A model generated the notes under the pieces. The model was given only the letters and a program-made list of their open reading frames with translations. It had not been told where the DNA came from and searched no databases. This document shows positions 1-64,000 of a stretch of DNA of 64,000 nucleotides, piece by piece (the stretch's first letter is position 1; every line of letters starts with the position of its first letter). Both the position numbers and the translations under genes were made by a program. Origin of the DNA: Carpediemonas membranifera BICM (taxonomy: Eukaryota > Protista > Fornicata); contig JAHDYR010000024.1 of NCBI GenBank assembly GCA_019828565.1, positions 194,534 to 258,533 on the forward strand. The letters are read 5' to 3'.

Positions 1-975
1 CCGAGAACAACCCGCGAGAATTCATCAAGCTAGCCGCGAAAGCGAAGAAAGCCGCTCCGCCCCAGAGCTTCCGCCATCGCCAGCAGATCCGTAAGCCTTT
101 CTCGCGCAACAGGTACTTCCAGCGCTCCCCACAGCGCCACTTCACAGCTTCGAACGCCTCGGGCAACCGCAATGCGGCCCCGGGGCAGCAATAAGCGGCC
201 AAGAAGAGGTTATGCCCACCTCGAAGACAATAAAAGGCAGTATCTACGTTTACGAGCACTATGAGACGAGAAGAAGCAAGAAAGCAAGTACAAGAGCAAG
301 AGACATCAACAGACAAGCAACCGATCAAAGCTGCGCAGTCACGCAAGTCGTACGACGCTCCGCCCGACTCTTGCCCGGTGTCCCGGGCACAGGTGGTGGG
401 CTCGATGAGCCGCGCCTGGAGGGAGTGGGAGGCCTTGGGGGCCAGCAAGGAGGTCGTGAGCACACTGAGAGACGGGGTGAAGGTAGCCCCGGCAACGCCC
501 AGCACCCCGAGAGCGAACGGGAGGGAAGGCCCAATAAGCGAGATGCTGAAGGAGCTAGTGAACATTCAAGCCTTAGAAGTAGCAACGGCGAGCAACATAT
601 CCCCGGTCTTCCTGATTCCGAAGAAACCATCGGATTGGAGACTCATACACGACCTCCGGCCGGTCAACTTTTTCCAACAGGTCCGCAAGTTTCGGTTGAA
701 GGGGTTGATGGAGGTGGCGGCCAATCTGGCACAGGGGGCATGGTTGACGAGCGTCGACCTGAAGTCCGGCTACTACCAGGTGCTCATGGCGGAGGAGGCC
801 AAGGAGTACCTGGGGATTACCCACGAAGGAACAACATATCGGTGGAGAGCCCTGCCCTTCGGCCTCAACACAGCACCAGAGGCATTCCAGAGGGTCACCG
901 CCCAGGCGGCAAAGATTATTCGAAGAGAGTTTGGCGTGCAGGTGTTCGTATACCTAGACGACCTGCTGTTCGCAG
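1..975 (+). mobile_element. Truncated DIRS/PAT-type tyrosine-recombinase retrotransposon fragment (gag end plus RT N-terminal half)
   Basis: ORF 261..1001 has DIRS-type RT motifs (SPVFLIPKK, RLIHDLR, DLKSGYYQV, LPFGL, YLDD) similar to ORF 9573..11918. It is cut off just after YLDD by a tandem repeat, and the overlapping frame 212..1015 is also open. Confidence 0.85.
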
Positions 976-1173
976 CGCCATGGATGAGGCGCCAGGGATG
1001 AGGCGCCAGGGATGAGGGCGCCAGGGATGAGGCGCCAGGGATTAGGGCGCCAGGGATGAGGCGCCAGGATGAGGGCGCCAGGGATGATGCGCCAGGATGA
1101 GGGCGCCAGGATGAGGGCGCCAGGGATGAGGCGCCAGGGATGAGGCGCCAGGATGAGGGCGCCAGGGATGAGG
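975..1173. repeat. Minisatellite, ~13-15 bp unit GCGCCAGGGATGAG
   Basis: About 14 directly visible tandem copies with small indels. Confidence 0.95.
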
Positions 1174-1185
1174 AGTACAGTATTT

Positions 1186-1274
1186 GAACCCCGAAAACGC
1201 CATATTACCAGCACCAATGAGCTTTATCAACGAAGATGCGCTCACTGGTGCCGGTTATGGCGTTTTCGGGGTTC
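1186..1274. repeat. Long imperfect inverted repeat (~35-bp stem)
   Basis: GAACCCCGAAAACGCCATATTACCAGCACCAATGAGC ... GCTCACTGGTGCCGGTTATGGCGTTTTCGGGGTTC. Confidence 0.9.
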
Positions 1275-1536
1275 GTCGATCATTCTGCTCCCAAATCTGC
1301 ACCTGAATTTTCTGGAGCATACCCGGGAGCTGGGCCAGACGAGTGGTGCCACAGGGACTAAGCTCCGCTGCTCAGCCTCTGCCAGGCGACACTCGTCTGA
1401 ATTCTGCACGAAAAAATTCAGACAACGAAAGATGGGCAAAGGGCCCCGAAAACGCTGAAGTACCAGCGCAAGTAGAGCGTTTTGCAATAAAATAGCTTAC
1501 TTGCGCTGGTGCTGGTGTTTTCTGGGCCCTGAATTG

Positions 1537-1861
1537 CCCCCGTGCTCTCTCCCGGGCTCTCTCCCGGACGTTCCCCCGTGCTCTCTCCCGGGCTCTCTCC
1601 CGGACGTTCCCCCGGGCTCTCTTCTCCCGGGGCTCTCTCCCCCGTGCTCTCTCTTGGACGTTCCCCCGGGCTCTCTTCTCCCGGGCTCTCTCCCCCGGGC
1701 TCTCTCCCGGACGTTCCCCCGTGCTCTCTCCCGGGCTCTCTCCCGGACGTTCCCCCGGGCTCTCTTCTCCCGGGCTCTCTCCCCCGGGCTCTTCTCCCGG
1801 ACGTTCCCCCGGGCTCTCTTCTCCTGGGGCTCTCTCCCCTGTGCTCTCTCCCGGACGTTCC
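1537..1861. repeat. Pyrimidine-rich composite minisatellite (CCCGGGCTCTCT / CCCGGACGTTCC units)
   Basis: Directly visible tandem units; these explain the low-complexity ORFs at 1372-2076. Confidence 0.95.
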
Positions 1862-1892
1862 AGAAGAGACAATGGCTATTTCTGGAATCCAA

Positions 1893-2148
1893 TGGACAGT
1901 TGGTGGCAGTATTGATGTTGTTTATGCAATTAAAGTTCCTATTGTTTCTTCTAGCTCGTTCCTTGTGTGGTTTCGTGGTTCCTTTGACTCGTTTGATGTT
2001 GTTAATGAGTATCATGGGCCATAGCGGCCGTCAGACGCTATTGATGTGTTATTATGCAAGCTTATATCCTCAATAAAGCTCTATAGCTCATTGGCACTGA
2101 GAAAATAGTGGGAAGTCGGTTCCCACTATTGGTGCACTTTATGGCTCG
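1893..2148. repeat. 256-bp dispersed direct repeat, copy 1 (copy 2 at 6759..7014)
   Basis: Near-identical sequence at both positions; includes the hairpin AATAGTGGGAA-GTCGG-TTCCCACTATT. Confidence 0.95.
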
Positions 2149-2288
2149 ATCTCAATCCGCTGGTCTCCGACAGGCAAGAGAGCGAGACAGGAATAAATGA
2201 ATGTATATCTGACTGTCTGGTCAGCTGCGCCAAGTCGATGGCTTAGTCAGTGTTTGAGTCATTCCCACGACATATTTACTTCGTTCAT

Positions 2289-3676
2289 TTACTTCTGATG
2301 CTTTTCCTGCTCTCTCTTCTCCATCACGTCGTCATACTCGGCCCTCGTCAGCCTCACAGTTGTCATCCCGGCATCACGGATGTGCTCAAAGGCCTCAACG
2401 GGCAGCTTCGGCATCCCGTCCTCGCTGTCGCTGCTGCTGCCCAAGTCTGACTCGCTCTCGTGATAGCAGCGAAGGCGAATGCGTCTGCTGGGCTCCCTGG
2501 TCTTCATAGCGTCATAGAGCGGAGCGAGCCCACTTCCATTGGCCCCGCTACGGACACCCTCATCGGTATCTCTCTCAGACATATCACACTCAACCTGTTG
2601 TGACTGAAGAAATGACAGGTTATCGACGAGGCTATCCTCGGCATCGCTGTCTGAACTCTCCTCATCCTCCCACTCTCCTTCCAGCATCTCCAACCCGGCC
2701 TCATCGTCAAACTCGCCCTCCACTGCGGTCTCCGGCATCTCTGCCTCGCCAGCTGTCTCGTCAAACAGCGCCTCATCGTCAGACTCACCCTCCCCCGTGT
2801 CGCCCCCCTCGGGCTTACGCTGGTCGTGGAGCTGGACCATCCTAATCCTGAGCTTGTTGTAAAGCCAGTCATCGAGCGTCGGCGGCACCAGGTCAGCAGA
2901 GCTTCGGATCTCCGGGTTGAGATCGAGGATCGTTGGGCGCCGCGTGGTCGTTAAGTGACTGGACGCCAACTGATGCCTGAACTGCTCATCGGTCAGGCTG
3001 ATGCGCTTGTCCTTAATGACCTTACGAACCTTGATCGGATCCCTGGGCCTGCCAGTCCGTCTTTGTGTCTCAATCACCCGCTTCTTGAGCTGATTGAGAT
3101 CGACATGCACAGTGGGCGCATAGCGAAGCTGGTTAACACTCAGCCCGACCGACTTGAGAGCCTGCGAGAAGGTGCTAGGCATCACAGCGGACATCGCGGA
3201 TGGTGCCCCGGTGAATAGCAACCAGTCAGCGAGTTCCGGGGAATCTGGAGCTCGCTCACATCAATATCGCGGGCTGATGTGGCAGTCATGCCCGTGTGGC
3301 TGATGATAAGAGCCAGCGCATTGTAGGGGAAGACTAGTCGGACAATAGCTTCCGATGCGACAGGCTCAAACTGCCCAAGCGGCTTGACATTGTCTCTGCC
3401 GGAGTTTCGGAATGAGTTGACGGCACTGAGAGTGACAGCAGCGGTTGCCTTGTTCAATGATGCAGCAAAACCGGGCACAAGCGATCTAACCTCCTCGGAC
3501 CGGATCACGGAGAGCGCTTCGTCCTCGGTACTCCCTCGCTCACGTTGTACGAATTGAACGAACCGCGAAAGGTTGTTTGCGACCGCTTTCCGGGAAGATT
3601 TCTTACTGATGGTGCACAACCAAGCATTCTTCACAGCTTCCATGGTTGTTTCCATCTCCTGCGGGCTTCCTTCCAT
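2289..3676 (-). CDS. Hypothetical protein with an acidic C-terminus and a possible degenerate tyrosine-recombinase-like fold (one frameshift near 3200)
   Basis: Overlapping ORFs 3182..3676 and 2289..3221 look like one gene. LIISHTGMTATSARDID and LSVNQLRYA weakly resemble YR boxes but lack the catalytic residues. Confidence 0.5.
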
Positions 3677-4792
3677 CGATATACGGATTTCAGACTTTCG
3701 TCATGCACAAAAATTCGAATCTCTCCAAATGCCCAAAACAGTGGTCAAAGCGTGTTCAGGGGTACAAAAGAGTGCCATAGGCACGTTCTTGCATTTCAAA
3801 AATATTCTAGAGGTCGTTCATAAATTCTCAGATGGCCAACAGTACGAAAGTCTGAAATCCATTTATCATGAGACCCGACAAATTTGAAATCCATTTATCG
3901 GGTGGATACATCACTGTAGAGGGTATTCATGGATATAGGTGCCTTTTCGGTGCCGAGGGGAGTCAAAATTTGAGGTCGTGCAGGCAGAAAGTCTGAATTC
4001 CGTTTATCTCACCACTGCTTAGTGTTCATGGCAGACAACGGCTTCCTGGCGACGCCTGAGGTGTAAGGATTCGCTTGCCTCTGTGTTGTCGCATCAGCTT
4101 CGCTGAAAACGGGGGAACTGACCCGCGCATTCGCGCACTTTATGCTCGCAACGAGATTGAAATGGCGAACTTAAGAATAGAAAGAATACTGGCGGCTTTA
4201 ACGTAGTAGGCATGTGCACAACACTAAGAAACATCAGTAAGCGGGCGCAGAGCATCACTAAAGCAACAATAATCCCTAAACAACATCAATCATCATAAGT
4301 CCATCAGGACCATACGATATGAACAATAAATGAACCACAGAGCAGTATAGATGATTTGAGAGTACCAGGCATGGCCAGAATACCGCAATTATCGTCCGTT
4401 GATCCACGTGACCTCCATCTTGGTCGGTATCCAGAGAACGCCCGTCAGACGCTTGCAACGGAACATTTAGGGGGAGCATCCTGAATGGGGCCAGATTTGA
4501 GGGACCCTTGGTCTGACATGCCATGACCGAGTACTCTAGGGGCCTCCACAGTGCGTCCCGAGGTACGTTATAGCACCACAGACTTGGTGTGTCTTAGCCT
4601 GCACCGCCCGAAAGCTCGCCGGATCACTCCCCATACGTTATATCGCCATTCAGTCCACATAATGGGTGTTCTCGGAGCGATTATATCCCCCGTTTGTATG
4701 GTATAACGTTTCCGACACCCCGTTGCCTACGGTTACTGGCAATTTTCTCATCTCTGTTATATGTCCATTATTGGGATATAACGAAGAGAAGA

Positions 4793-6686
4793 ATGACGTT
4801 CGAATTCCTTCACGAGTGGATCGAGAGCACCTCAGATGATGTGATTGAGGCCGTTATCACCGAATTCAAGGAGAAGAAGACAAACAAGGCGAAGAGTGCC
4901 GTTCTTCGGGACAAATTGCTCGACGAGAACGATATCTTCGATATAGTCGTCAATAACGGTACGTAATTGGTGCAAATGTTTATATAGGGATCAACTTCAA
5001 CCACCTGTGCTCATATTTCGAGATTCAGGGCGTGAAGAAGGCAGAACTCGAGGCATTGCTGTCTCAGCAGGTGCAGGATAAGACCTCGAACGAGATCATC
5101 GAGGCAACCTTCACGGAGAAGGAGATGAAGGCGTTTGAGTCGGCCGCTGTCACAGCCTTCAAGAACTCCAAGAGGGCTGAGTATGCCAAGGAGAATGAGG
5201 GCGCGCGTATCGAAAAAGAGGCGCTGAGTGTCAAGGTTCGGGCGTGGCGCAACGCGACATCCACCAACGCGCTTGTGCGCGACCATGTCACAGCAATGGT
5301 TGCCAGGGTGCGCAGCAAGGAGGCAGACCTTGCTTACATGAAGCACTCCTGCCGCTCGTACTTCGAAGAGTACATCATCGCCCTGGAATGGTTGGAGACC
5401 CCCGCGGGAGAAGGTACGCCCCTGCTCCCCCCAGGTACTGGCGCTATCATCGATTACTATCACAAAATTGTTCGAGGATACAAGAAGAGAGTCAAGCAGT
5501 TGAGGAAGAGCTTGACGGCAAAGAGTGAGGAAGTCATCACGCTGCATCGACGCCTTCTGCAGCAGCAGGCTGAGCGAGAGGCAGCCTATGACGCTGACAA
5601 GTCCATGGATGCATCACTCCCATGCAGCCCCATCCCGCCACAGTCTGGCACAGTCTCCAGGACTTCCTGTCCCCGACGCGATACGGACGAGCCCGAGGCC
5701 TCCATGTCTGTGAAGCGCAAGGCCCTCATCATCACGCCCGAGAAGGCCAGGCCAGAGGACTCGGAGGAGGAGTCAGAGGAGGAGGAGATAGAGGAGGAGG
5801 TGACTGTTGAGAAGAAGGGTGAGTCAGATGAGGAGGACGTGACCAAATGCGACGCCTGTATCCAGACTGAGCCCGAGAAGGCCAGGCCAGAGGACTCGGA
5901 GGAGGAGTCAGAGGAGGAGGAGATAGAGGAGGAGGTGACTGTTGAGAAGAAGGGTGAGTCAGATGAGGAGGACGTGACCAAATGCGACGCCTGTATCCAG
6001 ACTGAGCCCGAGAAGGCCAGACCTGTGACCTGCGAGACTGGAACTGAGATGAACGAAGGTGACGACCGTACCCCGACAGATGACAAGGATGTCCAGACCG
6101 AGGAGAGAGAGGACTGCCTGGACGAGTTCACACGTCACCTCCGGTCGAAGTTCAAGCCGTACAACCCCCAGGCGATGGTGACTGTGTTGGCCACTGCCTC
6201 AGGCATGTGTCTAACGAGCGTGACGTACCGACAACAGATTGGCGTGAGCAGCTTCAAGCTGCTGCAGGGATTATGCAGAAGCGCGACCTACTTCCGGCAG
6301 ACTATCAGCTCTTTTACAGCCATGCCAGTTCAACAGGCAAGGGTGGCAAGAACGACAGTCTTCCATACTGCCGGGACACCGCAATTCAGGTCTGGTCACA
6401 GATTCACAACGTGCCCATTGCATCCATCCAGGACGGCACAATCGTCTTCTTCCAGGGTAGAGACAAGGGTTACATCACCCTGACAAACACTAATGCGAGC
6501 ATGTCCGTCATCCGTGTCATTGCAAACGTGATTGGCGTCAATGACTACATTTATATCTCCGGCACGCCAACTGACGTCACAGCACACGCGGAAGTGTACC
6601 ATGCAACACCTGTTGAGCTGAGGAAGGCAGAATCGCACCTGTCTGCCCAACAGAACACAGAGGATGACTGTTATTTTGTGGAATGA
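4793..6686 (+). CDS. Coiled-coil/acidic protein with a putative C-terminal OTU-like cysteine protease domain; 29-nt intron at 4959..4987 and a frameshift near 6215-6240
   Basis: Removing GTACGT...TATAG joins ORF 4694 to ORF 5032 in frame. The C-terminal motifs ASGMCL / WREQL / VWSQIHNVPIASI / TAHAEVY parallel those of the gene at 56328..58504. Confidence 0.55.
5736..6020 (+). repeat. 135-bp in-frame tandem duplication (45-aa acidic repeat)
   Basis: PEKARPEDSEEESEEEE...CIQTE occurs twice, plus a partial third start at 6007. Confidence 0.95.
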
Positions 6687-6758
6687 GTCAGTAGTAAATG
6701 AATGAATTGCGGTGGCGTCGTGGTGCTGCCGTGGTGCTGTTGGCTTTGGGGCGCTGAC

Positions 6759-7014
6759 TGGACAGCTGGTGGCAGTATTGATGTTGTTTATGCAATTAAA
6801 GTTCCTATCGTTTCTTCTAGCTCGTTCCTTGTGTGGTTTCGTGGTTCCTTTGACTCGTTTGATGTTGTTATTGAGTATCATGGGCCATAGCGGCCGTCAG
6901 ACGCTATTGATGTGTTATTATGCAAGCTTATATCCTCAATAAAGCTCTATAGCTCATTGGCACTGAGAAAATAGTGGGAAGTCGGTTCCCACTATTGGTG
7001 CACTTTATGGCTCG
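6759..7014. repeat. 256-bp dispersed direct repeat, copy 2
   Basis: Matches 1893..2148. Confidence 0.95.
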
Positions 7015-7099
7015 CAACGAGATTGAATGACGAACTCCGTCATCCGTGTCATTGCAAAAAGGTGATTAGCGTCAGTGACTACATTTATCTCCAACTCAT

Positions 7100-8763
7100 C
7101 TACAAATGCAAATATCGAGTGTCTCCCACCCCATCATCTCTGCAATCTCTGCAAAGACTGCCATGAGAACTACTCTGCAATTGCGGGAATCAAACTGAGT
7201 AAAACTGACTTGTGCTTGTGTTTTGGCGTGTCTTCGGTTGGGCTGTTGACTGACAGTGTTTATCGGCTGCTACAGGTTTCTCTCTATTTACAGATCTATT
7301 CACATCGAAAACTCGTTGTAATTTGCTATGTAGTATGAACAAAATGTCTTGATCCTTGCCGTGCAGCGCTTCATCTGCTCTAATTCACCATCAATGCGAG
7401 AATCAATGAAGTGCGCTCGTTGAATCCCATAAACAACGTCTAGCTCCAATTCTCCCTTCAATCGTTAATGCTATACGTTTCGCCGGCGATACCGGCGTCG
7501 CTCGTGTGTTTTCTTCATCGGGCGTCATCTGAAATGCGCAGTTTATGCGGAGCCTGGTTGGCTGTATAAAAGAGGTCCAGATGTGTATCTATCCCTGTAT
7601 TGACTATCGTGCGTGGAAGAGCGGCGAGCTTCTGGAATCAACGGGGCGAATCTGCCCTTTGTATTCCGGCAGCGCACGGCCCTGCCACACACGTCCTAAC
7701 TCGTCATTAAGGTCGTTAGTGACCCTACAAACACTCATGCGCGCATCATCTTACCTTTCATTAACGAGATTGGCTCTCGCACCGCCCCAAATGGCCGTAT
7801 GAACCAGGCGCTTGCCGGTCGCAACCTTTCGTCATCAATAGAACTCTATGCTCGCCACTTCACTGTTCCAGCAGTGTTATATTGCCAATGGGGACGTTTC
7901 AGATGTCTGAGCGAGCGATACTGAGTAAAAGCCGACTTGATATTGATTAGTTGTGGGAAAAGAGGCTTATGCCATCTAGAATGAGCGAAAGCATGCTCAG
8001 ATGGGCAAATATCTCGAATGCTGTCTTGCTATGAGCTCTATCACAGTCATTTCTGGATATATCCGACATTGCTTCCGTCATTACCATTTTTTTTCATGCA
8101 GGCGGCGTGACCTTAAACTGAACAATAACAATAACTCCCCCAATTGGAAGAGTTCACACCTGAAACCATTATGCCTGAGGTTTCAGCCAAGGGCGAGTAC
8201 ATTGCCGTCTTTTTAATTCCAATAACTTTAACTTTTTTCTTCGCGTTGACCGCCCAAGAATGTTCTCCTTACACGACGGTCTGGGCATCATCGTGTAGTA
8301 ATACTTGTGTTTACTCGGCCTCTTGGTTTTTAGTTGCAGCGTAGAAAAATTCCCTGAGCTGTGCGCTCATCAATAACGCCTCTCGACTCGGCCCGAGTCT
8401 TTTGCTAAAAATCTCGAGATCTGTTCTGTCCCCTTCGCAGATTTTTGTTGGATCACAAGCACTACTGGTGTAGATCAGATCCTGCAAAAAACTGCGAAGG
8501 GGACAGAGCCAAAGTGGTCGAACTTGAAAAAAATGGCTCTCGTCGTCAAGAAGAAGTCACCCATACTCAGGTCACAGCTTAGCCCACAGTTAGCCATCAA
8601 TGCAGTGAATAGAGAACTAGTACTGCTACCCAGCCATACCATTCTTATTTACTGACAGAGCCTGGTTCCTCTGATTAATTCAAACGTCTTGACTTAAAGT
8701 CAAGTTTTGGCCTTGACTTTAAGTCACAAAAACTTGACTTGAAGTCAAGGAATTGACAGTATG
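7100..8763. mobile_element. Terminal region of a CAGTATG-ended DNA transposon relative (left boundary uncertain, may extend to ~1175)
   Basis: Ends in TTGACAGTATG, preceded by three palindromic TTGACTT(A/T/G)AAGTCA motifs (8689-8748) and a hairpin at ~8424-8507. It has patchy homology to 18930-20341 (7600-7700 vs 19210-19310; 8245-8360 vs 19795-19915). Confidence 0.65.
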
Positions 8764-9062
8764 GACGCGGTCATGATGGCCTGTATGCGGCAGCAAGTTC
8801 ATGTGTTCCATGCGTTCATGCGCCAGGCGGATGCTGCGCACCGTCAAGCTGAGGCTAATGGCCTCAACCACTAATACTGATGTTGTTTCTGTACTTTGAG
8901 CGTGATCTGCGCGTTATTCGCGTTCGCGTTCGTTGTGACTGAGTGGAGAGTCGAAAGGGAGATTTCGGAGCGAGCAGTGCCTCAAACCCGACATACTGAC
9001 CACTAGAGTGACGTCTTCGCTGCGCTCAGGCTCGCGAAGCTCGGCTGCGCCTCGCCGCTCGC
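8764..9062 (+). mobile_element. 3' fragment of CRE-like non-LTR retrotransposon family 1 (its last ~31 nt resume at 13041)
   Basis: Identical to 16195..16493. It is truncated on the left by the DNA-transposon end and split on the right by the YR element. Confidence 0.92.
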
Positions 9063-9187
9063 TGGCGCTACATCGTCAGTAAGGTTACCTCGGGTAACGG
9101 GCCCGGAGCGGAGGGCGATGTGATAGCCTCACTCCGGGCAAAAGGTGTTTCGCCGGTCAGGCGAGTCACGCAGTTTATGCGGACAGA

Positions 9188-12100
9188 ATGGCGCAAGGTT
9201 CGGATCCGCCGGATCCGACGGCAACACGCTTAGATAAGCTAGAAGCTTCAATCAATTCCATGTCCGAAGCCCTGAACAGGCTTGCTCCTCCGCCTCCGCC
9301 AGAGAAAGAACCTGACGACGAAATGCTCGAAAGTTCCACCGTTGCTAGGTTCAATACCTCCGAATCGTTGGAGGAGGACACGATGGAGGACATAGATGCA
9401 ACTCTGGCAGAGATGGACACCTTCTCGGAGTTACCAAGCAAGAGACCTCTCAAGGCGGAAGCGAAGTGGCTTCAACGCGTTGTCGTGATCACTAGTGCTC
9501 TCCCAGATTCCGCGACGAAACAACGTCTTCTTCTCGAACTACAGGCTCGTAGAATGGTCCTAGACCTCAAAGATGATAACTGGTCCGATGCCACGACCGA
9601 GCTGTTTCAGGACCTCTTCAACAGCACAGAAAGCAAGAGCAGCCGCACCATCGCTTACTGCGCAGCGAAGGCCCGCTCTAAGGGCAGGCGTAAGGACACC
9701 AACGGTAACATGGGGGGTTTCACAAGAAGAAGAGAACATAACAACCTCTGTTCATCAATTCCCGTCGATGAACGCGAGGTGGTGGTTATGGGAAAGGCTC
9801 GGCGCCTCGGACGAGGTGGTCGGCTGGCTCCGTCACGGCGTACCTATCAAGCTAACAGGCACTCCCCCGCCACCCACGCCACAACGGCGCCTGGACCCAC
9901 GGCTCACCCCAAAGCTCGACGAGATGGTCCGACTTGGCGTGATCTCACCCTGTACCAGCGGGCAACTCCGGCACAGTGCCCCGCTCTTCGCGGTTGCAAA
10001 GGGCGAGCACGATGTCCGCCCGGTACACGACCTACGCGACCTCAACGCAATCACTGCGGAGACGCGGGTCTTCCGGCTCTTCGGCCTAAAACGAGCAGTG
10101 CGCAACCTCAAGCGCAACGACTTCATGCTCAAGATCGACTTAGCCTCCGGCTACCACCAGATGGGTGTGGCTCCGACCGACTCCACGCTACTGGGGATCG
10201 TCCTCCCGAACGGGCAGGCGTACAGATACAACACACTAGGGTTCGGCTGGACCGCTGCCCCGTTCGTGTTCCAGTCTACGTCCATCCAGCTAGCAAAGAT
10301 ACTCGCGAACCGCTTCAACGTGACAATAGCGGTGTACCTCGACGACTTTCTCATCTCACATCGGTCACGTCGCCTCCTAGCAGACGCCGCTCCCCAAATA
10401 GTCGCGCTCATGAGGTCGCTGGGAGCTATCCCAGGGCTCAACAAGTGCATCCTAACTCCCACACAACGCCTGGAGTACCTAGGAGTCACCATCAACACAG
10501 CCGCCGAGACACTGCAGATTTCCAAGGACAGAGCCGATCGCTATGCAACATCAATCGAGCAGGCCCTCAGGGCCGGCAGGGTCGATGCAACCGAGTGGCA
10601 ACGCTTACTAGGCCGCCTCTCGTTCTTCGCAAGTACGACACAGTTCGCCAGGCTCCAGCTCAGATCACTCCAGGCCCTACATCCCGCCTCGACGCTTCAC
10701 ATCTCGCAGCAGATGCGTCGCCAGCTCAACAGCTGGCTAGCGCTGCTCAGAGATCGTCCATCCAGACCCTTCGCTCAGGCCAGGGCAGACTGGGAGATCA
10801 AGGACGAACTCCAGCTCTCGGTCGCATCCGACGCGTCCTCCTTCGCGTGGGGCGCCTGCCTATTCAACGGCGACCAGGGCCGCTCGGCTCAAGGCCGCTT
10901 TCCTCCCGAGTTCCGAGACTCTCATATCGGAGTCAAGGAGCTCTACGCGATTGGCCAGGCTATCAAGCTCACCCCAACCCAGCGCACCAGGACCCAACTA
11001 GCTATCTTTTCGGACAACACCGCGGCCATCGCATGGGTCAACCGCCAGGGCTCCCCATGTCTCGCCGACACGGCCATTCGACTCCTGCAGGATATCTTCA
11101 CCACGGCGAACACGAAGAATGTCGATATTCACTGCTTCCATATCGCAGGGCACCTCAATGTCCAGGCGGACCGGCTGTCGAGATTCGCAAAGCTCGATTG
11201 GCACTCACCCCGCGAGGTACTCGAGACGATAATGGCCAAGTGGGGTCCGGCGGAGATAGACGTCACTGCATCTCCGGACAAGAAGCTCGCACTGCCAGGA
11301 TTCGTCAGGAAAGCTTGGTCCCTCGACGATCACGGCTTCCAGCGCTCCTGGACCGGCGCCAGGATCTATCTGGCTCCGCCGACAGCGCTTTTGGGAGCGG
11401 CACATCGTCGTCTGGAGAAGATTCGGACGCCTCAGACCCCGACTACGTCCCCTCGGACGTGGAGGTCAGCGGCAATACTCCTCTTCCCCGATCTCAACTC
11501 ACCCGAAGTCAGAGCGCTGAAACGGCTGTCCCAACACAAGATGTATCTCAGAGTCCACTCCTCGCACATGCTCAACACGGAGCTATCCTGGACCGAGAGG
11601 CAAGGAAAGATCAGAATGATTGCGATGATCGTCAAGACCCGTTCGACGAACTCCTCCGCCACGACAGGCTATCTCACTTCCGAAACGAGTCATCGCGCCG
11701 CTCAGCGGCTGGCTGGGTCTCTAAGTTCGTCCTATCGCGACAGGCAGCCCTCTCCGACGCCGAACAACTCAGAGCATTCCTCCTCGCTGAGGGCGAGACC
11801 ACTGGCCCGCAGAGTATCCACAGAAAGGGCTACTGGATCTGTCAAGCGGCTCCACTCGTCTCCAACTGGCGACCTCCGCCAGAAGCCAGGCAGATCATCA
11901 AGAGTGCGGAGAACGTAGCATCTCTCGACGGCCTAACAGGAGGCGCACTACCGGTGACCAGAGCCCAGGTCCGCAAGGTCGTCGACAGGCGACGCTCCTC
12001 ACCGAAAGCGTTCCAGGTAGCGCTGTTCGCTGCACTTACATTCATCTCAGTCAGCCGGGGAGGCGAGATCTTCGGCCTGACGAGAGGCGACATCTCTTTC

Positions 12101-12544
12101 GATGAACAGGGCAACGCTATGCTCTGGTTCCCCCGCACCAAGACGGCCACGGGCATCCATAAGCTTATTCCTAACAGGTCATGGGACCGCTTCAACCCGG
12201 CAAGAGCCCTCAAGGCCTGGGTCCCAACTGCGACGCGACACAATTCCGACTCGATCTGGCGCATGATCGGTCCATCGGGAGGTATATCACTCACGTGTCC
12301 ACTTGCAGCGTCCACCCTCCGCACATGGATCCACAGCGCCTTCGGCCCGAGCGTTTCATGGCACTCCTTCCGCAAGGGGGCAGCTACTGAGCTGGCAGTG
12401 GCCAACACAAACACGGAGGTCCTCCTTTCAATGGGCACGTGGTCATCTACGAAGAGCATGCTGAGGTACATGGGTAACGGGGTACGCACCCATCCAGGGG
12501 TCCAGGGTCACCTGGCCTCAATTCTACTACAACCACCACTCTAA
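9188..12544 (+). CDS. Gag-like N-terminus and C-terminal tyrosine recombinase in one frame overlapping pol
   Basis: The C-terminus carries the YR catalytic set: SRGGE (R), KT (K), HSFR (HxxR), GTW (W) and RY (Y). Confidence 0.88.
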   Translation: MAQGSDPPDPTATRLDKLEASINSMSEALNRLAPPPPPEKEPDDEMLESSTVARFNTSESLEEDTMEDIDATLAEMDTFSELPSKRPLKAEAKWLQRVVVITSALPDSATKQRLLLELQARRMVLDLKDDNWSDATTELFQDLFNSTESKSSRTIAYCAAKARSKGRRKDTNGNMGGFTRRREHNNLCSSIPVDEREVVVMGKARRLGRGGRLAPSRRTYQANRHSPATHATTAPGPTAHPKARRDGPTWRDLTLYQRATPAQCPALRGCKGRARCPPGTRPTRPQRNHCGDAGLPALRPKTSSAQPQAQRLHAQDRLSLRLPPDGCGSDRLHATGDRPPERAGVQIQHTRVRLDRCPVRVPVYVHPASKDTREPLQRDNSGVPRRLSHLTSVTSPPSRRRSPNSRAHEVAGSYPRAQQVHPNSHTTPGVPRSHHQHSRRDTADFQGQSRSLCNINRAGPQGRQGRCNRVATLTRPPLVLRKYDTVRQAPAQITPGPTSRLDASHLAADASPAQQLASAAQRSSIQTLRSGQGRLGDQGRTPALGRIRRVLLRVGRLPIQRRPGPLGSRPLSSRVPRLSYRSQGALRDWPGYQAHPNPAHQDPTSYLFGQHRGHRMGQPPGLPMSRRHGHSTPAGYLHHGEHEECRYSLLPYRRAPQCPGGPAVEIRKARLALTPRGTRDDNGQVGSGGDRRHCISGQEARTARIRQESLVPRRSRLPALLDRRQDLSGSADSAFGSGTSSSGEDSDASDPDYVPSDVEVSGNTPLPRSQLTRSQSAETAVPTQDVSQSPLLAHAQHGAILDREARKDQNDCDDRQDPFDELLRHDRLSHFRNESSRRSAAGWVSKFVLSRQAALSDAEQLRAFLLAEGETTGPQSIHRKGYWICQAAPLVSNWRPPPEARQIIKSAENVASLDGLTGGALPVTRAQVRKVVDRRRSSPKAFQVALFAALTFISVSRGGEIFGLTRGDISFDEQGNAMLWFPRTKTATGIHKLIPNRSWDRFNPARALKAWVPTATRHNSDSIWRMIGPSGGISLTCPLAASTLRTWIHSAFGPSVSWHSFRKGAATELAVANTNTEVLLSMGTWSSTKSMLRYMGNGVRTHPGVQGHLASILLQPPL
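9573..11918 (+). CDS. Reverse transcriptase - RNase H - methyltransferase-like (DIRS/PAT pol)
   Basis: RT motifs DLASGYHQM and YLDD; RNase H motifs SDAS, KEL, SDN and ADRLSR; MT-like motifs EIDVTAS and SW...IYLAPP. Confidence 0.92.
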   Translation: MITGPMPRPSCFRTSSTAQKARAAAPSLTAQRRPALRAGVRTPTVTWGVSQEEENITTSVHQFPSMNARWWLWERLGASDEVVGWLRHGVPIKLTGTPPPPTPQRRLDPRLTPKLDEMVRLGVISPCTSGQLRHSAPLFAVAKGEHDVRPVHDLRDLNAITAETRVFRLFGLKRAVRNLKRNDFMLKIDLASGYHQMGVAPTDSTLLGIVLPNGQAYRYNTLGFGWTAAPFVFQSTSIQLAKILANRFNVTIAVYLDDFLISHRSRRLLADAAPQIVALMRSLGAIPGLNKCILTPTQRLEYLGVTINTAAETLQISKDRADRYATSIEQALRAGRVDATEWQRLLGRLSFFASTTQFARLQLRSLQALHPASTLHISQQMRRQLNSWLALLRDRPSRPFAQARADWEIKDELQLSVASDASSFAWGACLFNGDQGRSAQGRFPPEFRDSHIGVKELYAIGQAIKLTPTQRTRTQLAIFSDNTAAIAWVNRQGSPCLADTAIRLLQDIFTTANTKNVDIHCFHIAGHLNVQADRLSRFAKLDWHSPREVLETIMAKWGPAEIDVTASPDKKLALPGFVRKAWSLDDHGFQRSWTGARIYLAPPTALLGAAHRRLEKIRTPQTPTTSPRTWRSAAILLFPDLNSPEVRALKRLSQHKMYLRVHSSHMLNTELSWTERQGKIRMIAMIVKTRSTNSSATTGYLTSETSHRAAQRLAGSLSSSYRDRQPSPTPNNSEHSSSLRARPLARRVSTERATGSVKRLHSSPTGDLRQKPGRSSRVRRT

Positions 12545-13070
12545 ATCACGACGGGAGTCGTGGGGCAGTGACGATTAGCACGGTACCGACATTCTTGGAC
12601 GCGAACCCACGAGGGGTTGGTCGGGGGCCCACTTGCGTGCCTGTGGGCCAACCATTGTTAGCACGTTGCCGGCGGGATATCCCCGTTGGTTAATGAAAAG
12701 AATGTCATGAGGCTAGGATAGCTAGCTGGCGCTACATCGTCAGTAAGGTTACCTCGGGTAACGGGCCCGGAGCGGAGGGCGATGTGATAGCCTCACTCCG
12801 GGCAAAAGGTGTTTCGCCGGTCAGGCGAGTCACGCAGTTTATGCGGACAGAATGGCGCAAGGTTCGGATCCGCCGGATCCGACGGCACGGTACCAGTTAC
12901 GACTGGTATACTCCTTCTCCCTCGGTAAGCGGAGAGGACTTCACGTTTAACTTACACTAGCTTCCTCGTTAACATTGTGTAAATTAAGCGCCCCCCCCGT
13001 TGGTTAATGAAAAGAATGTCATGAGGCTAGGATAGCTAGCAATACAGTTCGTCCAAAAAGGCAATAAACG

Positions 13071-13658
13071 ATGCTCCCTCCCGAAATGGAAATGTCGTCA
13101 TTTTCTGTGCCCCAGGCTGATCCTGGAGGCCAGATGGTGACTCGACGACGTACGAGACTCGTATGGCGCGAAAGCGTCTTCGCCGAGGATGTTCGTGCTC
13201 TTCTTACCGAAGTTCATAGCACCTACGCGAAGTTCGTCGACATAAGCCTAATTGACAGACTGTGGTGTGATACGGACACGGTGTTCAACACATTGTGCTC
13301 TGAAACTGCGGTTGTCGAGCTCATGCGCGACGTCCAGAACAAACACATCGTACGCTTTACCGTGAAAGCCCTGAAGGCGATTGCTGACAGCTTCAAGGAC
13401 CTCCTTAAGGCCCACAGCATCACCACACAGGCGCTGCCAACGGCAACTTCGTTGCGTTCTGCAAACACAGCCCCCAAGTCCATTGCGATTATCGCCTGCA
13501 CGATACGAGACAACACTATGCGTCCAGAGACCGCTGCAAATGTCCCTCCCTCTGCAGTAGAGATCGCGACGGACGACGAGGGTCTGTCATCGCAGCCTGT
13601 TGACGAAGAGGTCCAGGCAGACACGGCAGCTCACGTTTCGGCGGTTGGTTTCCCCTAA
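13071..13658 (+). CDS. N-terminal ORF of the CRE-like element (possibly frameshift-joined to the RT ORF)
   Basis: 195-aa ORF, identical in copy 2 (21232..21819), overlapping the RT ORF. Confidence 0.6.
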   Translation: MLPPEMEMSSFSVPQADPGGQMVTRRRTRLVWRESVFAEDVRALLTEVHSTYAKFVDISLIDRLWCDTDTVFNTLCSETAVVELMRDVQNKHIVRFTVKALKAIADSFKDLLKAHSITTQALPTATSLRSANTAPKSIAIIACTIRDNTMRPETAANVPPSAVEIATDDEGLSSQPVDEEVQADTAAHVSAVGFP

Positions 13659-16523
13659 CCCCGCCATCAGCACCTCCCACTACCCCTGCTCATCGACCCG
13701 ATGTCTTCCTTCCCCGGGTCAGGCCTTGTTCCTCGGAAAGATCGCTCCGCCCAAGCGCGGGCGCGAGAAGTTCACACGAGGCCTTATTGAACGATTGAGG
13801 GAGGTGAACAACGCGACAGGTGACGACGCCAAGCGGGCTGAGGCTCTTAAGGTTGTAGACTACCCCAAGACGCTGTACGCACCGCCGTCGGACCGAGGCG
13901 GACGACGCGCTAGCGCGAGCAAGTGGCGTCGGACGCTGAACCTGATTCGCCACGGGTTTGTCTCGAAGGCCGCCACGTTCATGGTAGCCAATGAGACTGA
14001 CCTGACACCGACTGAAATCGACGCTCAACTGCGGGACCTCCAGGTTGGGTTCAACGGGCTTTGTCCCGACGTCCCCATGCGAGACGTCCCCGAGAACCCC
14101 CTGCAGTGTGTCGAAGTTTCCTATAAGACTCTGAAGACCATCCTCAACACACTCAAGTCTGAGGCGGCCCCGGGGCCCTCCGGGCTATCGTTCCTTCACC
14201 TGAAGATCGCCTACAAGACATCAAGGCGCGAACTAGTCCAGGCTCTGCTCCCGCTGGTTCAGGACATCCTGAACGGAGAAGCTTACACTGATGTGTTCAG
14301 TCATTGCATTCTCGTCCCTGTGCCGAAAGGTGAAGGGAAGGTCCGAGGGGTCGCGATCGGCGACTCTATTCGCCGTGTGGCGGCAAAGGCACTCGCCTGG
14401 TCCGTCCGTAAGCGGCTGGTTGACGTCGATCGTGCCCTGAAGGACCAGTTCGGAGTAGGTGAGAAGTGCGGCTTGGAGAGGTTGGGAGAGGAGGTGAGTG
14501 CAGTCTACCGAAGTGGCGGTACAGTGCTCACACTCGACCTTTCCAACGCCTATGGATGCTTGTCGAGGGCCTTCGCCATGAAGGTGGTGGCGGCCTACAT
14601 GCCGGCGCTCATCCCATACCTGTCGACCATGTACCGACGGGGCTTACTTTTCTCTACCTCCGGCATCACCATGAGGTCGGCTGAAGGCATTCACCAAGGG
14701 GACCCGCTCTCGCCAATTCTTTTCAGCTTAGGCGTTAAGCCCATTCTGGACGTCTTGCGCGAGGCTTTCCCTGGGTGGTGCATCCGTGCCTACCAGGATG
14801 ACATTGTAGCCACCACTACCCGCCCGCTACAGTCGCCTGGGGTCGGCCGTGAGGCCAACAATCTCACAGAACTCGCCGCTCAGAAGTTCAACGAGGTTGG
14901 CCTCCGCCTCAACCGTGCCAAGTGCGTGCTAGCCCATAAGGATGTCGTTGACGGCAACACAACTGGTGGCGTCCCACGGAGACGCGATACCAAGCTGGTT
15001 GGTGTTCCAATCGGCTCCGCCACGCACATCATGCGGGAGCTAGGCTCTGCTAACCGCAAGGTTATGGAGCTGCTTGACGCTGCTGCATCGATGGTCTCTG
15101 ACATTGGCGCGGAAGCCGTCGCCCCTGCCCTCCTAGTGACGAAACTGTGTGCCCTCACCAAGTGGGAGCACTTCTTCCGCAATGTTTCGCCGGGCGGGGG
15201 TGACATGTTCGAGTCGCAACTGGACTTCGAACAGCAGAAGGTGGTCCCCGCCATCCTGAAGTTGCTCCAGTCCAGCGCAGAGACTGACAAGGACTTCGCC
15301 GCAAGGCTCTGTCTGCCGGTCAGTCAAGGCGGGCTCGGATTGGCCATGCCCTCTGTTGTGTGGGCCCCAGCCTATCTGGGTGCCGCACGACAACTCATAG
15401 AGCTGAAGGTCGAAAGGCCCGAGGCTCTCATCCAAGACGCACTGCCATGCATCCCGGCTCTCGCCGCGACGCCCAAGGATTGGCCGACATCATATGGCGA
15501 TGTCAGAAAGCTCTCACTCGAGAGCACGCAGAAGAAGTTGGTACGCCTCCTGCAGGATAACATTTCCAGCCAACTGACTGTTTCAGTCGACTCGCCAAAC
15601 GTGATCAGGTCTCTACTCGCGGCTGATCCAGCCGCTATGGGTCGTAACCCCTGTGACGAGGGTGCTGCACCGATGCTTCGCAACCATGTCGGCCTTCCTG
15701 CCTTTGAGACAGGCCACGACGTCTGTCCGCTATGCCTGGCCCGTAGTGTTAACCACCGGTCTGTCCCCTGCTCAGCCGAGCATTCTCTTACCTGTCCCTT
15801 CCTGAGGGAGGGGCTGGGATCGGAGCGGCACGACCAAATTCGCGACACGCTCGCCAAACTGCTGCGCGGGCACCCCTGGCGCGTAAGAGTTGAGCATTGG
15901 CTCGGACGGGGCAGCGAGTGGACTGTGGACCGGACCAAACGGGTCAAGGCGCGGGCGGACCTCCTCTTGACCAGACCGGGCCATACCGAACCCGTTGTGC
16001 TTGACGTAGTGGTGAGCAATCACACGTCTGCATCTATGCGGAGCAAGAAGGAGCAGTACGCCAACTGGAACGTCCGGGTTATTCCCGTGGTCGTTCGCCA
16101 GAGTGGTGGTGTTGGTGCTGTGCATGGGAGAGGATGGACCGATGAGATGCGCGACGTTTTGGGCCTTGATGCCGAAACTGTTGGGCAGATTGCCGACGCG
16201 GTCATGATGGCCTGTATGCGGCAGCAAGTTCATGTGTTCCATGCGTTCATGCGCCAGGCGGATGCTGCGCACCGTCAAGCTGAGGCTAATGGCCTCAACC
16301 ACTAATACTGATGTTGTTTCTGTACTTTGAGCGTGATCTGCGCGTTATTCGCGTTCGCGTTCGTTGTGACTGAGTGGAGAGTCGAAAGGGAGATTTCGGA
16401 GCGAGCAGTGCCTCAAACCCGACATACTGACCACTAGAGTGACGTCTTCGCTGCGCTCAGGCTCGCGAAGCTCGGCTGCGCCTCGCCGCTCGCAATACAG
16501 TTCGTCCAAAAGGCAATAAACGA
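13084..16523 (+). mobile_element. Full-length CRE-like (RLE) non-LTR retrotransposon family 1, copy 1, flanked by the direct 12-mer TGCTCCCTCCCG
   Basis: The 12-mer sits at 13072..13083 and 16524..16535; the element contains ORFs 13071..13658 and 13600..16305. Confidence 0.9.
13600..16305 (+). CDS. Non-LTR reverse transcriptase, CCHC knuckle and restriction-like endonuclease
   Basis: RT motifs APGPSG, LDLSNAY, GIHQGDPLSP and YQDD; GGLGL; knuckle CPLC...HSLTC; endonuclease motifs RHD, RADL...LDVVV and K..QY. Confidence 0.93.
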   Translation: MTKRSRQTRQLTFRRLVSPNPAISTSHYPCSSTRCLPSPGQALFLGKIAPPKRGREKFTRGLIERLREVNNATGDDAKRAEALKVVDYPKTLYAPPSDRGGRRASASKWRRTLNLIRHGFVSKAATFMVANETDLTPTEIDAQLRDLQVGFNGLCPDVPMRDVPENPLQCVEVSYKTLKTILNTLKSEAAPGPSGLSFLHLKIAYKTSRRELVQALLPLVQDILNGEAYTDVFSHCILVPVPKGEGKVRGVAIGDSIRRVAAKALAWSVRKRLVDVDRALKDQFGVGEKCGLERLGEEVSAVYRSGGTVLTLDLSNAYGCLSRAFAMKVVAAYMPALIPYLSTMYRRGLLFSTSGITMRSAEGIHQGDPLSPILFSLGVKPILDVLREAFPGWCIRAYQDDIVATTTRPLQSPGVGREANNLTELAAQKFNEVGLRLNRAKCVLAHKDVVDGNTTGGVPRRRDTKLVGVPIGSATHIMRELGSANRKVMELLDAAASMVSDIGAEAVAPALLVTKLCALTKWEHFFRNVSPGGGDMFESQLDFEQQKVVPAILKLLQSSAETDKDFAARLCLPVSQGGLGLAMPSVVWAPAYLGAARQLIELKVERPEALIQDALPCIPALAATPKDWPTSYGDVRKLSLESTQKKLVRLLQDNISSQLTVSVDSPNVIRSLLAADPAAMGRNPCDEGAAPMLRNHVGLPAFETGHDVCPLCLARSVNHRSVPCSAEHSLTCPFLREGLGSERHDQIRDTLAKLLRGHPWRVRVEHWLGRGSEWTVDRTKRVKARADLLLTRPGHTEPVVLDVVVSNHTSASMRSKKEQYANWNVRVIPVVVRQSGGVGAVHGRGWTDEMRDVLGLDAETVGQIADAVMMACMRQQVHVFHAFMRQADAAHRQAEANGLNH

Positions 16524-16535
16524 TGCTCCCTCCCG

Positions 16536-16656
16536 AAATGGAAATATCGTCATTTTCTGCGCCCCAGGCTGATCCTGGAGGCCAGATGGTGACTCGACGA
16601 CGTACGAGACTCGTATGGCGCGAAAGCGTCTTCGCCGAGGATGTTCGTGCTCTTCT
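16536..16656 (+). mobile_element. 5' stub of a further tandem CRE-like family 1 copy
   Basis: Matches 13084..13205 with two substitutions, then breaks off. Confidence 0.85.
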
Positions 16657-18930
16657 GTGAGCGAGACGTGGCTCTGGCCATACCCGAGGTGCACACCTGG
16701 CCCATGAAAAAGAAGGAGGGGCCAGTCACAGTCTCAAAGCTGAACAGGATCAAGAGCTCGGACCAATGGGAAGAGACTATAAGAGCATGCATGGGCGACC
16801 CAGTGAACAACAGGGGAGCAAAGGCAAGGGACAAAGTGTTCGGGAACGGAGTGTGGAGCGAACTCCAGCGAACCCCATGGACAGAAATAGACATTTGGGA
16901 AGGCCTCACGGCAGGACTACGGGAACTGGCAAAGGTTTACAACAGCTTCAAGGTGGAATAGAAGCATGTCATGAACCCCTGACTCCAGGACCGGGAAGGG
17001 ATGGACAAGGAATCAGCCATGGACCACCCTCGCTGGGTGCTAAGCTCCTGGGATCAGTGAGGAAAGGCCCCACGTATCCCGGTAGCCAGGAACCAAAGCA
17101 AGGGAAGGAACGACTGCAAGGAATTAACAGGAAGGACAGACCAGAAATAAGAAAGAAAGGACATGCAACAAGGACAGAGCAAGGATAAGGTCAAGGAAAT
17201 CCATATTATGGAATGGCTGGCAGTCAAAAGGATAGTCAACTACAGGGACCAGGATATACCAGTCAGAAACAGAGAATGGGGGCGGGGCACGGTTATGTGG
17301 GAAGCTAGGGAGAGAGTGCAGCATCTACTGGAGGGCACCAGAGAGGGAGCCCCTAAACCAGCGCTACTGGATTATGGCATGGAAACGATCAGGAGGGGGT
17401 GGATGAAGCGGTGCAAAAGCCGTACGGCACTAGGACTAATGGAAATCATGGGGACAAGGAAATTAAGCAAGTGTCTGCAAGGTAAGCCTACGGTAGACCG
17501 AAAGGCTGGGAAGGGGGCAAAGCAGGGCGGAATGGAAGAGAATTGTATCCATTGCAGCCAATGTCAGCCCATCCCCATCGTCGGCAGAGAGAGGGGGAGG
17601 GCCCTATGAGAGCCATCACAGAGCTGGCCCAAGGCGCTGACCTGAAGAGAGAAATTAGCAGACTATGCCCCCTATGCTCGGAGGAGTCGGAGGTGAGCCT
17701 GTTCTACAGGATCATTAGGGAAAAAGCCAGGACCAGCAAGGAAGCAGGAAATGATCAGGGGAGTGGGCAGAGGGCCAGAGGCTAGGATCGGCAGCGCACA
17801 TAATCTGTGAATGCCCGGCAGTAGACAGGGGAGAAGCTTGGACAAAGCTGTGGACAGCAGCGAAGCACAAAAACTAAGGACTTGGAAGTAAGGCAGGGCC
17901 CCCAGGGCGAATGGTACCAGGAAAGACCCATCCTAGAATTACAGCAACTAATAATATGGGGCTCGGAGGACATTTGGGAAGGCCTCACGGCAGGACTACG
18001 GGAACTGGCAAAGGTTTACAACAGCTTCAAGGTGGAATAGAAGCATGTCATGAACCCCTGACTCCAGGACCGGGAAGGGATGGACAAGGAATCAGCCATG
18101 GACCACCCTCGCTGGTGCTAAGCTCCTGGGATCAGTGAGGAAAGGCCCCACGTATCCCGGTAGCCAGGAACCAAAAGCAAGGGAAGGAACGACTGCAAGG
18201 AAATAACAGGAAGGACAGACCAGAAATAAGAAAGAAAGGACATGCAACAAGGACAGAGCAAGGATAAGGTCAAGGAAATCCATATTCATATGGTTGCACC
18301 ACTCGTTGGGACCCCAAGGAAACTGCAGGGACTGGCCACGGGGGTCGGAGGGGCACAGGTGCCCCTGCCGCCCTTGTTAACGACATGGGAAACCAAGGAC
18401 ATGTAGTGCAAGCGAAATGTTGTAAGGGGTAACAGGACAACCAGGCCTAGTGCCTGGGGGTACACCACCCATGCCCTGACCCACGCCACCTAACCGGGGT
18501 AGACAGCATGGACTTAGTCACTTTCCCCGCCTTCGGGTAGGCTTCTTAACAGAGTCGAGGGGGCATGGAATTGGGGAACCGGACAGACGAGAGGGTGCCG
18601 TGGCTGAACGGCTCTACAAGGACTGCAGGGAAGCAAGGAGTGTCATAGTCAAGGTTCTGCAGGACGATCCTGCCTGTCAATGCCCCGAGGACAGACCCCC
18701 AGGCTCCCCGGATAGTTGCCGGACTTTCAGGGAGACAGGAAAGCATATTTGCACGGAGATGGCCGCAGGGCCTCTGGGGCGATTGGAATCGGCTTTCCGC
18801 GGAGACAGTAGCACCGAAAGCCCAAGGCAAACGCTGCTGACCAGTTTGCCACGGGAAATAGGCAGTACCCCGGGGCACTCAGCTCCAAGACAACGGGAAA
18901 CAAGCTCAGTCCGGGGTCAGAATCCAAGCA
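16657..18930 (+). pseudogene. Degenerate purine-rich element remnant of unknown class, with an internal ~318-bp duplication (16890..17207 = 17969..18286)
   Basis: Strong A/G skew and fragmented ORFs with CxxC motifs (CIHC, CPLC). The duplication is directly visible; the element class is a guess. Confidence 0.4.
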
Positions 18931-20341
18931 CCATAAATTTCTTTCTTCTTTCTTAACCATTGCCCGTCAAACACGAGCCCTACCTGCCTCAACACCTTCT
19001 TCCATAGACCATCCACTTGACCTTCAAACAGAGGTCGACTGAGTGCCAAAAGCTGCACATGGTGTTTAGTCAACGGCCTATGGCGCACTGTCTTGTCGAA
19101 AGCAGACCGTAGCTTTGACTCAGACTGGCTGGATGTTCCCATTCACGAGCAGGGACACACTCATGATATTTGCATATGTAAGAGATAGCAAAGATCGGAT
19201 TTAGTCTCGCGGTATCTCACGTGGCCCAGAGCAGCGTGCTCCTGGAATCAACAGGGCACAAAACACCCTGCGTATTCCGGTAGCACACCGTTCTGACTCA
19301 TACGTCCGTCTCTGGTTGTCGTATACAGGTCTATTTACGTGTTTGGTGATGGCGCTCCCTTAAATCTGCTTGAACAGCGTGTCGTGGCTGTAAGTATGCT
19401 GCATATGTCTCAGCGAGAAAGGAGTCACCAATCGCGTTCAGCTTTCTTGTTTCTCGCCTGATAAGGCTCGTAATATCGTTCAAGCGTGAATCTATGAAGT
19501 AATGGGACTGAATGGCCTCTATTGCGTCAATTTCTTGCGTAATGGTTGTGGAATGGCCTAGAATAGATGTTGCAGCTGCTTCCAGCTCCTGTTGCATGCT
19601 AAATGCTGTGTTTTTGGATAATTGGTCGTGTTCAGGCATAATTTTTTTCATGCAAAGTGCAGGCTAATACCCGTCCTTAAACTGTGGGATCAGCCGCTGG
19701 GTAAATATACTGAGAAAAAAACATATAGCTGAGTTCACTGTCTTGTGCTGAATACGGTGGCGCCATTTATTTCTCTGAATCGCTAAGTTTTGTCAGCGTT
19801 GACCGCGCACGACCGGTCGTCCTTACGCGATGACACCCAGCCCATCTTGTAGGTCGGGTGGCCATACCTCGCGGCCTTGCTTGCTTTTTCTTTGACGAGC
19901 AATATTCCCTGAGTAATAGCCTCTCCTTTTCTTCAATTCGACTCTAGCCAAGTCAAAAAACAAGAAATCGACCATATCTCAAAATCTAACAGGTAGATTC
20001 ACTCTGAAAGTGATTATGCGCATATGTACCTCCTTTCAACTACTCACATAATCACTATCGTAGTGAATCTACCTGTTAGATTTTCTGTTATTGTCCATTT
20101 TATCGTTTCGTCTTAACCTGCACGGCGAAATGCTCAAACCAGGCAAGGAGTCAGAGCCAGAGCTTCTTTCCATGCTCTACGTACATCATATGGACTCTAA
20201 AGAAGACCTTCGTTTATCTCTAAATAGCTTAAATTTAATGAATACTTCATTTCTGAGCAAGAAATTGTAGATTATCTAGCGTTTTGAGGTCGAAGATAAT
20301 CTAGGGTTTAGCAAAGATAATCTAGGGATGTTGACAGTATG
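18930..20341. mobile_element. Terminal region of a second CAGTATG-ended DNA transposon relative
   Basis: Ends in TTGACAGTATG, preceded by three AGAT(A/T)ATCTAG motifs (20269-20325) and a long hairpin at 19981-20084. Minus-strand ORF pieces are present, and the region is homologous in patches to 7300-8370. Confidence 0.65.
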
Positions 20342-20370
20342 AAGCGGGCCATCTCTAAGGCCCAACGCAA

Positions 20371-21202
20371 CTCAAGGCCTGGGTCCCAACTGCGACGCGA
20401 CACAATTCCGACTCGATCTGGCGCATGATCGGTCCATCGGGAGGTATATCACTCACGTGTCCACTTGCAGCGTCCACCCTCCGCACATGGATCCACAGCG
20501 CCTTCGGCCCGAGCGTTTCATGGCACTCCTTCCGCAAGGGGGCAGCTACTGAGCTGGCAGTGGCCAACACAAACACGGAGGTCCTCCTTTCAATGGGCAC
20601 GTGGTCATCTACGAAGAGCATGCTGAGGTACATGGGTAACGGGGTACGCACCCATCCAGGGGTCCAGGGTCACCTGGCCTCAATTCTACTACAACCACCA
20701 CTCTAAATCACGACGGGAGTCGTGGGGCAGTGACGATTAGCACGGTACCGACATTCTTGGACGCGAACCCACGAGGGGTTGGTCGGGGGGCCCACTTGCG
20801 TGCCTGTGGGCCAACCATTGTTAGCACGTTGCCGGCGGGATATCCCCGTTGGTTAATGAAAAGAATGTCATGAGGCTAGGATAGCTAGCTGGCGCTACAT
20901 CGTCAGTAAGGTTACCTCGGGTAACGGGCCCGGAGCGGAGGGCGATGTGATAGCCTCACTCCGGGCAAAAGGTGTTTCGCCGGTCAGGCGAGTCACGCAG
21001 TTTATGCGGACAGAATGGCGCAAGGTTCGGATCCGCCGGATCCGACGGCACGGTACCAGTTACGACTGGTATACTCCTTCTCCCTCGGTAAGCGGAGAGG
21101 ACTTCACGTTTAACTTACACTAGCTTCCTCGTTAACATTGTGTAAATTAAGCGCCCCCCCGTTGGTTAATGAAAAGAATGTCATGAGGCTAGGATAGCTA
21201 GC
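20371..21202 (+). mobile_element. 3' part (YR C-terminus, B1-A2-B2) of the PAT-type element, second copy
   Basis: Essentially identical to 12209..13040; ORF 20425..20706 equals the YR C-terminus. Confidence 0.92.
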
Positions 21203-21244
21203 AATACAGTTCGTCCAAAAGGCAATAAACGATGCTCCCTCCCG

Positions 21245-24200
21245 AAATGGAAATGTCGTCATTTTCTGTGCCCCAGGCTGATCCTGGAGGCCAGATGGTG
21301 ACTCGACGACGTACGAGACTCGTATGGCGCGAAAGCGTCTTCGCCGAGGATGTTCGTGCTCTTCTTACCGAAGTTCATAGCACCTACGCGAAGTTCGTCG
21401 ACATAAGCCTAATTGACAGACTGTGGTGTGATACGGACACGGTGTTCAACACATTGTGCTCTGAAACTGCGGTTGTCGAGCTCATGCGCGACGTCCAGAA
21501 CAAACACATCGTACGCTTTACCGTGAAAGCCCTGAAGGCGATTGCTGACAGCTTCAAGGACCTCCTTAAGGCCCACAGCATCACCACACAGGCGCTGCCA
21601 ACGGCAACTTCGTTGCGTTCTGCAAACACAGCCCCCAAGTCCATTGCGATTATCGCCTGCACGATACGAGACAACACTATGCGTCCAGAGACCGCTGCAA
21701 ATGTCCCTCCCTCTGCAGTAGAGATCGCGACGGACGACGAGGGTCTGTCATCGCAGCCTGTTGACGAAGAGGTCCAGGCAGACACGGCAGCTCACGTTTC
21801 GGCGGTTGGTTTCCCCTAACCCCGCCATCAGCACCTCCCACTACCCCCTGCTCATCGACCCGATGTCTTCCTTCCCCGGGTCAGGCCTTGTTCCTCGGAA
21901 AGATCGCTCCGCCCAAGCGCGGGCGCGAGAAGTTCACACGAGGCCTTATTGAACGATTGAGGGAGGTGAACAACGCGACAGGTGACGACGCCAAGCGGGC
22001 TGAGGCTCTTAAGGTTGTAGACTACCCCAAGACGCTGTACGCACCGCCGTCGGACCGAGGCGGACGACGCGCTAGCGCGAGCAAGTGGCGTCGGACGCTG
22101 AACCTGATTCGCCACGGGTTTGTCTCGAAGGCCGCCACGTCCATGGTAGCCAATGAGACTGACCTGACACCGACTGAAATCGACGCTCAACTGCGGGACC
22201 TCCAGGTTGGGTTCAACGGGCTTTGTCCCGACGTCCCCATGCGAGACGTCCCCGAGAACCCCCTGCAGTGTGTCGAAGTTTCCTCTAAGACTCTGAAGAC
22301 CATCCTCAACACACTCAAGTCTGAGGCGGCCCCGGGGCCCTCCGGGCTATCGTTCCTTCACCTGAAGATCGCCTACAAGACATCAAGGCGCGAACTAGTC
22401 CAGGCTCTGCTCCCGCTGGTTCAGGACATCCTGAACGGAGAAGCTTACACTGATGTGTTCAGTCATTGCATTCTCGTCCCTGTGCCGAAAGGTGAAGGGA
22501 AGGTCCGAGGGGTCGCGATCGGCGACTCTATTCGCCGTGTGGCGGCAAAGGCACTCGCCTGGTCCGTCCGTAAGCGGCTGGTTGACGTCGATCGTGCCCT
22601 GAAGGACCAGTTCGGAGTAGGTGAGAAGTGCGGCTTGGAGAGGTTGGGAGAGGAGGTGAGTGCAGTCTACCGAAGTGGCGGTACAGTGCTCACACTCGAC
22701 CTTTCCAACGCCTATGGATGCTTGTCGAGGGCCTTCGCCATGAAGGTGGTGGCGGCCTACATGCCGGCGCTCATCCCATACCTGTCGACCATGTACCGAC
22801 GGGGCTTACTTTTCTCTACCTCCGGCATCACCATGAGGTCGGCTGAAGGCATTCACCAAGGGGACCCGCTCTCGCCAATTCTTTTCAGCTTAGGCGTTAA
22901 GCCCATTCTGGACGTCTTGCGCGAGGCTTTCCCTGGGTGGTGCATCCGTGCCTACCAGGATGACATTGTAGCCACCACTACCCGCCCGCTACAGTCGCCT
23001 GGGGTCGGCCGTGAGGCCAACAATCTCACAGAACTCGCCGCTCAGAAGTTCAACGAGGTTGGCCTCCGCCTCAACCGTGCCAAGTGCGTGCTAGCCCATA
23101 AGGATGTCGTTGACGGCAACACAACTGGTGGCGTCCCACGGAGACGCGATACCAAGCTGGTTGGTGTTCCAATCGGCTCCGCCACGCACATCATGCGGGA
23201 GCTAGGCTCTGCTAACCGCAAGGTTATGGAGCTGCTTGACGCTGCTGCATCGATGGTCTCTGACATTGGCGCGGAAGCCGTCGCCCCTGCCCTCCTAGTG
23301 ACGAAACTGTGTGCCCTCACCAAGTGGGAGCACTTCTTCCGCAATGTTTCGCCGGGCGGGGGTGACATGTTCGAGTCGCAACTGGACTTCGAACAGCAGA
23401 AGGTGGTCCCCGCCATCCTGAAGCTGCTCCAGTCCAGCGCAGAGACTGACAAGGACTTCGCCGCAAGGCTCTGTCTGCCGGTCAGTCAAGGCGGGCTCGG
23501 ATTGGCCATGCCCTCTGTTGTGTGGGCCCCAGCCTATCTGGGTGCCGCACGACAACTCATAGAGCTGAAGGTCGAAAGGCCCGAGGCTCTCATCCAAGAC
23601 GCACTGCCATGCATCCCGGCTCTCGCCGCGACGCCCAAGGATTGGCCGACATCATATGGCGATGTCAGAAAGCTCTCACTCGAGAGCACGCAGAAGAAGT
23701 TGGTACGCCTCCTGCAGGATAACATTTCCAGCCAACTGACTGTTTCAGTCGACTCGCCAAACGTGATCAGGTCTCTACTCGCGGCTGATCCAGCCGCTAT
23801 GGGTCGTAACCCCTGTGACGAGGGTGCTGCACCGATGCTTCGCAACCATGTCGGCCTTCCTGCCTTTGGAGACAGGCCACGACGTCTGTCCGCTATGCCT
23901 GGCCCGTAGTGTTAACCACCGGTCTGTCCCCTGCTCAGCCGAGCATTCTCTTACCTGTCCCTTCCTGAGGGAGGGGCTGGGATCGGAGCGGCACGACCAA
24001 ATTCGCGACACGCTCGCCAAACTGCTGCGCGGGCACCCCTGGCGCGTAAGAGTTGAGCATTGGCTCGGACGGGGCAGCGAGTGGACTGTGGACCGGACCA
24101 AACGGGTCAAGGCGCGGGCGGACCTCCTCTTGACCAGACCGGGCCATACCGAACCCGTTGTGCTTGACGTAGTGGTGAGCAATCACGCGTCTGCATCTAT

Positions 24201-24686
24201 GCGGAGCAAGAAGGAGCAGTACGCCAACTGGAACGTCCGGGTTATTCCCGTGGTCGTTCGCCAGAGTGGTGGTGTTGGTGCTGTGCATGGGAGAGGATGG
24301 ACCGATGAGATGCGCGACGTTTTGGGCCTTGATGCCGAAACTGTTGGGCAGATTGCCGACGCGGTCATGATGGCCTGTATGCGGCAGCAAGTTCATGTGT
24401 TCCATGCGTTCATGCGCCAGGCGGATGCTGCGCACCGTCAAGCTGAGGCTAATGGCCTCAACCACTAATACTGATGTTGTTTCTGTACTTTGAGCGTGAT
24501 CTGCGCGTTATTCGCGTTCGCGTTCGTTGTGACTGAGTGGAGAGTCGAAAGGGAGATTTCGGAGCGAGCAGTGCCTCAAACCCGACATACTGACCACTAG
24601 AGTGACGTCTTCGCTGCGCTCAGGCTCGCGAAGCTCGGCTGCGCCTCGCCGCTCGCAATACAGTTCGTCCAAAAGGCAATAAACGA
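21245..24686 (+). mobile_element. CRE-like non-LTR family 1, copy 2 (two single-base frameshifts)
   Basis: ORFs 21232..21819, 21888..23909 and 23815..24468 match copy 1; the 12-mer sits at 21233..21244 and 24687..24698. Confidence 0.92.
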
Positions 24687-24738
24687 TGCTCCCTCCCGAA
24701 ATGGAAATATCGTCATTTTCTGCGCCCCAGGCTGATCC

Positions 24739-26337
24739 AGAGACGTTACCGACGGCAACACCTCGGGAGGCGTCCCAAGAAGACGCAGCCTAAACCTCGT
24801 GGGCGTTCCGGTTGGGTCCGCTGCTCATGCGATGGGTGAGTTGGCCAAGGTCAACAGTCGCGTGATGCAACTCCTTAACGCTGCCGGAGAGATGGTGGCC
24901 AAGGAGGGGCCGGAGGCAACTGCCCCTGCGTTGATCATTGCGAAGTATTGTGCGCTCACAAAGTGGGAGCACTTCTTCCGTAACGTTCCCCCCGCAACGG
25001 GTGGAGTCGGCAACGGTCTCTACGAGGCTGAGCTCGGATTTGAGAAGAAAGAGGCGGTCCCGGCCATCCTCCGAATCCTGTCGAGCGAGGCTGAGGTCGA
25101 TGACGACTTTGCTCTCCGCCTGAGTATGCCGGTCGAAAGACGCGGGCTTGCGCTGGCAATGCCATCAGTCGTGTGGGCTCCCGCGTTCCTCGCGGCCACG
25201 AGACAACTGGCAGGGCTGGGTGTTACACGCTCACCTGACAGCGTGACGGGTGCCATCAAGTGTCTCCCGCCCCAGCTCAACACGCCGTCGAACTGGCCTA
25301 GTGGCTTGGACGATGTGAAGGCTCTTGACGCCGACCACACGCAGAAGAACTTGGTTCGCCTCGTTGAGGAATCTATTGCCACCAAGCTCTCTGTGAGTGC
25401 CGCCGTCTCGCCCAACGTCGTTCGGTCGTTCATGATGGTCGACCCGACCTCTCTTGGGCGCTCGGTAACCGATGCCGCTGTTGCCCCCATCTTCCGCAAT
25501 CACCTGGGCCTCCCCGCATTCACGCCCGGATTTGACGTCTGCCCTCTCTGCAGGGCACGCACCGTGAACCACCAGTCCGTTGTGTGCAACGCTACTCACA
25601 CCCTGTGCTGCCCATGCCTCCGTGGAGGCCTGGACGACGAGCGTCACAACGCTATCAAGGACGGGCTGGTGAGAGACCTGAAGGGTTATGGCTGGAGAGT
25701 CCAGTCCGAGGTGTGGTTGAACAAGGCCAGTGAGTGGACCATTGACCGGACCAAGCCTATGAAGGCGCGGGCGGACATCCTCCTCACGAAACCTGGCGTG
25801 AAGGCAATCGTCATTGACAACGTCGTCAGCAACCACGTGTCTCAGGCCATGACGAGCAAGCGCGCCCAGTACTCCAACTGGGACGTCAAGCTCATACCCG
25901 CGGTGACGCTTCACAACGGTGACGTTGGAAGAGTGCACGGAAGGGGCTGGACGGACGATTTGCGCGATGAACTTGGTCTTAAGGCTGAGCAGGTCCGCGA
26001 GATGGCTGATAACGCTTTCTTGGCGTGCATGAGAGGGCAAGTGCACACATATGCAGCGTTCATCAAGCAATGCGACGCAGCACATGCTGCAGCAGAGGAT
26101 TTGGGCCTCTCCCACTAATTGTTACTCAATTCTGATATTGGTGTAGCAATCGGCTCGTGCAGAGCGCTTCAGAGTGTTCTTGTTGGTTTTGTTGACTCGC
26201 CAGCGACTCACTGGATGGAGCGACGGAGGACCCCGACGCACCCCATAGCCTCAAACTGCTTCGCTGCGCTCAGGCTCGCGAAGCTCGGCTGCGCCTCGCC
26301 GCTCGCTAGACAGTTTGTCGTTGATTACATAAAAGTT
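24739..26337 (+). mobile_element. 5'-truncated CRE-like non-LTR family 2 (thumb, CCHC and RLE; ORF 24799..26118)
   Basis: Collinear but diverged homologue of the family 1 C-terminal half (CALTKWEHFFRNV, CPLC..H..C, RHN, KARADI). It ends directly at the tRNA. Confidence 0.92.
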
Positions 26338-26410
26338 TGCTCCCTCCCGGATTCGAACCGAGGACCTTGTGATTACTAATCACACGCTCTACCAACTGAG
26401 CTAAAGGAGC
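26338..26410 (-). tRNA. tRNA-Thr (anticodon AGT)
   Basis: 73-nt cloverleaf: GCTCCTT/AGGGAGC acceptor stem, GCTC-AGTTGGTA-GAGC D arm, TGTGA-TTAGTAA-TCACA anticodon arm, CTCGG-TTCGAAT-CCGGG T arm. A TTTT run follows a few nt downstream. Confidence 0.96.
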
Positions 26411-29400
26411 TCATGAGACGTCAGCTCCGGCGTGAGATAATGGAGCATGGGCGATGGATCTGCCTGATTCGATTTATTCGAGCCGAACGAATCGGGATCG
26501 AATCAATTACGGCCAGATGGCTGAAGAAACCGAGAACAACACCGGGGACCGCACGCCTGAAGCAGAGAAGATCCCAGATCCGCAGAAGCGCATCAACGAA
26601 CTAACAGGCGAGTTATTGACGCTTCGAGATTTAATGTCGCTGGAGTGGCGCCACCCGGACTCACTAGCCATGCGTAACGAGTCCGAATGGCTGCAGATGC
26701 TCTACAGGGACATCGTCCTCCACCCGAGCTGGACAACCGAGACGATCAAGCTTCAGCTAATGCTCCGTCATGAGCTTCTCCTCATTAAGGACATCAATGG
26801 CTTTCACTACGCCGACGCAGTCAAGGACTACGTCAGAGCCCGACGTTCCAGGATCCGTGATTCCGAGAGCCTCACCGTCCTCATCGCAGAGGCCCGCTCC
26901 AGTGCCAGAGTCGCCCCCAAGAGCGATAAGCGCCCCAGAAAAAAACTAATTGTGCAAGACCATCAATCAACCGAACCACCACTCCCCACAACCCGTCGAG
27001 CGGGTTCTCTCCGCCACTCAGTGGCCGCGTGGCGGCGCTTGGGAGCGCCATCCGACGTGGTCTCTTGGGTTGGCGACGGCATACCCATCGAACTGACACA
27101 ACAACCGAGCAATCCTCGAATATTCCATCTCCCAGAGAAGGACTTAGCCAAGCTCGATCCGCTGGTGCGCGAAATGCTCTCATCGGGTGCCATACACCGC
27201 GTCTCATCGCCACCGAAGCTCACATGTCCTCTCTTTCCAGTCCCGAAGGGTACAGACAAATGGAGAGCAGTCCACAACCTCATACCGCTCAACAAGGTCT
27301 CCAAAGAGCGCCGTACGTTCCGCTTGTTCGGTGCCAAGAGAGCAGTTTTAAGCCTTGCGCCAGGAGACATGATGATGTCGCTAGATCTCCATGCAGGCTA
27401 CCACCACGTGTCCATTCACCCATCATCGCAGTCCCTCCTAGGCTTTTATTCACCGCGGCGTCCACTATCAGTTCACAGTCCTCCCATTCGGATGGTCCGC
27501 GGCGCCATTCTACTTCCAGAAGATCATGATTACCGTAGCGAAGATTATCAAGCGCCATTGCCGCGGTGTAGGAGTTGCCGTCTATCTGGACGACCTTCTA
27601 TTCTTCGGGAAGAAGAAGGCCCTTCTGCGCGAGCGCCAGCGCCTCCTGGACATCATGAATCAGCTAGGCTTTATCATCAACCACGACAAGTCAGTCCTAG
27701 AGCCCACCACAGTCCTGACATACCTCGGCATGCGCATCGACTCAGCTGCTCGGGTCATTTCCCTAGACTCGAAGAAGCGCAGCAGATACCGCCAATTGGT
27801 CGAGAGTGCGCTGATAGAAGGCAATATGAGCAACAAGAGGTGGCAATCCCTCATCGGGAAGCTATCCTTCGCATCTCTGTGCTTCCCCGACGGCCGCGCA
27901 TGGCTGAGACCTCTTCAGACAGCCACCGAGACGGAGAAAGGCTTTACGAAAGCCGTCCTCAAGGCCCTATCGTACTGGAAGCAACTGCTGAGCAGCGAAG
28001 ATCATCCTCCCCGCTCCTTCGACTCCCTGATCAGCATGTGGGGCGCAAGCCCGGCAATCGACATCCACATCCAGTCGGACGCCTCAGAAAAGGGCTTAGC
28101 TGCCATTATCAGGGACGGCTGCAAGCAGACGATCGTATCCTCCTCCGTCTCCCCCAACAGCCCGCTCCAGAACGAGTCCATTGCGGTGAAAGAGTTCTTT
28201 GCGGCGACGAACGCCGTGGAGACGCTCCTTCCACATCTAACGGACAGGGAGATCACCGTATTCATCGACAACAGCAACGCCTGCGCCTGGTTGAACAAGC
28301 AGGGATCAACGCGAGCCCCGCCGATGATCCAGGACGCTTGTCTCACCCTCTTTTCCCGCTTGGCCGCCTGCCAGATCACACTGAGAGCCCAGCACGTCAG
28401 CGGGCACCTCAATGTCTCCGCAGATGCTCTGTCGAGATACCAGCGACTGGAATGGCGGACACCACGAGGGATCCTCGCTGCCATACTGGAGGAGTGGGGC
28501 CCTCTCGAGGTCGACGTGACTGGTGGGAGGGACAAGGAGTTACTACTTCCCGGCTTCGTCGAGCGTTCGCTCACGCTGGCCGAGAGCGGCATGAGCTCGG
28601 AGTGGCGCAGCAAGAGAGTCTTCGCAGCACCACCATACGCCCTTCTTCCAGCCGTAGCCAACCGACTGGCCCTCATTCGCGCCTCACCAGCCTCACATCC
28701 GAGGCATACCAAGTCTGCAGTGGTCGTGGTGATGCCCGACGTCCAGTCCGAGGCGGTACGCCGCATCAAGGGCCTCTCCCCCTTCAAGAGAACGTTCAGG
28801 GTCTACGCGGAGGACATGAAGGACTCAGAGCTCCAGAACATCCTCGTGGGGGAAAAGCCGCGGCTCCTCGCCGTCTTCGTGCCGACGACGCCGCTTTCAA
28901 CGCAGTACTAGGTCTAGACGAGCTCAAAGGCTACGTGGCAACGACCAGGCGTGACACGGCGGGTGTCGTCTCCCAGTTCCTGACCTTCCGAGAGGCCAAC
29001 CCGGCATCGGACCGCGACATATTCCTGGCGTGGCTCGCTCGCGAGGCTGAGCTAGTAGGCCCAGACCGTCTGGCGCACCGGGGCTCGCTGGTGGTAAGGT
29101 TTGCACCCCTGGTATCAACGTGGGCACCCCCAGCTGCTCAAAAGGCATTCATCACCGAAGCGAAGCGCGCTACAGTCCCCAGGCCGCAACGCAAGGTCCC
29201 AGTGCGGGCTGCACGCATCCACCGCCTGATCCCCAAACTCGCCGGCCGCGACGAGGAGTTCCACCAAGCCTTCTTATTCGGCGTCGTTGCCTACGCAACA
29301 ATGTCGAGGCGCAGTGAGATCCTACCCCTCACTCCTCGGGATATCAGGGTGAAAGCAGGACTCGGCGTCTCTATCACCATCGACTCCACCAAGACAGGGC

Positions 29401-29947
29401 TTCGCGCAGTTAAGAAGTTCATCCCGTGGGTCGAAGGCGCGCTCAATCCGGCAGGGATGCTCATGGCTCACCTGCAGCGCTGGTGCCAGGACAGAGACGC
29501 CACCATCTGGAAGTCCCCCAACCTCGATGGGTCGAGGCTGGACCGAGGGCCGTTGCCCCCGCTATGCTCCAAGACAAGCTGAAGCAGGTCTTTGGAGACC
29601 CAGTTGGATCCCATAGCTTCCGTCGCGGGGCCGCAGCGGACGCTGTACTTCGCGGAATGCCCACTCCAGTGGTCATGGCCCTCGGTACTTGGAAGTCCGA
29701 GAGTTCCCTCCAGAGCTACATCGCCGAAGCGGTGCGGCTCGACCAGGAGACAGCTGTGACGAGGTGCGAATGGTTCGCGCACCTCGAATAGCAGTCGTCT
29801 CCTTCCTTTACTCGTACGGGTACGAGTGGTCCATAAAGATTGAATGGTCACCATCGGGATGGTGTAGGCGTGCGGGCGGGAAGCCCCAGGAGAATTCATA
29901 AGTGAATGTGAGTGTCTGCCTAGTCAGACGACAAGGAGAGTCTCATG
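26411..29947 (+). mobile_element. DIRS/PAT-type YR retrotransposon, a further family (gag, RT-RH-MT, YR; a few frameshifts; 3' repeats missing)
   Basis: ORFs 26454..29582, 27526..28911 and 29426..29791 carry LDLHAGYHHV, YLDD, SDAS, ADALSR, VFAAPP, SRRSEI, HSFRRG and GTW..Y. Confidence 0.88.
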
Positions 29948-30970
29948 CGGCGCTGGAAGGAGGCCAGCCCACTGCGCCACGCTGACCCCTCCTGGAGACA
30001 GGCCTTCCTATTCGGTCTCCTGGCCTATACCACCACATCTAGGCCAGGCGAGATCTTTGCGCTCCGCAGCGAGGACATCAAGGGCAGACCAGGCAGAGGT
30101 CTCCGCATCCGTATTGTCCGCACCAAGACAGGCCGTACTGACGTCTGGAAGGTGGTTCCACGCATTGAGGGCCTGCCATTCTCCCCGGCAGACCTTCTCT
30201 TCGCACACCTGGAGGGTATGCGCCACCACAAAGGGCAGTCCGTCTGGCGTTCACCCGCTAGCATCGACGGCCGCCTCTCCCCAGACCATGCGATCGAGTA
30301 CACCGTCTTAGAGGACCAGGTCAAGGGTGTCTTTGGCAGGATCATCACCCTTCACGGCTTCCGCCGTGGCTCGGCCGCCGACCTAATCCTGGCTGGTGTG
30401 CCAGTTCCAGTGGTCGCGGCAAAAGGTACATGGGCATCAGAGGATAGTCTGATCAGATATATTGAGGACACGCTCCGCCTCGACGGGGTGTCGTCGACGA
30501 TTCCTTTCATCAAGCTTCTTGGGTAAGGTTGAGGAGCCTACCCGGAGGTTACCGTTGTGCGTCAAAGTGAGACGAACGGTAAATGCATCAGGAGAGTTAT
30601 GGATAGTGTCTTGAGGGCCAAGAGAGGCCATGACCACAGCAATTGGGGCGACCGGGATAACCCCACGGATATGATTGCGTAGGCTTCCTTATCGTCTGCC
30701 TGACAGACTTGCCATACGGCAATGGACATGGGCGTCCGCGGCCCGGCGCTCCCATCATGCGATCCCGCCCCCCGGTTGTGCGGGTCCTACGACCCCACCG
30801 GGGCGCCCCGGCGGTCGGACGACGCCCGGCCAGGTGGACCAATTCGGAGGGAAAAATTTGAGCGGATCAATTTCCCCGCCCAATCCCCAGGTTTGGCCGA
30901 TGTCCGTGGAAGAACGCCTTCAGGCGCTTGAAAACCAAGTAGATGAGACGAAGGAAGAGAATGCTGCTCT
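29948..30970 (+). mobile_element. YR C-terminal fragment and 3' region of another YR retrotransposon family
   Basis: ORF 29945..30526 has SRPGEI, KT, HGFRRG, GTW and RY, followed by a GC-rich structured tail. The right boundary is approximate. Confidence 0.8.
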
Positions 30971-31916
30971 GCAATGTGTCTGTGGTAAGGTTCAGCTCAG
31001 GCGTGGACATCGCGGGATCGGTTTCAAGTCTTCTTCCTCTCACGATTGTCCTTTTACAACAGAGAAGTTGATTAACCGACGGGTGCTAATCACCATCGAG
31101 CCGCTGCATGGTTTCGAGACCCCGACTCAGCCCTACCCCGTCTTCCGCGTGGAAAGTCTTGCCAACTCATCTGGCTATCACTTCAAGCTCAAGACGGCTC
31201 TAGAGCTCGTTGATGATGAGTGGCTGACTGCCGTTGCCCGCACCTTTAAGTCTACGTCCCATCTGGCCGAGGTACTTGAGGAGTTGGCGTCGCAGTACTC
31301 TAACTTCGACACTTACTGGGTGATACCGGGTCATTCTGATACAGAAACGTCGCGTATGATCATTGATACGTCTGCGAACGAGTTTCTGTATCACCATGAT
31401 CTGGTCCAGCTCATCCTCAGGTCATTCGAGAGCCCTTCCTTGGTGAGATCGACGCGTGTGCGTCTGATTTACTTTGCCACCTGCTCCGGACTCGACAGAT
31501 CTGAGGAGTCTCAGCTGTGCAGTGCTATTTCGACAGCCAAGTACAAGAACACATGCATTATCCTCACTCCTGAGAAGGTTCTGGCGCATGAGCTTGTTCT
31601 CCAGGACGCCTATTGGCTCTACCGCGCGACATGCCTCGACAATCCTCTTTTCTTTCTGACGAAGTACTTCTCTGGCTATCGTTTCGCGCCTGGCTCAGCA
31701 GGAAGACGGATTATAGCCAATGGTTCCTTGTCATTTCCCAACGAGGCCAGGGTCATCATGTCTGAGACTAGCTATGCCCGGCCCATTCCTCTTCCTGAAA
31801 TGCAAGACATCGTTTCTGATGTCAACGAGTATGACCCGTTAAGAACCGCCCAGAGAAGACTTATGAATGATCGATACATAAGCATGATGACCCGTGCGCT
31901 TGAGAGAGACGTGTAG
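30900..31916 (+). CDS. Caspase/CHAT-fold-like putative peptidase (paralogue of 59528..60553); N-terminus possibly YR-element-derived
   Basis: WVIPGHS ... RLIYFATC pattern fits a His-Cys dyad; collinear with 59528..60553 from CVCG onward. Confidence 0.65.
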   Translation: MSVEERLQALENQVDETKEENAALQCVCGKVQLRRGHRGIGFKSSSSHDCPFTTEKLINRRVLITIEPLHGFETPTQPYPVFRVESLANSSGYHFKLKTALELVDDEWLTAVARTFKSTSHLAEVLEELASQYSNFDTYWVIPGHSDTETSRMIIDTSANEFLYHHDLVQLILRSFESPSLVRSTRVRLIYFATCSGLDRSEESQLCSAISTAKYKNTCIILTPEKVLAHELVLQDAYWLYRATCLDNPLFFLTKYFSGYRFAPGSAGRRIIANGSLSFPNEARVIMSETSYARPIPLPEMQDIVSDVNEYDPLRTAQRRLMNDRYISMMTRALERDV

Positions 31917-31953
31917 TAAACAGATATATAGACAATTAATGATCATCTCTCAC

Positions 31954-34900
31954 CTAAACAATCGGTCTCATGTCCTCTACTCGCTTATAGACAACCTTAC
32001 ATTTGCTGCAGAGGGGAACGATGTACAACTTGCCATCAATGGTGTACTGCACTTCCTCAGAGCAATGCTCACAGTACCACCAGTGACAGCCTCGGCAGCA
32101 AAGAAGAGTAGAAGCCTGTTCTTCTGCTTTCTTCGTGTTCTTGGATCTTAGGCCCTTTTTGCACGCCTGGCACTTGTTGCTGAGCCGGTAATATAGCACG
32201 CGGGACAGTAGTCCTTCTTGCCCTTCGTCCTGACACATTGCTCGTGCAGGAAACCTTTGCAAGCACAGCATCTCCTGAACGTAGTGCCGTCTGGATTGAA
32301 GAACCACTCGGGGGTACCACACAAAAGACATCCAAATAGCATTTTGCGCTGATGAAGGCTAAGGAAAGTCGTCTTACATGTCTCGGGTTCGGTAGGCGGG
32401 TCTCTCACACGGGTCTCTGAGACAAAGTCGTTGATCAGGACCTTAATACGGTCAACAACAGCATCGGACACGTTGTTAGACACCTGCTGCAGATCGTCGT
32501 CACCAAGCCTGGGTCGCTTGGCTTCCTCGTCGTCAAAGACGATCTTCTTCCGAACCGGCACCGATCGATCTGTCGTTGACTGAGGTGTGTCTGCTTCATC
32601 ACCAACACCAAGTGAAGACAGTTGCGTAGTCGACCGTATCGGTGGGATCTCTGCCTTGATCATCGTAGTCGGGGTCGATTTGACCGTTGCCTTTTGCTTG
32701 ACAGGCTTATATCTCACCCGGTTGATCACAGGCAAGTTCTCAAGGCTGATTGAGTCGGAAACATCGTTCAGTCCAGCATCTGAGAGAACTTCTGAGAGCA
32801 TCTGGCGGAACTCGGCATGGCAGGGCTGACTACGGACAGCAATGTGCTGCATGACAGAGCCATTGTACTCCGCAGAGGGTCTAACTGCTGTTATAAACGT
32901 AGTAACGCCGACAACAGTCGTCCGCCTGACCTGTTCCCGGAGTTCAATTGACTTGAACCCAGGGCATTCGGCGGCGACCCTGCGCTGGACCTCCAGAAGT
33001 ACCTTATGGATGTCGCGTGCACTCAAGTCGAGGTCAGTTGCCTCGTCGTCCTCAAATACTGAAGAAACAACGGCTGTAACAAATGAACGACGGAGATTTG
33101 CGAGCTTACTGTTGCCATACTGTCTGATGGGGGGCGTAGCAGTAATAGGTTCTGACGTGGGTTTGACCACGATTGACCTTCGGTCCAACTATGCGGATTT
33201 CCCCAAGTAAACGAATTCTCTCTTCAGTTCTAGAACTAGTGCATGAGTACTTCAATCAACACCGTTACAGGTAATTACCCCACTATCAAGCTGAAAGATG
33301 CAACCATCGAGAGTATTGACGCCTTTGAGCGTATGGGCAGGATTTTCCTTGCAACGAACAGCAAGGTTGCTCCCACGGACTTCTTGTCACTCGAAGACAT
33401 CACAGAACTTCAAGCACAATACCCCGACGTCGATTTCACGAGAGCTACCCTTGATCAACTCTCCACTCTGATGCGCAAGCTCGTAACTCCTGACAACGTC
33501 ATCGACCTGCTAGATAACCTAGCATCTCTCTCTCTTGACTGGGACAGTACCCGTAATGTCCCCAACGGCACCGCCATGGGTTCTATCGAGCGAGCAACCC
33601 GTGTGCTGGTCGCCAGCTTCCGAAACCGGATGCGTCTCTTCGACTCCCTTCCTCCGGGCGAGGACCTCCCCGAGGCCGCCACGGACGAGGAGGTATCCTC
33701 CAGACGTCACCGCTTTGAGCAGCTCTGTAGCAGACTGCTCATCGACGCTCCTCCAGCGGCCTAAGGCCCTGAAGACTAAGACGAGATGGATCTCGCTCCT
33801 ATGGGACGATGACTCCTTCGACGATACAGTCAAGTCGGCGGTCAAGGCGGCTAAGTTCCTTGACCGCCAGGGGTTCCCCCCAGGGGCCCGAAGGCCCACG
33901 TCCCGGCTCCAGCCGGCCACGTCAAGCGTGTGGGCCGAGGCCCTACGCATCCTGCCAACAGCCAGCGCCCTCAGGGCCCCAACCTCTCCAGACCTCAGGG
34001 TCAGCGCCCTTCGGGCCAGCAGGCTCCTCAGCCTCTTACCAGACCCTGCAAGTTTTGTCAGGGCTGGCACAAGGACTACCGCTGCCCTCAGCACCCGAAT
34101 TTCGCCGCTGAGGAGCGCCAGGCTCAGGCCAACGCGGCCCAGACTTCGTCTGCCGGTCCCATGACAACCACGGCAACTATAAATGGCCGTGAGTATTCTT
34201 TTACTGTTGACACTGGAGCAAGTATATGCTTTATGAGCCAGAAGGTTGTACGCCAGCTACCCAGGGACGCTGTATCAGTTGACACTGGAGAGTGGATCAC
34301 TGTGACCCTAGGGGATAACCACAAGGTTCGGACGAACCAAGTAGCTACGCTCACCTTCCGTCTAGAACGGCTCGGCCCAGTGCCCATTACGACGACCTGG
34401 AAGTTCTATGTGCTTCCAGGTGAAGCCTTTAAGGTCCTATTGGGCTGTGACCTTCTTAGGTCGCTCAAGTTCATCGACGATGAGACACTCAACTTCAACC
34501 TCGAGAAGCTAGGCTCAGAGGACGAATCAGAGTGGGTTCCATTCACTCACAGATACCTCGACGAGGATCTGAACACAGCTGAAGTGGAAGAGAACCACCC
34601 GGATATTCCGGACTCAGCGATAAAGCCCCAGCTCGAAGAGCTCGTGGCCGCTTTCCCCGATATTTGGGAAGAGTCTCTCCCCGCAGAAGGGTCTAACCTG
34701 GAGGAGATGACTATAGAGCTCGTAAACGAGCGGGACATTGTCCAGGCGAGAGCTAGAGGCCTTGCCGACGCGACAGCGGCGCTTGTAGCGACCGAGCTCG
34801 AGGAACTCTGGAGATCTGGGATTATCCGTGAGTCTCGAGGCCCTTACAGTTCCCCCATAGTGGTGGTGAAGAAAGGTCACAAGGGCTCCCAGAAAATCAG

Positions 34901-37604
34901 ACACTGCGTAGATTACAAAGAGCTGAACGACCTAACGATCAAGGACAAGTTCCCGATCCCAAATGTTAGACATTTCGTGGATCGCGCGGCAGGCTGCAAA
35001 TATTTTGCAGGCCTAGACCTAAGGCAGGGGTACTATCAGATGAACATGAGTGAAAAGGATATTCCTAAGACCGCGTTCGTTACCCCTGACTCGTACTTCG
35101 AGTTCACTAGGTGTCCTTTTGGTCTGACGAACGCTCCCTCAAGGTTCCAGCGTGCTATGCAGCGGGCCTTTGCGGAAATCCTCCATAAAGGAGTCGACAT
35201 ATACCTTGATGATATCATGGTATATGCTCGCTCGGAGGACGAGTTCGTCGCCCTGATGGAGAAAGTCTTCTCCATCTTCCGCGAGTACAAGCTACGCTTG
35301 AAAGCAGGCAAGTGCAAAATCGGCACGGACCACGTGGAGGCCGTAGGCTATATCGTCTCTGAGAGAGGGAAGCAGCTGGCTCCATCGCGTGTACAGGCGA
35401 TCTGGGATATTCCCGTCCCTGAGACGGCTAAGTCACTCCAGAGGGTGCTAGGTTCATTCAACTACGTTGCGCAGTTCATCGAAGACGCTGCTCGGACACT
35501 CCGTCCCCTGAACCACCTACTCACCACCGCCTTAAAGGTCAAGGGCTCACTCTCCGACCTTTGGACGGACGAGCATACCCAAGCTTTCGAAGCCTACAAA
35601 GCTAAGCTTACATCTGACACTGTTCTAAGCTTCCCTGACATCTCTAAGAGATGGATCCTCGAGACGGACGCGTCGAATGAGGGTCTAGGGGGAATCCTGT
35701 ACCAGGAGGACAGTGACGGCGGAAATCGCCAACTAGTGAGTTTCTTCGCAGGTGTCCACACGCCGGCTCAGTCGCGTTGGCCCACATATGAGCAAGAACT
35801 CCACGCCATCATCTACTGTCTGACTCGTCCCGACATGGCACAGCTTTTCCGTCTTAAAGACGAGATCGAGATTCATACTGATCACCAGAACTTAGTCTAT
35901 CTCTTGAAGAGAAAAGAACTTTCAAAAAAAGCTGCTCAGATGGGTTATGATTCTATCAGACTACAATTTCTCCATCACGCATATTGCGGGTGAGTCAAAC
36001 AAGATGGCGGATATGCTGTCGAGGGATATTCCTTCTGGTAACCAGGAACAAGCGAACCTGCTAGACGTGGGGGAAGCGACCCTGGGACCATCCTTAGAGG
36101 AGGTTCGGGATGACCAGGCCAAGCAGCCCGAGTCTACTAAGGAAGGTTGGGTGAAACTCGACGGAGTAACCCTGGTGGACGGCGTTTACTTGAAGGACGG
36201 CGTCCCCATTATACCAGAAGGCGATATTCGCTCGCGGTACCTCAAGGTCGCACACCAGTTCCATAGTGGAACCAACGCTACGTACCAGCGCCTGAGGACC
36301 ATGGCCTATTGGCCAGGCATGTTGCAAGACTGCAAGCGGATTGTTCGCACATGCCCGATCTGCCTTAAGGCGAGGATCAAGAACTATCTGCAGCCTGAGG
36401 CTGGGTCGTCGACTAGAACGTCACCCTGGGGAGACCGTAGCGGTCGACTCCATGGGACCTCTACCGAAGGATCAGAGGGGCGCCCGCTACATCATTGTAG
36501 CGACGGATATGTTCACGCGATACATGGAACTCATTCCGGTAGCGAGCATCGACGGAGACACCGTCGCGCAAGCCCTATGGGACAACGTATTCTCGAGGCA
36601 CGGGCTACCTAAGGAGCTCCTGTCAGACAACGGACCAGAATACGCAAACCAGATAGTCAAAGCGTTGACGGACACCCTACGGGTCAGCCATCACTTCACG
36701 ACACCTTACCACCCACAAAGCAATGGGCTGGCGGAGAGGCGTAACGCCGAGGTAGCAAGACACCTAAGGTGGATGGCTCTCTCTATCGCTCCTAAGGACG
36801 ACTGGTCGACCCTACTTCCAACAGTACGGATGATAATCAACGGTACACTGCAGGCGGCCACGGGATTTACCCCCCACGAGCTGGTCTATGGCCACACACA
36901 CAACATAATGGACAGTACTTTGTGGTCGGAAGAGACGCTAGGCGTCTTCGACTACAAAGGATTCTACGAAAACCTTAAGGTCACCCTGGCTAACCTCGAA
37001 GAGGCGGCAAAACAGGCAGTAGGGCCTCACCAGAGCCCGATCGAGACCACAGGCTTAGAGCCAGGGGACTACGTTCTTTGGAAGAACGAAGCCCCTCAAA
37101 AACTTGACACACCCCACACAGGTCCGTGGAAGGTGGTAGAGGTACTCCCCTAACAACAGAGCTAAGCTCATGTCGCTAAGCGATAACCGGCTCAAGGCTA
37201 CGCATATTGACAAGCTGATGAAGTTCGAGACTGATGTTAGCGAAGACCTTATGAGGCAGCTAGCTGAGTCGGATCAGGAGCAGTACAGAGTCGAAGATAT
37301 AGTATCTATCGACTGGAAAAAGGGTTCAGCCCGGGTCAAGTGGCTAGGCTACGATGAATTGACCGACGAGCCTCTCGGTGCCATAAAGCACCTCGAGATC
37401 ATCAAGCGTAAGGCACGCAAAGCTCGTAAGTCCCTCGACAAGTACTAAGTACCCTCTTTTCCCTTCCTTTAGCAGGTGGGTTTTTCTCGTCGAAGGGGGT
37501 AGTGACGTGGGTTTGACCACGATTGACCTTTGGTCCAACTATGCGGATTTCCCCAAGTAAACGAATTCTCTCTTCAGTTCCGGTACAGACACTTCTGAAT
37601 TCAT
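31954..37604 (-). CDS. PHD/zinc-finger protein disrupted by LTR element A
   Basis: Removing 33153..37580 restores MNSEVSVPEPITATPP. The C-terminus has CLLC...CCAC...HEQC...CPAC (C4HC3) plus a second Cys cluster after a frameshift. Confidence 0.8.
33153..37576 (+). mobile_element. Ty3/gypsy chromovirus A, full length, 74-bp LTRs, GTTC target duplication
   Basis: TG...CA LTRs at 33153..33226 and 37503..37576 (1 mismatch); PPT GAAGGGGGTAG; gag, CCHC, DTGA protease, YLDD RT, RNase H, integrase and chromodomain (VKWLGY). Confidence 0.95.
33243..37448 (+). CDS. gag-pol of element A (several single-base frameshifts)
   Basis: ORFs 33243..33764, 33930..35993, 35947..36612, 36341..37153 and 37170..37448 in PR-RT-RH-IN-CHD order. 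Confidence 0.9.
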
Positions 37605-38067
37605 GAGAATTTCTATCCAAGCTGTTTACGTTGTTACATTTGTCTATTTACGTAAACTCCTGGCATTGACAATACCTAAAACTGCGACATTTGTCGATCA
37701 TGATTCGAGCAACTAGCCACCAAAAGGTAGAAACGGTAACGTCAGGGCTCGTGGAAGTTGCCAAAGTACAAGATTCTTACCAAATAATCCGAAAAACTGC
37801 TCAGGGCTTGCGAAAGGAAGAAGAAATCAACAAAAAGGTGAATGACACAGAGTTTCTGCTGCAAGAGATACGCGATTTGTTTATAGATGCCATACAGACG
37901 ATGAGGGACAAGTAAAAATGACATTCACTAGCTTTGCTTCTCATTTCACATATTCTTGTGAAATATGTGAAATGTGAAACAGATTCTAGTGAATCTCATT
38001 TTTTCTTGCACTTTTTGGAGTATCTCCAGGGTATCTCCCGGGAGACTCTAGCCATTCCTACAGTATG

Positions 38068-38109
38068 ACCTCGAGCTCCCCTGGACGCTCGAGACCGACG
38101 CTTCAACAG
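38068..38109 (+). mobile_element. Host Ty3/gypsy element G0, fragment 1 (RNase H start)
   Basis: Encodes LELPWTLETDAST and continues in frame at 47488 (TVAAGGVLWQ). Confidence 0.85.
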
Positions 38110-41100
38110 TGTAGTGGTCACCTGACCCGTATATATTTAGGCCATATTTACCACTAGGGTTCGACCCTATTTAAACACTTCGCATTGATTGTTGTTGTTC
38201 TGTGCCACCACAGTAATATTACTATCTAGATGAACGTAGAACAACTATCAACTTTCCTGGCACCCTATCTCACTAGTACGAAGCCTAAGGCATGGTATTC
38301 ATTCCGGGAAGCCTTCATTGCCCATTACGCACGAAACGCCGCTTCCAAGCCTCTGATCTTCGATTACGTCGCAGCGACGGTTTTGAAGATCATGTTCCTC
38401 GAATGCCCGGACCTCGAAGACCTTATTACTCGTGCCCGTGAGGTCACACAGCAACCCCGCGCTGCGCCTAGGGACCCCCTTCTGTTCCTCGCGCCCCCTG
38501 AGTCTGACACTGATGACGACACCGAGTCTGACACTGATAGTTCGGTCTCCGACGAGTCCGAGCATCTACCCGTTCACACACCCGAGACCCCTAACGACTT
38601 CAACAAAAGATTTATCTCAATGGTGAACGACATCTTCGGACCCCTCGACCGTCAGGACGCGCTCGACCGATTTGACTCGATTACCTTTGACACCGCCAGC
38701 AAGAACGTTTATGAGTCCATGCTCTACTACACGTTAATCTACCAGCGGACACTCGAAAACTGCGCCTCTGTACCCCCCGAAGCAGTCGAGCCTCGTAGCC
38801 AAATTCCTGAAGGGCATCCGCAATGATCGCTTACGTGAACGCTGTAAGACCTTTGAGGATAAGTCCTCCATCGCCAACACCATGCGCGCCGCTCTCTCCC
38901 AAGCCAAGAAGATGCAGCAAGCCGAGAAGGAATCCCACAAGTCGCGGAAGAAGGACGTAAATTATAGGTCCTACGCGCACGATTTCCTCGCTGCTACGGT
39001 TGAAGAGTACTTAGACGCAATGTCAGCCGAAACGCCTGAAGACGATCAAGCAGAACACCGCCCAGTCTTCAAAGTCAGACTGCACGGATCCTCCGTGCGC
39101 GCCCTCTACGACACAGGTGCCACCGCCAACTTCCTCCATGAGGCGAAAGCGAAGTCCCTGGGCCTCACCCCCATTCCTGAGTGCCACAGGGTTCGCCTCA
39201 TGTCAGGCCAACTAATCAACACCTCCCAAGTGGCCTACGATACTGTCCTGTACCCTTCTGTGACAGGTAGACCCCTCTCTGTACGCACAAAGTTTATCCT
39301 CATCTCACTCGACCATTACGATGCGATCATCGGGTTCCCACTCCTGCGCAGCGCGGGACTGATCGAGATACCCTCGCCTGACCCGACTCCGTCAAACCAG
39401 AACGACGACGACGAGATGTTCGAAAACGAGGTCGAGAGAACAGCCCCAGAATATGTGCAGTTTGCAGAAGCCAGCCAAAGGATTGTTGAAAAGTTCCCAG
39501 GCCTATTCGGGGACATTTCCAGCCCGTCCAAGCTCCCAGCATTCTCCCTGAAGACCAAGAATGACCAGGTCATCAACTGCTTCCCATATCGTCACGGCAA
39601 GCAGGTGGAAGATGAGGTTAATCGCCAGGTTGAGGAGCTGCTTGCTCTGGACGTCATCGAGCCTTCGGACTCAGCCTTCAATAACCCCATCGTCATGGCA
39701 AAGAAGAGAGGCAACAAGCTTCGCCTCTGCCTCGACTTTAGACGGCTATGCCGTGTTACGAATGAGTTTTATGCAACCAACTCCCGCAGTTTAGGGTCAC
39801 ACTTCCCCCCATGCGGACGCATTAACGGCGCCCGGAACTGCGGAACTTCTTCTTGGCGGCGGCGAACGCGGCTTCATGCTCTGGATGAGCGACGAGGTAA
39901 TCATCGAGAGCCGCTAGCTGGTCATAGTACCGGTTATAGGGTACATAGGAGTCTTCGTCGGGTGTGAGGCCTTCCCAACGGATGAGGAGCTCCAATGAGC
40001 CGTTCTTCTTCTTCTTGTGACCGACGATCTCCTTGACGGGCTGTTCGCCTTGCTCGAAAGCGGCGATCCGCTCGAGCTCGGTGTCGGATAAATCGGTCTC
40101 GAATCGGACCAGTCTGTCGGCGTGGACCGTGCTGACGCATCTTGTGACGAGGTCACGGACGCGGTAGGTGTTCGGGTGTTCGCCCTTCCCCTCCATGCGG
40201 AAGGGTCCGCGCAGGGGGGTGTAGATCTTAGCCGGGGGCTTGCCCGGGTAGCGCAGGAGAACGTATTGTTCTCTCTCCCACGCATGAGTGTCTGCTGTGG
40301 CCTTGGCCTTGCGCGCCTCGTACGCGCGAATCTTGACGCGGGCGAGGGCTTGTAGAGCGGCTACGTCCTCCTGGAAGCGGACAATCTCACCTTCATCAAC
40401 GCTCCCAGGGGTGCAGCTCTTCGTGGCGTTTGCCAGAGCGATCGGGGCGACCCGTAGCGTCGATTCTTTGCCGAACAGCAGTTCGAAAGGGGAGCGACCG
40501 GTGGTGGCGTGGCGGGTAGAGTTGATGACGTGTTGAGCGAGCGGTAAATAGGCGGGTCAGTTGCCGTCCTCTGCGTCTAGGAGGAGCGCTCTCATGCGAG
40601 ACATGATCGTGCCGTTGAGTCGTTCAACGACTCCGTTGCTGGCCGGATGGTAAGGGGTTGAGAACCTGTGCTGAAGACTGATGATGGCGTTACACTCGGC
40701 AATGAGGGCGTTACGGAATTGAGTGCCCTGGTCGGTTTGAATCTCCTTTGGGACTCCGAACGTGGACCACACATCCAGCATCGCTGCTGCAGCCTCTTCG
40801 GCCTTTGTAGTAGCGACCGGACGGAGGATCGTGAACTTGGAGAAGACATCCACGATCGTGATGATGTAGGACATGCCGGCCTCTTCCGGAAGGGGGCCTA
40901 TTGTGTCAAGCTGGACCGTCTCGAAGGGCTTGAGTCGCTGCGTGGAGTGCCACTTCGTCTTCTCGCGGGCAGGGGGTCTAACCTTCTGGCAGACAGCGCA
41001 ACTTCTGAGGGTCTCCCGGACGTCCGATTTCATGTCGGGCCAAGACTGCCCGGCGTTGCGGAGATTTTCCATCGTCTGAGCGACGCTGAAGTGGCCCTGT

Positions 41101-44100
41101 GCACCGGCGTGGTCCTGGTTGATGAGGTGACGGTGAGAACTGGAGACCTGTTCGATAGCGGCCTTGAGGTCGTCTCGGTCCTCTGGGACGCTGCTAGGAC
41201 GGGACAGCGAGTCGGCGACGACGTTGTGGACACCCTTGATGTGGGCGATGGAGTAGGGGTATTCGGTCATTGTCAGGCGCCAGCGAGTAAGCTTTTTCGT
41301 GCCCTCCTCGTCCGTCTTTCTCAGGAGCCAAATAAGGTTCCGGTGATCGGTTCTGAGAGAGAACGGCTTAATCTTAAGGAGGGCTGAGAACTCCGGTCGA
41401 GTTACACAGTGGATGATCGCGTAAAGCTCCTGTTCGACGGTCGACCACCTTTGCTGAGTCTCGTCCAAGGTCTTGGAATAAAAAGCGAGGGGAACCTTCT
41501 CAACTCCTTCGCCCTGCCAGAGGACCCCGCCGATCGCTACTGAGGAGGCATCGGTCTCCAAGGTCCAGGGCTTGTCTAAGTCTGGGAGGGCGAGCGCCGT
41601 GTGTTCGGTGACCAGGTCTTTCATCTTAGCGAAAGCGGCGTCCTGCTCGGCGCCCCAGGCCACGGGGGACGACTTCCCCGGAGAGCCCTTAAGCAGCCGG
41701 TTGAGAGGTGCTGCGGCGTCGGCGAGATGGGGAATGTAATTCGACAAGTAGTTGAACTTGCCGAGGGATCGACGGAGTTCCGACGTGGTGGTCGGAGGAA
41801 AGAGGTCGCGGATGGCCTGGACTCGAGCGGGGGCAACGGATCTGCCCATCTCGTTAACGATGAAGCCGCACACCTCAACCTCGGAGAGGCCGAGGGCACA
41901 CTTGTCGGCCTTCAGTCTGACGTTGGCCGCCAGTAGATGATCGAAGAGATCCGTGATGGCGCTCTTGAACTCTTCCTCCGTGTGCGAGTAAGTGAAGATA
42001 TCGTCGACGTAGGCTTTGGAGCTCTTGCAGTCTTCCAACACCTCGTCCATCGCTCTCTGGAACTTGGCCGGGGCATTCTTGAGCCCGAAGGGGGTACGAA
42101 GAAACTCGTAATGACCGCCTGGGATAGTGAAGGCGGTGAGTGAGACGCTGTCGGGGTCCATACGTTGCTGCCAGTAGCCGCTTCGGAGGTCGAGCGTGCC
42201 GAAGAGTGAGCAGCCGCTTGCCCTCATGGACGAAGGAGCGGATATCTGGTGTCGGGTAGCGATCGTCTTCGGTGGCTTCATTCAGAACGTTATACGCGAC
42301 GCAGAACCTGTCCTCACCGTTCTTCTTCTTCGCCATCACGTGTGGGGATGAGTACGGCGAGTCACTTGGGCGGATGACTAATTGTTGGAGCATCTTGTCG
42401 ATTTCAGCGGCGGCGCTGGACGCTTGGGAACCCTTAAGGGGGCGTGGTCTTGCCTTCGGGAGCCTGTGGTCGCCAGGCTTCAGGGTGATCTTGTGTGGAC
42501 GCAACTCGCTGCCGTCCTCTGGCAGCTCGCCGAAGAGCTCGCGGCGTTCGTATAGGAAGCCTTCGAGCCACTTAGTGAGGTCTGGATTGTCATCGTAAGG
42601 GATTCGGACCTTCTTCCACTCGTTATCAACATCAATCTCATCTGTGCAGGAGTCGAGATACGGGTGTGGAGGCAGATTGTCGTTGTCGGAGATGGTGGCG
42701 GATGACGGGATCAGCAGTCTGTCGTTCATGAGGTAGCCCAACCTTCTGAGGAGGTCGCGGCCGATCAGGACCTTTCGGCGTTTGGCGCGGATCACCATCA
42801 GCAATGCGGTGGCCTGCACGGTCTTGCCATCGATAGACGGGAGAGTGATGTCGACCTTTGCGGCCTTACCGATGGAGATGACCTCGTCGCCGGCGTCGAA
42901 GAGCTCGACTGAGGTGTCGATGAGCTGGTAATTCGGGACCTTCGCTAGTGCGGGCTCCGAGATGACTGAGACGCAGGCTCCGATATCGAACTTCGTCTTG
43001 ATTTGGACACCGTTGATCGTGGCCGGGACGTTGATGGGGTCGTTGTCGATCTCAACAGCCCCCACCTCATAGACGTCACCTTCGTCCTCGGACTCGGCGT
43101 CATCTGAGGCGTTGTTGTCGACTTCATGGACGTCGCGCTGGCCGCGCGAGTTGCGAAGCTTTGAGGAGTCCCTCAGGAACATGTTGCCGGCCCGACGGTC
43201 GGACTGCGTACCGCTGGTCTGCTTCTGGTCGTTCTTCCGCGGCTGAGAGGAGCCGGAGGTGCCCTTGGACTGGTTGTCCTTCTGCCGTGCGAGGAACCTG
43301 CATGACTCTGTCGTATGGTTACTGTTCCACCCATGAGACTTGCACCACTTGTTGAAGTGCTGTGGGATGGCATACTTGTGCTTGTCTTTGAACTGGAGAT
43401 AGGGATCGCTTGTATGGGGCAGTACTGTCGGCTTTTTGCTTGCCAGGGGCGCGACGGCCGCTGTCTTTCTGGTCGGCGGGTTGGGATGTTACCGCGAACG
43501 CCCGCCACGGGACAATAACGCGTTCGTCGTGATCGACGTCGAGGTTCTCGAGGCGAGAAAGAAGATCGTCGATTGACTCGGCTGGGTCCTCGATGATGTC
43601 CTCGTAAAGAGCCTCGGCGTCCTTGCTATAGCCCTTGAGGAAGATCGACCCCAGTAAGCGCTCGGTCGAGTTGTAGGTTAGTGCCTCGATGTCTGGGACG
43701 CATGGATCGTAAGCGTTGAGGATCCTACGTAGCTTGAAGACGGCGAGTCGGTGCTCGACGGCTGGGCCGAAGAATCTAAGGCCGGATGCCTTGTCGCGCA
43801 CCATCTTCAGTCTCGATCCCATGTCGAGGGTCGGTAGGAGCGTATAAACGATGTAGGGGATGATCGCCTTTGCCTCGGCGCGGAGGTAAGCGTAAACGTC
43901 GGGGAAATCAGCACGCTTTGGCCAGGCGGCCAGGTCGGGCTTCTCATCTATGGTGGGCTCCGGGACCTTGTCAGAGAAATCTGGGAGTGTCATGTCGGTC
44001 CCGTCAGGCACGGGGACAGTCGGGGTTGCGGCGCTGAAGAGGTCGGACCATCTGTTGGCCGCGGGGTCCTTCATGTACGAGGTGATGAATGTCCTGGCCT

Positions 44101-47100
44101 TCTCAGTGGCCTCCGGGATTGCGCGTTGTATCTCTGCCGAGATTGACTCCTTTGTCAGGCTGGTGAGGGCCGGGTCCTTGAAGTTTGAAGAGACCCGCAC
44201 ACACTCTGCGTACTGCGCTCGCTTGCAGGCCGCCTCAAAGGCAGCAGCGAAACGCTTGGCGATTGCATCTGCGGTGGGATTGTGGGATATAGCTTGCGGA
44301 GCCTCGTCCGAACGGGCCTGAGCTCGGGCTTCGGCGTCAGACATAATGGAGGTCTGGAGGCTCTCAAGAGTGGGAAATTTCGCTGTCGGACGCCAATCAC
44401 GCTTTAACTTCGCGACCGTGTCCGCTGTGAGCGTTTGGATGAAAGAAGTTGGGTTTCTCTCGTGGATAATTGCAGTGGTGTAATCCGCGAGCGCCTGGAT
44501 TGCGCTTTCTGGATCATTAGTCGTGAATTGCTTCATTTCACCGGTAATATCGATATTATGCCGTGTTACGAATGAGTTTTATGCAACCAACTCCCGCAGT
44601 TTAGGGTCACACGGCTGAACCTTATCACCCAGGCCGAGGAGCATCCCCTACCCCTCATCGACGACTTGATTGATCACCTACAAGGCCAACAGTTTTACGC
44701 CACGCTGGACCTATCCAAAGCGTTCCACCAGATCATAATCAACCAGGACTCGCGCAAGTATACCGCTTTTGTGGCTGGTGGGAAGAAATACCAGTATAAG
44801 CGGATGCCCTTTGGGCTTCGTAATGCTCCCATCCACTGCCAGAAAGCCATGGAACACATTCTGGGTCAATCCCTTTATACTCAGTGTCTCGCTTACATAG
44901 ATGACATTGTCGTCTTTGGAGCGAACCGTGACGAGTTCCTGAAGAATCTGGAGGACGTGTTAGCTCGCATCCACGCGGCCGGTCTGAAGCTTAATCCTTC
45001 CAAGACGGTCATTGGAGCGACTTCCATCGACTATTTGGGCTGGCGAGTAGACAAGGACGGTAAGCGGATCTCCCCCGACCGTCTGGAGGCCATCCATGAT
45101 CTCAAGGAGCCGACTAGTCTGACGGACGCCCGAGCCTTGCTCGGGTTCGCGAACTACTTTCGAGCACTCATTGAGCGTTACGTCGATATGACTGAACCCA
45201 TCACCGAGCTCACCCGAGCCGCCGAAAAGTTCGTTTGGGGCGACCGACAACATGACGCGTTTGAGCAGATTAAGCGAGAGCTTCTACTGCAGCGCACGCT
45301 GGTCCACCCCTGTCCCGACGAACATCTCCACATTTTTACGGACGCATCAGACTACGGCATTGGTGGCGTGCTGATGAACGCGGAGTTTAAGCCCATCGCG
45401 TTCTTCGCCAAGACGCTCACGCCCCAACAGCGCCGTTGGTCTACGATAGAGAAAGAGTGCTACGCTCTGTACTTCGGTACTACCAAGTTCAGACGCTATC
45501 TCGCTGGACGAGACTTCACAGCTCATCTAGATCACCGTAACTTGGTCTACATGGACCGTTCCTTGAATTCCAAGGTGATTAGGTGGAGCCTCGCACTGTC
45601 TGAGTACTCATTCGACATCGTACACGTTCCAGGTTCCGATAACTCTGTAGCGGACACCCTGTCCCGCCTCGTTCACCTGGACGAGACCTCCGTCGAACCT
45701 TCCCCTCCACCCGAGGCGCATCGGGAATCCTTCCAAGAAGCACATGGCGGAGATGCTGGTCACCTTGGCCGTGATGCCACCTGCAAACGCATCATAGCCG
45801 CCGACAAGGGCTGGCCTGGCATGCGCCGGGACGTTACTGCCTGGATAAGACAGTGCCCTGTTTGCCAGTTGACACGCCTCAAGCTTTCACCGTTTCCCCA
45901 AGCGACCCATCCCATGACCGGCAGCCGACCCTTCGAAGTAGTGGAGGCCGACACCATTGGTCCCCTCTCACTGTCCGGGCAACACCGCTACGCGGTTGTG
46001 ATTATCGACACGTTTACTAGACTCACCCAAGCCTACCCCACGAAGAGCACGGACGCTGTATCTGCACGTTCGGCTTTATCGACATGGATGAAACACTATG
46101 GCTCCCCGACATGCTTGATTACCGATGGTGGCTCACAGTACCATAACAGAACCATCAGAGAATTTTGCCAAGACCACGGTATAAGACACGAGATCGGTAC
46201 GCCTTATCATCCTGCGGGACAGGGTGCTGTTGAAAGAGCGAACAAAGAGGTGAAGAGACACCTACGCGCCTGGATTCTCGAACATGACGACGACTGGGAG
46301 GACGCCTTACCACGAATCACGAATATAATCAACAACGCACCTCTAACCGCCTCCAACCTGTCGCCGTACGAAGTCCTATACGCCAGGGACGTCCACGAAC
46401 CGACTAGACAACCTTCCCTCACCGTCGACCACTTCCGTACCACCCTACGCTGTTTACAGAGCAGACAACGCGCTGTCGGTGGCCAAACTCCAGCGCAGAG
46501 CCATCCAGCGAGTCATCTCCTTGGATCCGCCGCCATGATCCAGCGCAAAACTGCCATAGGCATCGTACCCCGGGGCCCGGTCCGGGTCATCTCCACCAAT
46601 CCCGACCGCCCCAACACCTACGTCGTTCAAGACCTCACCACTGACCACCGCCTGACAGTACATGCCTCTGAGCTTTACCAGTTCGAGGGCAGCTACACTG
46701 ACGCTGAGCTCAAACACTGGGCAGCCCGCAACGAAGGAGAGTACGTGGTTAGGAAGGTTGCTGACCATCGCCGACAAGCGGGCAACCTTCAGTTCCTCCC
46801 TCTTGTGGGAGGGTTACGATGACGACGAAGGCACATGGACCGATTACAGCCGCGAAATCGATGGATTAGCTGCCCTGGACGCATACATTAATGAGCATCC
46901 GAGATTGAAGCTTCCATCACTCAGGAAGGGACGCCACGCCGGTAAATCCCCCTGAGACGTGTGCTGTTGATGTTGTTTGATGAAGAAAGAAGAGAAGAAG
47001 AGGAAAAGTGATTGCAATCACGAGGATAATGATAATGAACGCAAATGATCACCTAAGAGAGAGAGAGAGAGCGTGAACTCGCCGAAACGAACTAATGAGA

Positions 47101-47487
47101 AGCGATGAAACTGAAGAAGCGAGACAGAAGCGCGAAAGAGACAGAAATGGAGAAGAATGAAGTATAGAGCGTGAAGAATATCATAGTTACGTACCAATCC
47201 GTCGTCACTGGCAACTTAGACGCAATGACTCATTTTGTGCCAAATCTGACAAAAAGGACCAAATTTCCGAAGATCGCAAAAGGAATTTAGATTAGGTCTG
47301 GGGACGACAAGATCTTTTATATTTGATCGATATCTTTCAATTTGATGACAATCCACAATGTTATGGTGGAAGTCATGGGGGCAGTGTAGTGGTCACCTGA
47401 CCCGTATATATTTAGGCCATATTTACCACTAGGGTTCGACCCTATTTAAACACTTCGCATTGATTGTTGTTGTTCTGTGCCACCACA
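38110..47487 (+). mobile_element. Ty3/gypsy chromovirus B, 103-bp identical LTRs, AACAG target duplication, interrupted by element C
   Basis: LTRs at 38110..38212 and 47385..47487; gag 38230.., protease DTGA; RT split at CLDFRRL|NLIT; ORF 44666..46822 is RT-RH-IN; chromodomain to 46955. Confidence 0.95.
39748..44611 (-). mobile_element. Ty3/gypsy chromovirus C, 53-54-bp identical LTRs, CGGCT target duplication
   Basis: LTRs at 39749..39801 and 44559..44611; PPT GGGGGGAAG; gag 43319..44536, PR/RT 41875..43182, RT-RH-IN 40557..42281 (YVDD), chromodomain 39822..40196. Confidence 0.95.
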
Positions 47488-48097
47488 AACAGTGGCGGCC
47501 GGAGGTGTACTCTGGCAGCACGAGGGCACCAGCAAAAAGCCCCTCGCCTACTTCTCGAAGACGTTTTCGGAAACTGAACGGCGCTGGGCAACGATCGAAC
47601 AAGAACTATACGCCATAGTATACTGCATAACAAGACCAGAATTCTCGCAGATACTCAAGCTGAAACCATTCACGGTGCTCACAGACCATCGTAACATCTG
47701 GCTCCTACAGAAGTCAGAAGAGGGCACAAGAAAGCTCACGAGATGGCGGCTAATCCTCACAGAGTATCCGTTCGCCATTCGCCATATCCCTGGAGACACA
47801 AACCTGGTCGCTGACGCGTTGTCGCGTCCAAGTGGTTCTATCCTTGAGCTCTCAAGTCACCCCAGTCAAATCATCGCCAACGCCCACAGCGGTGCCAACG
47901 GACATGTTTCCGTGGGCCAGACCCTCCGCAACCTGCGGAACGCCGGCGAGAAATGACACACCATGGGACAGGACGTTAAGGAGTACATCAAGGAATGCGC
48001 CGTATGCCAGAAGCTGAAGCCTCACCCGAAGACTACCGCGCCCTGGCACTCGACCCAGAAAAGAACACCCTTCGAGACGGTTCAGATCGACACCATC
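47488..48097 (+). mobile_element. Host element G0, fragment 2 (RNase H to integrase N-terminus)
   Basis: EQELYAI, TDHRN, ADALSR, HHCC motif, FETVQIDTI; closely related to the pol of element C. Confidence 0.9.
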
Positions 48098-51000
48098 TGT
48101 GGCCAAATAAAGAGAACTAATGACGAAGTGAGGTTTATTCGAAACCCGATCAAGGGCAAAAATGGTTATAACTAAAATTGCCCAACACTTCTCTCTCTTA
48201 GAAGAGTGGGTGACACTCGAGATAATAGTCGAGAGCCTCGAGGTCCCTGACCTCGAGGTAGGGAAGCCATTGGTCGTCCTCGGCACCATAGCCATCCCAG
48301 CGGATGAGAAACTCGAAGGAGGTCTTGTTGGGGCCGCCACGGTGGGCCAGGATCTCTTGTACAAGGTAGGAGTCCTCGTCCATGGCGACGAGCTCGATGT
48401 CAGTGAGGAGGCCATTGGAGACGAAGCGGCGGAGGCGTGTGGCGTGATAGGTCTGGGTGCGACGAGTCGCAGGATTGATAACCTCGTAAATGTCGTTCGA
48501 GCGGGAAGTTATGGTGTAGGGGCCCATGAGCTTGGGGGTCAACTTGCTGTCGGGACGCGTCGGGTAGGTTACTAAGACCTGGTCGCCGATGGCAAAGACG
48601 TCCGAGGTTGAAGGGCCGGGGTTGAAGGTCTGATCCTGGTTAAGGCGGGCTGCTTGAACGAGGATCTCCTGGATTTGGACGATGTCTGGGTGCTCTCCCT
48701 CTCCCTGTGACACTACGTCGATGATGCTGCGGTCGAGGTTGACGGCGGTGCCGAAGACGAGGGCAGCGGGTGACATGCCAATGCTAGAGTTGGTGGTAGC
48801 GTTAAGAAGGCGTTGGACCATGGGCAGGTACAGAGACCACTTGGAGGAGAGTCTGAGTTCAGAGGTCAAGGCGAGGTCAAGGCGACGAGATGACGGTTCA
48901 CCTCGCGGTTGACCCTCTCGACTAGGCCGTTCGCGCGGTGGTGGTAGGGCAGCGTGACGGTGTGGGCCACGTGCAGGGAGGCCAAGATCTCCTTGAAGAG
49001 CTTGGCAGTGAACTGGGAGCCGCCATCAGTGCGGACGGTCTGAGGGAATCCGTAGTGGCCGGCGAACTGGATGAATGCGCGGCAGGCAGACTCGGAGGAA
49101 GTTGAAGGGACAGCGACTAGCTCTGTAAAGCGTGAGAAGTTGTCAACCGTGACGATGATAAACTTGTTACCAAAGTCATCCTCCGGGAAGGGACCCATAG
49201 TGTCGATGGAGACGGCCACGAACGGGTCAGAGGAGAACGTAGGACGCAGGGTAGAAGTCGTCTTCTTGGCTGTCTCGCGGACCTTCTGACAGATGGGGCA
49301 TGAGGCAATAAAGCCCTTGATGTCATCCAGCATGTTGGTCCATTCGATGCCGCGGAGCTTGAGGCGCTCCATGGTGGTCACGGCGCCCATATGGCCGGCG
49401 ACGGGACCATGCACGGACTCAATGTCCACATGATGGTCAGACAGGGAAGTGACAGCCTTGAGACAGCGAGAGAGGACATCTGCGGCCGCGTTGTCGAGGC
49501 CGGGGATGTGATGAATCACGAAGACATACTCTTGGAGACGGAGGCTCCAGCGCACGACCTTCGGGGTCTCACTGCGCGACATGTAGATCAAGTTCTTATG
49601 ATCGGTCTGGACCTCGAAGAACTGGCCTCGGATGAACGGATCGAACTTGGTGATGGCGAAGAAGATTCCATATGCTTCTTGCTCGATCGTGGCCCAAGCT
49701 GACTCAGTCATCGTGAAGCGGCGCGAGACGAAGGCGACAGGTGCCTCCTTGCCGGAGACGGGATCTTGCTGCGCGAGGAGAGCGCCACAGCCGAGCGAAG
49801 AAGCGTCGGTCTTGATCACCAGGGGCTTCGAGTAGTCTGGGAAAGATAGGAGGGGTGCCTGGACGATAGCGCGCTTGACGGTGTCCCAAGCAGTCTGTTC
49901 GGACTCACCCCACTCGAAAACGGTCTTGGAGCCGCAGAGGTCGTACAGGGGAGCCATGATACGGGCGAAATCTGCGACATGGTCACGGTAATAGTTCGCG
50001 AGACCGCAGAAGCTTCGCAGCTCGGAGGGGTTTGACGGAACGGTCATTGAGCCGAGGGCTTCCTTGCGCCAGCTGGAGATGCTGATGCCCTGTGAGCAGA
50101 CCGTGTGGCCGACGAACTCGAGCTCGGTGCGGAGGAAGACGCACTTGCTCAGCTTCAGGCGTAAGTTGTGGGCGCGGACGAGTTCGCATACTGTTAGAAT
50201 GGCCAGTTAATCCGGGGATATACGGAGGATAAACGCAAATTCCTTATTCGTGCTTCAGGGCGTTCGAAGTCCTAAGAAGCAGCTGAAATGATAGATGCGA
50301 GTGCATTAATGACATATCCATGCTTGATGTAACATGTGCGAGATTGGTGGTCGAGCAAATTGCCTCTCGCATTTTAAGGTCGAAGGCAAAAGTGGTCGTA
50401 CGACCAAGTGGCCTTGTCAGCAAAGTCTGTGTGTTCTAAAGAGTATCCTCTGTTGTTTTTATGCGTCAACTCCTTCTCAGTCGCCGGGAACTAATGACTG
50501 AATCAACCAATCAAAAGAATGAAGCTGTCCCCCAGAAAGCAGGCCATACTACGGTGGTATATAGTCAGTATACATCATCGGAGTATGTTCGGTTTTCTGG
50601 GGGACAGATTCAATCTTCTGTATCTCAAAATTTGCAATTTTTTTATCGGCGATAAGATGGAATCAGAAGACTTGGCTCAGAGCTCAAGTGCACTTAGCTC
50701 CATAGAGCTGAGATCGGCAATTGGCATGATCCACCGCCGCAGAAGGTGCCCAAAGAGGCGCTGACGTTGAGCGGTCGATCATGGCCGTTTAACACATCAA
50801 CGGGGGCCTCATCCCATGCAGTATCCATAACTTTTTACCATTTTCTTCTAGCTGCACTGGTTGGCAAATGAGCATTTTGTGTCGCCTTCATCATGGCAAT
50901 ATTCGAGATCAAATCCAGATTTGCTTTTTTTGTGCACAAGGAGCACAACAGCAAATTCGCAAGTAATGCAGATGAAAATCAGATGAATCTTAATCAGGCA

Positions 51001-51271
51001 CTCTCATACACACACTGCTTTAGTTTCGGAGCCAACGTCCATAAACTGAAGGAGTTCTGAACATTGTTTCACCAATTGTGTGAAACTGGTGAAATTGTGA
51101 AATAGTGTTGAAACGGCCAGAGAAGAAGAAGGAACCCCGGCAGCGCAGTTGTAGCTGCTCTTATAGAGCTATAGCAACAGCCAAATTGTCTGATTTATCT
51201 CACAGACCGTTGCGCATGTACCTGCCTAGTTTTTGTACAAAAATCTTGTTTTTTTTAAACTCTACAGAAAT

Positions 51272-53812
51272 CATGGTTGCTCATATTGTGTTCGAGAGCC
51301 ACATCGGTACAATATATGATGACCAGCCACGCTCAGTTGAGCGCATGAATTACCCTCTTGGCTGTACCTACTTCGCCATGGTCGGAATTGGCCTCAACTC
51401 CGCCAGAACAAGACCTCAGCGCGAGCAATTCTGCCAGCTCGTCCGCGAGATGGAGGAGGCGGACCTGATCTCCCAGCGCATTCACGACGCAAGGTTCTTC
51501 CGCCCTCCAGCAGACTCCCGTCCCTTCCAACGTGCCGCAACCGCACACGGAAATCAACACCCTCCTCACCCTGTCTTCGTACGGGACGATTACCGCACCC
51601 ACGCCATCCAGGAGCGTGCTGTGCAGGACTACAACGACTCAGAGGAGCGCTCCGCCAACTTTTCTGAGATCATGGAGCTCACATCGATCCTGATGTACGT
51701 CCGCAATGGCTTCAACTCGACCCAAGAGCTCTTTAAGCTCATCAACAACATCTCCCGCCGGCTTGGAAAGCCGATCTCGAAGAACAAGACCGCGGAGGTG
51801 CTCATTAAGGACCTTGGCATTGACATGACCAGAATATCTGGTGTCTCAGAGGCCCTCACTGAGGAGGAGCGCGCCTTCGTCAAGCATCTCGTGCCGTGCA
51901 GGTCGGTCTCAGGCAATACAACATGGCGGCGTACCATGTCCGGCACGCAGTCGCGACTTGAGCTCACGAACCGTTTGACTGTAGCCGACGGAGCCGAGCC
52001 GACTCCGTTTTTCGACCACGACCTCGTCGCCGACCACACTTGGGAGCGACCGACGCTCACCCTCCACTATGACAGCGAATCCGACGCTGTCCAGCACTAC
52101 CAGTCCCTCAAAGGCAGTGTAGGTATCGCCCATCTGGGCAAGCGACTGAACAGCTCGACCTGGGACAAGGTGGAAACGGTGTGGTTCGATGGCGTGTACT
52201 ATCTGCAGCAGGCAGTGCTTCACCCGGAGTGGCTCGAGTCTGACCAGACGAACTTCGAGCGTTGCTCTCGTGCCCTTCAGGACCCAGGCCATGTCGAGTT
52301 CCAACCACTAAAACTACTCCTGTGGCTCGACGCATGGAAGGGACATACCGCAACGTTCAAGATCCGCATCTACGACCCGTCAGGCTTCACGTTCCCTAAC
52401 CGCATCACTCCCCCCTTCCGACTCGTTGAGTGTCTTGCCGGTGAGAAGGAGCTGACGGAGGAGGGAAACCTTCAACTCGTTGAGGAAGAAGTCGAGCGGA
52501 TCTATCAAGCCCTCATACCGATCAGAGGAACTGACCAGGTCACCACCTTCGACCAAGTCATCGTCATGGGCGATCACGCGGCCATCAGGAAGCTGTCATC
52601 CGGCATCGAGGGTAATGGAGGGCACTATCCCCAGCCCTTCAACAGCATCCGTCGAGACCACAAGGCGCTGCACCCCATTCCGGCGCACTCTCGGGTCACC
52701 TTGCATGATTTGCTCGAGCAGAAGGCAGCGTTCCACGCCGTGCAGGCCGACCCCGACCGTGTGCAGGACCCGAAAGAGGAGTATGGCAACTTCTCCGACA
52801 AGAGGGCCATCTTCGAGAACCGGCCAGAGCCCCGAGTCATCCACACGGAGCGAGTTGTCTTTTTGTCCTCCGATCATGCACAACTCGCACCGCCTGCTCG
52901 AGCAAGTGGCACGGCTATGCGCCAGCTTCCCCGCTGATCGGAACGCAACTGCCGTAGACAAGCGCAAGCTCCAGCGCATGTCATCCAACCGCAGTATTGA
53001 CCGCACTGTCGGGTGCAACGAGCAGTCTGCTGCCAGAGTTCGCATGGCGAACACCACGAACGAGGATTACGAGGCTCTTCCTGAGTCCGTCCAAGATATT
53101 GTGCGACTCATTGGCTATCTCCAGGCTCTTTACTACTCAACCGAGCCTGTCACCGACAGCAAAGTCGCATTCCACTTCTTGGCCGCGTCCATGTGCCACC
53201 TGTTCCACGTCATGCTCAGTCTGCAGGCACACCAGACAAAGCTGGCGTTGCTCCCTCCTGGGCAAGCAGACAAGGCGGAGAAGCCATGTGCCCAGACACT
53301 CTATGTCAACAGCAGGCTCACTGCCCAGCCTCTTCTTCACGATCATCTCCGCATTCCTCTTTTTTTACCTCCTCGAGGAGTTCTTTGAGAGAGAGTTCAT
53401 CAAGAACCAGGAGGTCCGAGCCGAGTTGCACAGGTCGGCCATGATCGAGAAGCTGTGTTTGACCGAGCAGACCACCCTCATCTGCACGTTCTTAACGGGT
53501 ATTCGCTCGTTCGGTCGCCAGGACTACTCAGTCCCCCCGCTGAACAGGCTTCGTCGTGTCCGAGTCCACCAATGCTGCAGACAAGCTCGCTCATGGTTCG
53601 CCATTCGCAGCCACATGGAGGCAAGGCACCAATTCCATGCCACGGCGGCGGTGGTGCGCCTCTTCCAGGAGCTCGTTGACGAGATGTGGCAGTACGTCAA
53701 CGATTATACGGCTTTGGCATGGGACGAAGAGTCTGGGGTGATGGTTTGCGAGTTGGCAGACATGGGTGAGGAGCTTGTTTGCTGCATTTGCGGTCATGCA
53801 CGCGCTGAGTAG
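51272..53812 (+). CDS. Putative DDE transposase, RAG1/Transib/CMC-like (two homopolymer frameshifts near 52860 and 53362)
   Basis: Ordered motifs LLLWLDAW (D), VIVMGDHAAIRKL..IEGNGGHY (D), PPIMHN (H) and YLLEEFFERE (E), plus a C-terminal Cys/His cluster. It is the largest gene inside the TIRs. Confidence 0.7.
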
Positions 53813-53934
53813 TGAGTAAAGGAGTTTTATTGGTCAGTACATCCCATTTGGTGTGTTTCCCCAACTACCAATTTTTTTTTCAACATTGGTAGTTTCACAA
53901 TTTTCACATTACGTCACTTGTTTGGTGAAAAACA

Positions 53935-54860
53935 ATGGAAACGCCACTTCCGACATGGCTGACGATGAATTTATCGCAACACAAGGCCTATATTCAATAT
54001 GTCAAGCTTTCAGACAAGTCTGAGCTCTTGCCGTCTGTCAGGGCCTTCTTCAACAGAGATCTGGCGACTTCGAACCTCGACTGTCTGAACTACTCATTCG
54101 TCATGTATGTCAGACCCACTACACTTCTTGTTAACACAGTCTCATCGCAATTCGTGGGGTTGAGATGGACAACATCAAGGCTGCATGCCTTCTCTTCCGC
54201 GAGTCGTACAGGGAGGGGCAGACCCTGAGCGGACAACTGCACCAGGAGCGGTTTGTCATCGGCTTACGGACAGCCGTCTCCTGCAGAGGTCTTGGGTTCG
54301 CGAGGGTGCTTCTTAGCATAGCATCTGCCGAAGAACTCGTCCGACTGCAGTGCGACAAGCGACTCCAGGACATGTATGCGTCCTTTGGCCTCAAGGAGTC
54401 ATCGGACCCGTCGCAGGTCGAGCAGCTGGTGGACACGGGGGGCAACCCACTTGCCATTGTCACGATGGAGGGCACGATGGGTCCCAACAAGTGGACCAAC
54501 CTCGGCAAGAGCCTGACAGAGTGCTGTGGGATGATAATGCAAGGCTCTACGTTGATCCGCGTGACCAACCATGGTAATAGACTTGATCAGCACGCTCATG
54601 GGATGCCTGCTTCCGACAAGAGGAGTGTTGACTCGTTCGTGGAACGCACCCGTGTGTCCGTGCGCCGTGAACGTGCGGCAAAACGGCCTAACGTCACCCG
54701 CATCAGGCAGAAGTTGATGATTATCCGCCATTACAACCTTCGTTCTTTCACGCTGGTCAAAGAGATCAAGGAAACGAGGACCGAGATGCGTAAGGAGAAG
54801 AAAGCCAACTTCTGGGACAGTGAATGGAATATTTCCGTTGAGGATGACGAAGAAGTGTAA
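53935..54860 (+). CDS. Hypothetical cargo protein with a 35-nt intron at 54105..54139
   Basis: Removing GTATGT...CACAG joins ORFs 53935 and 54165 in frame. Confidence 0.75.
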
Positions 54861-54884
54861 ATGAAATGAAAATAAAACAAGAAT

Positions 54885-55589
54885 TTATAGCTCCTGTGCC
54901 GAACACTCTAAGTAGTAATTCATGATGGCTTGGTATACCTTGCGACGCAGCACATCACGCGATTCTGCCTCAGCACGTTCCGCATTCCGCTTGGCAATGA
55001 CAGAAGTGAGCTGACTGAGTGTCTTAGCCTCCTTCTTCAGAACTCTGGTGGGTCTGGCGAAGATGAGATCCGCGTCGCGGTCACGGCAAGGCTTGCTCAG
55101 GACGAGCTTGACGTCATCGACCGTCACACCGCACGATGAAGCAGCGAAGGCATGGACCTTAGCCCGGTAGGCGATGGGAATGCGGTGAAAGGCATCATCC
55201 ATCTCGCGGACAGTCGCGATGAGTGGGTCGTCCGTGTCCAGCTCATCTGTCTGGGCGTCAAGACTGAGGAGAGCCTTGAAGCGGTGACGCTTGTCCTCAT
55301 CACCGCCTCCCTGCCACTTGCGGCTGATCTCTTCGACCGACTGGAGATTGCCGTAGAGCTTGTCCTTCTTCAAGGAGGCTACTTTCATTTTAGGGACCTC
55401 GGCGGCAAACTTCTGGCTGAAGTCGACAACCCATCCGTTTGCGCGGGTAATATCGTCATTATTAAGGAGGAAATTGCTGATAAAGGTCTGAACGATCTCG
55501 ATGGGCGTCTTGTGAGCTTTTCGGGCTGTTTTCGTGGACTTGTTGGACTTGCTCTGGCTCTTTTGCTGCGCTTTCTTGCCAAGAGCCAT
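54885..55589 (-). CDS. Hypothetical cargo protein with a Lys-rich N-terminal tail
   Basis: Clean 234-aa ATG-initiated ORF, convergent with the previous gene. Confidence 0.7.
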   Translation of the reverse strand: MALGKKAQQKSQSKSNKSTKTARKAHKTPIEIVQTFISNFLLNNDDITRANGWVVDFSQKFAAEVPKMKVASLKKDKLYGNLQSVEEISRKWQGGGDEDKRHRFKALLSLDAQTDELDTDDPLIATVREMDDAFHRIPIAYRAKVHAFAASSCGVTVDDVKLVLSKPCRDRDADLIFARPTRVLKKEAKTLSQLTSVIAKRNAERAEAESRDVLRRKVYQAIMNYYLECSAQEL

Positions 55590-55973
55590 TCTCCTCTCCT
55601 TTTGAGCTTCAGTGGCCTGTATATTGCCTTGTTTACTTCTTTGCCATCGTTGTTTCCTTAAAATGCGTGTGAAAATGTGAAATGAACTGTGACTCTCGAC
55701 ATTGCTGCGCAGCTATGGTATTCCAACGGCACAGAACGGGTTTATAGCATGCATATGATCCATTCTGGTGCCTTTATCCTCTATAACCAACATCAGTCCA
55801 TCAAAAATGAATCTTGCAACAGAATACTCATCCACACGCATCGAGAACGAAAAAGAAGCATATAACCAACATCAACAACCTAATAGAAGGCTGCATGCAA
55901 GCGTAGAGCTCTCCTAGTCAATTCTTCATTTTCACCACCATCGATCTCCACGTCAGGATGAAACCGTGCGCCC

Positions 55974-56130
55974 AAAAGCTCAGAGATGCCGTTATAGATG
56001 ATATAACGACGTCTCTGAGCTTTTCAGCGATTTCAGTTTCTGGCCATGGATAAGCTACAAATCCTGTCAATGTTGTCCTCAGAGGACACTGAAAAATTTA
56101 ATCTGTGTCCTCTGAGGACCAAATTGACAA
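55974..56130. promoter_or_regulatory. Two long inverted repeats in a divergent intergenic region
   Basis: AAAAGCTCAGAGATGCCGTTATA/TATAACGACGTCTCTGAGCTTTT and TGTCAATGTTGTCCTCAGAGGACAC/GTGTCCTCTGAGGACCAAATTGACA. The structures are visible; the regulatory role is inferred. Confidence 0.5.
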
Positions 56131-56327
56131 AATCGAAAATGGAGCGATGAGATGTCCATCGAAAAACGGCCAAAACAGCGCAGGTGCAGAATGAGCTGAA
56201 AATCGGCCAAGGGGTAGCTCTTGGGTCTTTATGGCTGATCGGAGGTATTTACATGACAGCTGGCAATATTTATTGAGATAAAACGTATTTCATTTTTCGA
56301 GAAAGTCTTCTGAGGACCAAATTGACA

Positions 56328-58504
56328 ATGGTTAACGAAGACATCATCTCTCTCGGCAAACTGAAGGAGACAATGCTTGCTCCTGACGATTCTGGTATGT
56401 CACTTTCATTTTCACGGTCCTATTTACACAGATGATTCATTCCGTGCATACGACGCCCTTTCGTCCACAAAGAGCCGTATAACCTGGCTGCAAGATCACG
56501 GCATCGTCTCTGATGACCCTCTGTTCTTCGTTTGCGTCCGTCTGATCAGCATTCGTACGATCAACGTTGTTTTCGGGTTCCCGTTGAAGCGCACTTTAAG
56601 CCAGCACGTTCACGACTATGGAGTTGCCAAACTACGCGCGATATGTGACGCAACTAACCGCAACTACCTCTGCGAGGTCGACTTTGACTCTCCCGACACA
56701 ATTGAGGCATTCCGACGGAAGTTTTGTGACCACTTCACCGCCAAATCTGTTCATAAGGCTCTAGTCGGCGTCGACTCGCTCCCCTGTTGAGAAGCAGGTT
56801 GAGATTTACCGCGCATTCCACCTTGTGTTGCGCCACAAGGACTCGAAGAAACTCGATTCTCGTGTTCCGGCAGGCCAATTTGGCCAGTTTATCGCCCACG
56901 CCCAGCTCAGCAAGAAGCTGTCCTTCGCTGGCTCAGAGAAGCTGGCCGAGGAGTTGGCTAAGATCGGTTCGCTCGATCCGTCAGCTCCTCTGAAGAGGAA
57001 GATCGCTCGTCTTGAGAAGGAGCTCGCCTCATCGACTGCTGCTCTGATGAAGGTCCAAGAGGAGTTAGTCCGGGCCCAGGACCACTCAGCAGCAGCCACC
57101 AAGCCTTCTGCCGTCGTTGCTGCCCCTCAGCCACTTCCGGTTGTCGACGCAGAGTCCACGACACACGATGAATTTTCCGACACTGACGAGTCCGAGTCTG
57201 ATGACCACTCTGAACCGGCCGCCATGCAGGGTGACGGCGTTCCTTTGCCCCAGACTGATCAAGACATCGACGTAGAGTCTGATGTGGACGACACAGACAC
57301 CGTTGGTTCTCTCCTTCAGCAGCTAGACGACACCATTGCAGGCCTTGATGATGTCCCTGAGTCTGTGCGCTTGTTGGAGCAGTACGAGCCCTTGATAAAA
57401 CGGCTTGCTGAGGAGAGGGAGGCGAGGGAGGCGCTTGAACAGGCTAACAGAGAGTCTGAGGAGTCCCAGAAGAGACTTGAAGCTGAGTTAGGTCAGCAGA
57501 AGGCCGAGGATCAGGCGATCCATCAGTTTACTCAAGCAGAGTTGGCACGGGCGAGTGAGGCTGGGCTTGAAGCGCTCGCCGATGAACTCGAGGACAACTG
57601 GGCTGAGCTTGTCAGGCGCGCCGAGGAGGCAACAGTGGAGCTTGACCGCTACGTTCCTCTCGCTGCCTTGATGGTACTGTTCCAGAGGAACAATGTGACT
57701 GGAGCCTTATGGACTCGGATCAATAGCACCATGATGAGGTACGGGGGCCAGAAGTTCATAACGGTCCCACCTCTCGACCTCGGTCTGTCGCCAGAGATGA
57801 AGGCTATCATCAAACAGCACTCTCCGACGCCTGCCAATGTTCCCCCTATGCAGATATACTTACGGAGCGACGTTGATAGGCAGAAGTACATCGACGTGGA
57901 GTACGACAAGGTAGGCGAGCGAGTTCTCAAAGATCGTAAGAGTTGGCGGAAGATTGCAGTCAACCCGGATGGATTGTGCATCGGCTACTGCCTGCAGAAG
58001 GTTGAGAATGGCGAGTTCGACAAGAAGTTTGCGGCAGAGGAAGTGGCAGCAGTGAGGGAGGAGGTGCGCGCCTGGGGATTCTCCGATGCTGGCGAGAGGC
58101 TGAGGCTTGAGACGTCTAACGTGTTCGTGCCCACCCTGATGTTCGACGATGCCACTGATTGGTACAGCAACTTTGGTGTCATGGCCTGGTCAGCTCTGAA
58201 GAGCAAGACTGTAGTCGTTATCTGGGTCAAGATGTTGACGTACCATGACAAGTATATTGTGCGGATGCATTTGACGGAAGTTTATGAGTCCGGCATGGTC
58301 CGGCGTGGATCTGATGAAGATGTGGCTGCGGCGCAAGCTATTGTGGTCGTCAAGGATGAGCATGCGACGCTATTTGTCCGCAAACGTTCAAAGGGTGGTA
58401 AGAGAAAGGCTCATACGACTTATATCAAGCGCAAGGCAGTCGATAAGGATCGCGAAAAGAGAGTTGTTGATGCCGAGGACGTTAAGCGTGGAGTTCCCGA
58501 GTAA
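56328..58504 (+). CDS. Acidic/coiled-coil protein with a C-terminal OTU-like cysteine protease; 37-nt intron at 56395..56431 and a frameshift near 56783
   Basis: VNPDGLCIG (D-G-x-C), VREEV, DWYS..VMAWSAL...VVVI and VKDEHATL (His) follow the OTU pattern. Confidence 0.7.
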
Positions 58505-58530
58505 AAAAAGAGATGTTTTGACATTTTAAT

Positions 58531-59341
58531 TCATTTCTTCCGCTTCTTGAGTGCCGGATACTGCTCCAGGAACCTTGTGAGATAGTTTGGATGAGAAATG
58601 GGCAGACTCGGGAACCTAGCAATGGTTAAGACCTCACCCGCATCAAAGAAGATCTCGCCGTAACTGATACGAAGAAACTCTTCGGCCTGAATGACGTTCG
58701 TCGACTCAACCGCAAGGACTGGAAGGTCCTTGAGCAAACGGTTGGTGAACTGGCAGTTGGTGTCACTCTCACTGTGGTTGATGAGGTGTACACCAATGCC
58801 TTCACCTTCGCCGGCGTCGACGTGAATGTTGCTAGCGTCGAATGAAATGCTGTGTAAAGGCATAATGAACAATGAACAAACACCATGTTGCTGTTATTCG
58901 CGTGGTAGTCCTCGTCGGACACAATCCTACCGGCGTAAATGCCGAGGAGCTTTCCGGGCTCAATTGCGGCAGTTGCAATGAGGCCTCTACCCACGTCCGT
59001 GTGGTCGGGAGCCAGACAAGGCTGCACCTCAACGGCAATGGAGGGGTGGGTCAGCCGGGTGGATAACCAACTCGGGGGGTTCGAGGGGAGGAAGGTCCTT
59101 CTCGGCCTCTTTAAGCTCCCCTGATCGACTCCTCGGGAGTGTTTGGGTAGATCGCGGCGACCAGATCCGGATGCAGTGCCTGAGTATGCACAACGGATTC
59201 AATGATGGAATCTTCGCTTGAGGAATCCTCCTGAGAATCATTTGAAGGCGCAGACGGCGGCGTCTTGCCCGCAGTGGACGTAATGGGTATTCTGATACCC
59301 CCAGGCTGCGGCTTTGGTGGGAGCGCCTTTCTTCTCGCCAT
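58531..59341 (-). CDS. SET-domain lysine methyltransferase; 32-nt intron at 58850..58881 and frameshifts in the N-terminal part
   Basis: SET motifs GRGLIATAAIEPG, YAGRIV, VDA, HLINHS and EEFLRISYG. Removing the intron (GTTTGT...CACAG) restores the frame. Confidence 0.88.
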
Positions 59342-59527
59342 CTGATTTTTTTTTGCAAACGGACACGCGGTATTTCTCGGGATTGATGGGGCCGTCTCAC
59401 ACCGTAAAGGACACACATACAATATCTTATCTGTAACACCAGAATGCTTGCTTATTGTGGTCCATATCCTTCCCTATAGCTGGTTCGGCCAACTACCAGT
59501 GTTGGAAAAAAAAGTGGTAGTTGCCAA

Positions 59528-60553
59528 ATGGAGAGGAAATTTGGCAAATTCGGTACCAGACGCATCAGCGACCATCCTCTCACGTATGAATGCGTCTGTG
59601 GAATCACTAGGCCGCGTTCTGACCTTCGCAACCAGGGCCTGAAGGAATATGACGGAATCAGGTACACGCATGACTGCCCCTTCACCCTGAGCAAGCTTGT
59701 GAACCGCCGCATCGTTATCCTGCTCGAGCCAGTCCATGGCTTCGAAGCACCTACTTGTGCGAACCCGGTCTTCACTGTCACCGGGCTTGCTGGCTCCGAG
59801 GGGTACCACAAGCGCATGAAGGCCATCCTCGATCTCGTCAGCGACGAATGGCTCACCACGGTTGCCGTCAGTTTCGTCTCGACGACCCACCTCGGCTCCA
59901 TACTGCAACAGTTGGCTGCAGAATTCGCCAATTTCGAGACATTCTGGGTTGTTTCTGGCCACAGCGAGACCACAACGTCGAGAATGATCGTTAATGCGAG
60001 CGCTAACGAGTTCCTGTACCTTCACGATATCGTACAGATGATCCTCTTCGCTTTCCGTGAGCCATCCCTCGTCACCACCAGCCGGGTTCGGCTCATCTAC
60101 TTCGCCACCTGTACCGGAGCGGACAATAGCGAGTTCTCTCTGCTTAAGCAGTCCATTTCGACCCAGGCATACGAGCATACGTGCATCATTCTCACTCCGG
60201 AGAAAATGCTTGCCAAAGAACTCGTCCTGCAGGACTGCTTTTGGCTCTACCGCACTACATGCATGGACAACCCGCTCCACTTCGTCTCGCGTTACTTCTC
60301 CGGCTATGGGCTCGCACCTGGCACAGCAGGGAGACGGGTTATCGCGAATGGATCAATGTCCATAACCCCGGGCGCGATTGAGATCCTCACAGCCACTCAG
60401 TTCCGCACGCCAATCCCTCTTCCCGAGATGGTCGACCTTGTTTCTGAGGTACTTGCATATAGACCACTGCAGAGATCTCCGGCGGATGTTATGGCCTCGC
60501 GCTACATTACTGAGATGACAGTTGCGCACAGAGCGGCACTGGAAGACACTTAA
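59528..60553 (+). CDS. Caspase/CHAT-fold-like putative peptidase
   Basis: WVVSGHS ... RLIYFATC matches the strand-GH / strand-xAC dyad pattern of clan CD peptidases and is conserved in the paralogue at 30900..31916. Confidence 0.65.
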   Translation: MERKFGKFGTRRISDHPLTYECVCGITRPRSDLRNQGLKEYDGIRYTHDCPFTLSKLVNRRIVILLEPVHGFEAPTCANPVFTVTGLAGSEGYHKRMKAILDLVSDEWLTTVAVSFVSTTHLGSILQQLAAEFANFETFWVVSGHSETTTSRMIVNASANEFLYLHDIVQMILFAFREPSLVTTSRVRLIYFATCTGADNSEFSLLKQSISTQAYEHTCIILTPEKMLAKELVLQDCFWLYRTTCMDNPLHFVSRYFSGYGLAPGTAGRRVIANGSMSITPGAIEILTATQFRTPIPLPEMVDLVSEVLAYRPLQRSPADVMASRYITEMTVAHRAALEDT

Positions 60554-60576
60554 AGTTCAAAATCTCCCTATTTAAC

Positions 60577-61786
60577 TTACTCAATTGGCTTCATATCCGC
60601 CACCTTCTGGTAGACAGTCATACACTGGTCGCAGAACCTGACACGATAGTCCTGGCCGTCGAGATGGAACTCAGCATAGCTGAAGTGTTTCTCTTCGCAG
60701 AACCAGTTTAGGCACGCCCGGCAGACGCCAGTGTCCTTTGTCGACTTGTCTCCGTCCTTGATACACGCGTGACATCTGTTAGACCTTCCTGCCAGACTGC
60801 AAGCTGCGCAAACCTTTCTGTTCTTACCATCAATCCTCTTCTCTCTGACACACTGAAGATGCATGAACTGATGGCAGAGATAGCACGTTTCATACTCGTT
60901 TCTTTTCATGTTTGGGTTGAAGTACCATTCAGGTGAGGGCACAAACAGCGCATGCGAACAGTAACTTACGCTGATATAGCTTCAGAAACGTCGCTTGCTT
61001 GAGGGCGGGGACCTTATCGTTCATTTCAACGGCCTTGGGTGACTGCTTGAGGAGATCAGTGACAGTTGTGGAGAGTGAAGCCGTCACCATCGCGGCAACC
61101 TCCTTCAAGTCAGCCTCTTCGAGCCTCGATCGCTTCTGAGCAGGCTCATGCATCTGCGCATCAAAATTAAGCTTCTTGACGGGGGAATCAGGCTTGATGG
61201 TAGCCAAGTCAGCTCTTTTTCTGAGCTTTGGTACCAATGTTGTCACTGGAGTCTTTGTGGGTGTCTCTGCGGGTGTTTCTGCTGGGGTACGTGGCTCAGG
61301 CTGGAGCTTGCGATGCTTGATCCTGATTACAACGGCTGGAGGCCATTGAATGCCGGTGCAAGTGATCAGACTGGAGACATCGTGGAGTCCAAGTCCCCGA
61401 AACAGCACAGACATCCTGTTTCTAAACTCCTGCAAGTGTTCAGCTGCATTTGCTCTGTCTCTGACAACCAGGTAGGGTATCTTTGTGCCAATGAGCTCTG
61501 TGCCACCCTTTCTACTTGCCACAAATGCCTGAATGGGCTCAGTAGTCGTGCGCCTGACGGAGTTTGCAATAGCAATCTTGCGAAAGCCGTTGCAGAGGCC
61601 CGATATCACATCCTGCATGCCAAGGAGAGCGCGATGAACGTCAGAGGTCGTCAGACCGATAGTTGGGATGTCCGCGACGTCGAAAAAGCATTCCAGGAAG
61701 CTAGTCACGAACAGCCGGCGGTACTCTGTTATGATCTTGTTATTATCACTTTGAATAAGCAATGAATGGTTATGCAACATCAGCAC
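60577..61786 (-). CDS. PHD/zinc-finger protein (frameshift near 60938; start uncertain)
   Basis: CAVC...CYLC...HLQC...CAAC (C4HC3), then CHAC...CRAC...C...CDQC; paralogue of 31954..37604. Confidence 0.82.
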
Positions 61787-63971
61787 CTACCTACGAATCA
61801 CAAGAATGCCCCTAGCACGTCGTATGCAAGCAAAAATGAGACTTACCCGTACCTTCCGCACGTTTCTCTACGTTTCACAAACGTTGGTGAAACGTGTGAA
61901 ATAGTGAAAAAGATACGGGTGAATCTCATTTTTTCTTGCAGTTTCTTGTGCAAAAGGGTGTTTATCCTCCGTATATCCCCGGATTAACTGGCCATTCTAA
62001 CAGTATGCGAAGACCTGATGCAGAAGGGAGTTGTGGCCCTCGATCGTAGACGCGTGTACGATGACATCATCAAGGTAGCACTCGACCCCGCGGCCCAAGA
62101 GTGGAGCTAAGATCCGCATCATGCCTCGCTGGAAGTAGGAAGGCGCGTTCTTGAGACCGAAGGGGACTCTAACGAACTCGTACAGGCCGTTGTGCGTGGC
62201 AAATGCAGTCCGAGGAACAGCTGTTGCGTCGAGGGGGAACTGGTGGTAGCCACTGCGCAGGTCAAGCGTGGTGAAGTACTTGCTGCCATTCAGGCGAGAC
62301 AAGATGGACTTAATGTTCTGCAGGGGGAATCGGAAGTCGCGGCTGACTGAGTTGAGGAGGCGGTAGTCTACGACCATCCTATGTTCACCGTTCGTCTTTG
62401 GCACGACGAAGCAAGGGGCGGAGTAAGCCGACTCCGATAGGCGGATGATGCCAGCCTCAAGGAGGGCCTCGACCTCTCGATCGATGACCTCAGTCATGGC
62501 CGGGGAGAGCCGGCGAGGGGGAACGTGGGTCGGAGTTTCGTCTGTGACGGCGATCTCCATAGGCTGAACCTTGGCAGGCTCACGAGGGATGGGACCGAAG
62601 ATGTCTTCGAACTCGCGAGCGAGGGCTGCGACGTTTTCATCGAGCTCGATCTGGCCATCTTCGTCAAGGGGTGTAACCTCGCCGAGGTCCTGAGGCTCAG
62701 TCGCGGGAGGAGCCAGTAGGTTGAACGTTTGGATCACGTCGAACCCAAGGATGAGGGGCTCACCGGTGTTGAGGACGTGGGCGCTGATAGTACCTCCGAC
62801 TGAGTGGGGAGACCTGTTGACCTTGATGTCAAGGAGCGTGCGATGGGCAGACGTGGCGATGCCATTGGCCGTGCTTATCTTGAGCTCATCAGGGATCATG
62901 ACCAGGCCCAGAGACTTGGCCAGCACTGGGCTGATGAAGGATGAGGAGGCGCCTGTGTCGACCAGGGCGTCGACGCGGTCGGTGCTCTGGGGAGCAGGGG
63001 AGCCGACGGGCGCGAAGGCTCGTACGTTGGTGCTGAGGCGCATGACTGGTCCGCTTGTTGCCATCTTCAGAGAGATGGGCGTCGTCCGGCGGCCCGTAGC
63101 GAAGAAGCCGGGCTTGGACTTGTTGGGGCAGTCAGGCCTAAGGTGGCCGGAGAGGCCGCATCCATGGCAGACAGGCTGCGGCTTGGCAGGGGTACCGGCA
63201 GGCTTATGGTTGTCTGGTTTGTTGGATGGGAAGTGGGGAGCAGGCGCTGCGGTAGCGTGAGGACGAGTGGGGTGGAAGCTCGGAGGCGGACGTGTGGCCT
63301 GAGGGCGCGGGACCTCGGGCTGACCGAACTCGGCGATGGTGCGCTTGGCCTCAGCCAAGGTCTCGACCTCTTGGAAGGCGGCACGCTTGGCGTCGGCGAG
63401 CGTCTCAGGTTCGGAGGCCTTGACCCGGCGGCGCAGTGAATCTGGGGACAGTCCGCGGATGAAAGTGCGGCGTAGTGTCTTCTCATCGGGGAGGTAAGTG
63501 GAACAGAGGTCCTCGACGCGGTCGAACCTGTCGAGGTAGGCGAGCAGAGCGCTGTTGCTGGCCGTCGTGGAGGACATGGCGGTTGCTTCCAGCTTAGACA
63601 GAACGGCCTGAGTGCTCTTGGGAGCGAATAAAGCGGAGTAGATCGCCGACAGGACGTTTTCATCTGGAAGGTCGTCAAAGTTGTCAATGCGAAGGCGGAT
63701 CAGGCGTAAAACACGGCTGGAAATGAGCATACGGACAGATAGTGCTCTGTCGTCGGGAACTTGGGCGGAATAGGCCTCGAACTTGTCGTTGAAGCTGCAG
63801 AAGGCCGTTTCGGAACGAATGTCGTTGAGAAAAGGGGCTGAAATCGTTTGATAGTCCATGGCGGTGAGTAAGTAAGCTTACTGTGGCCAAATAAAGAGAA
63901 CTAATGACGAAGTGAGGTTTATTCGAAACCCGATCAAGGGCAAAAATGGTTATAACTAAAATTGCCCAACA

Positions 63972-64000
63972 CATCGGACCTCTTCCGAAGGACGACGGCT
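63972..64000 (+). mobile_element. Host element G0, fragment 3 (integrase, runs off the window)
   Basis: IGPLPKDDG continues DT(I) from 48097. Confidence 0.85.

Follow-up and report, generated by a model that had tools for sequence, protein, structure and literature searches.

The stretch of DNA analysed here, referred to as the window, comprises 64,000 nt from Carpediemonas membranifera BICM (GCA_019828565.1, contig JAHDYR010000024.1, positions 194,534 to 258,533 of the forward strand). Its only tRNA gene found by ARAGORN is an intact tRNA-Thr(AGT) on the minus strand, towards which copies of two related element families, termed A and A', are stacked on the plus strand (Table 1). The copies are delimited by a 12-mer: exact matches to TGCTCCCTCCCG, all on the plus strand, begin at 13072, 16524, 21233, 24687 and 26338, and allowing one mismatch raises the number to 10 in the window, against 0.38 expected from shuffles. 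An earlier note on this DNA had placed the 12-mer at these five boundaries and read its last copy as the reverse complement of the final 12 nt of the tRNA; both observations hold. The approximately 31 nt preceding each 12-mer are family-specific element tails and not a tRNA trailer. The full-length family A copy has no poly(A) and its tail ends in ...AATAAACGA, while the A' tail ends in ...ACATAAAAGTT. The A' copy next to the tRNA consists of 40 nt of the shared 5' end, followed by A' sequence from about ORF2 residue 447 to the 3' tail.

The span from 8764 to 26410 is not a clean array, being interspersed with a DIRS-like element, DNA-transposon ends, an element fragment and the internally deleted A' copy. 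Furthermore, 12209-16575 and 20371-24738 are 99.8% identical over 4370 nt. Because this duplicated block carries the nested DIRS-like element, the 12-mers at 13072 and 21233, as well as those at 16524 and 24687, are copies of one another; the window therefore contains three independent junctions, not five. The head-to-tail stacking proposed earlier is supported, but a part of the array in the window, at least one unit, is accounted for by duplication at the DNA level and not by repeated insertion.

Table 1. Elements, duplications and the tRNA gene in the window
Feature	Position	Strand	Remarks
DNA-transposon end CAGTATG	8757-8763		cuts the left side of the following fragment
Family A 3' fragment (A positions ~3124-3422)	8764-9062	+	tail broken after GCTCGC by the nested DIRS-like element
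Nested DIRS/Ngaro-like retroelement	9063-13040	+	sits in the family A tail; outside the tRNA-targeting family
DIRS-like element, RT ORF	9573-11918		
DIRS-like element, further ORF	9188-12544		weak tyrosine-recombinase match
DIRS-like element, split direct repeats	9063-9223 = 12727-12887; ~12682-12726 = 12996-13040		
End of the interrupted A tail (31 nt)	13041-13071	+	
12-bp target-site duplication	13072-13083	+	reverse complement of tRNA-Thr nt 62-73
Full-length family A element, 3440 nt	13084-16523	+	
Family A ORF1	13086-13658		
Family A ORF2	13600-16305		RT, CCHC and predicted restriction-like endonuclease
12-bp duplication	16524-16535	+	
Opening 121 nt of a further family A copy	16536-16656	+	
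Unrelated repeat DNA	16657-20341		breaks the family A copy; ends with a CAGTATG transposon terminus
DNA-level duplicate of 12209-16575 (99.8%)	20371-24738	+	includes the 3' part of the DIRS-like element
A tail inside duplicate	21203-21232		
12-mer inside duplicate	21233-21244		
A copy 2 inside duplicate	21245-24686		frame disrupted by short indels
12-mer inside duplicate	24687-24698		
Internally deleted family A' copy	24699-26337	+	directly adjoins the tRNA
Intact tRNA-Thr(AGT), target	26338-26410	-	last 12 nt (26338-26349) are the proximal duplication copy

The encoded protein and its affinities

Judged from its sequence and modelled structure, the A/A' protein is R2-like, with a reverse transcriptase, a CCHC motif and a predicted restriction-like endonuclease. 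Pfam recovers RVT_1 with an E-value of 1.5e-13; a search with a family profile gives 1e-21 for R2 and 9e-9 for LINE-1; and in a comparison with solved structures the R2 proteins are the best matches (E-values of 5e-20 to 1e-16), ahead of LINE-1. The C-terminal part of ORF2 features the signature CPLC...H...C followed by RADLLL...LDVVV...K, i.e., a CCHC motif and a D...D...K nuclease motif, and a second stretch of the profile match aligns both of these with the C-terminus of R2. This region is also conserved in a third related family, termed M, with 43% amino-acid identity in the reverse transcriptase region, and it is modelled as an alpha/beta domain with a pLDDT of about 80-88. No AP-endonuclease domain was found by Pfam. 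Likewise, neither ORF1 nor residues 1-200 of ORF2 display a zinc-finger pattern, Pfam reports none, the N-terminal part of the protein lacks a visible Myb motif, and ORF1 has no similarity to the N-termini of single-ORF relatives. The apparent split between the ORF1 and ORF2 frames varies among copies with the lengths of homopolymers, which leaves their coding integrity uncertain; a programmed frameshift between the two was considered and rejected as unsupported, since the homopolymer lengths at these spots differ between copies.

Searches by word index, exhaustive HMMER, clusters and the Atlas returned no named relatives, with unnamed metagenomic proteins being nearest. Fold and profile matches place the protein with the R2-type endonuclease-bearing elements, and its closest sequence relatives are without family names. 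The earlier note had called the elements CRE-like: an Atlas neighbor cluster with Euglenozoa members is the only hint in this direction, and their target, the tRNA-Thr 3' end, is neither a spliced-leader gene nor a telomeric repeat, as would be expected of the CRE clade. A TRE-type element is not indicated either, given the restriction-like nuclease and the use of one exact bond of one tRNA species. The contigs of the relatives P0006, P0002 and P0154, which are short or stop inside the 3' UTR, contain no tRNA or other Rfam RNA gene.

Junctions at tRNA-Thr genes across the genome

We sampled the arrays of the C. membranifera genome rather than reading them end to end. Each A or A' copy is antisense to a tRNA-Thr(AGU or CGU) gene, with the last base of the copy touching tRNA nucleotide 73 and the last 12 bp of the tRNA repeated on the 5' side of the copy. 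All seven such genes are occupied: the five tRNA-Thr(AGT) genes, which are identical, and the two tRNA-Thr(CGT) genes are each directly followed by an A or A' 3' end, and the gene beside the element is complete at the occupied loci. One limited pattern did not detect a tRNA-Thr(TGT) gene, which does not by itself show its absence. Of 60 complete 3' ends of A or A', about 58 have the exact 12-mer immediately behind them, and variants of it stand at the two exceptions. Among 54 distinct junctions surveyed with their flanks, an element tail always precedes (54/54), and what follows is a full 5' end (39), the tRNA (7) or a truncated copy (8, beginning at eight different internal points). Hence, the propositions of the earlier note that two families (amino-acid identity of about 56% in the C-terminal half of ORF2) use the same tRNA-Thr site in the same antisense orientation, with a 12-bp duplication of the tRNA 3' end that leaves the tRNA intact, agree with the flanks of the genomic copies. 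We conclude that A and A' are in all likelihood (probability roughly 0.85) two site-specific non-LTR retrotransposons that duplicate the last 12 bp of tRNA-Thr, keep the tRNA whole and stack head-to-tail.

Inside an array, a 12-mer borne by the element at each unit junction looks the same as one derived from the target. Hence, it could be conceived that the 12-mer is the element's own 5' or 3' end with a chance match to the tRNA, and that the arrays are tandem repeats without a target-site duplication; in line with this, certain full-length copies located at CGT-type loci or close by have the AGT-type 12-mer. However, the eight copies with different truncation points are still preceded by the 12-mer, which is therefore not the 5' end of the element. 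Moreover, the internal junctions of the C68 array beside tRNA-Thr(CGT) show that tRNA's own variant, TGCTCCCTTCCG, the exact form of which occurs at no junction in the five AGT arrays; accordingly, the 12-mer is not a fixed 3' end of the element either. Finally, family M repeats this geometry at 4/4 tRNA-Met genes, where the duplicated 12-mer differs from that of A/A' and corresponds to tRNA-Met, the target of M. An element-borne 12-mer is thus largely refuted, and we regard it as having hardly any probability left.

The 3' junctions of A and A' are precise, their 5' junctions are variable (starts of AAATGG, AAAATGG and ATGG, besides an 11-nt form and a 16-nt hybrid) or truncated, and there are no terminal repeats: this is the footprint of target-primed reverse transcription. 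A different history would involve few real insertions, with stacks grown mostly by unequal crossing-over, segmental duplication and inter-array exchange. The 4.37-kb duplicate of the window, which takes in the nested DIRS-like element, is of this kind; the configuration with a DIRS element in the tail recurs on C68, and the 5' flanks of the tRNAs are partly common to several loci. There are also orphan arrays without a tRNA: in those of C54, C61, C8 and C19:28-36 kb the tRNA is absent from the portions of DNA read, and that at C1:53-56 kb mixes AGT and CGT types of the 12-mer. This mixture, the AGT type of the distal C68 junctions (26008, 29456) and the single 16-nt hybrid junction, found in an AGT array, are at odds with a duplication taken purely from the target and call for either RNA-borne 12-mers or exchange between arrays. 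The C. membranifera genome has no empty tRNA-Thr site, and the far end of the array is an assembly gap on C19, the contig end on C3 and a DNA transposon in the window; consequently, the allele prior to insertion is never seen. Against such growth as the main process, A, A' and truncated or internally deleted copies are interleaved with many break points, each with its own 12-mer, which is not expected from duplication of a fixed unit, and the occupied sites are seven separate tRNA loci with differing 5' flanks. On balance, we consider it unlikely that the stacks arose mostly in this way.

The earlier note further held that insertion regenerates both the tRNA and the target. This stands for the tRNA, but not for the bare 12-mer: elsewhere in the genome, unrelated DNA contains nine chance 12-mers, all of them unoccupied, and the 12-mer alone is therefore not a sufficient target. 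This insufficiency counts in favor of targeting by tethering to the Pol III machinery, as in Dictyostelium TRE and Ty3, in place of an endonuclease reading DNA, as do the lack of a visible N-terminal zinc-finger or Myb motif and the clustering of further transposons at tRNA genes in this genome. Yet A and A' use only tRNA-Thr(AGT/CGT) and family M only tRNA-Met, with none at the Ala, Phe, Lys, Val and Glu tRNA genes seen here, and a nucleotide-exact insertion with a fixed 12-bp stagger is typical of sequence-specific elements with restriction-like endonucleases and not of distance-based tethering. Tethering hence appears quite improbable.

A proposed insertion cycle and comparison with known elements

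For the site-specific retrotransposition favored here, we envisage the following course. The endonuclease would nick the tRNA-sense strand precisely 3' of nucleotide 73, and the freed 3'-OH would prime reverse transcription of the element RNA, an RNA without poly(A), beginning at its 3' end. The opposite strand would be cut 12 bp into the tRNA, in the T-stem, and fill-in would generate the 12-bp duplication, by virtue of which a complete tRNA gene remains. This intact tRNA could be struck again, the youngest copy probably adjoining it, giving rise to head-to-tail stacks. Recognition would require more of the tRNA than the 12-mer, and full-length RNAs probably include the upstream 12-mer, which may aid the joining of the 5' end by annealing. 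Counted from the tRNA, the tails of A, A' and M have T3-T4 starting at +4, as do the natural tRNA trailers of C. membranifera; going by this resemblance, the element tail probably serves as Pol III terminator of the tRNA by providing the T-run.

With somewhat less than even odds, these families may represent a wider radiation of R2-like elements, each retargeted to one tRNA boundary (the 3' end in Thr-AGU/CGU and Met), with a fixed stagger of about 12 bp rebuilding the gene and the tails taking over Pol III termination. If so, every copy of these tRNA genes runs into element sequence and yet must work; the elements would constitute a natural, re-usable, non-destructive landing-pad system; and, specificity having switched between tRNAs, target reading by the endonuclease could be dissected by comparing sister families.

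R2 itself is the best structural and profile match. It shares with A/A' the domain order (reverse transcriptase, CCHC motif, PD-(D/E)XK-type nuclease), the lack of poly(A), the precise 3' and variable 5' junctions with 5' truncations, and a multicopy RNA gene as sole target. However, R2 splits and inactivates the 28S gene, whereas A/A' lie at the tRNA 3' boundary with a 12-bp duplication that keeps the gene whole, and the N-terminal zinc-finger and Myb domains of R2 are not seen in A/A'. Site-specific R2-type elements are under development as gene-insertion tools, and R2 destroys its rDNA target. A/A' are close structural relatives of R2 predicted to cleave precisely where a tRNA gene ends and to restore it, such that the target survives and is re-usable; the target sequence being this protist's own tRNAs sets a limit on such use. 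The Thr and Met sister families, which have the same geometry but read different target sequences, offer a comparison for target choice and the 12-bp stagger.

The trypanosomatid elements CRE1/CRE2, SLACS and CZAR are likewise early-branching non-LTR elements of protists with a restriction-like endonuclease and a small multicopy RNA gene as target, and their target-site duplication is composed of gene sequence; unlike A/A', they target the spliced-leader gene and disrupt it. Dictyostelium TRE5/TRE3 and yeast Ty3 resemble A/A' in their harmless safe-haven integration beside tRNA genes in a compact genome, but TRE has an AP-type endonuclease and Ty3 an integrase, and both integrate near tRNA genes of any kind at a spacing determined by Pol III factors, not at a single exact bond of one tRNA species.

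The earlier note's account of tRNA targeting, which named AP-endonuclease elements and Ty3, is incomplete: Kojima & Jurka 2015 (PMC4640811) list non-LTR elements with restriction-like endonucleases that are each specific for one tRNA species, as are A/A': NeSL-1_TV (tRNA-Pro), LIN15_SM (tRNA-Arg) and LIN25_SM (tRNA-Glu). The NeSL-related tRNA-specific families are characterised by N-terminal zinc fingers and by a reverse transcriptase that groups with NeSL, R5 and Utopia. The host of NeSL-1_TV, Trichomonas, is a metamonad like Carpediemonas. In S6 Fig of that paper the planarian tRNA-Arg family (LIN15_SM according to the main text) lies inside the tRNA body and the gene resumes after the 3' end of the element; the gene is therefore split (PMC4640811), in contrast to the complete gene next to A/A', which are antisense at its exact 3' end. 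The Dada DNA transposons also have multicopy small RNA genes, of tRNAs and snRNAs, as sequence-specific targets, but are cut-and-paste elements that insert inside the gene (PMC8869645). A/A' are a non-destructive variant of a known habit and not a new kind of element. tRNA-specific elements with restriction-like endonucleases are already published; what is new here is family M at tRNA-Met. All the tRNA-Thr(AGU/CGU) genes and the genes of this tRNA-Met that were found can host a retrotransposon with the tRNA set preserved.

Two further aspects of the element ends were considered. Mimicry of the tRNA by the 5' end of the element is unproven: over the first 27 nt, 13 positions agree with the tRNA body (p ~0.01), but the match fades by 61 nt. 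The 3' UTRs of families A and A' fold no better than shuffled sequences (z of 0.3-0.5). Only a small hairpin within the shared 48-nt motif recurs.

The tRNA-Thr-linked elements of the window

Families A and A' are two related, site-specific, R2-like non-LTR retrotransposon families which lie antisense to tRNA-Thr genes. The sole tRNA of the window is a tRNA-Thr(AGT) on the minus strand at 26338-26410, and the reverse complement of its final 12 nt is the 12-mer TGCTCCCTCCCG, found on the plus strand at 13072, 16524, 21233, 24687 and 26338 (shuffle expectation in the window: 0.38 matches with one mismatch allowed). The earlier note had described an array with five such junctions. All five 12-mers are in place, and the one at 26338 is the tRNA end itself in reverse complement; their independence, however, does not hold. 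In a self-comparison of the window, 12209-16575 and 20371-24738 are 99.8% identical across 4370 nt, a nested DIRS-like element included; hence, the pairs 13072/21233 and 16524/24687 are DNA-level copies, leaving three independent junctions.

Features of the window and the full-length A' reference copy
Feature	Position	Description
Family A copy	13084-16523	3440 nt; ORF of ~190 aa and ORF of ~900 aa with reverse transcriptase
Family A fragment	16536-16656	121 nt
Family A' copy, internally deleted	24699-26337	touches tRNA-Thr
Full A' copy	contig C68	3433 nt
DIRS/Ngaro-like retroelement	9063-13040	nested inside A tail
DNA-transposon termini CAGTATG	8757-8763 and 20335-20341	

The A and A' proteins are ~56% identical in the C-terminal half of ORF2. 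At the nucleotide level the families share an identical first 54 nt and a GC-rich 3' UTR stretch of ~61 nt (95% identity), which contains a 48-nt motif. The ~31 nt upstream of each 12-mer are of two kinds, one always behind A bodies and the other always behind A' bodies. As these sequences track the family of the upstream copy, they are element tails rather than the tRNA trailer, and the last element base thus abuts the 12-mer or, at the end of an array, nt 73 of a complete tRNA-Thr. The claims that two families use one site in antisense orientation, and that the tRNA is left intact, are both borne out: A and A' tails are each found directly 3' of tRNA-Thr genes, with a 12-bp duplication at the junctions. 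One copy, on contig C1 (605180-605460), combines an A-type 3' UTR body with an A'-type tail; the switch lies in the common 48-nt motif, which suggests recombination or template switching within it.

Origin of the 12-mer and extent of the target

The genome search covered the assembly of 24.2 Mb in 69 contigs, with arrays sampled. The 3' end of an A or A' element directly follows 5/5 tRNA-Thr(AGT) genes, all identical, and 2/2 tRNA-Thr(CGT) genes; no empty tRNA-Thr site was found in the genome (7/7 occupied). Complete 3' ends of the two families number 60, of which ~58 run straight into the exact 12-mer; the two exceptions lead instead into a version of 11 nt or with G>A, and into a 16-nt hybrid. 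The pattern TGCTCCCTYCCG has 78 genomic copies, as against 6 for a control pattern. Among 54 distinct junctions with flanks read, the 12-mer is followed by a full-length 5' end at 39, by the tRNA body at seven and by truncated copies, with eight different internal break points, at the remaining eight. Since it precedes truncated copies, the 12-mer is not the element's own 5' end. Furthermore, the 3' end of tRNA-Thr(CGT) differs by one base from the AGT type, and at the tRNA-Thr(CGT) locus on contig C68 the tRNA-proximal junctions bear the variant TGCTCCCTTCCG, one of them before a truncated copy; this exact variant is absent from the junctions of all five AGT arrays. Judged from the assembled junctions, these four lines of evidence (full occupancy, the 12-mer behind 3' ends, the truncated copies and the local variant) together show the 12-mer to be target-derived, i.e. 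a 12-bp target-site duplication. The earlier note's proposals of tRNA-Thr targeting and of a duplication drawn from the tRNA 3' end are thereby upheld, and we consider the tRNA-Thr-linked finding real and well supported. The 3' junctions are exact and the 5' junctions variable (AAATGG, AAAATGG or ATGG starts), the polarity expected of target-primed reverse transcription.

Nine chance 12-mers in unrelated, mostly coding DNA of the genome (five unique sites and four in one gene family) bear no insertion. Compared with the 7/7 occupied tRNA-Thr genes, these empty sites indicate that target recognition must reach past the 12-mer.

Certain junctions depart from simple duplication: two distal C68 junctions are AGT-type, unlike the CGT-type tRNA-proximal ones; an orphan array on C1 (53-56 kb) mixes both types; and within an AGT-type array (C1:541400-541520) there is a 16-nt hybrid junction, TGCTCCCTCCCTTCCG, which looks like an out-of-register join of AGT-type and CGT-type 12-mers. 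In our proposed reading, an RNA made from a full-length donor would include the 12-mer upstream of that donor, and annealing of this RNA-borne 12-mer to the 12 nt of the target would join the 5' end; such annealing could account for the distal, mixed and hybrid junctions. Alternatively, these may stem from exchange between near-identical arrays. Older junctions of tail, 12-mer and truncated copy (~87-94% identity), with no tRNA nearby, occur at C1:1396150-1396450, at C4:535447-535578 and on C14, where just 9 of the 12 nt are retained; they resemble remnants of former arrays that rearrangement has displaced.

Protein affinities, family M and known tRNA-specific elements

The family profile matches R2 proteins (E 1e-21) and LINE-1 (9e-9), a second aligned stretch spanning both the CCHC motif and the nuclease's D...D...K motif. 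The AlphaFold model, with a mean pLDDT of 68.7 and good values for the RT and for residues 740-890, has R2 structures as its seven best structural matches, near full length (E 5e-20 to 1e-16), followed by LINE-1 (1e-12). No zinc-finger or Myb motif was seen in the N-terminal part. The nearest sequence relatives are metagenomic or unannotated proteins. Relatives have a single ORF of 1100-1141 aa, and the two-ORF layout varies from copy to copy through homopolymer lengths; hence, the ORF1/ORF2 split may be assembly noise. One-base differences in C- and A-runs, at 13640-13660 and at the corresponding places of other copies, shift frames in A and A'; they point to homopolymer errors made when these repeats were assembled.

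There is also a third family, M, whose relation to A shows in an identity of 43% for the RT region (E 1e-130) and 32% for the nuclease region. On contig C44 an antisense M element has its 3' terminus directly at the final base of a tRNA-Met(CAT) gene (85841-85914); the last 12 nt of the tRNA recur 3742 nt further along, before a second M tail. The element is ~3742 nt long, at least two copies are stacked on C44 (read at 85300-89300), and the duplicated 12 bp are TCACTGGGGGCA when written in the sense of the tRNA. An M tail abuts the 3' end of 4/4 tRNA-Met(CAT) genes of this sequence. The A, A' and M tails all have T3-T4 from +4 after the tRNA, resembling natural tRNA trailers of this genome, which suggests that the tail may serve as the tRNA's Pol III terminator.

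Our literature search found no publication that describes targeting of tRNA-Thr or the Carpediemonas elements treated here. The earlier note's statement that tRNA targeting is known for AP-endonuclease elements and Ty3 is incomplete, as tRNA-specific elements of the same, restriction-like endonuclease type have been listed: NeSL-1_TV (tRNA-Pro, Trichomonas), LIN15_SM (tRNA-Arg) and LIN25_SM (tRNA-Glu) (PMC4640811, Kojima & Jurka 2015). Among known target-specific retrotransposons A/A' is a new, non-destructive form; the tRNA-Arg-specific family, in S6 Fig of that paper, lies inside the gene.

Other mobile elements near tRNAs

DIRS/Ngaro-like retroelements, which have an RT and split direct repeats and match tyrosine recombinases weakly, occur in the window and at further loci, including C68. 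Their insertions recur in the last 30-45 nt of tRNA-linked element tails, beside GCTCGC- or TAGC-like sites, and they are also found downstream of tRNA-Ala genes, at a distance of 15-40 bp; a preference of their own for tRNA-distal flanks is possible. Another DIRS-like element, at 26454-29582 (RT/RNase H and a weak Dam methyltransferase match), begins 44 bp from the tRNA-Thr 5' end, so that mobile elements flank this tRNA on both sides. The CAGTATG termini belong to one DNA transposon family and break into one copy of A and one of the DIRS-like type; this family or another repeat accounts for the DNA at 16657-20341. Another related RT family forms tandems with ~3.98 kb spacing at C39:757-813 kb, C24:285-340 kb, C44:12-27 kb and C7:403-407 kb.

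What the first reader, a model, noticed from the sequence alone, without database searches (positions are those of the whole stretch)
33226..63882. Four distinct chromoviruses all have a perfect palindrome in place of the tRNA primer-binding site
Seen: none has the TGG-initiated tRNA PBS after the 5' LTR. Each instead has its own perfect palindrome at the LTR edge: A AGTTCTAGAACT (33226-33237), B AGTAATATTACT (38212-38223), C TAATATCGATATTA (44545-44558), D AGTAAGCTTACT (63871-63882). The sequences differ while symmetry and position are kept in 4 of 4, which argues for selection on structure. Established: LTR elements prime with tRNA or, in Tf1-type elements, with the transcript 5' end pairing to the PBS; I saw no such complement within these LTRs. 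Inference: minus-strand priming by fold-back, or by intermolecular pairing of two element RNAs or cDNAs through the palindrome after cleavage. This may be an undescribed priming mode.
Basis: partly seen in the sequence, partly recalled or inferred. Interest (0 to 1): 0.9.

Follow-up and report, generated by a model that had tools for sequence, protein, structure and literature searches.

The report
Palindrome replaces retrotransposon primer-binding site
Four jumping genes in a flagellate genome, and a whole lineage of their relatives, carry a short self-complementary sequence exactly where such elements normally bind a tRNA primer, so two copies of the element's RNA likely pair there and prime each other's copying into DNA.

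Summary
Four Ty3/gypsy elements (host Carpediemonas membranifera by a 100% protein hit) each have a different perfect palindrome at the 5' LTR edge, with no TGG site and no Tf1-type complement. They belong to one RT clade (100/99).

In 12 of 12 families whose LTR end was fixed by flank divergence, a 10-20 nt palindrome covers LTR+1. The background rate is 18 of 6825 CA sites. Seven readable relatives outside the clade have tRNA-type or Tf1-type sites. Close sister copies differ by mirrored double changes, including the two central bases. This argues against fold-back and for an intermolecular duplex.

Best model, untested: two packaged RNAs pair at the palindrome, one is cut, and its 5' piece primes minus-strand DNA on the other. 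Fungal GalEa Copia elements have a similar unexplained palindrome (PMC5445492), so the motif is not unprecedented. No gypsy case was found in print. This scan noted it before in other genomes. Chromovirus membership is inconclusive.

The parts
33153..33226 (+). Element A 5' LTR (74 nt, TG..CA)
   Evidence: direct repeat with 37503-37576, 1 mismatch; 4-bp TSD
33226..33237 (+). Element A palindrome at the PBS position (last LTR base plus 11 nt); gag ATG at 33243
33243..37484 (+). Element A gag, PR-RT-RH-IN and a weak chromodomain-like tail, broken by frameshifts
   Evidence: Pfam; translation
37485..37576 (+). Element A polypurine tract ending in AG, and 3' LTR
38110..38212 (+). Element B 5' LTR (103 nt, TG..CA)
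   Evidence: identical to 47385-47487; 5-bp TSD
38212..38223 (+). Element B palindrome at the PBS position; gag ATG at 38230
38230..47366 (+). Element B gag-pol, interrupted in RT by element C
   Evidence: 100% protein hit named Carpediemonas membranifera
47367..47487 (+). Element B polypurine tract and 3' LTR
44557..44611 (-). Element C 5' LTR (55 nt; TG..TA on the preferred parse, 53 nt TG..CA otherwise)
   Evidence: identical to 39747-39801; 4-bp TSD on this parse
44545..44558 (-). Element C 14-nt palindrome at the PBS position; gag ATG near 44536
39820..44536 (-). Element C gag, PR-RT-RH-IN and chromodomain
   Evidence: Pfam (Chromo 26.4 bits, above the cut-off)
39747..39819 (-). Element C polypurine tract and 3' LTR
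63882..63971 (-). Element D 5' LTR (90 nt, TG..CA)
   Evidence: identical to 48098-48187; 4-bp TSD
63871..63882 (-). Element D palindrome at the PBS position; gag ATG near 63859
48198..63859 (-). Element D gag-PR-RT-RH-IN-chromodomain, split in RT by an 11.8-kb insertion with terminal inverted repeats (about 50187-62007)
48098..48205 (-). Element D polypurine tract and 3' LTR

Best explanation
The palindrome sits exactly at the primer-binding position of a whole Ty3/gypsy clade and likely acts as a self-complementary primer site: two co-packaged element RNAs would pair through it, one would be cut near the end of the duplex, and its 5' piece would prime minus-strand DNA on the partner's U5-R.

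Shown: position at LTR 0/+1, perfect symmetry, clade-wide retention, mirrored changes, and absence of tRNA-type and Tf1-type sites. Predicted by folding: a duplex is stable and a hairpin is not.

Inferred by analogy to Tf1, where RNase H cuts an 11-bp RNA duplex to free the primer: the cut, the enzyme and the priming. The cut site is unknown; the distal end of the duplex is my best guess, because it leaves 8-12 bp of pairing. Also inferred: because the primer is the element's own palindrome, plus-strand synthesis would copy it back into the site each cycle, which could turn single mutations into mirrored pairs. This is Tf1-like self-priming done in trans within an RNA dimer.
For: (1) 12 of 12 families with LTR ends fixed by flank divergence are palindromic: A-D plus L060, L075, L074, L079, L050, L023, L019a and L019b. 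A 13th family (L035) is supported by only 7 nt of flank. Background is 18 of 6825 CA sites.
(2) All 39 families tabulated cover LTR+1, and 37 of 39 also pair the last LTR base (38 with C re-parsed). The duplex edge is therefore tied to the point where minus-strand synthesis must start. For 27 of the 39 the LTR end was placed with the help of the palindrome, so they are not an independent test.
(3) One RT clade, 100/99 in IQ-TREE (0.987 in FastTree). Outside it, six loci have TGG sites (L027, L041, L059, L073, L076; L087) and L088 has a 9-nt Tf1-type complement.
(4) Mirrored changes between close sisters. L054 and L058 are 96% identical, 79 of 80 flanking nt the same, yet 4 of 10 palindrome bases differ, all mirrored. 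L042/L046 and L050/L054 swap the central two bases. A rough calculation favours copying over independent change by about 5600-fold for L054/L058 and 20- to 50-fold for the other two pairs.
(5) Duplex -5.6 to -15.8 against hairpin 0 to -2.1 kcal/mol.
(6) The gag ATG follows at +17 to +23 in A-D, which leaves no room for another PBS.
(7) Tf1 precedent for RNase H cleavage of an RNA duplex (PMC7175516, passages).
Against: No cDNA, RNA-end or mutant data exist here. A dimer signal plus an unknown primer predicts the same symmetry. If both RNAs are cut, the template loses its PBS and the second strand transfer becomes hard, so the model needs one-sided cutting or another route. Several AT-rich cores are weak duplexes (-5.6 to -6.8 kcal/mol). 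The L050 family does not pair the last LTR base. A simple heteroduplex model does not easily double a change at the two adjacent central bases, so the copying step is not fully explained. The sister comparisons use metagenomic consensus contigs, where recombination or assembly could play a part. No conserved flanking stem like the Tf1 pretzel was found (mean z -0.6 over 27 sites).
Confidence: 0.5

Rival explanations
1. The palindrome is only the RNA dimerisation and packaging signal, like the Ty1 PAL sites or the retroviral DIS. Minus-strand DNA is primed by something else not yet seen, such as a host small RNA or a protein.
For: Central symmetry and duplex stability fit any intermolecular pairing. 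Ty1 uses 5' palindromes for dimerisation (PMC8396678, passages).
Against: In Ty1 and retroviruses the palindrome comes in addition to a PBS. Here it fills the PBS position, its left edge is fixed at LTR 0/+1 in 39 families, and gag starts 17-23 nt after the LTR in A-D. It does not explain fast mirrored change.
Confidence: 0.22
2. Fold-back (snap-back) priming: the RNA is cut just after the palindrome and its 3' arm folds onto the 5' arm of the same molecule.
For: It needs only one RNA. GalEa elements were proposed to use a hairpin.
Against: Hairpin energies are 0 to -2.1 kcal/mol. A hairpin leaves the loop free, yet the centre is symmetric in 12 of 12 blind families (6e-8 by chance for a 2-nt loop) and changes in mirrored pairs. 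No GalEa-type second arm: 1 of 47 sites has a partner at one mismatch or fewer.
Confidence: 0.1
3. The symmetry acts at the DNA level, in plus-strand transfer or in shaping the U5 end for integrase, and priming is separate.
For: The PBS position is also where the second strand transfer anneals (established knowledge). The last LTR base is paired in 37 of 39 families.
Against: Strand transfer needs complementarity between the two DNA strands, which any sequence gives. A protein dimer reading a DNA palindrome would keep the letters, and they vary freely. It leaves the missing primer unexplained.
Confidence: 0.1
4. The sites are ordinary PBSs for tRNA halves or other host RNA fragments, and the palindromes are incidental.
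For: Half-tRNA priming exists (PMC6317226, passages). The host tRNA set could not be tested because no genome is held.
Against: About 30 different sequences are all palindromic, and sisters differ by mirrored pairs. A fixed host RNA would fix the letters. The one tRNA in the window matches at most 4-6 nt. Half-tRNA priming was found only in Copia among plant elements.
Confidence: 0.06
5. Chance or an assembly artefact.
For: AT-rich sites form palindromes more easily; the own-composition shuffle gives p up to 0.10 for two sites.
Against: 12 of 12 blind sites, with a worst single shuffle p of 0.021 among them. Independent assemblies agree, and the pattern follows the tree.
Confidence: 0.01

Closest known systems
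Conserved Hairpin Site (CHSeq1/CHSeq2) of fungal GalEa Ty1/copia elements (Donnart et al. 2017, PMC5445492; passages and part 1 of the Discussion read)
   Same: No PBS. A palindrome directly after the 5' LTR that includes the last A of the LTR. Variants keep the symmetry. No complement in the LTR. Proposed to replace the PBS, mechanism unknown. One relative family here (L066/L070/L071/L075) carries the same 9-mer as the common CHSeq1.
   Different: GalEa is Copia; these are gypsy. GalEa has a second arm (CHSeq2) 12-41 nt downstream; 46 of 47 sites here have none at one mismatch or fewer. GalEa uses mostly two 10-nt palindromes; here there are about 30 sequences of 10-20 nt. The paper modelled an intramolecular hairpin.
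Tf1/Tf2/Tj1 and the Tf1/sushi/Tcn1 self-priming group (PMC7175516, PMC4600332, 10.1101/2022.12.06.519325, PMC6317226; passages)
   Same: Gypsy elements with a C-terminal chromodomain or a chromodomain-like tail and no tRNA PBS. A primer site of about 10 nt next to the LTR. The primer is the element's own RNA (inferred here, shown for Tf1).
   Different: The Tf1 primer is the first 11 nt of the transcript pairing in cis, within a three-duplex structure. A-D have at most 3-5 nt of complement in the LTR. The Tf1-type control L088 falls outside the clade.
Dictyostelid Skipper chromoviruses with a polypyrimidine tract in place of the PBS (PMC5006619, passages)
   Same: Protist chromodomain gypsy elements with no TGG site and no LTR complement; a novel self-priming mode was suggested.
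   Different: The Skipper site is a pyrimidine run, not a palindrome; the word palindrome does not occur in that paper's main text. No Skipper sequence was in my trees, so kinship was not tested.
Palindromic dimerisation signals: Ty1 PAL1/PAL2 (PMC8396678, passages) and the retroviral DIS (as discussed in PMC5445492)
   Same: Self-complementary RNA near the 5' end that pairs two genomes.
   Different: They exist beside a tRNA PBS, and the DIS lies in a hairpin loop. Here the palindrome occupies the PBS position and no tRNA site is seen.

Membership tests
Ty3/gypsy LTR retrotransposon | Domain order PR-RT-RH-IN between two LTRs | tested here: met
   Pfam on all four elements; LTR pairs
Ty3/gypsy LTR retrotransposon | Polypurine tract before the 3' LTR and a 4-6 bp TSD | tested here: met
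   the parse of C is ambiguous between 4, 5 and 6 bp
Chromovirus | Chromodomain at the C-terminus of integrase | tested here: inconclusive
   C above the Pfam cut-off, D just below; A and B weak, E 0.13 and 0.094; many clade proteins carry PF00385
Chromovirus | RT groups with the fungal, plant and algal chromovirus lineages | tested here: inconclusive
   The palindrome clade and a presumed chromovirus group (L087, L088, L034, Chara, Nannochloris, P0176) are separate branches on an unresolved backbone; joining them is not rejected, p-AU 0.161; no named Tf1 or Skipper reference was in the tree
Tf1/sushi/Tcn1 self-priming group | PBS complementary (9-11 nt) to a stretch in the 5' LTR | tested here: not met
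   3-5 nt in A-D; 3-8 nt over 47 sites; positive control L088 gives 9 nt
Tf1/sushi/Tcn1 self-priming group | RNase H cleavage of an RNA duplex makes the primer | not testable with these tools
   needs RNA and cDNA end mapping
tRNA-primed LTR elements | TGG-initiated PBS just after the 5' LTR | tested here: not met
   0 of 47 sites have TGG in +1..12; controls outside the clade do
Half-tRNA-primed LTR elements | PBS complementary to an internal tRNA segment | tested here: inconclusive
   Only the one tRNA in the window was tested, 4-6 nt at best; no host genome
Fungal GalEa CHS elements | Palindrome after the LTR that includes its last A | tested here: met
   A, B, D directly and C on the TA parse; 37 of 39 families
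Fungal GalEa CHS elements | Second inverted copy (CHSeq2) 12-41 nt downstream | tested here: not met
   3-4 mismatches of 9 in A-D; 1 of 47 sites at one mismatch
Fungal GalEa CHS elements | Ty1/copia domain order (IN before RT) | tested here: not met
   IN follows RH in all four
Skipper (polypyrimidine PBS) | Polypyrimidine tract after the 5' LTR | tested here: not met
   The sites are mixed-base palindromes

The most novel reading that the evidence does not exclude
A deep, widespread protist clade of gypsy elements uses a fourth priming mode, besides whole tRNA, half tRNA and cis self-priming. The two packaged RNAs pair through a palindromic PBS, one is cut and primes the other, and the site rebuilds itself from its own primer, so it drifts in sequence while staying symmetric. 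Fungal GalEa Copia elements would have reached the same solution independently.
Probability: 0.45. Interest if true: 0.88.

Novelty: new variant of a known kind. Interest (0 to 1): 0.72.

Why it matters
How reverse transcription starts is a basic trait of LTR elements and retroviruses. A plant-wide survey lists three primer types (PMC6317226). Several groups without a PBS remain unexplained: GalEa, Skipper and SM-Tcn1. This clade gives about 30 natural sequence variants of one symmetric site. That turns the GalEa puzzle into a sharp test, because an intermolecular model predicts rescue by two complementary non-palindromic RNAs and a hairpin model does not.

If the model is right, dimerisation and priming are one step, the element needs no host tRNA, and its cis signals are tiny (LTRs of 55-103 nt, gag 17-23 nt later). 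LTR finders that require a tRNA PBS would miss or downgrade this clade.

Tried and rejected
Whole-genome survey of the host: no genome is held, so neither all LTR families nor the full tRNA set could be tested.

Sequencing runs: no RNA holder was listed. The two runs are contigs that do not cover any LTR or palindrome. This says nothing about expression or RNA ends.

Viral contigs: a single-protein scan found nothing. A later scan gave 69 loci, of which 62 (L089-L150) look like plant pararetroviruses; these were left out, except three RT fragments used as outgroup.

Tf1-type complement, CHSeq2 partner and an extended flanking stem were tested and not found. No long LTR-palindrome-inverted-LTR hairpin was found in loci L001-L088. 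Rfam over window 26000-64000 gave only a tRNA, so no known ribozyme lies at the sites.

The idea that the primer's last base templates the terminal A of the LTR fits 37-38 of 39 families but fails in the L050 family. I do not keep it as a rule.

One search also returned divergence points without palindromes: L030/L031/L033, the L035 family about 400 nt from the LTR start, and several with no CA. I judged these internal and dropped them. The first two lie inside gag reading frames, and L043 later placed the L035-family end at the palindrome.

Eleven of 59 in-clade locus rows in the tree have no identifiable 5' LTR junction and were not scored. L045 is unresolved and could be a miss. L065 has an in-register palindrome after an implausibly short LTR and was not counted. 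Out-of-clade L034, L085, L086, L072, L077, L082-L084 and the L022 group could not be assigned a primer type.

The first IQ-TREE run on 104 rows did not finish; FastTree on 104 rows and IQ-TREE on 60 rows were used.

Literature: nine searches found no gypsy element with a palindromic PBS. The library lacks most subscription papers, Repbase reports and GyDB, and no supplements were read.
Full report
1. Observation. Self-comparison of the window gives four LTR pairs. Their ends, TSDs and polypurine tracts were read off the repeats. A spans 33153-37576 (+). B spans 38110-47487 (+), with C (39747-44611, -) inserted in its RT. D spans 48098-63971 (-) and is split by an 11.8-kb insertion. The LTRs are very short (74, 103, 55 and 90 nt) and nearly identical within each pair (1, 0, 0, 0 mismatches), so the insertions are young. 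All four have PR-RT-RH-IN in gypsy order. A protein 100% identical to B's pol is named Carpediemonas membranifera by its source, which gives the host. The window has 18 palindromes of 12 nt or more in 63,988 positions; four of four at LTR edges is not chance.

2. Geometry. In A, B and D the palindrome is the last A of the LTR plus 11 nt, centred between +5 and +6. The repeat of C extends two bases beyond CA. Read as a TG..TA LTR with a 4-bp TSD, C has the same centre and includes the last A. Two other parses remain possible. I prefer this one because A, D and L079 have 4-bp TSDs and L001, L025 and L031 also end in TA. The gag ATG follows at +17 to +23. No TGG follows the LTR, the best complement within the LTR is 3-5 nt, and there is no second copy of the palindrome nearby. 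Rfam finds only a tRNA-Thr gene in 26000-64000; it matches the sites by 4-6 nt.

3. Relatives. An RNase H motif shared by A-D found 547 relatives in metagenome contigs, of which the best 80 were returned. Viral contigs added 1 and 69 loci, 62 of them left out as apparent plant pararetroviruses. To avoid circularity I fixed LTR ends by the point where a 3' LTR copy diverges into flanking DNA. This worked for eight metagenomic families: L050/L055, L060, L066-L075, L074, L079 and L019b (the 3' copy of L019b has a small duplication just before its end), L012/L023 and L019a. All eight have a 10-20 nt palindrome covering +1. With A-D this is 12 of 12. A further family (L035) is confirmed by L043 with only 7 nt of flank. 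The background in coding regions is 18 of 6825 CA sites. Other divergence points had no palindrome; I judged them internal, since the two main sets lie in gag frames, and dropped them.

Counting also sites located with the help of the palindrome, there are 47 sites in 39 families. Centres lie at +4 (6), +5 (22), +6 (10) and +7 (1, element C on the CA parse), and 37 of 39 pair the last LTR base. In the 104-row tree, 48 of 59 in-clade locus rows hold the junction and show the palindrome. The other 11 lack an identifiable junction, and L045 among them is unresolved.

4. Phylogeny. A-D and the palindrome-bearing loci form one clade (FastTree 0.987; IQ-TREE 100/99 on 60 rows). A-D fall in three different subclades, so they are deeply diverged lineages and not recent copies. 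Named members come from Carpediemonas, from records labelled ANDGO (Andalucia godoyi by my reading of the tag) and from an MMETSP transcript. Outside the clade, six loci have TGG-type sites and L088 has a 9-nt Tf1-type complement; several others could not be read. The presumed classical chromoviruses form a separate 100/98 branch. Joining the two is not rejected (p-AU 0.161), and no named Tf1 or Skipper sequence was included. 'Chromodomain-bearing gypsy clade' is safe; 'chromovirus' is open.

5. What the variation says. I compared 20 sister pairs. In the closest pairs with any change, every change in the palindrome is mirrored. L054 and L058 are 96% identical with 79 of 80 flanking bases the same, yet 4 of 10 palindrome bases differ as two mirrored pairs. 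L042/L046 and L050/L054 swap the two central bases. L016/L037 and L013/L039 differ by a 2-nt symmetric indel at the centre. Central bases cannot pair in a hairpin, and the cores fold at 0 to -2.1 kcal/mol as hairpins but -5.6 to -15.8 as duplexes (27 sites). If a 2-nt loop were free, 12 symmetric centres would have p = 6e-8. The symmetry is therefore read between two molecules or produced by copying. A rough rate comparison favours copying over independent compensation by about 5600-fold for L054/L058 and 20- to 50-fold for two other pairs. This ignores selection through G-U intermediates and rests on consensus contigs.

6. Mechanism. Because a palindrome is its own complement, the RNA that can bind this PBS is another copy of the element's RNA. 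I propose that the two packaged RNAs pair over 10-14 bp, that one is cut near the end of the duplex, and that its R-U5-palindrome piece primes minus-strand DNA on the partner. In Tf1, RNase H cuts between bases 11 and 12 of an RNA duplex to make the primer (PMC7175516, passage). Plus-strand synthesis would then copy the primer back into the PBS, which links priming to the mirrored changes. The pairing is predicted; the cut, the enzyme, the priming and the copying are inferred. Weak points: symmetric cutting would remove the PBS from both templates, some duplexes are weak, one family does not pair the last LTR base, and double changes at adjacent central bases are not fully explained. I put this model at 0.5, dimer signal only at 0.22, fold-back at 0.10, a DNA-level role at 0.10 and tRNA fragments at 0.06.

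7. What is known. Donnart et al. 2017 (PMC5445492; passages and part 1 of the Discussion) describe fungal GalEa Copia elements without a PBS. They carry a 9-mer that is palindromic with the last A of the LTR and a second arm downstream; the authors suggest it replaces the PBS and say no model fits. That is the same motif in another superfamily, and one family here has the same 9-mer, but the second arm is missing. Skipper elements have a pyrimidine run (PMC5006619, passages). SM-Tcn1 has no known primer (PMC2864245, passages). Bivalve TRIMs lack a PBS (PMC6934838, passages). Tf1-type priming is described in passages of PMC4600332, 10.1101/2022.12.06.519325 and PMC6317226. Ty1 dimerises through palindromes beside a tRNA PBS (PMC8396678, passages). 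PMC6101501 gave nothing relevant (one passage). Nine library searches found no gypsy element with a palindromic PBS; subscription papers, Repbase, GyDB and supplements were not seen. Earlier AI notes of this scan report the same pattern in other genomes. I had found the GalEa precedent and stated my model before reading them, and they are not counted as support.

8. Verdict. The feature is real, clade-wide and under strong constraint on symmetry. It is a new variant of tRNA-independent priming sites: known once in Copia, not found in print for gypsy, mechanism open and directly testable. Interest 0.72.

Noticed in passing
window 50187-62007: An 11.8-kb element with terminal inverted repeats of about 45 nt is inserted in D's RT, apparently with a 2-bp CG duplication (my reading). 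ORF 51093-52937 has weak RAG1/Transib-like look-alikes (score 0.90, low recognition). Run contigs show the same end with another flank.
   Followed up: partly
window 30675-33188 and 37580-38067: ORFs around element A resemble ORFs inside the 11.8-kb element (31346-31732 is 70% like 59974-60360; 37944-38067 is like 61873-62007). A seems to sit in a second, diverged copy of that DNA transposon, with B inserted next to its end.
   Followed up: no
window 26436-30526: A DIRS-like element with RT, RNase H and a weak Dam methyltransferase hit, and tyrosine-recombinase-like ORFs (read by eye), next to a tRNA-Thr gene at 26338-26410.
   Followed up: no
window 8764-26357: Tandem, nearly identical RT-encoding units (a 4.4-kb repeat at 99.8%, spacing about 8.2 kb) with no LTRs seen, probably non-LTR elements in an array.
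   Followed up: no
window 33149-33152, 33227-33230, 37577-37580: The 4-bp TSD of element A is the same as the first four bases after its 5' LTR (1 in 256 by chance); unexplained.
   Followed up: no
window 37501-37502, 47383-47384, 39802-39803, 48188-48189; many loci: The polypurine tract ends in AG just before the LTR's TG in all four elements and in many clade loci. It may be a 2-nt overhang removed by integrase at the U3 end.
   Followed up: partly
L066:2923, L070:125, L071:2634, L075:156: This gypsy family has the same 9-mer after the LTR as the commonest fungal GalEa CHSeq1.
   Followed up: partly
L001:2728, L025:4092, L031:5379: Three clade families appear to have LTRs ending in TA, not CA, followed by the palindrome; the ends were not fixed by flanks.
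   Followed up: partly
L003, L016, L020/L021, L025, L031, L039, L079 sites: The palindromes are strongly AT-rich across the clade, and identical cores recur in distant families (for example B and L008; L003, L016 and L060; L025 and L079).
   Followed up: no
window 953-1861: Short tandem repeats of 12-15 nt units at the window start.
   Followed up: no
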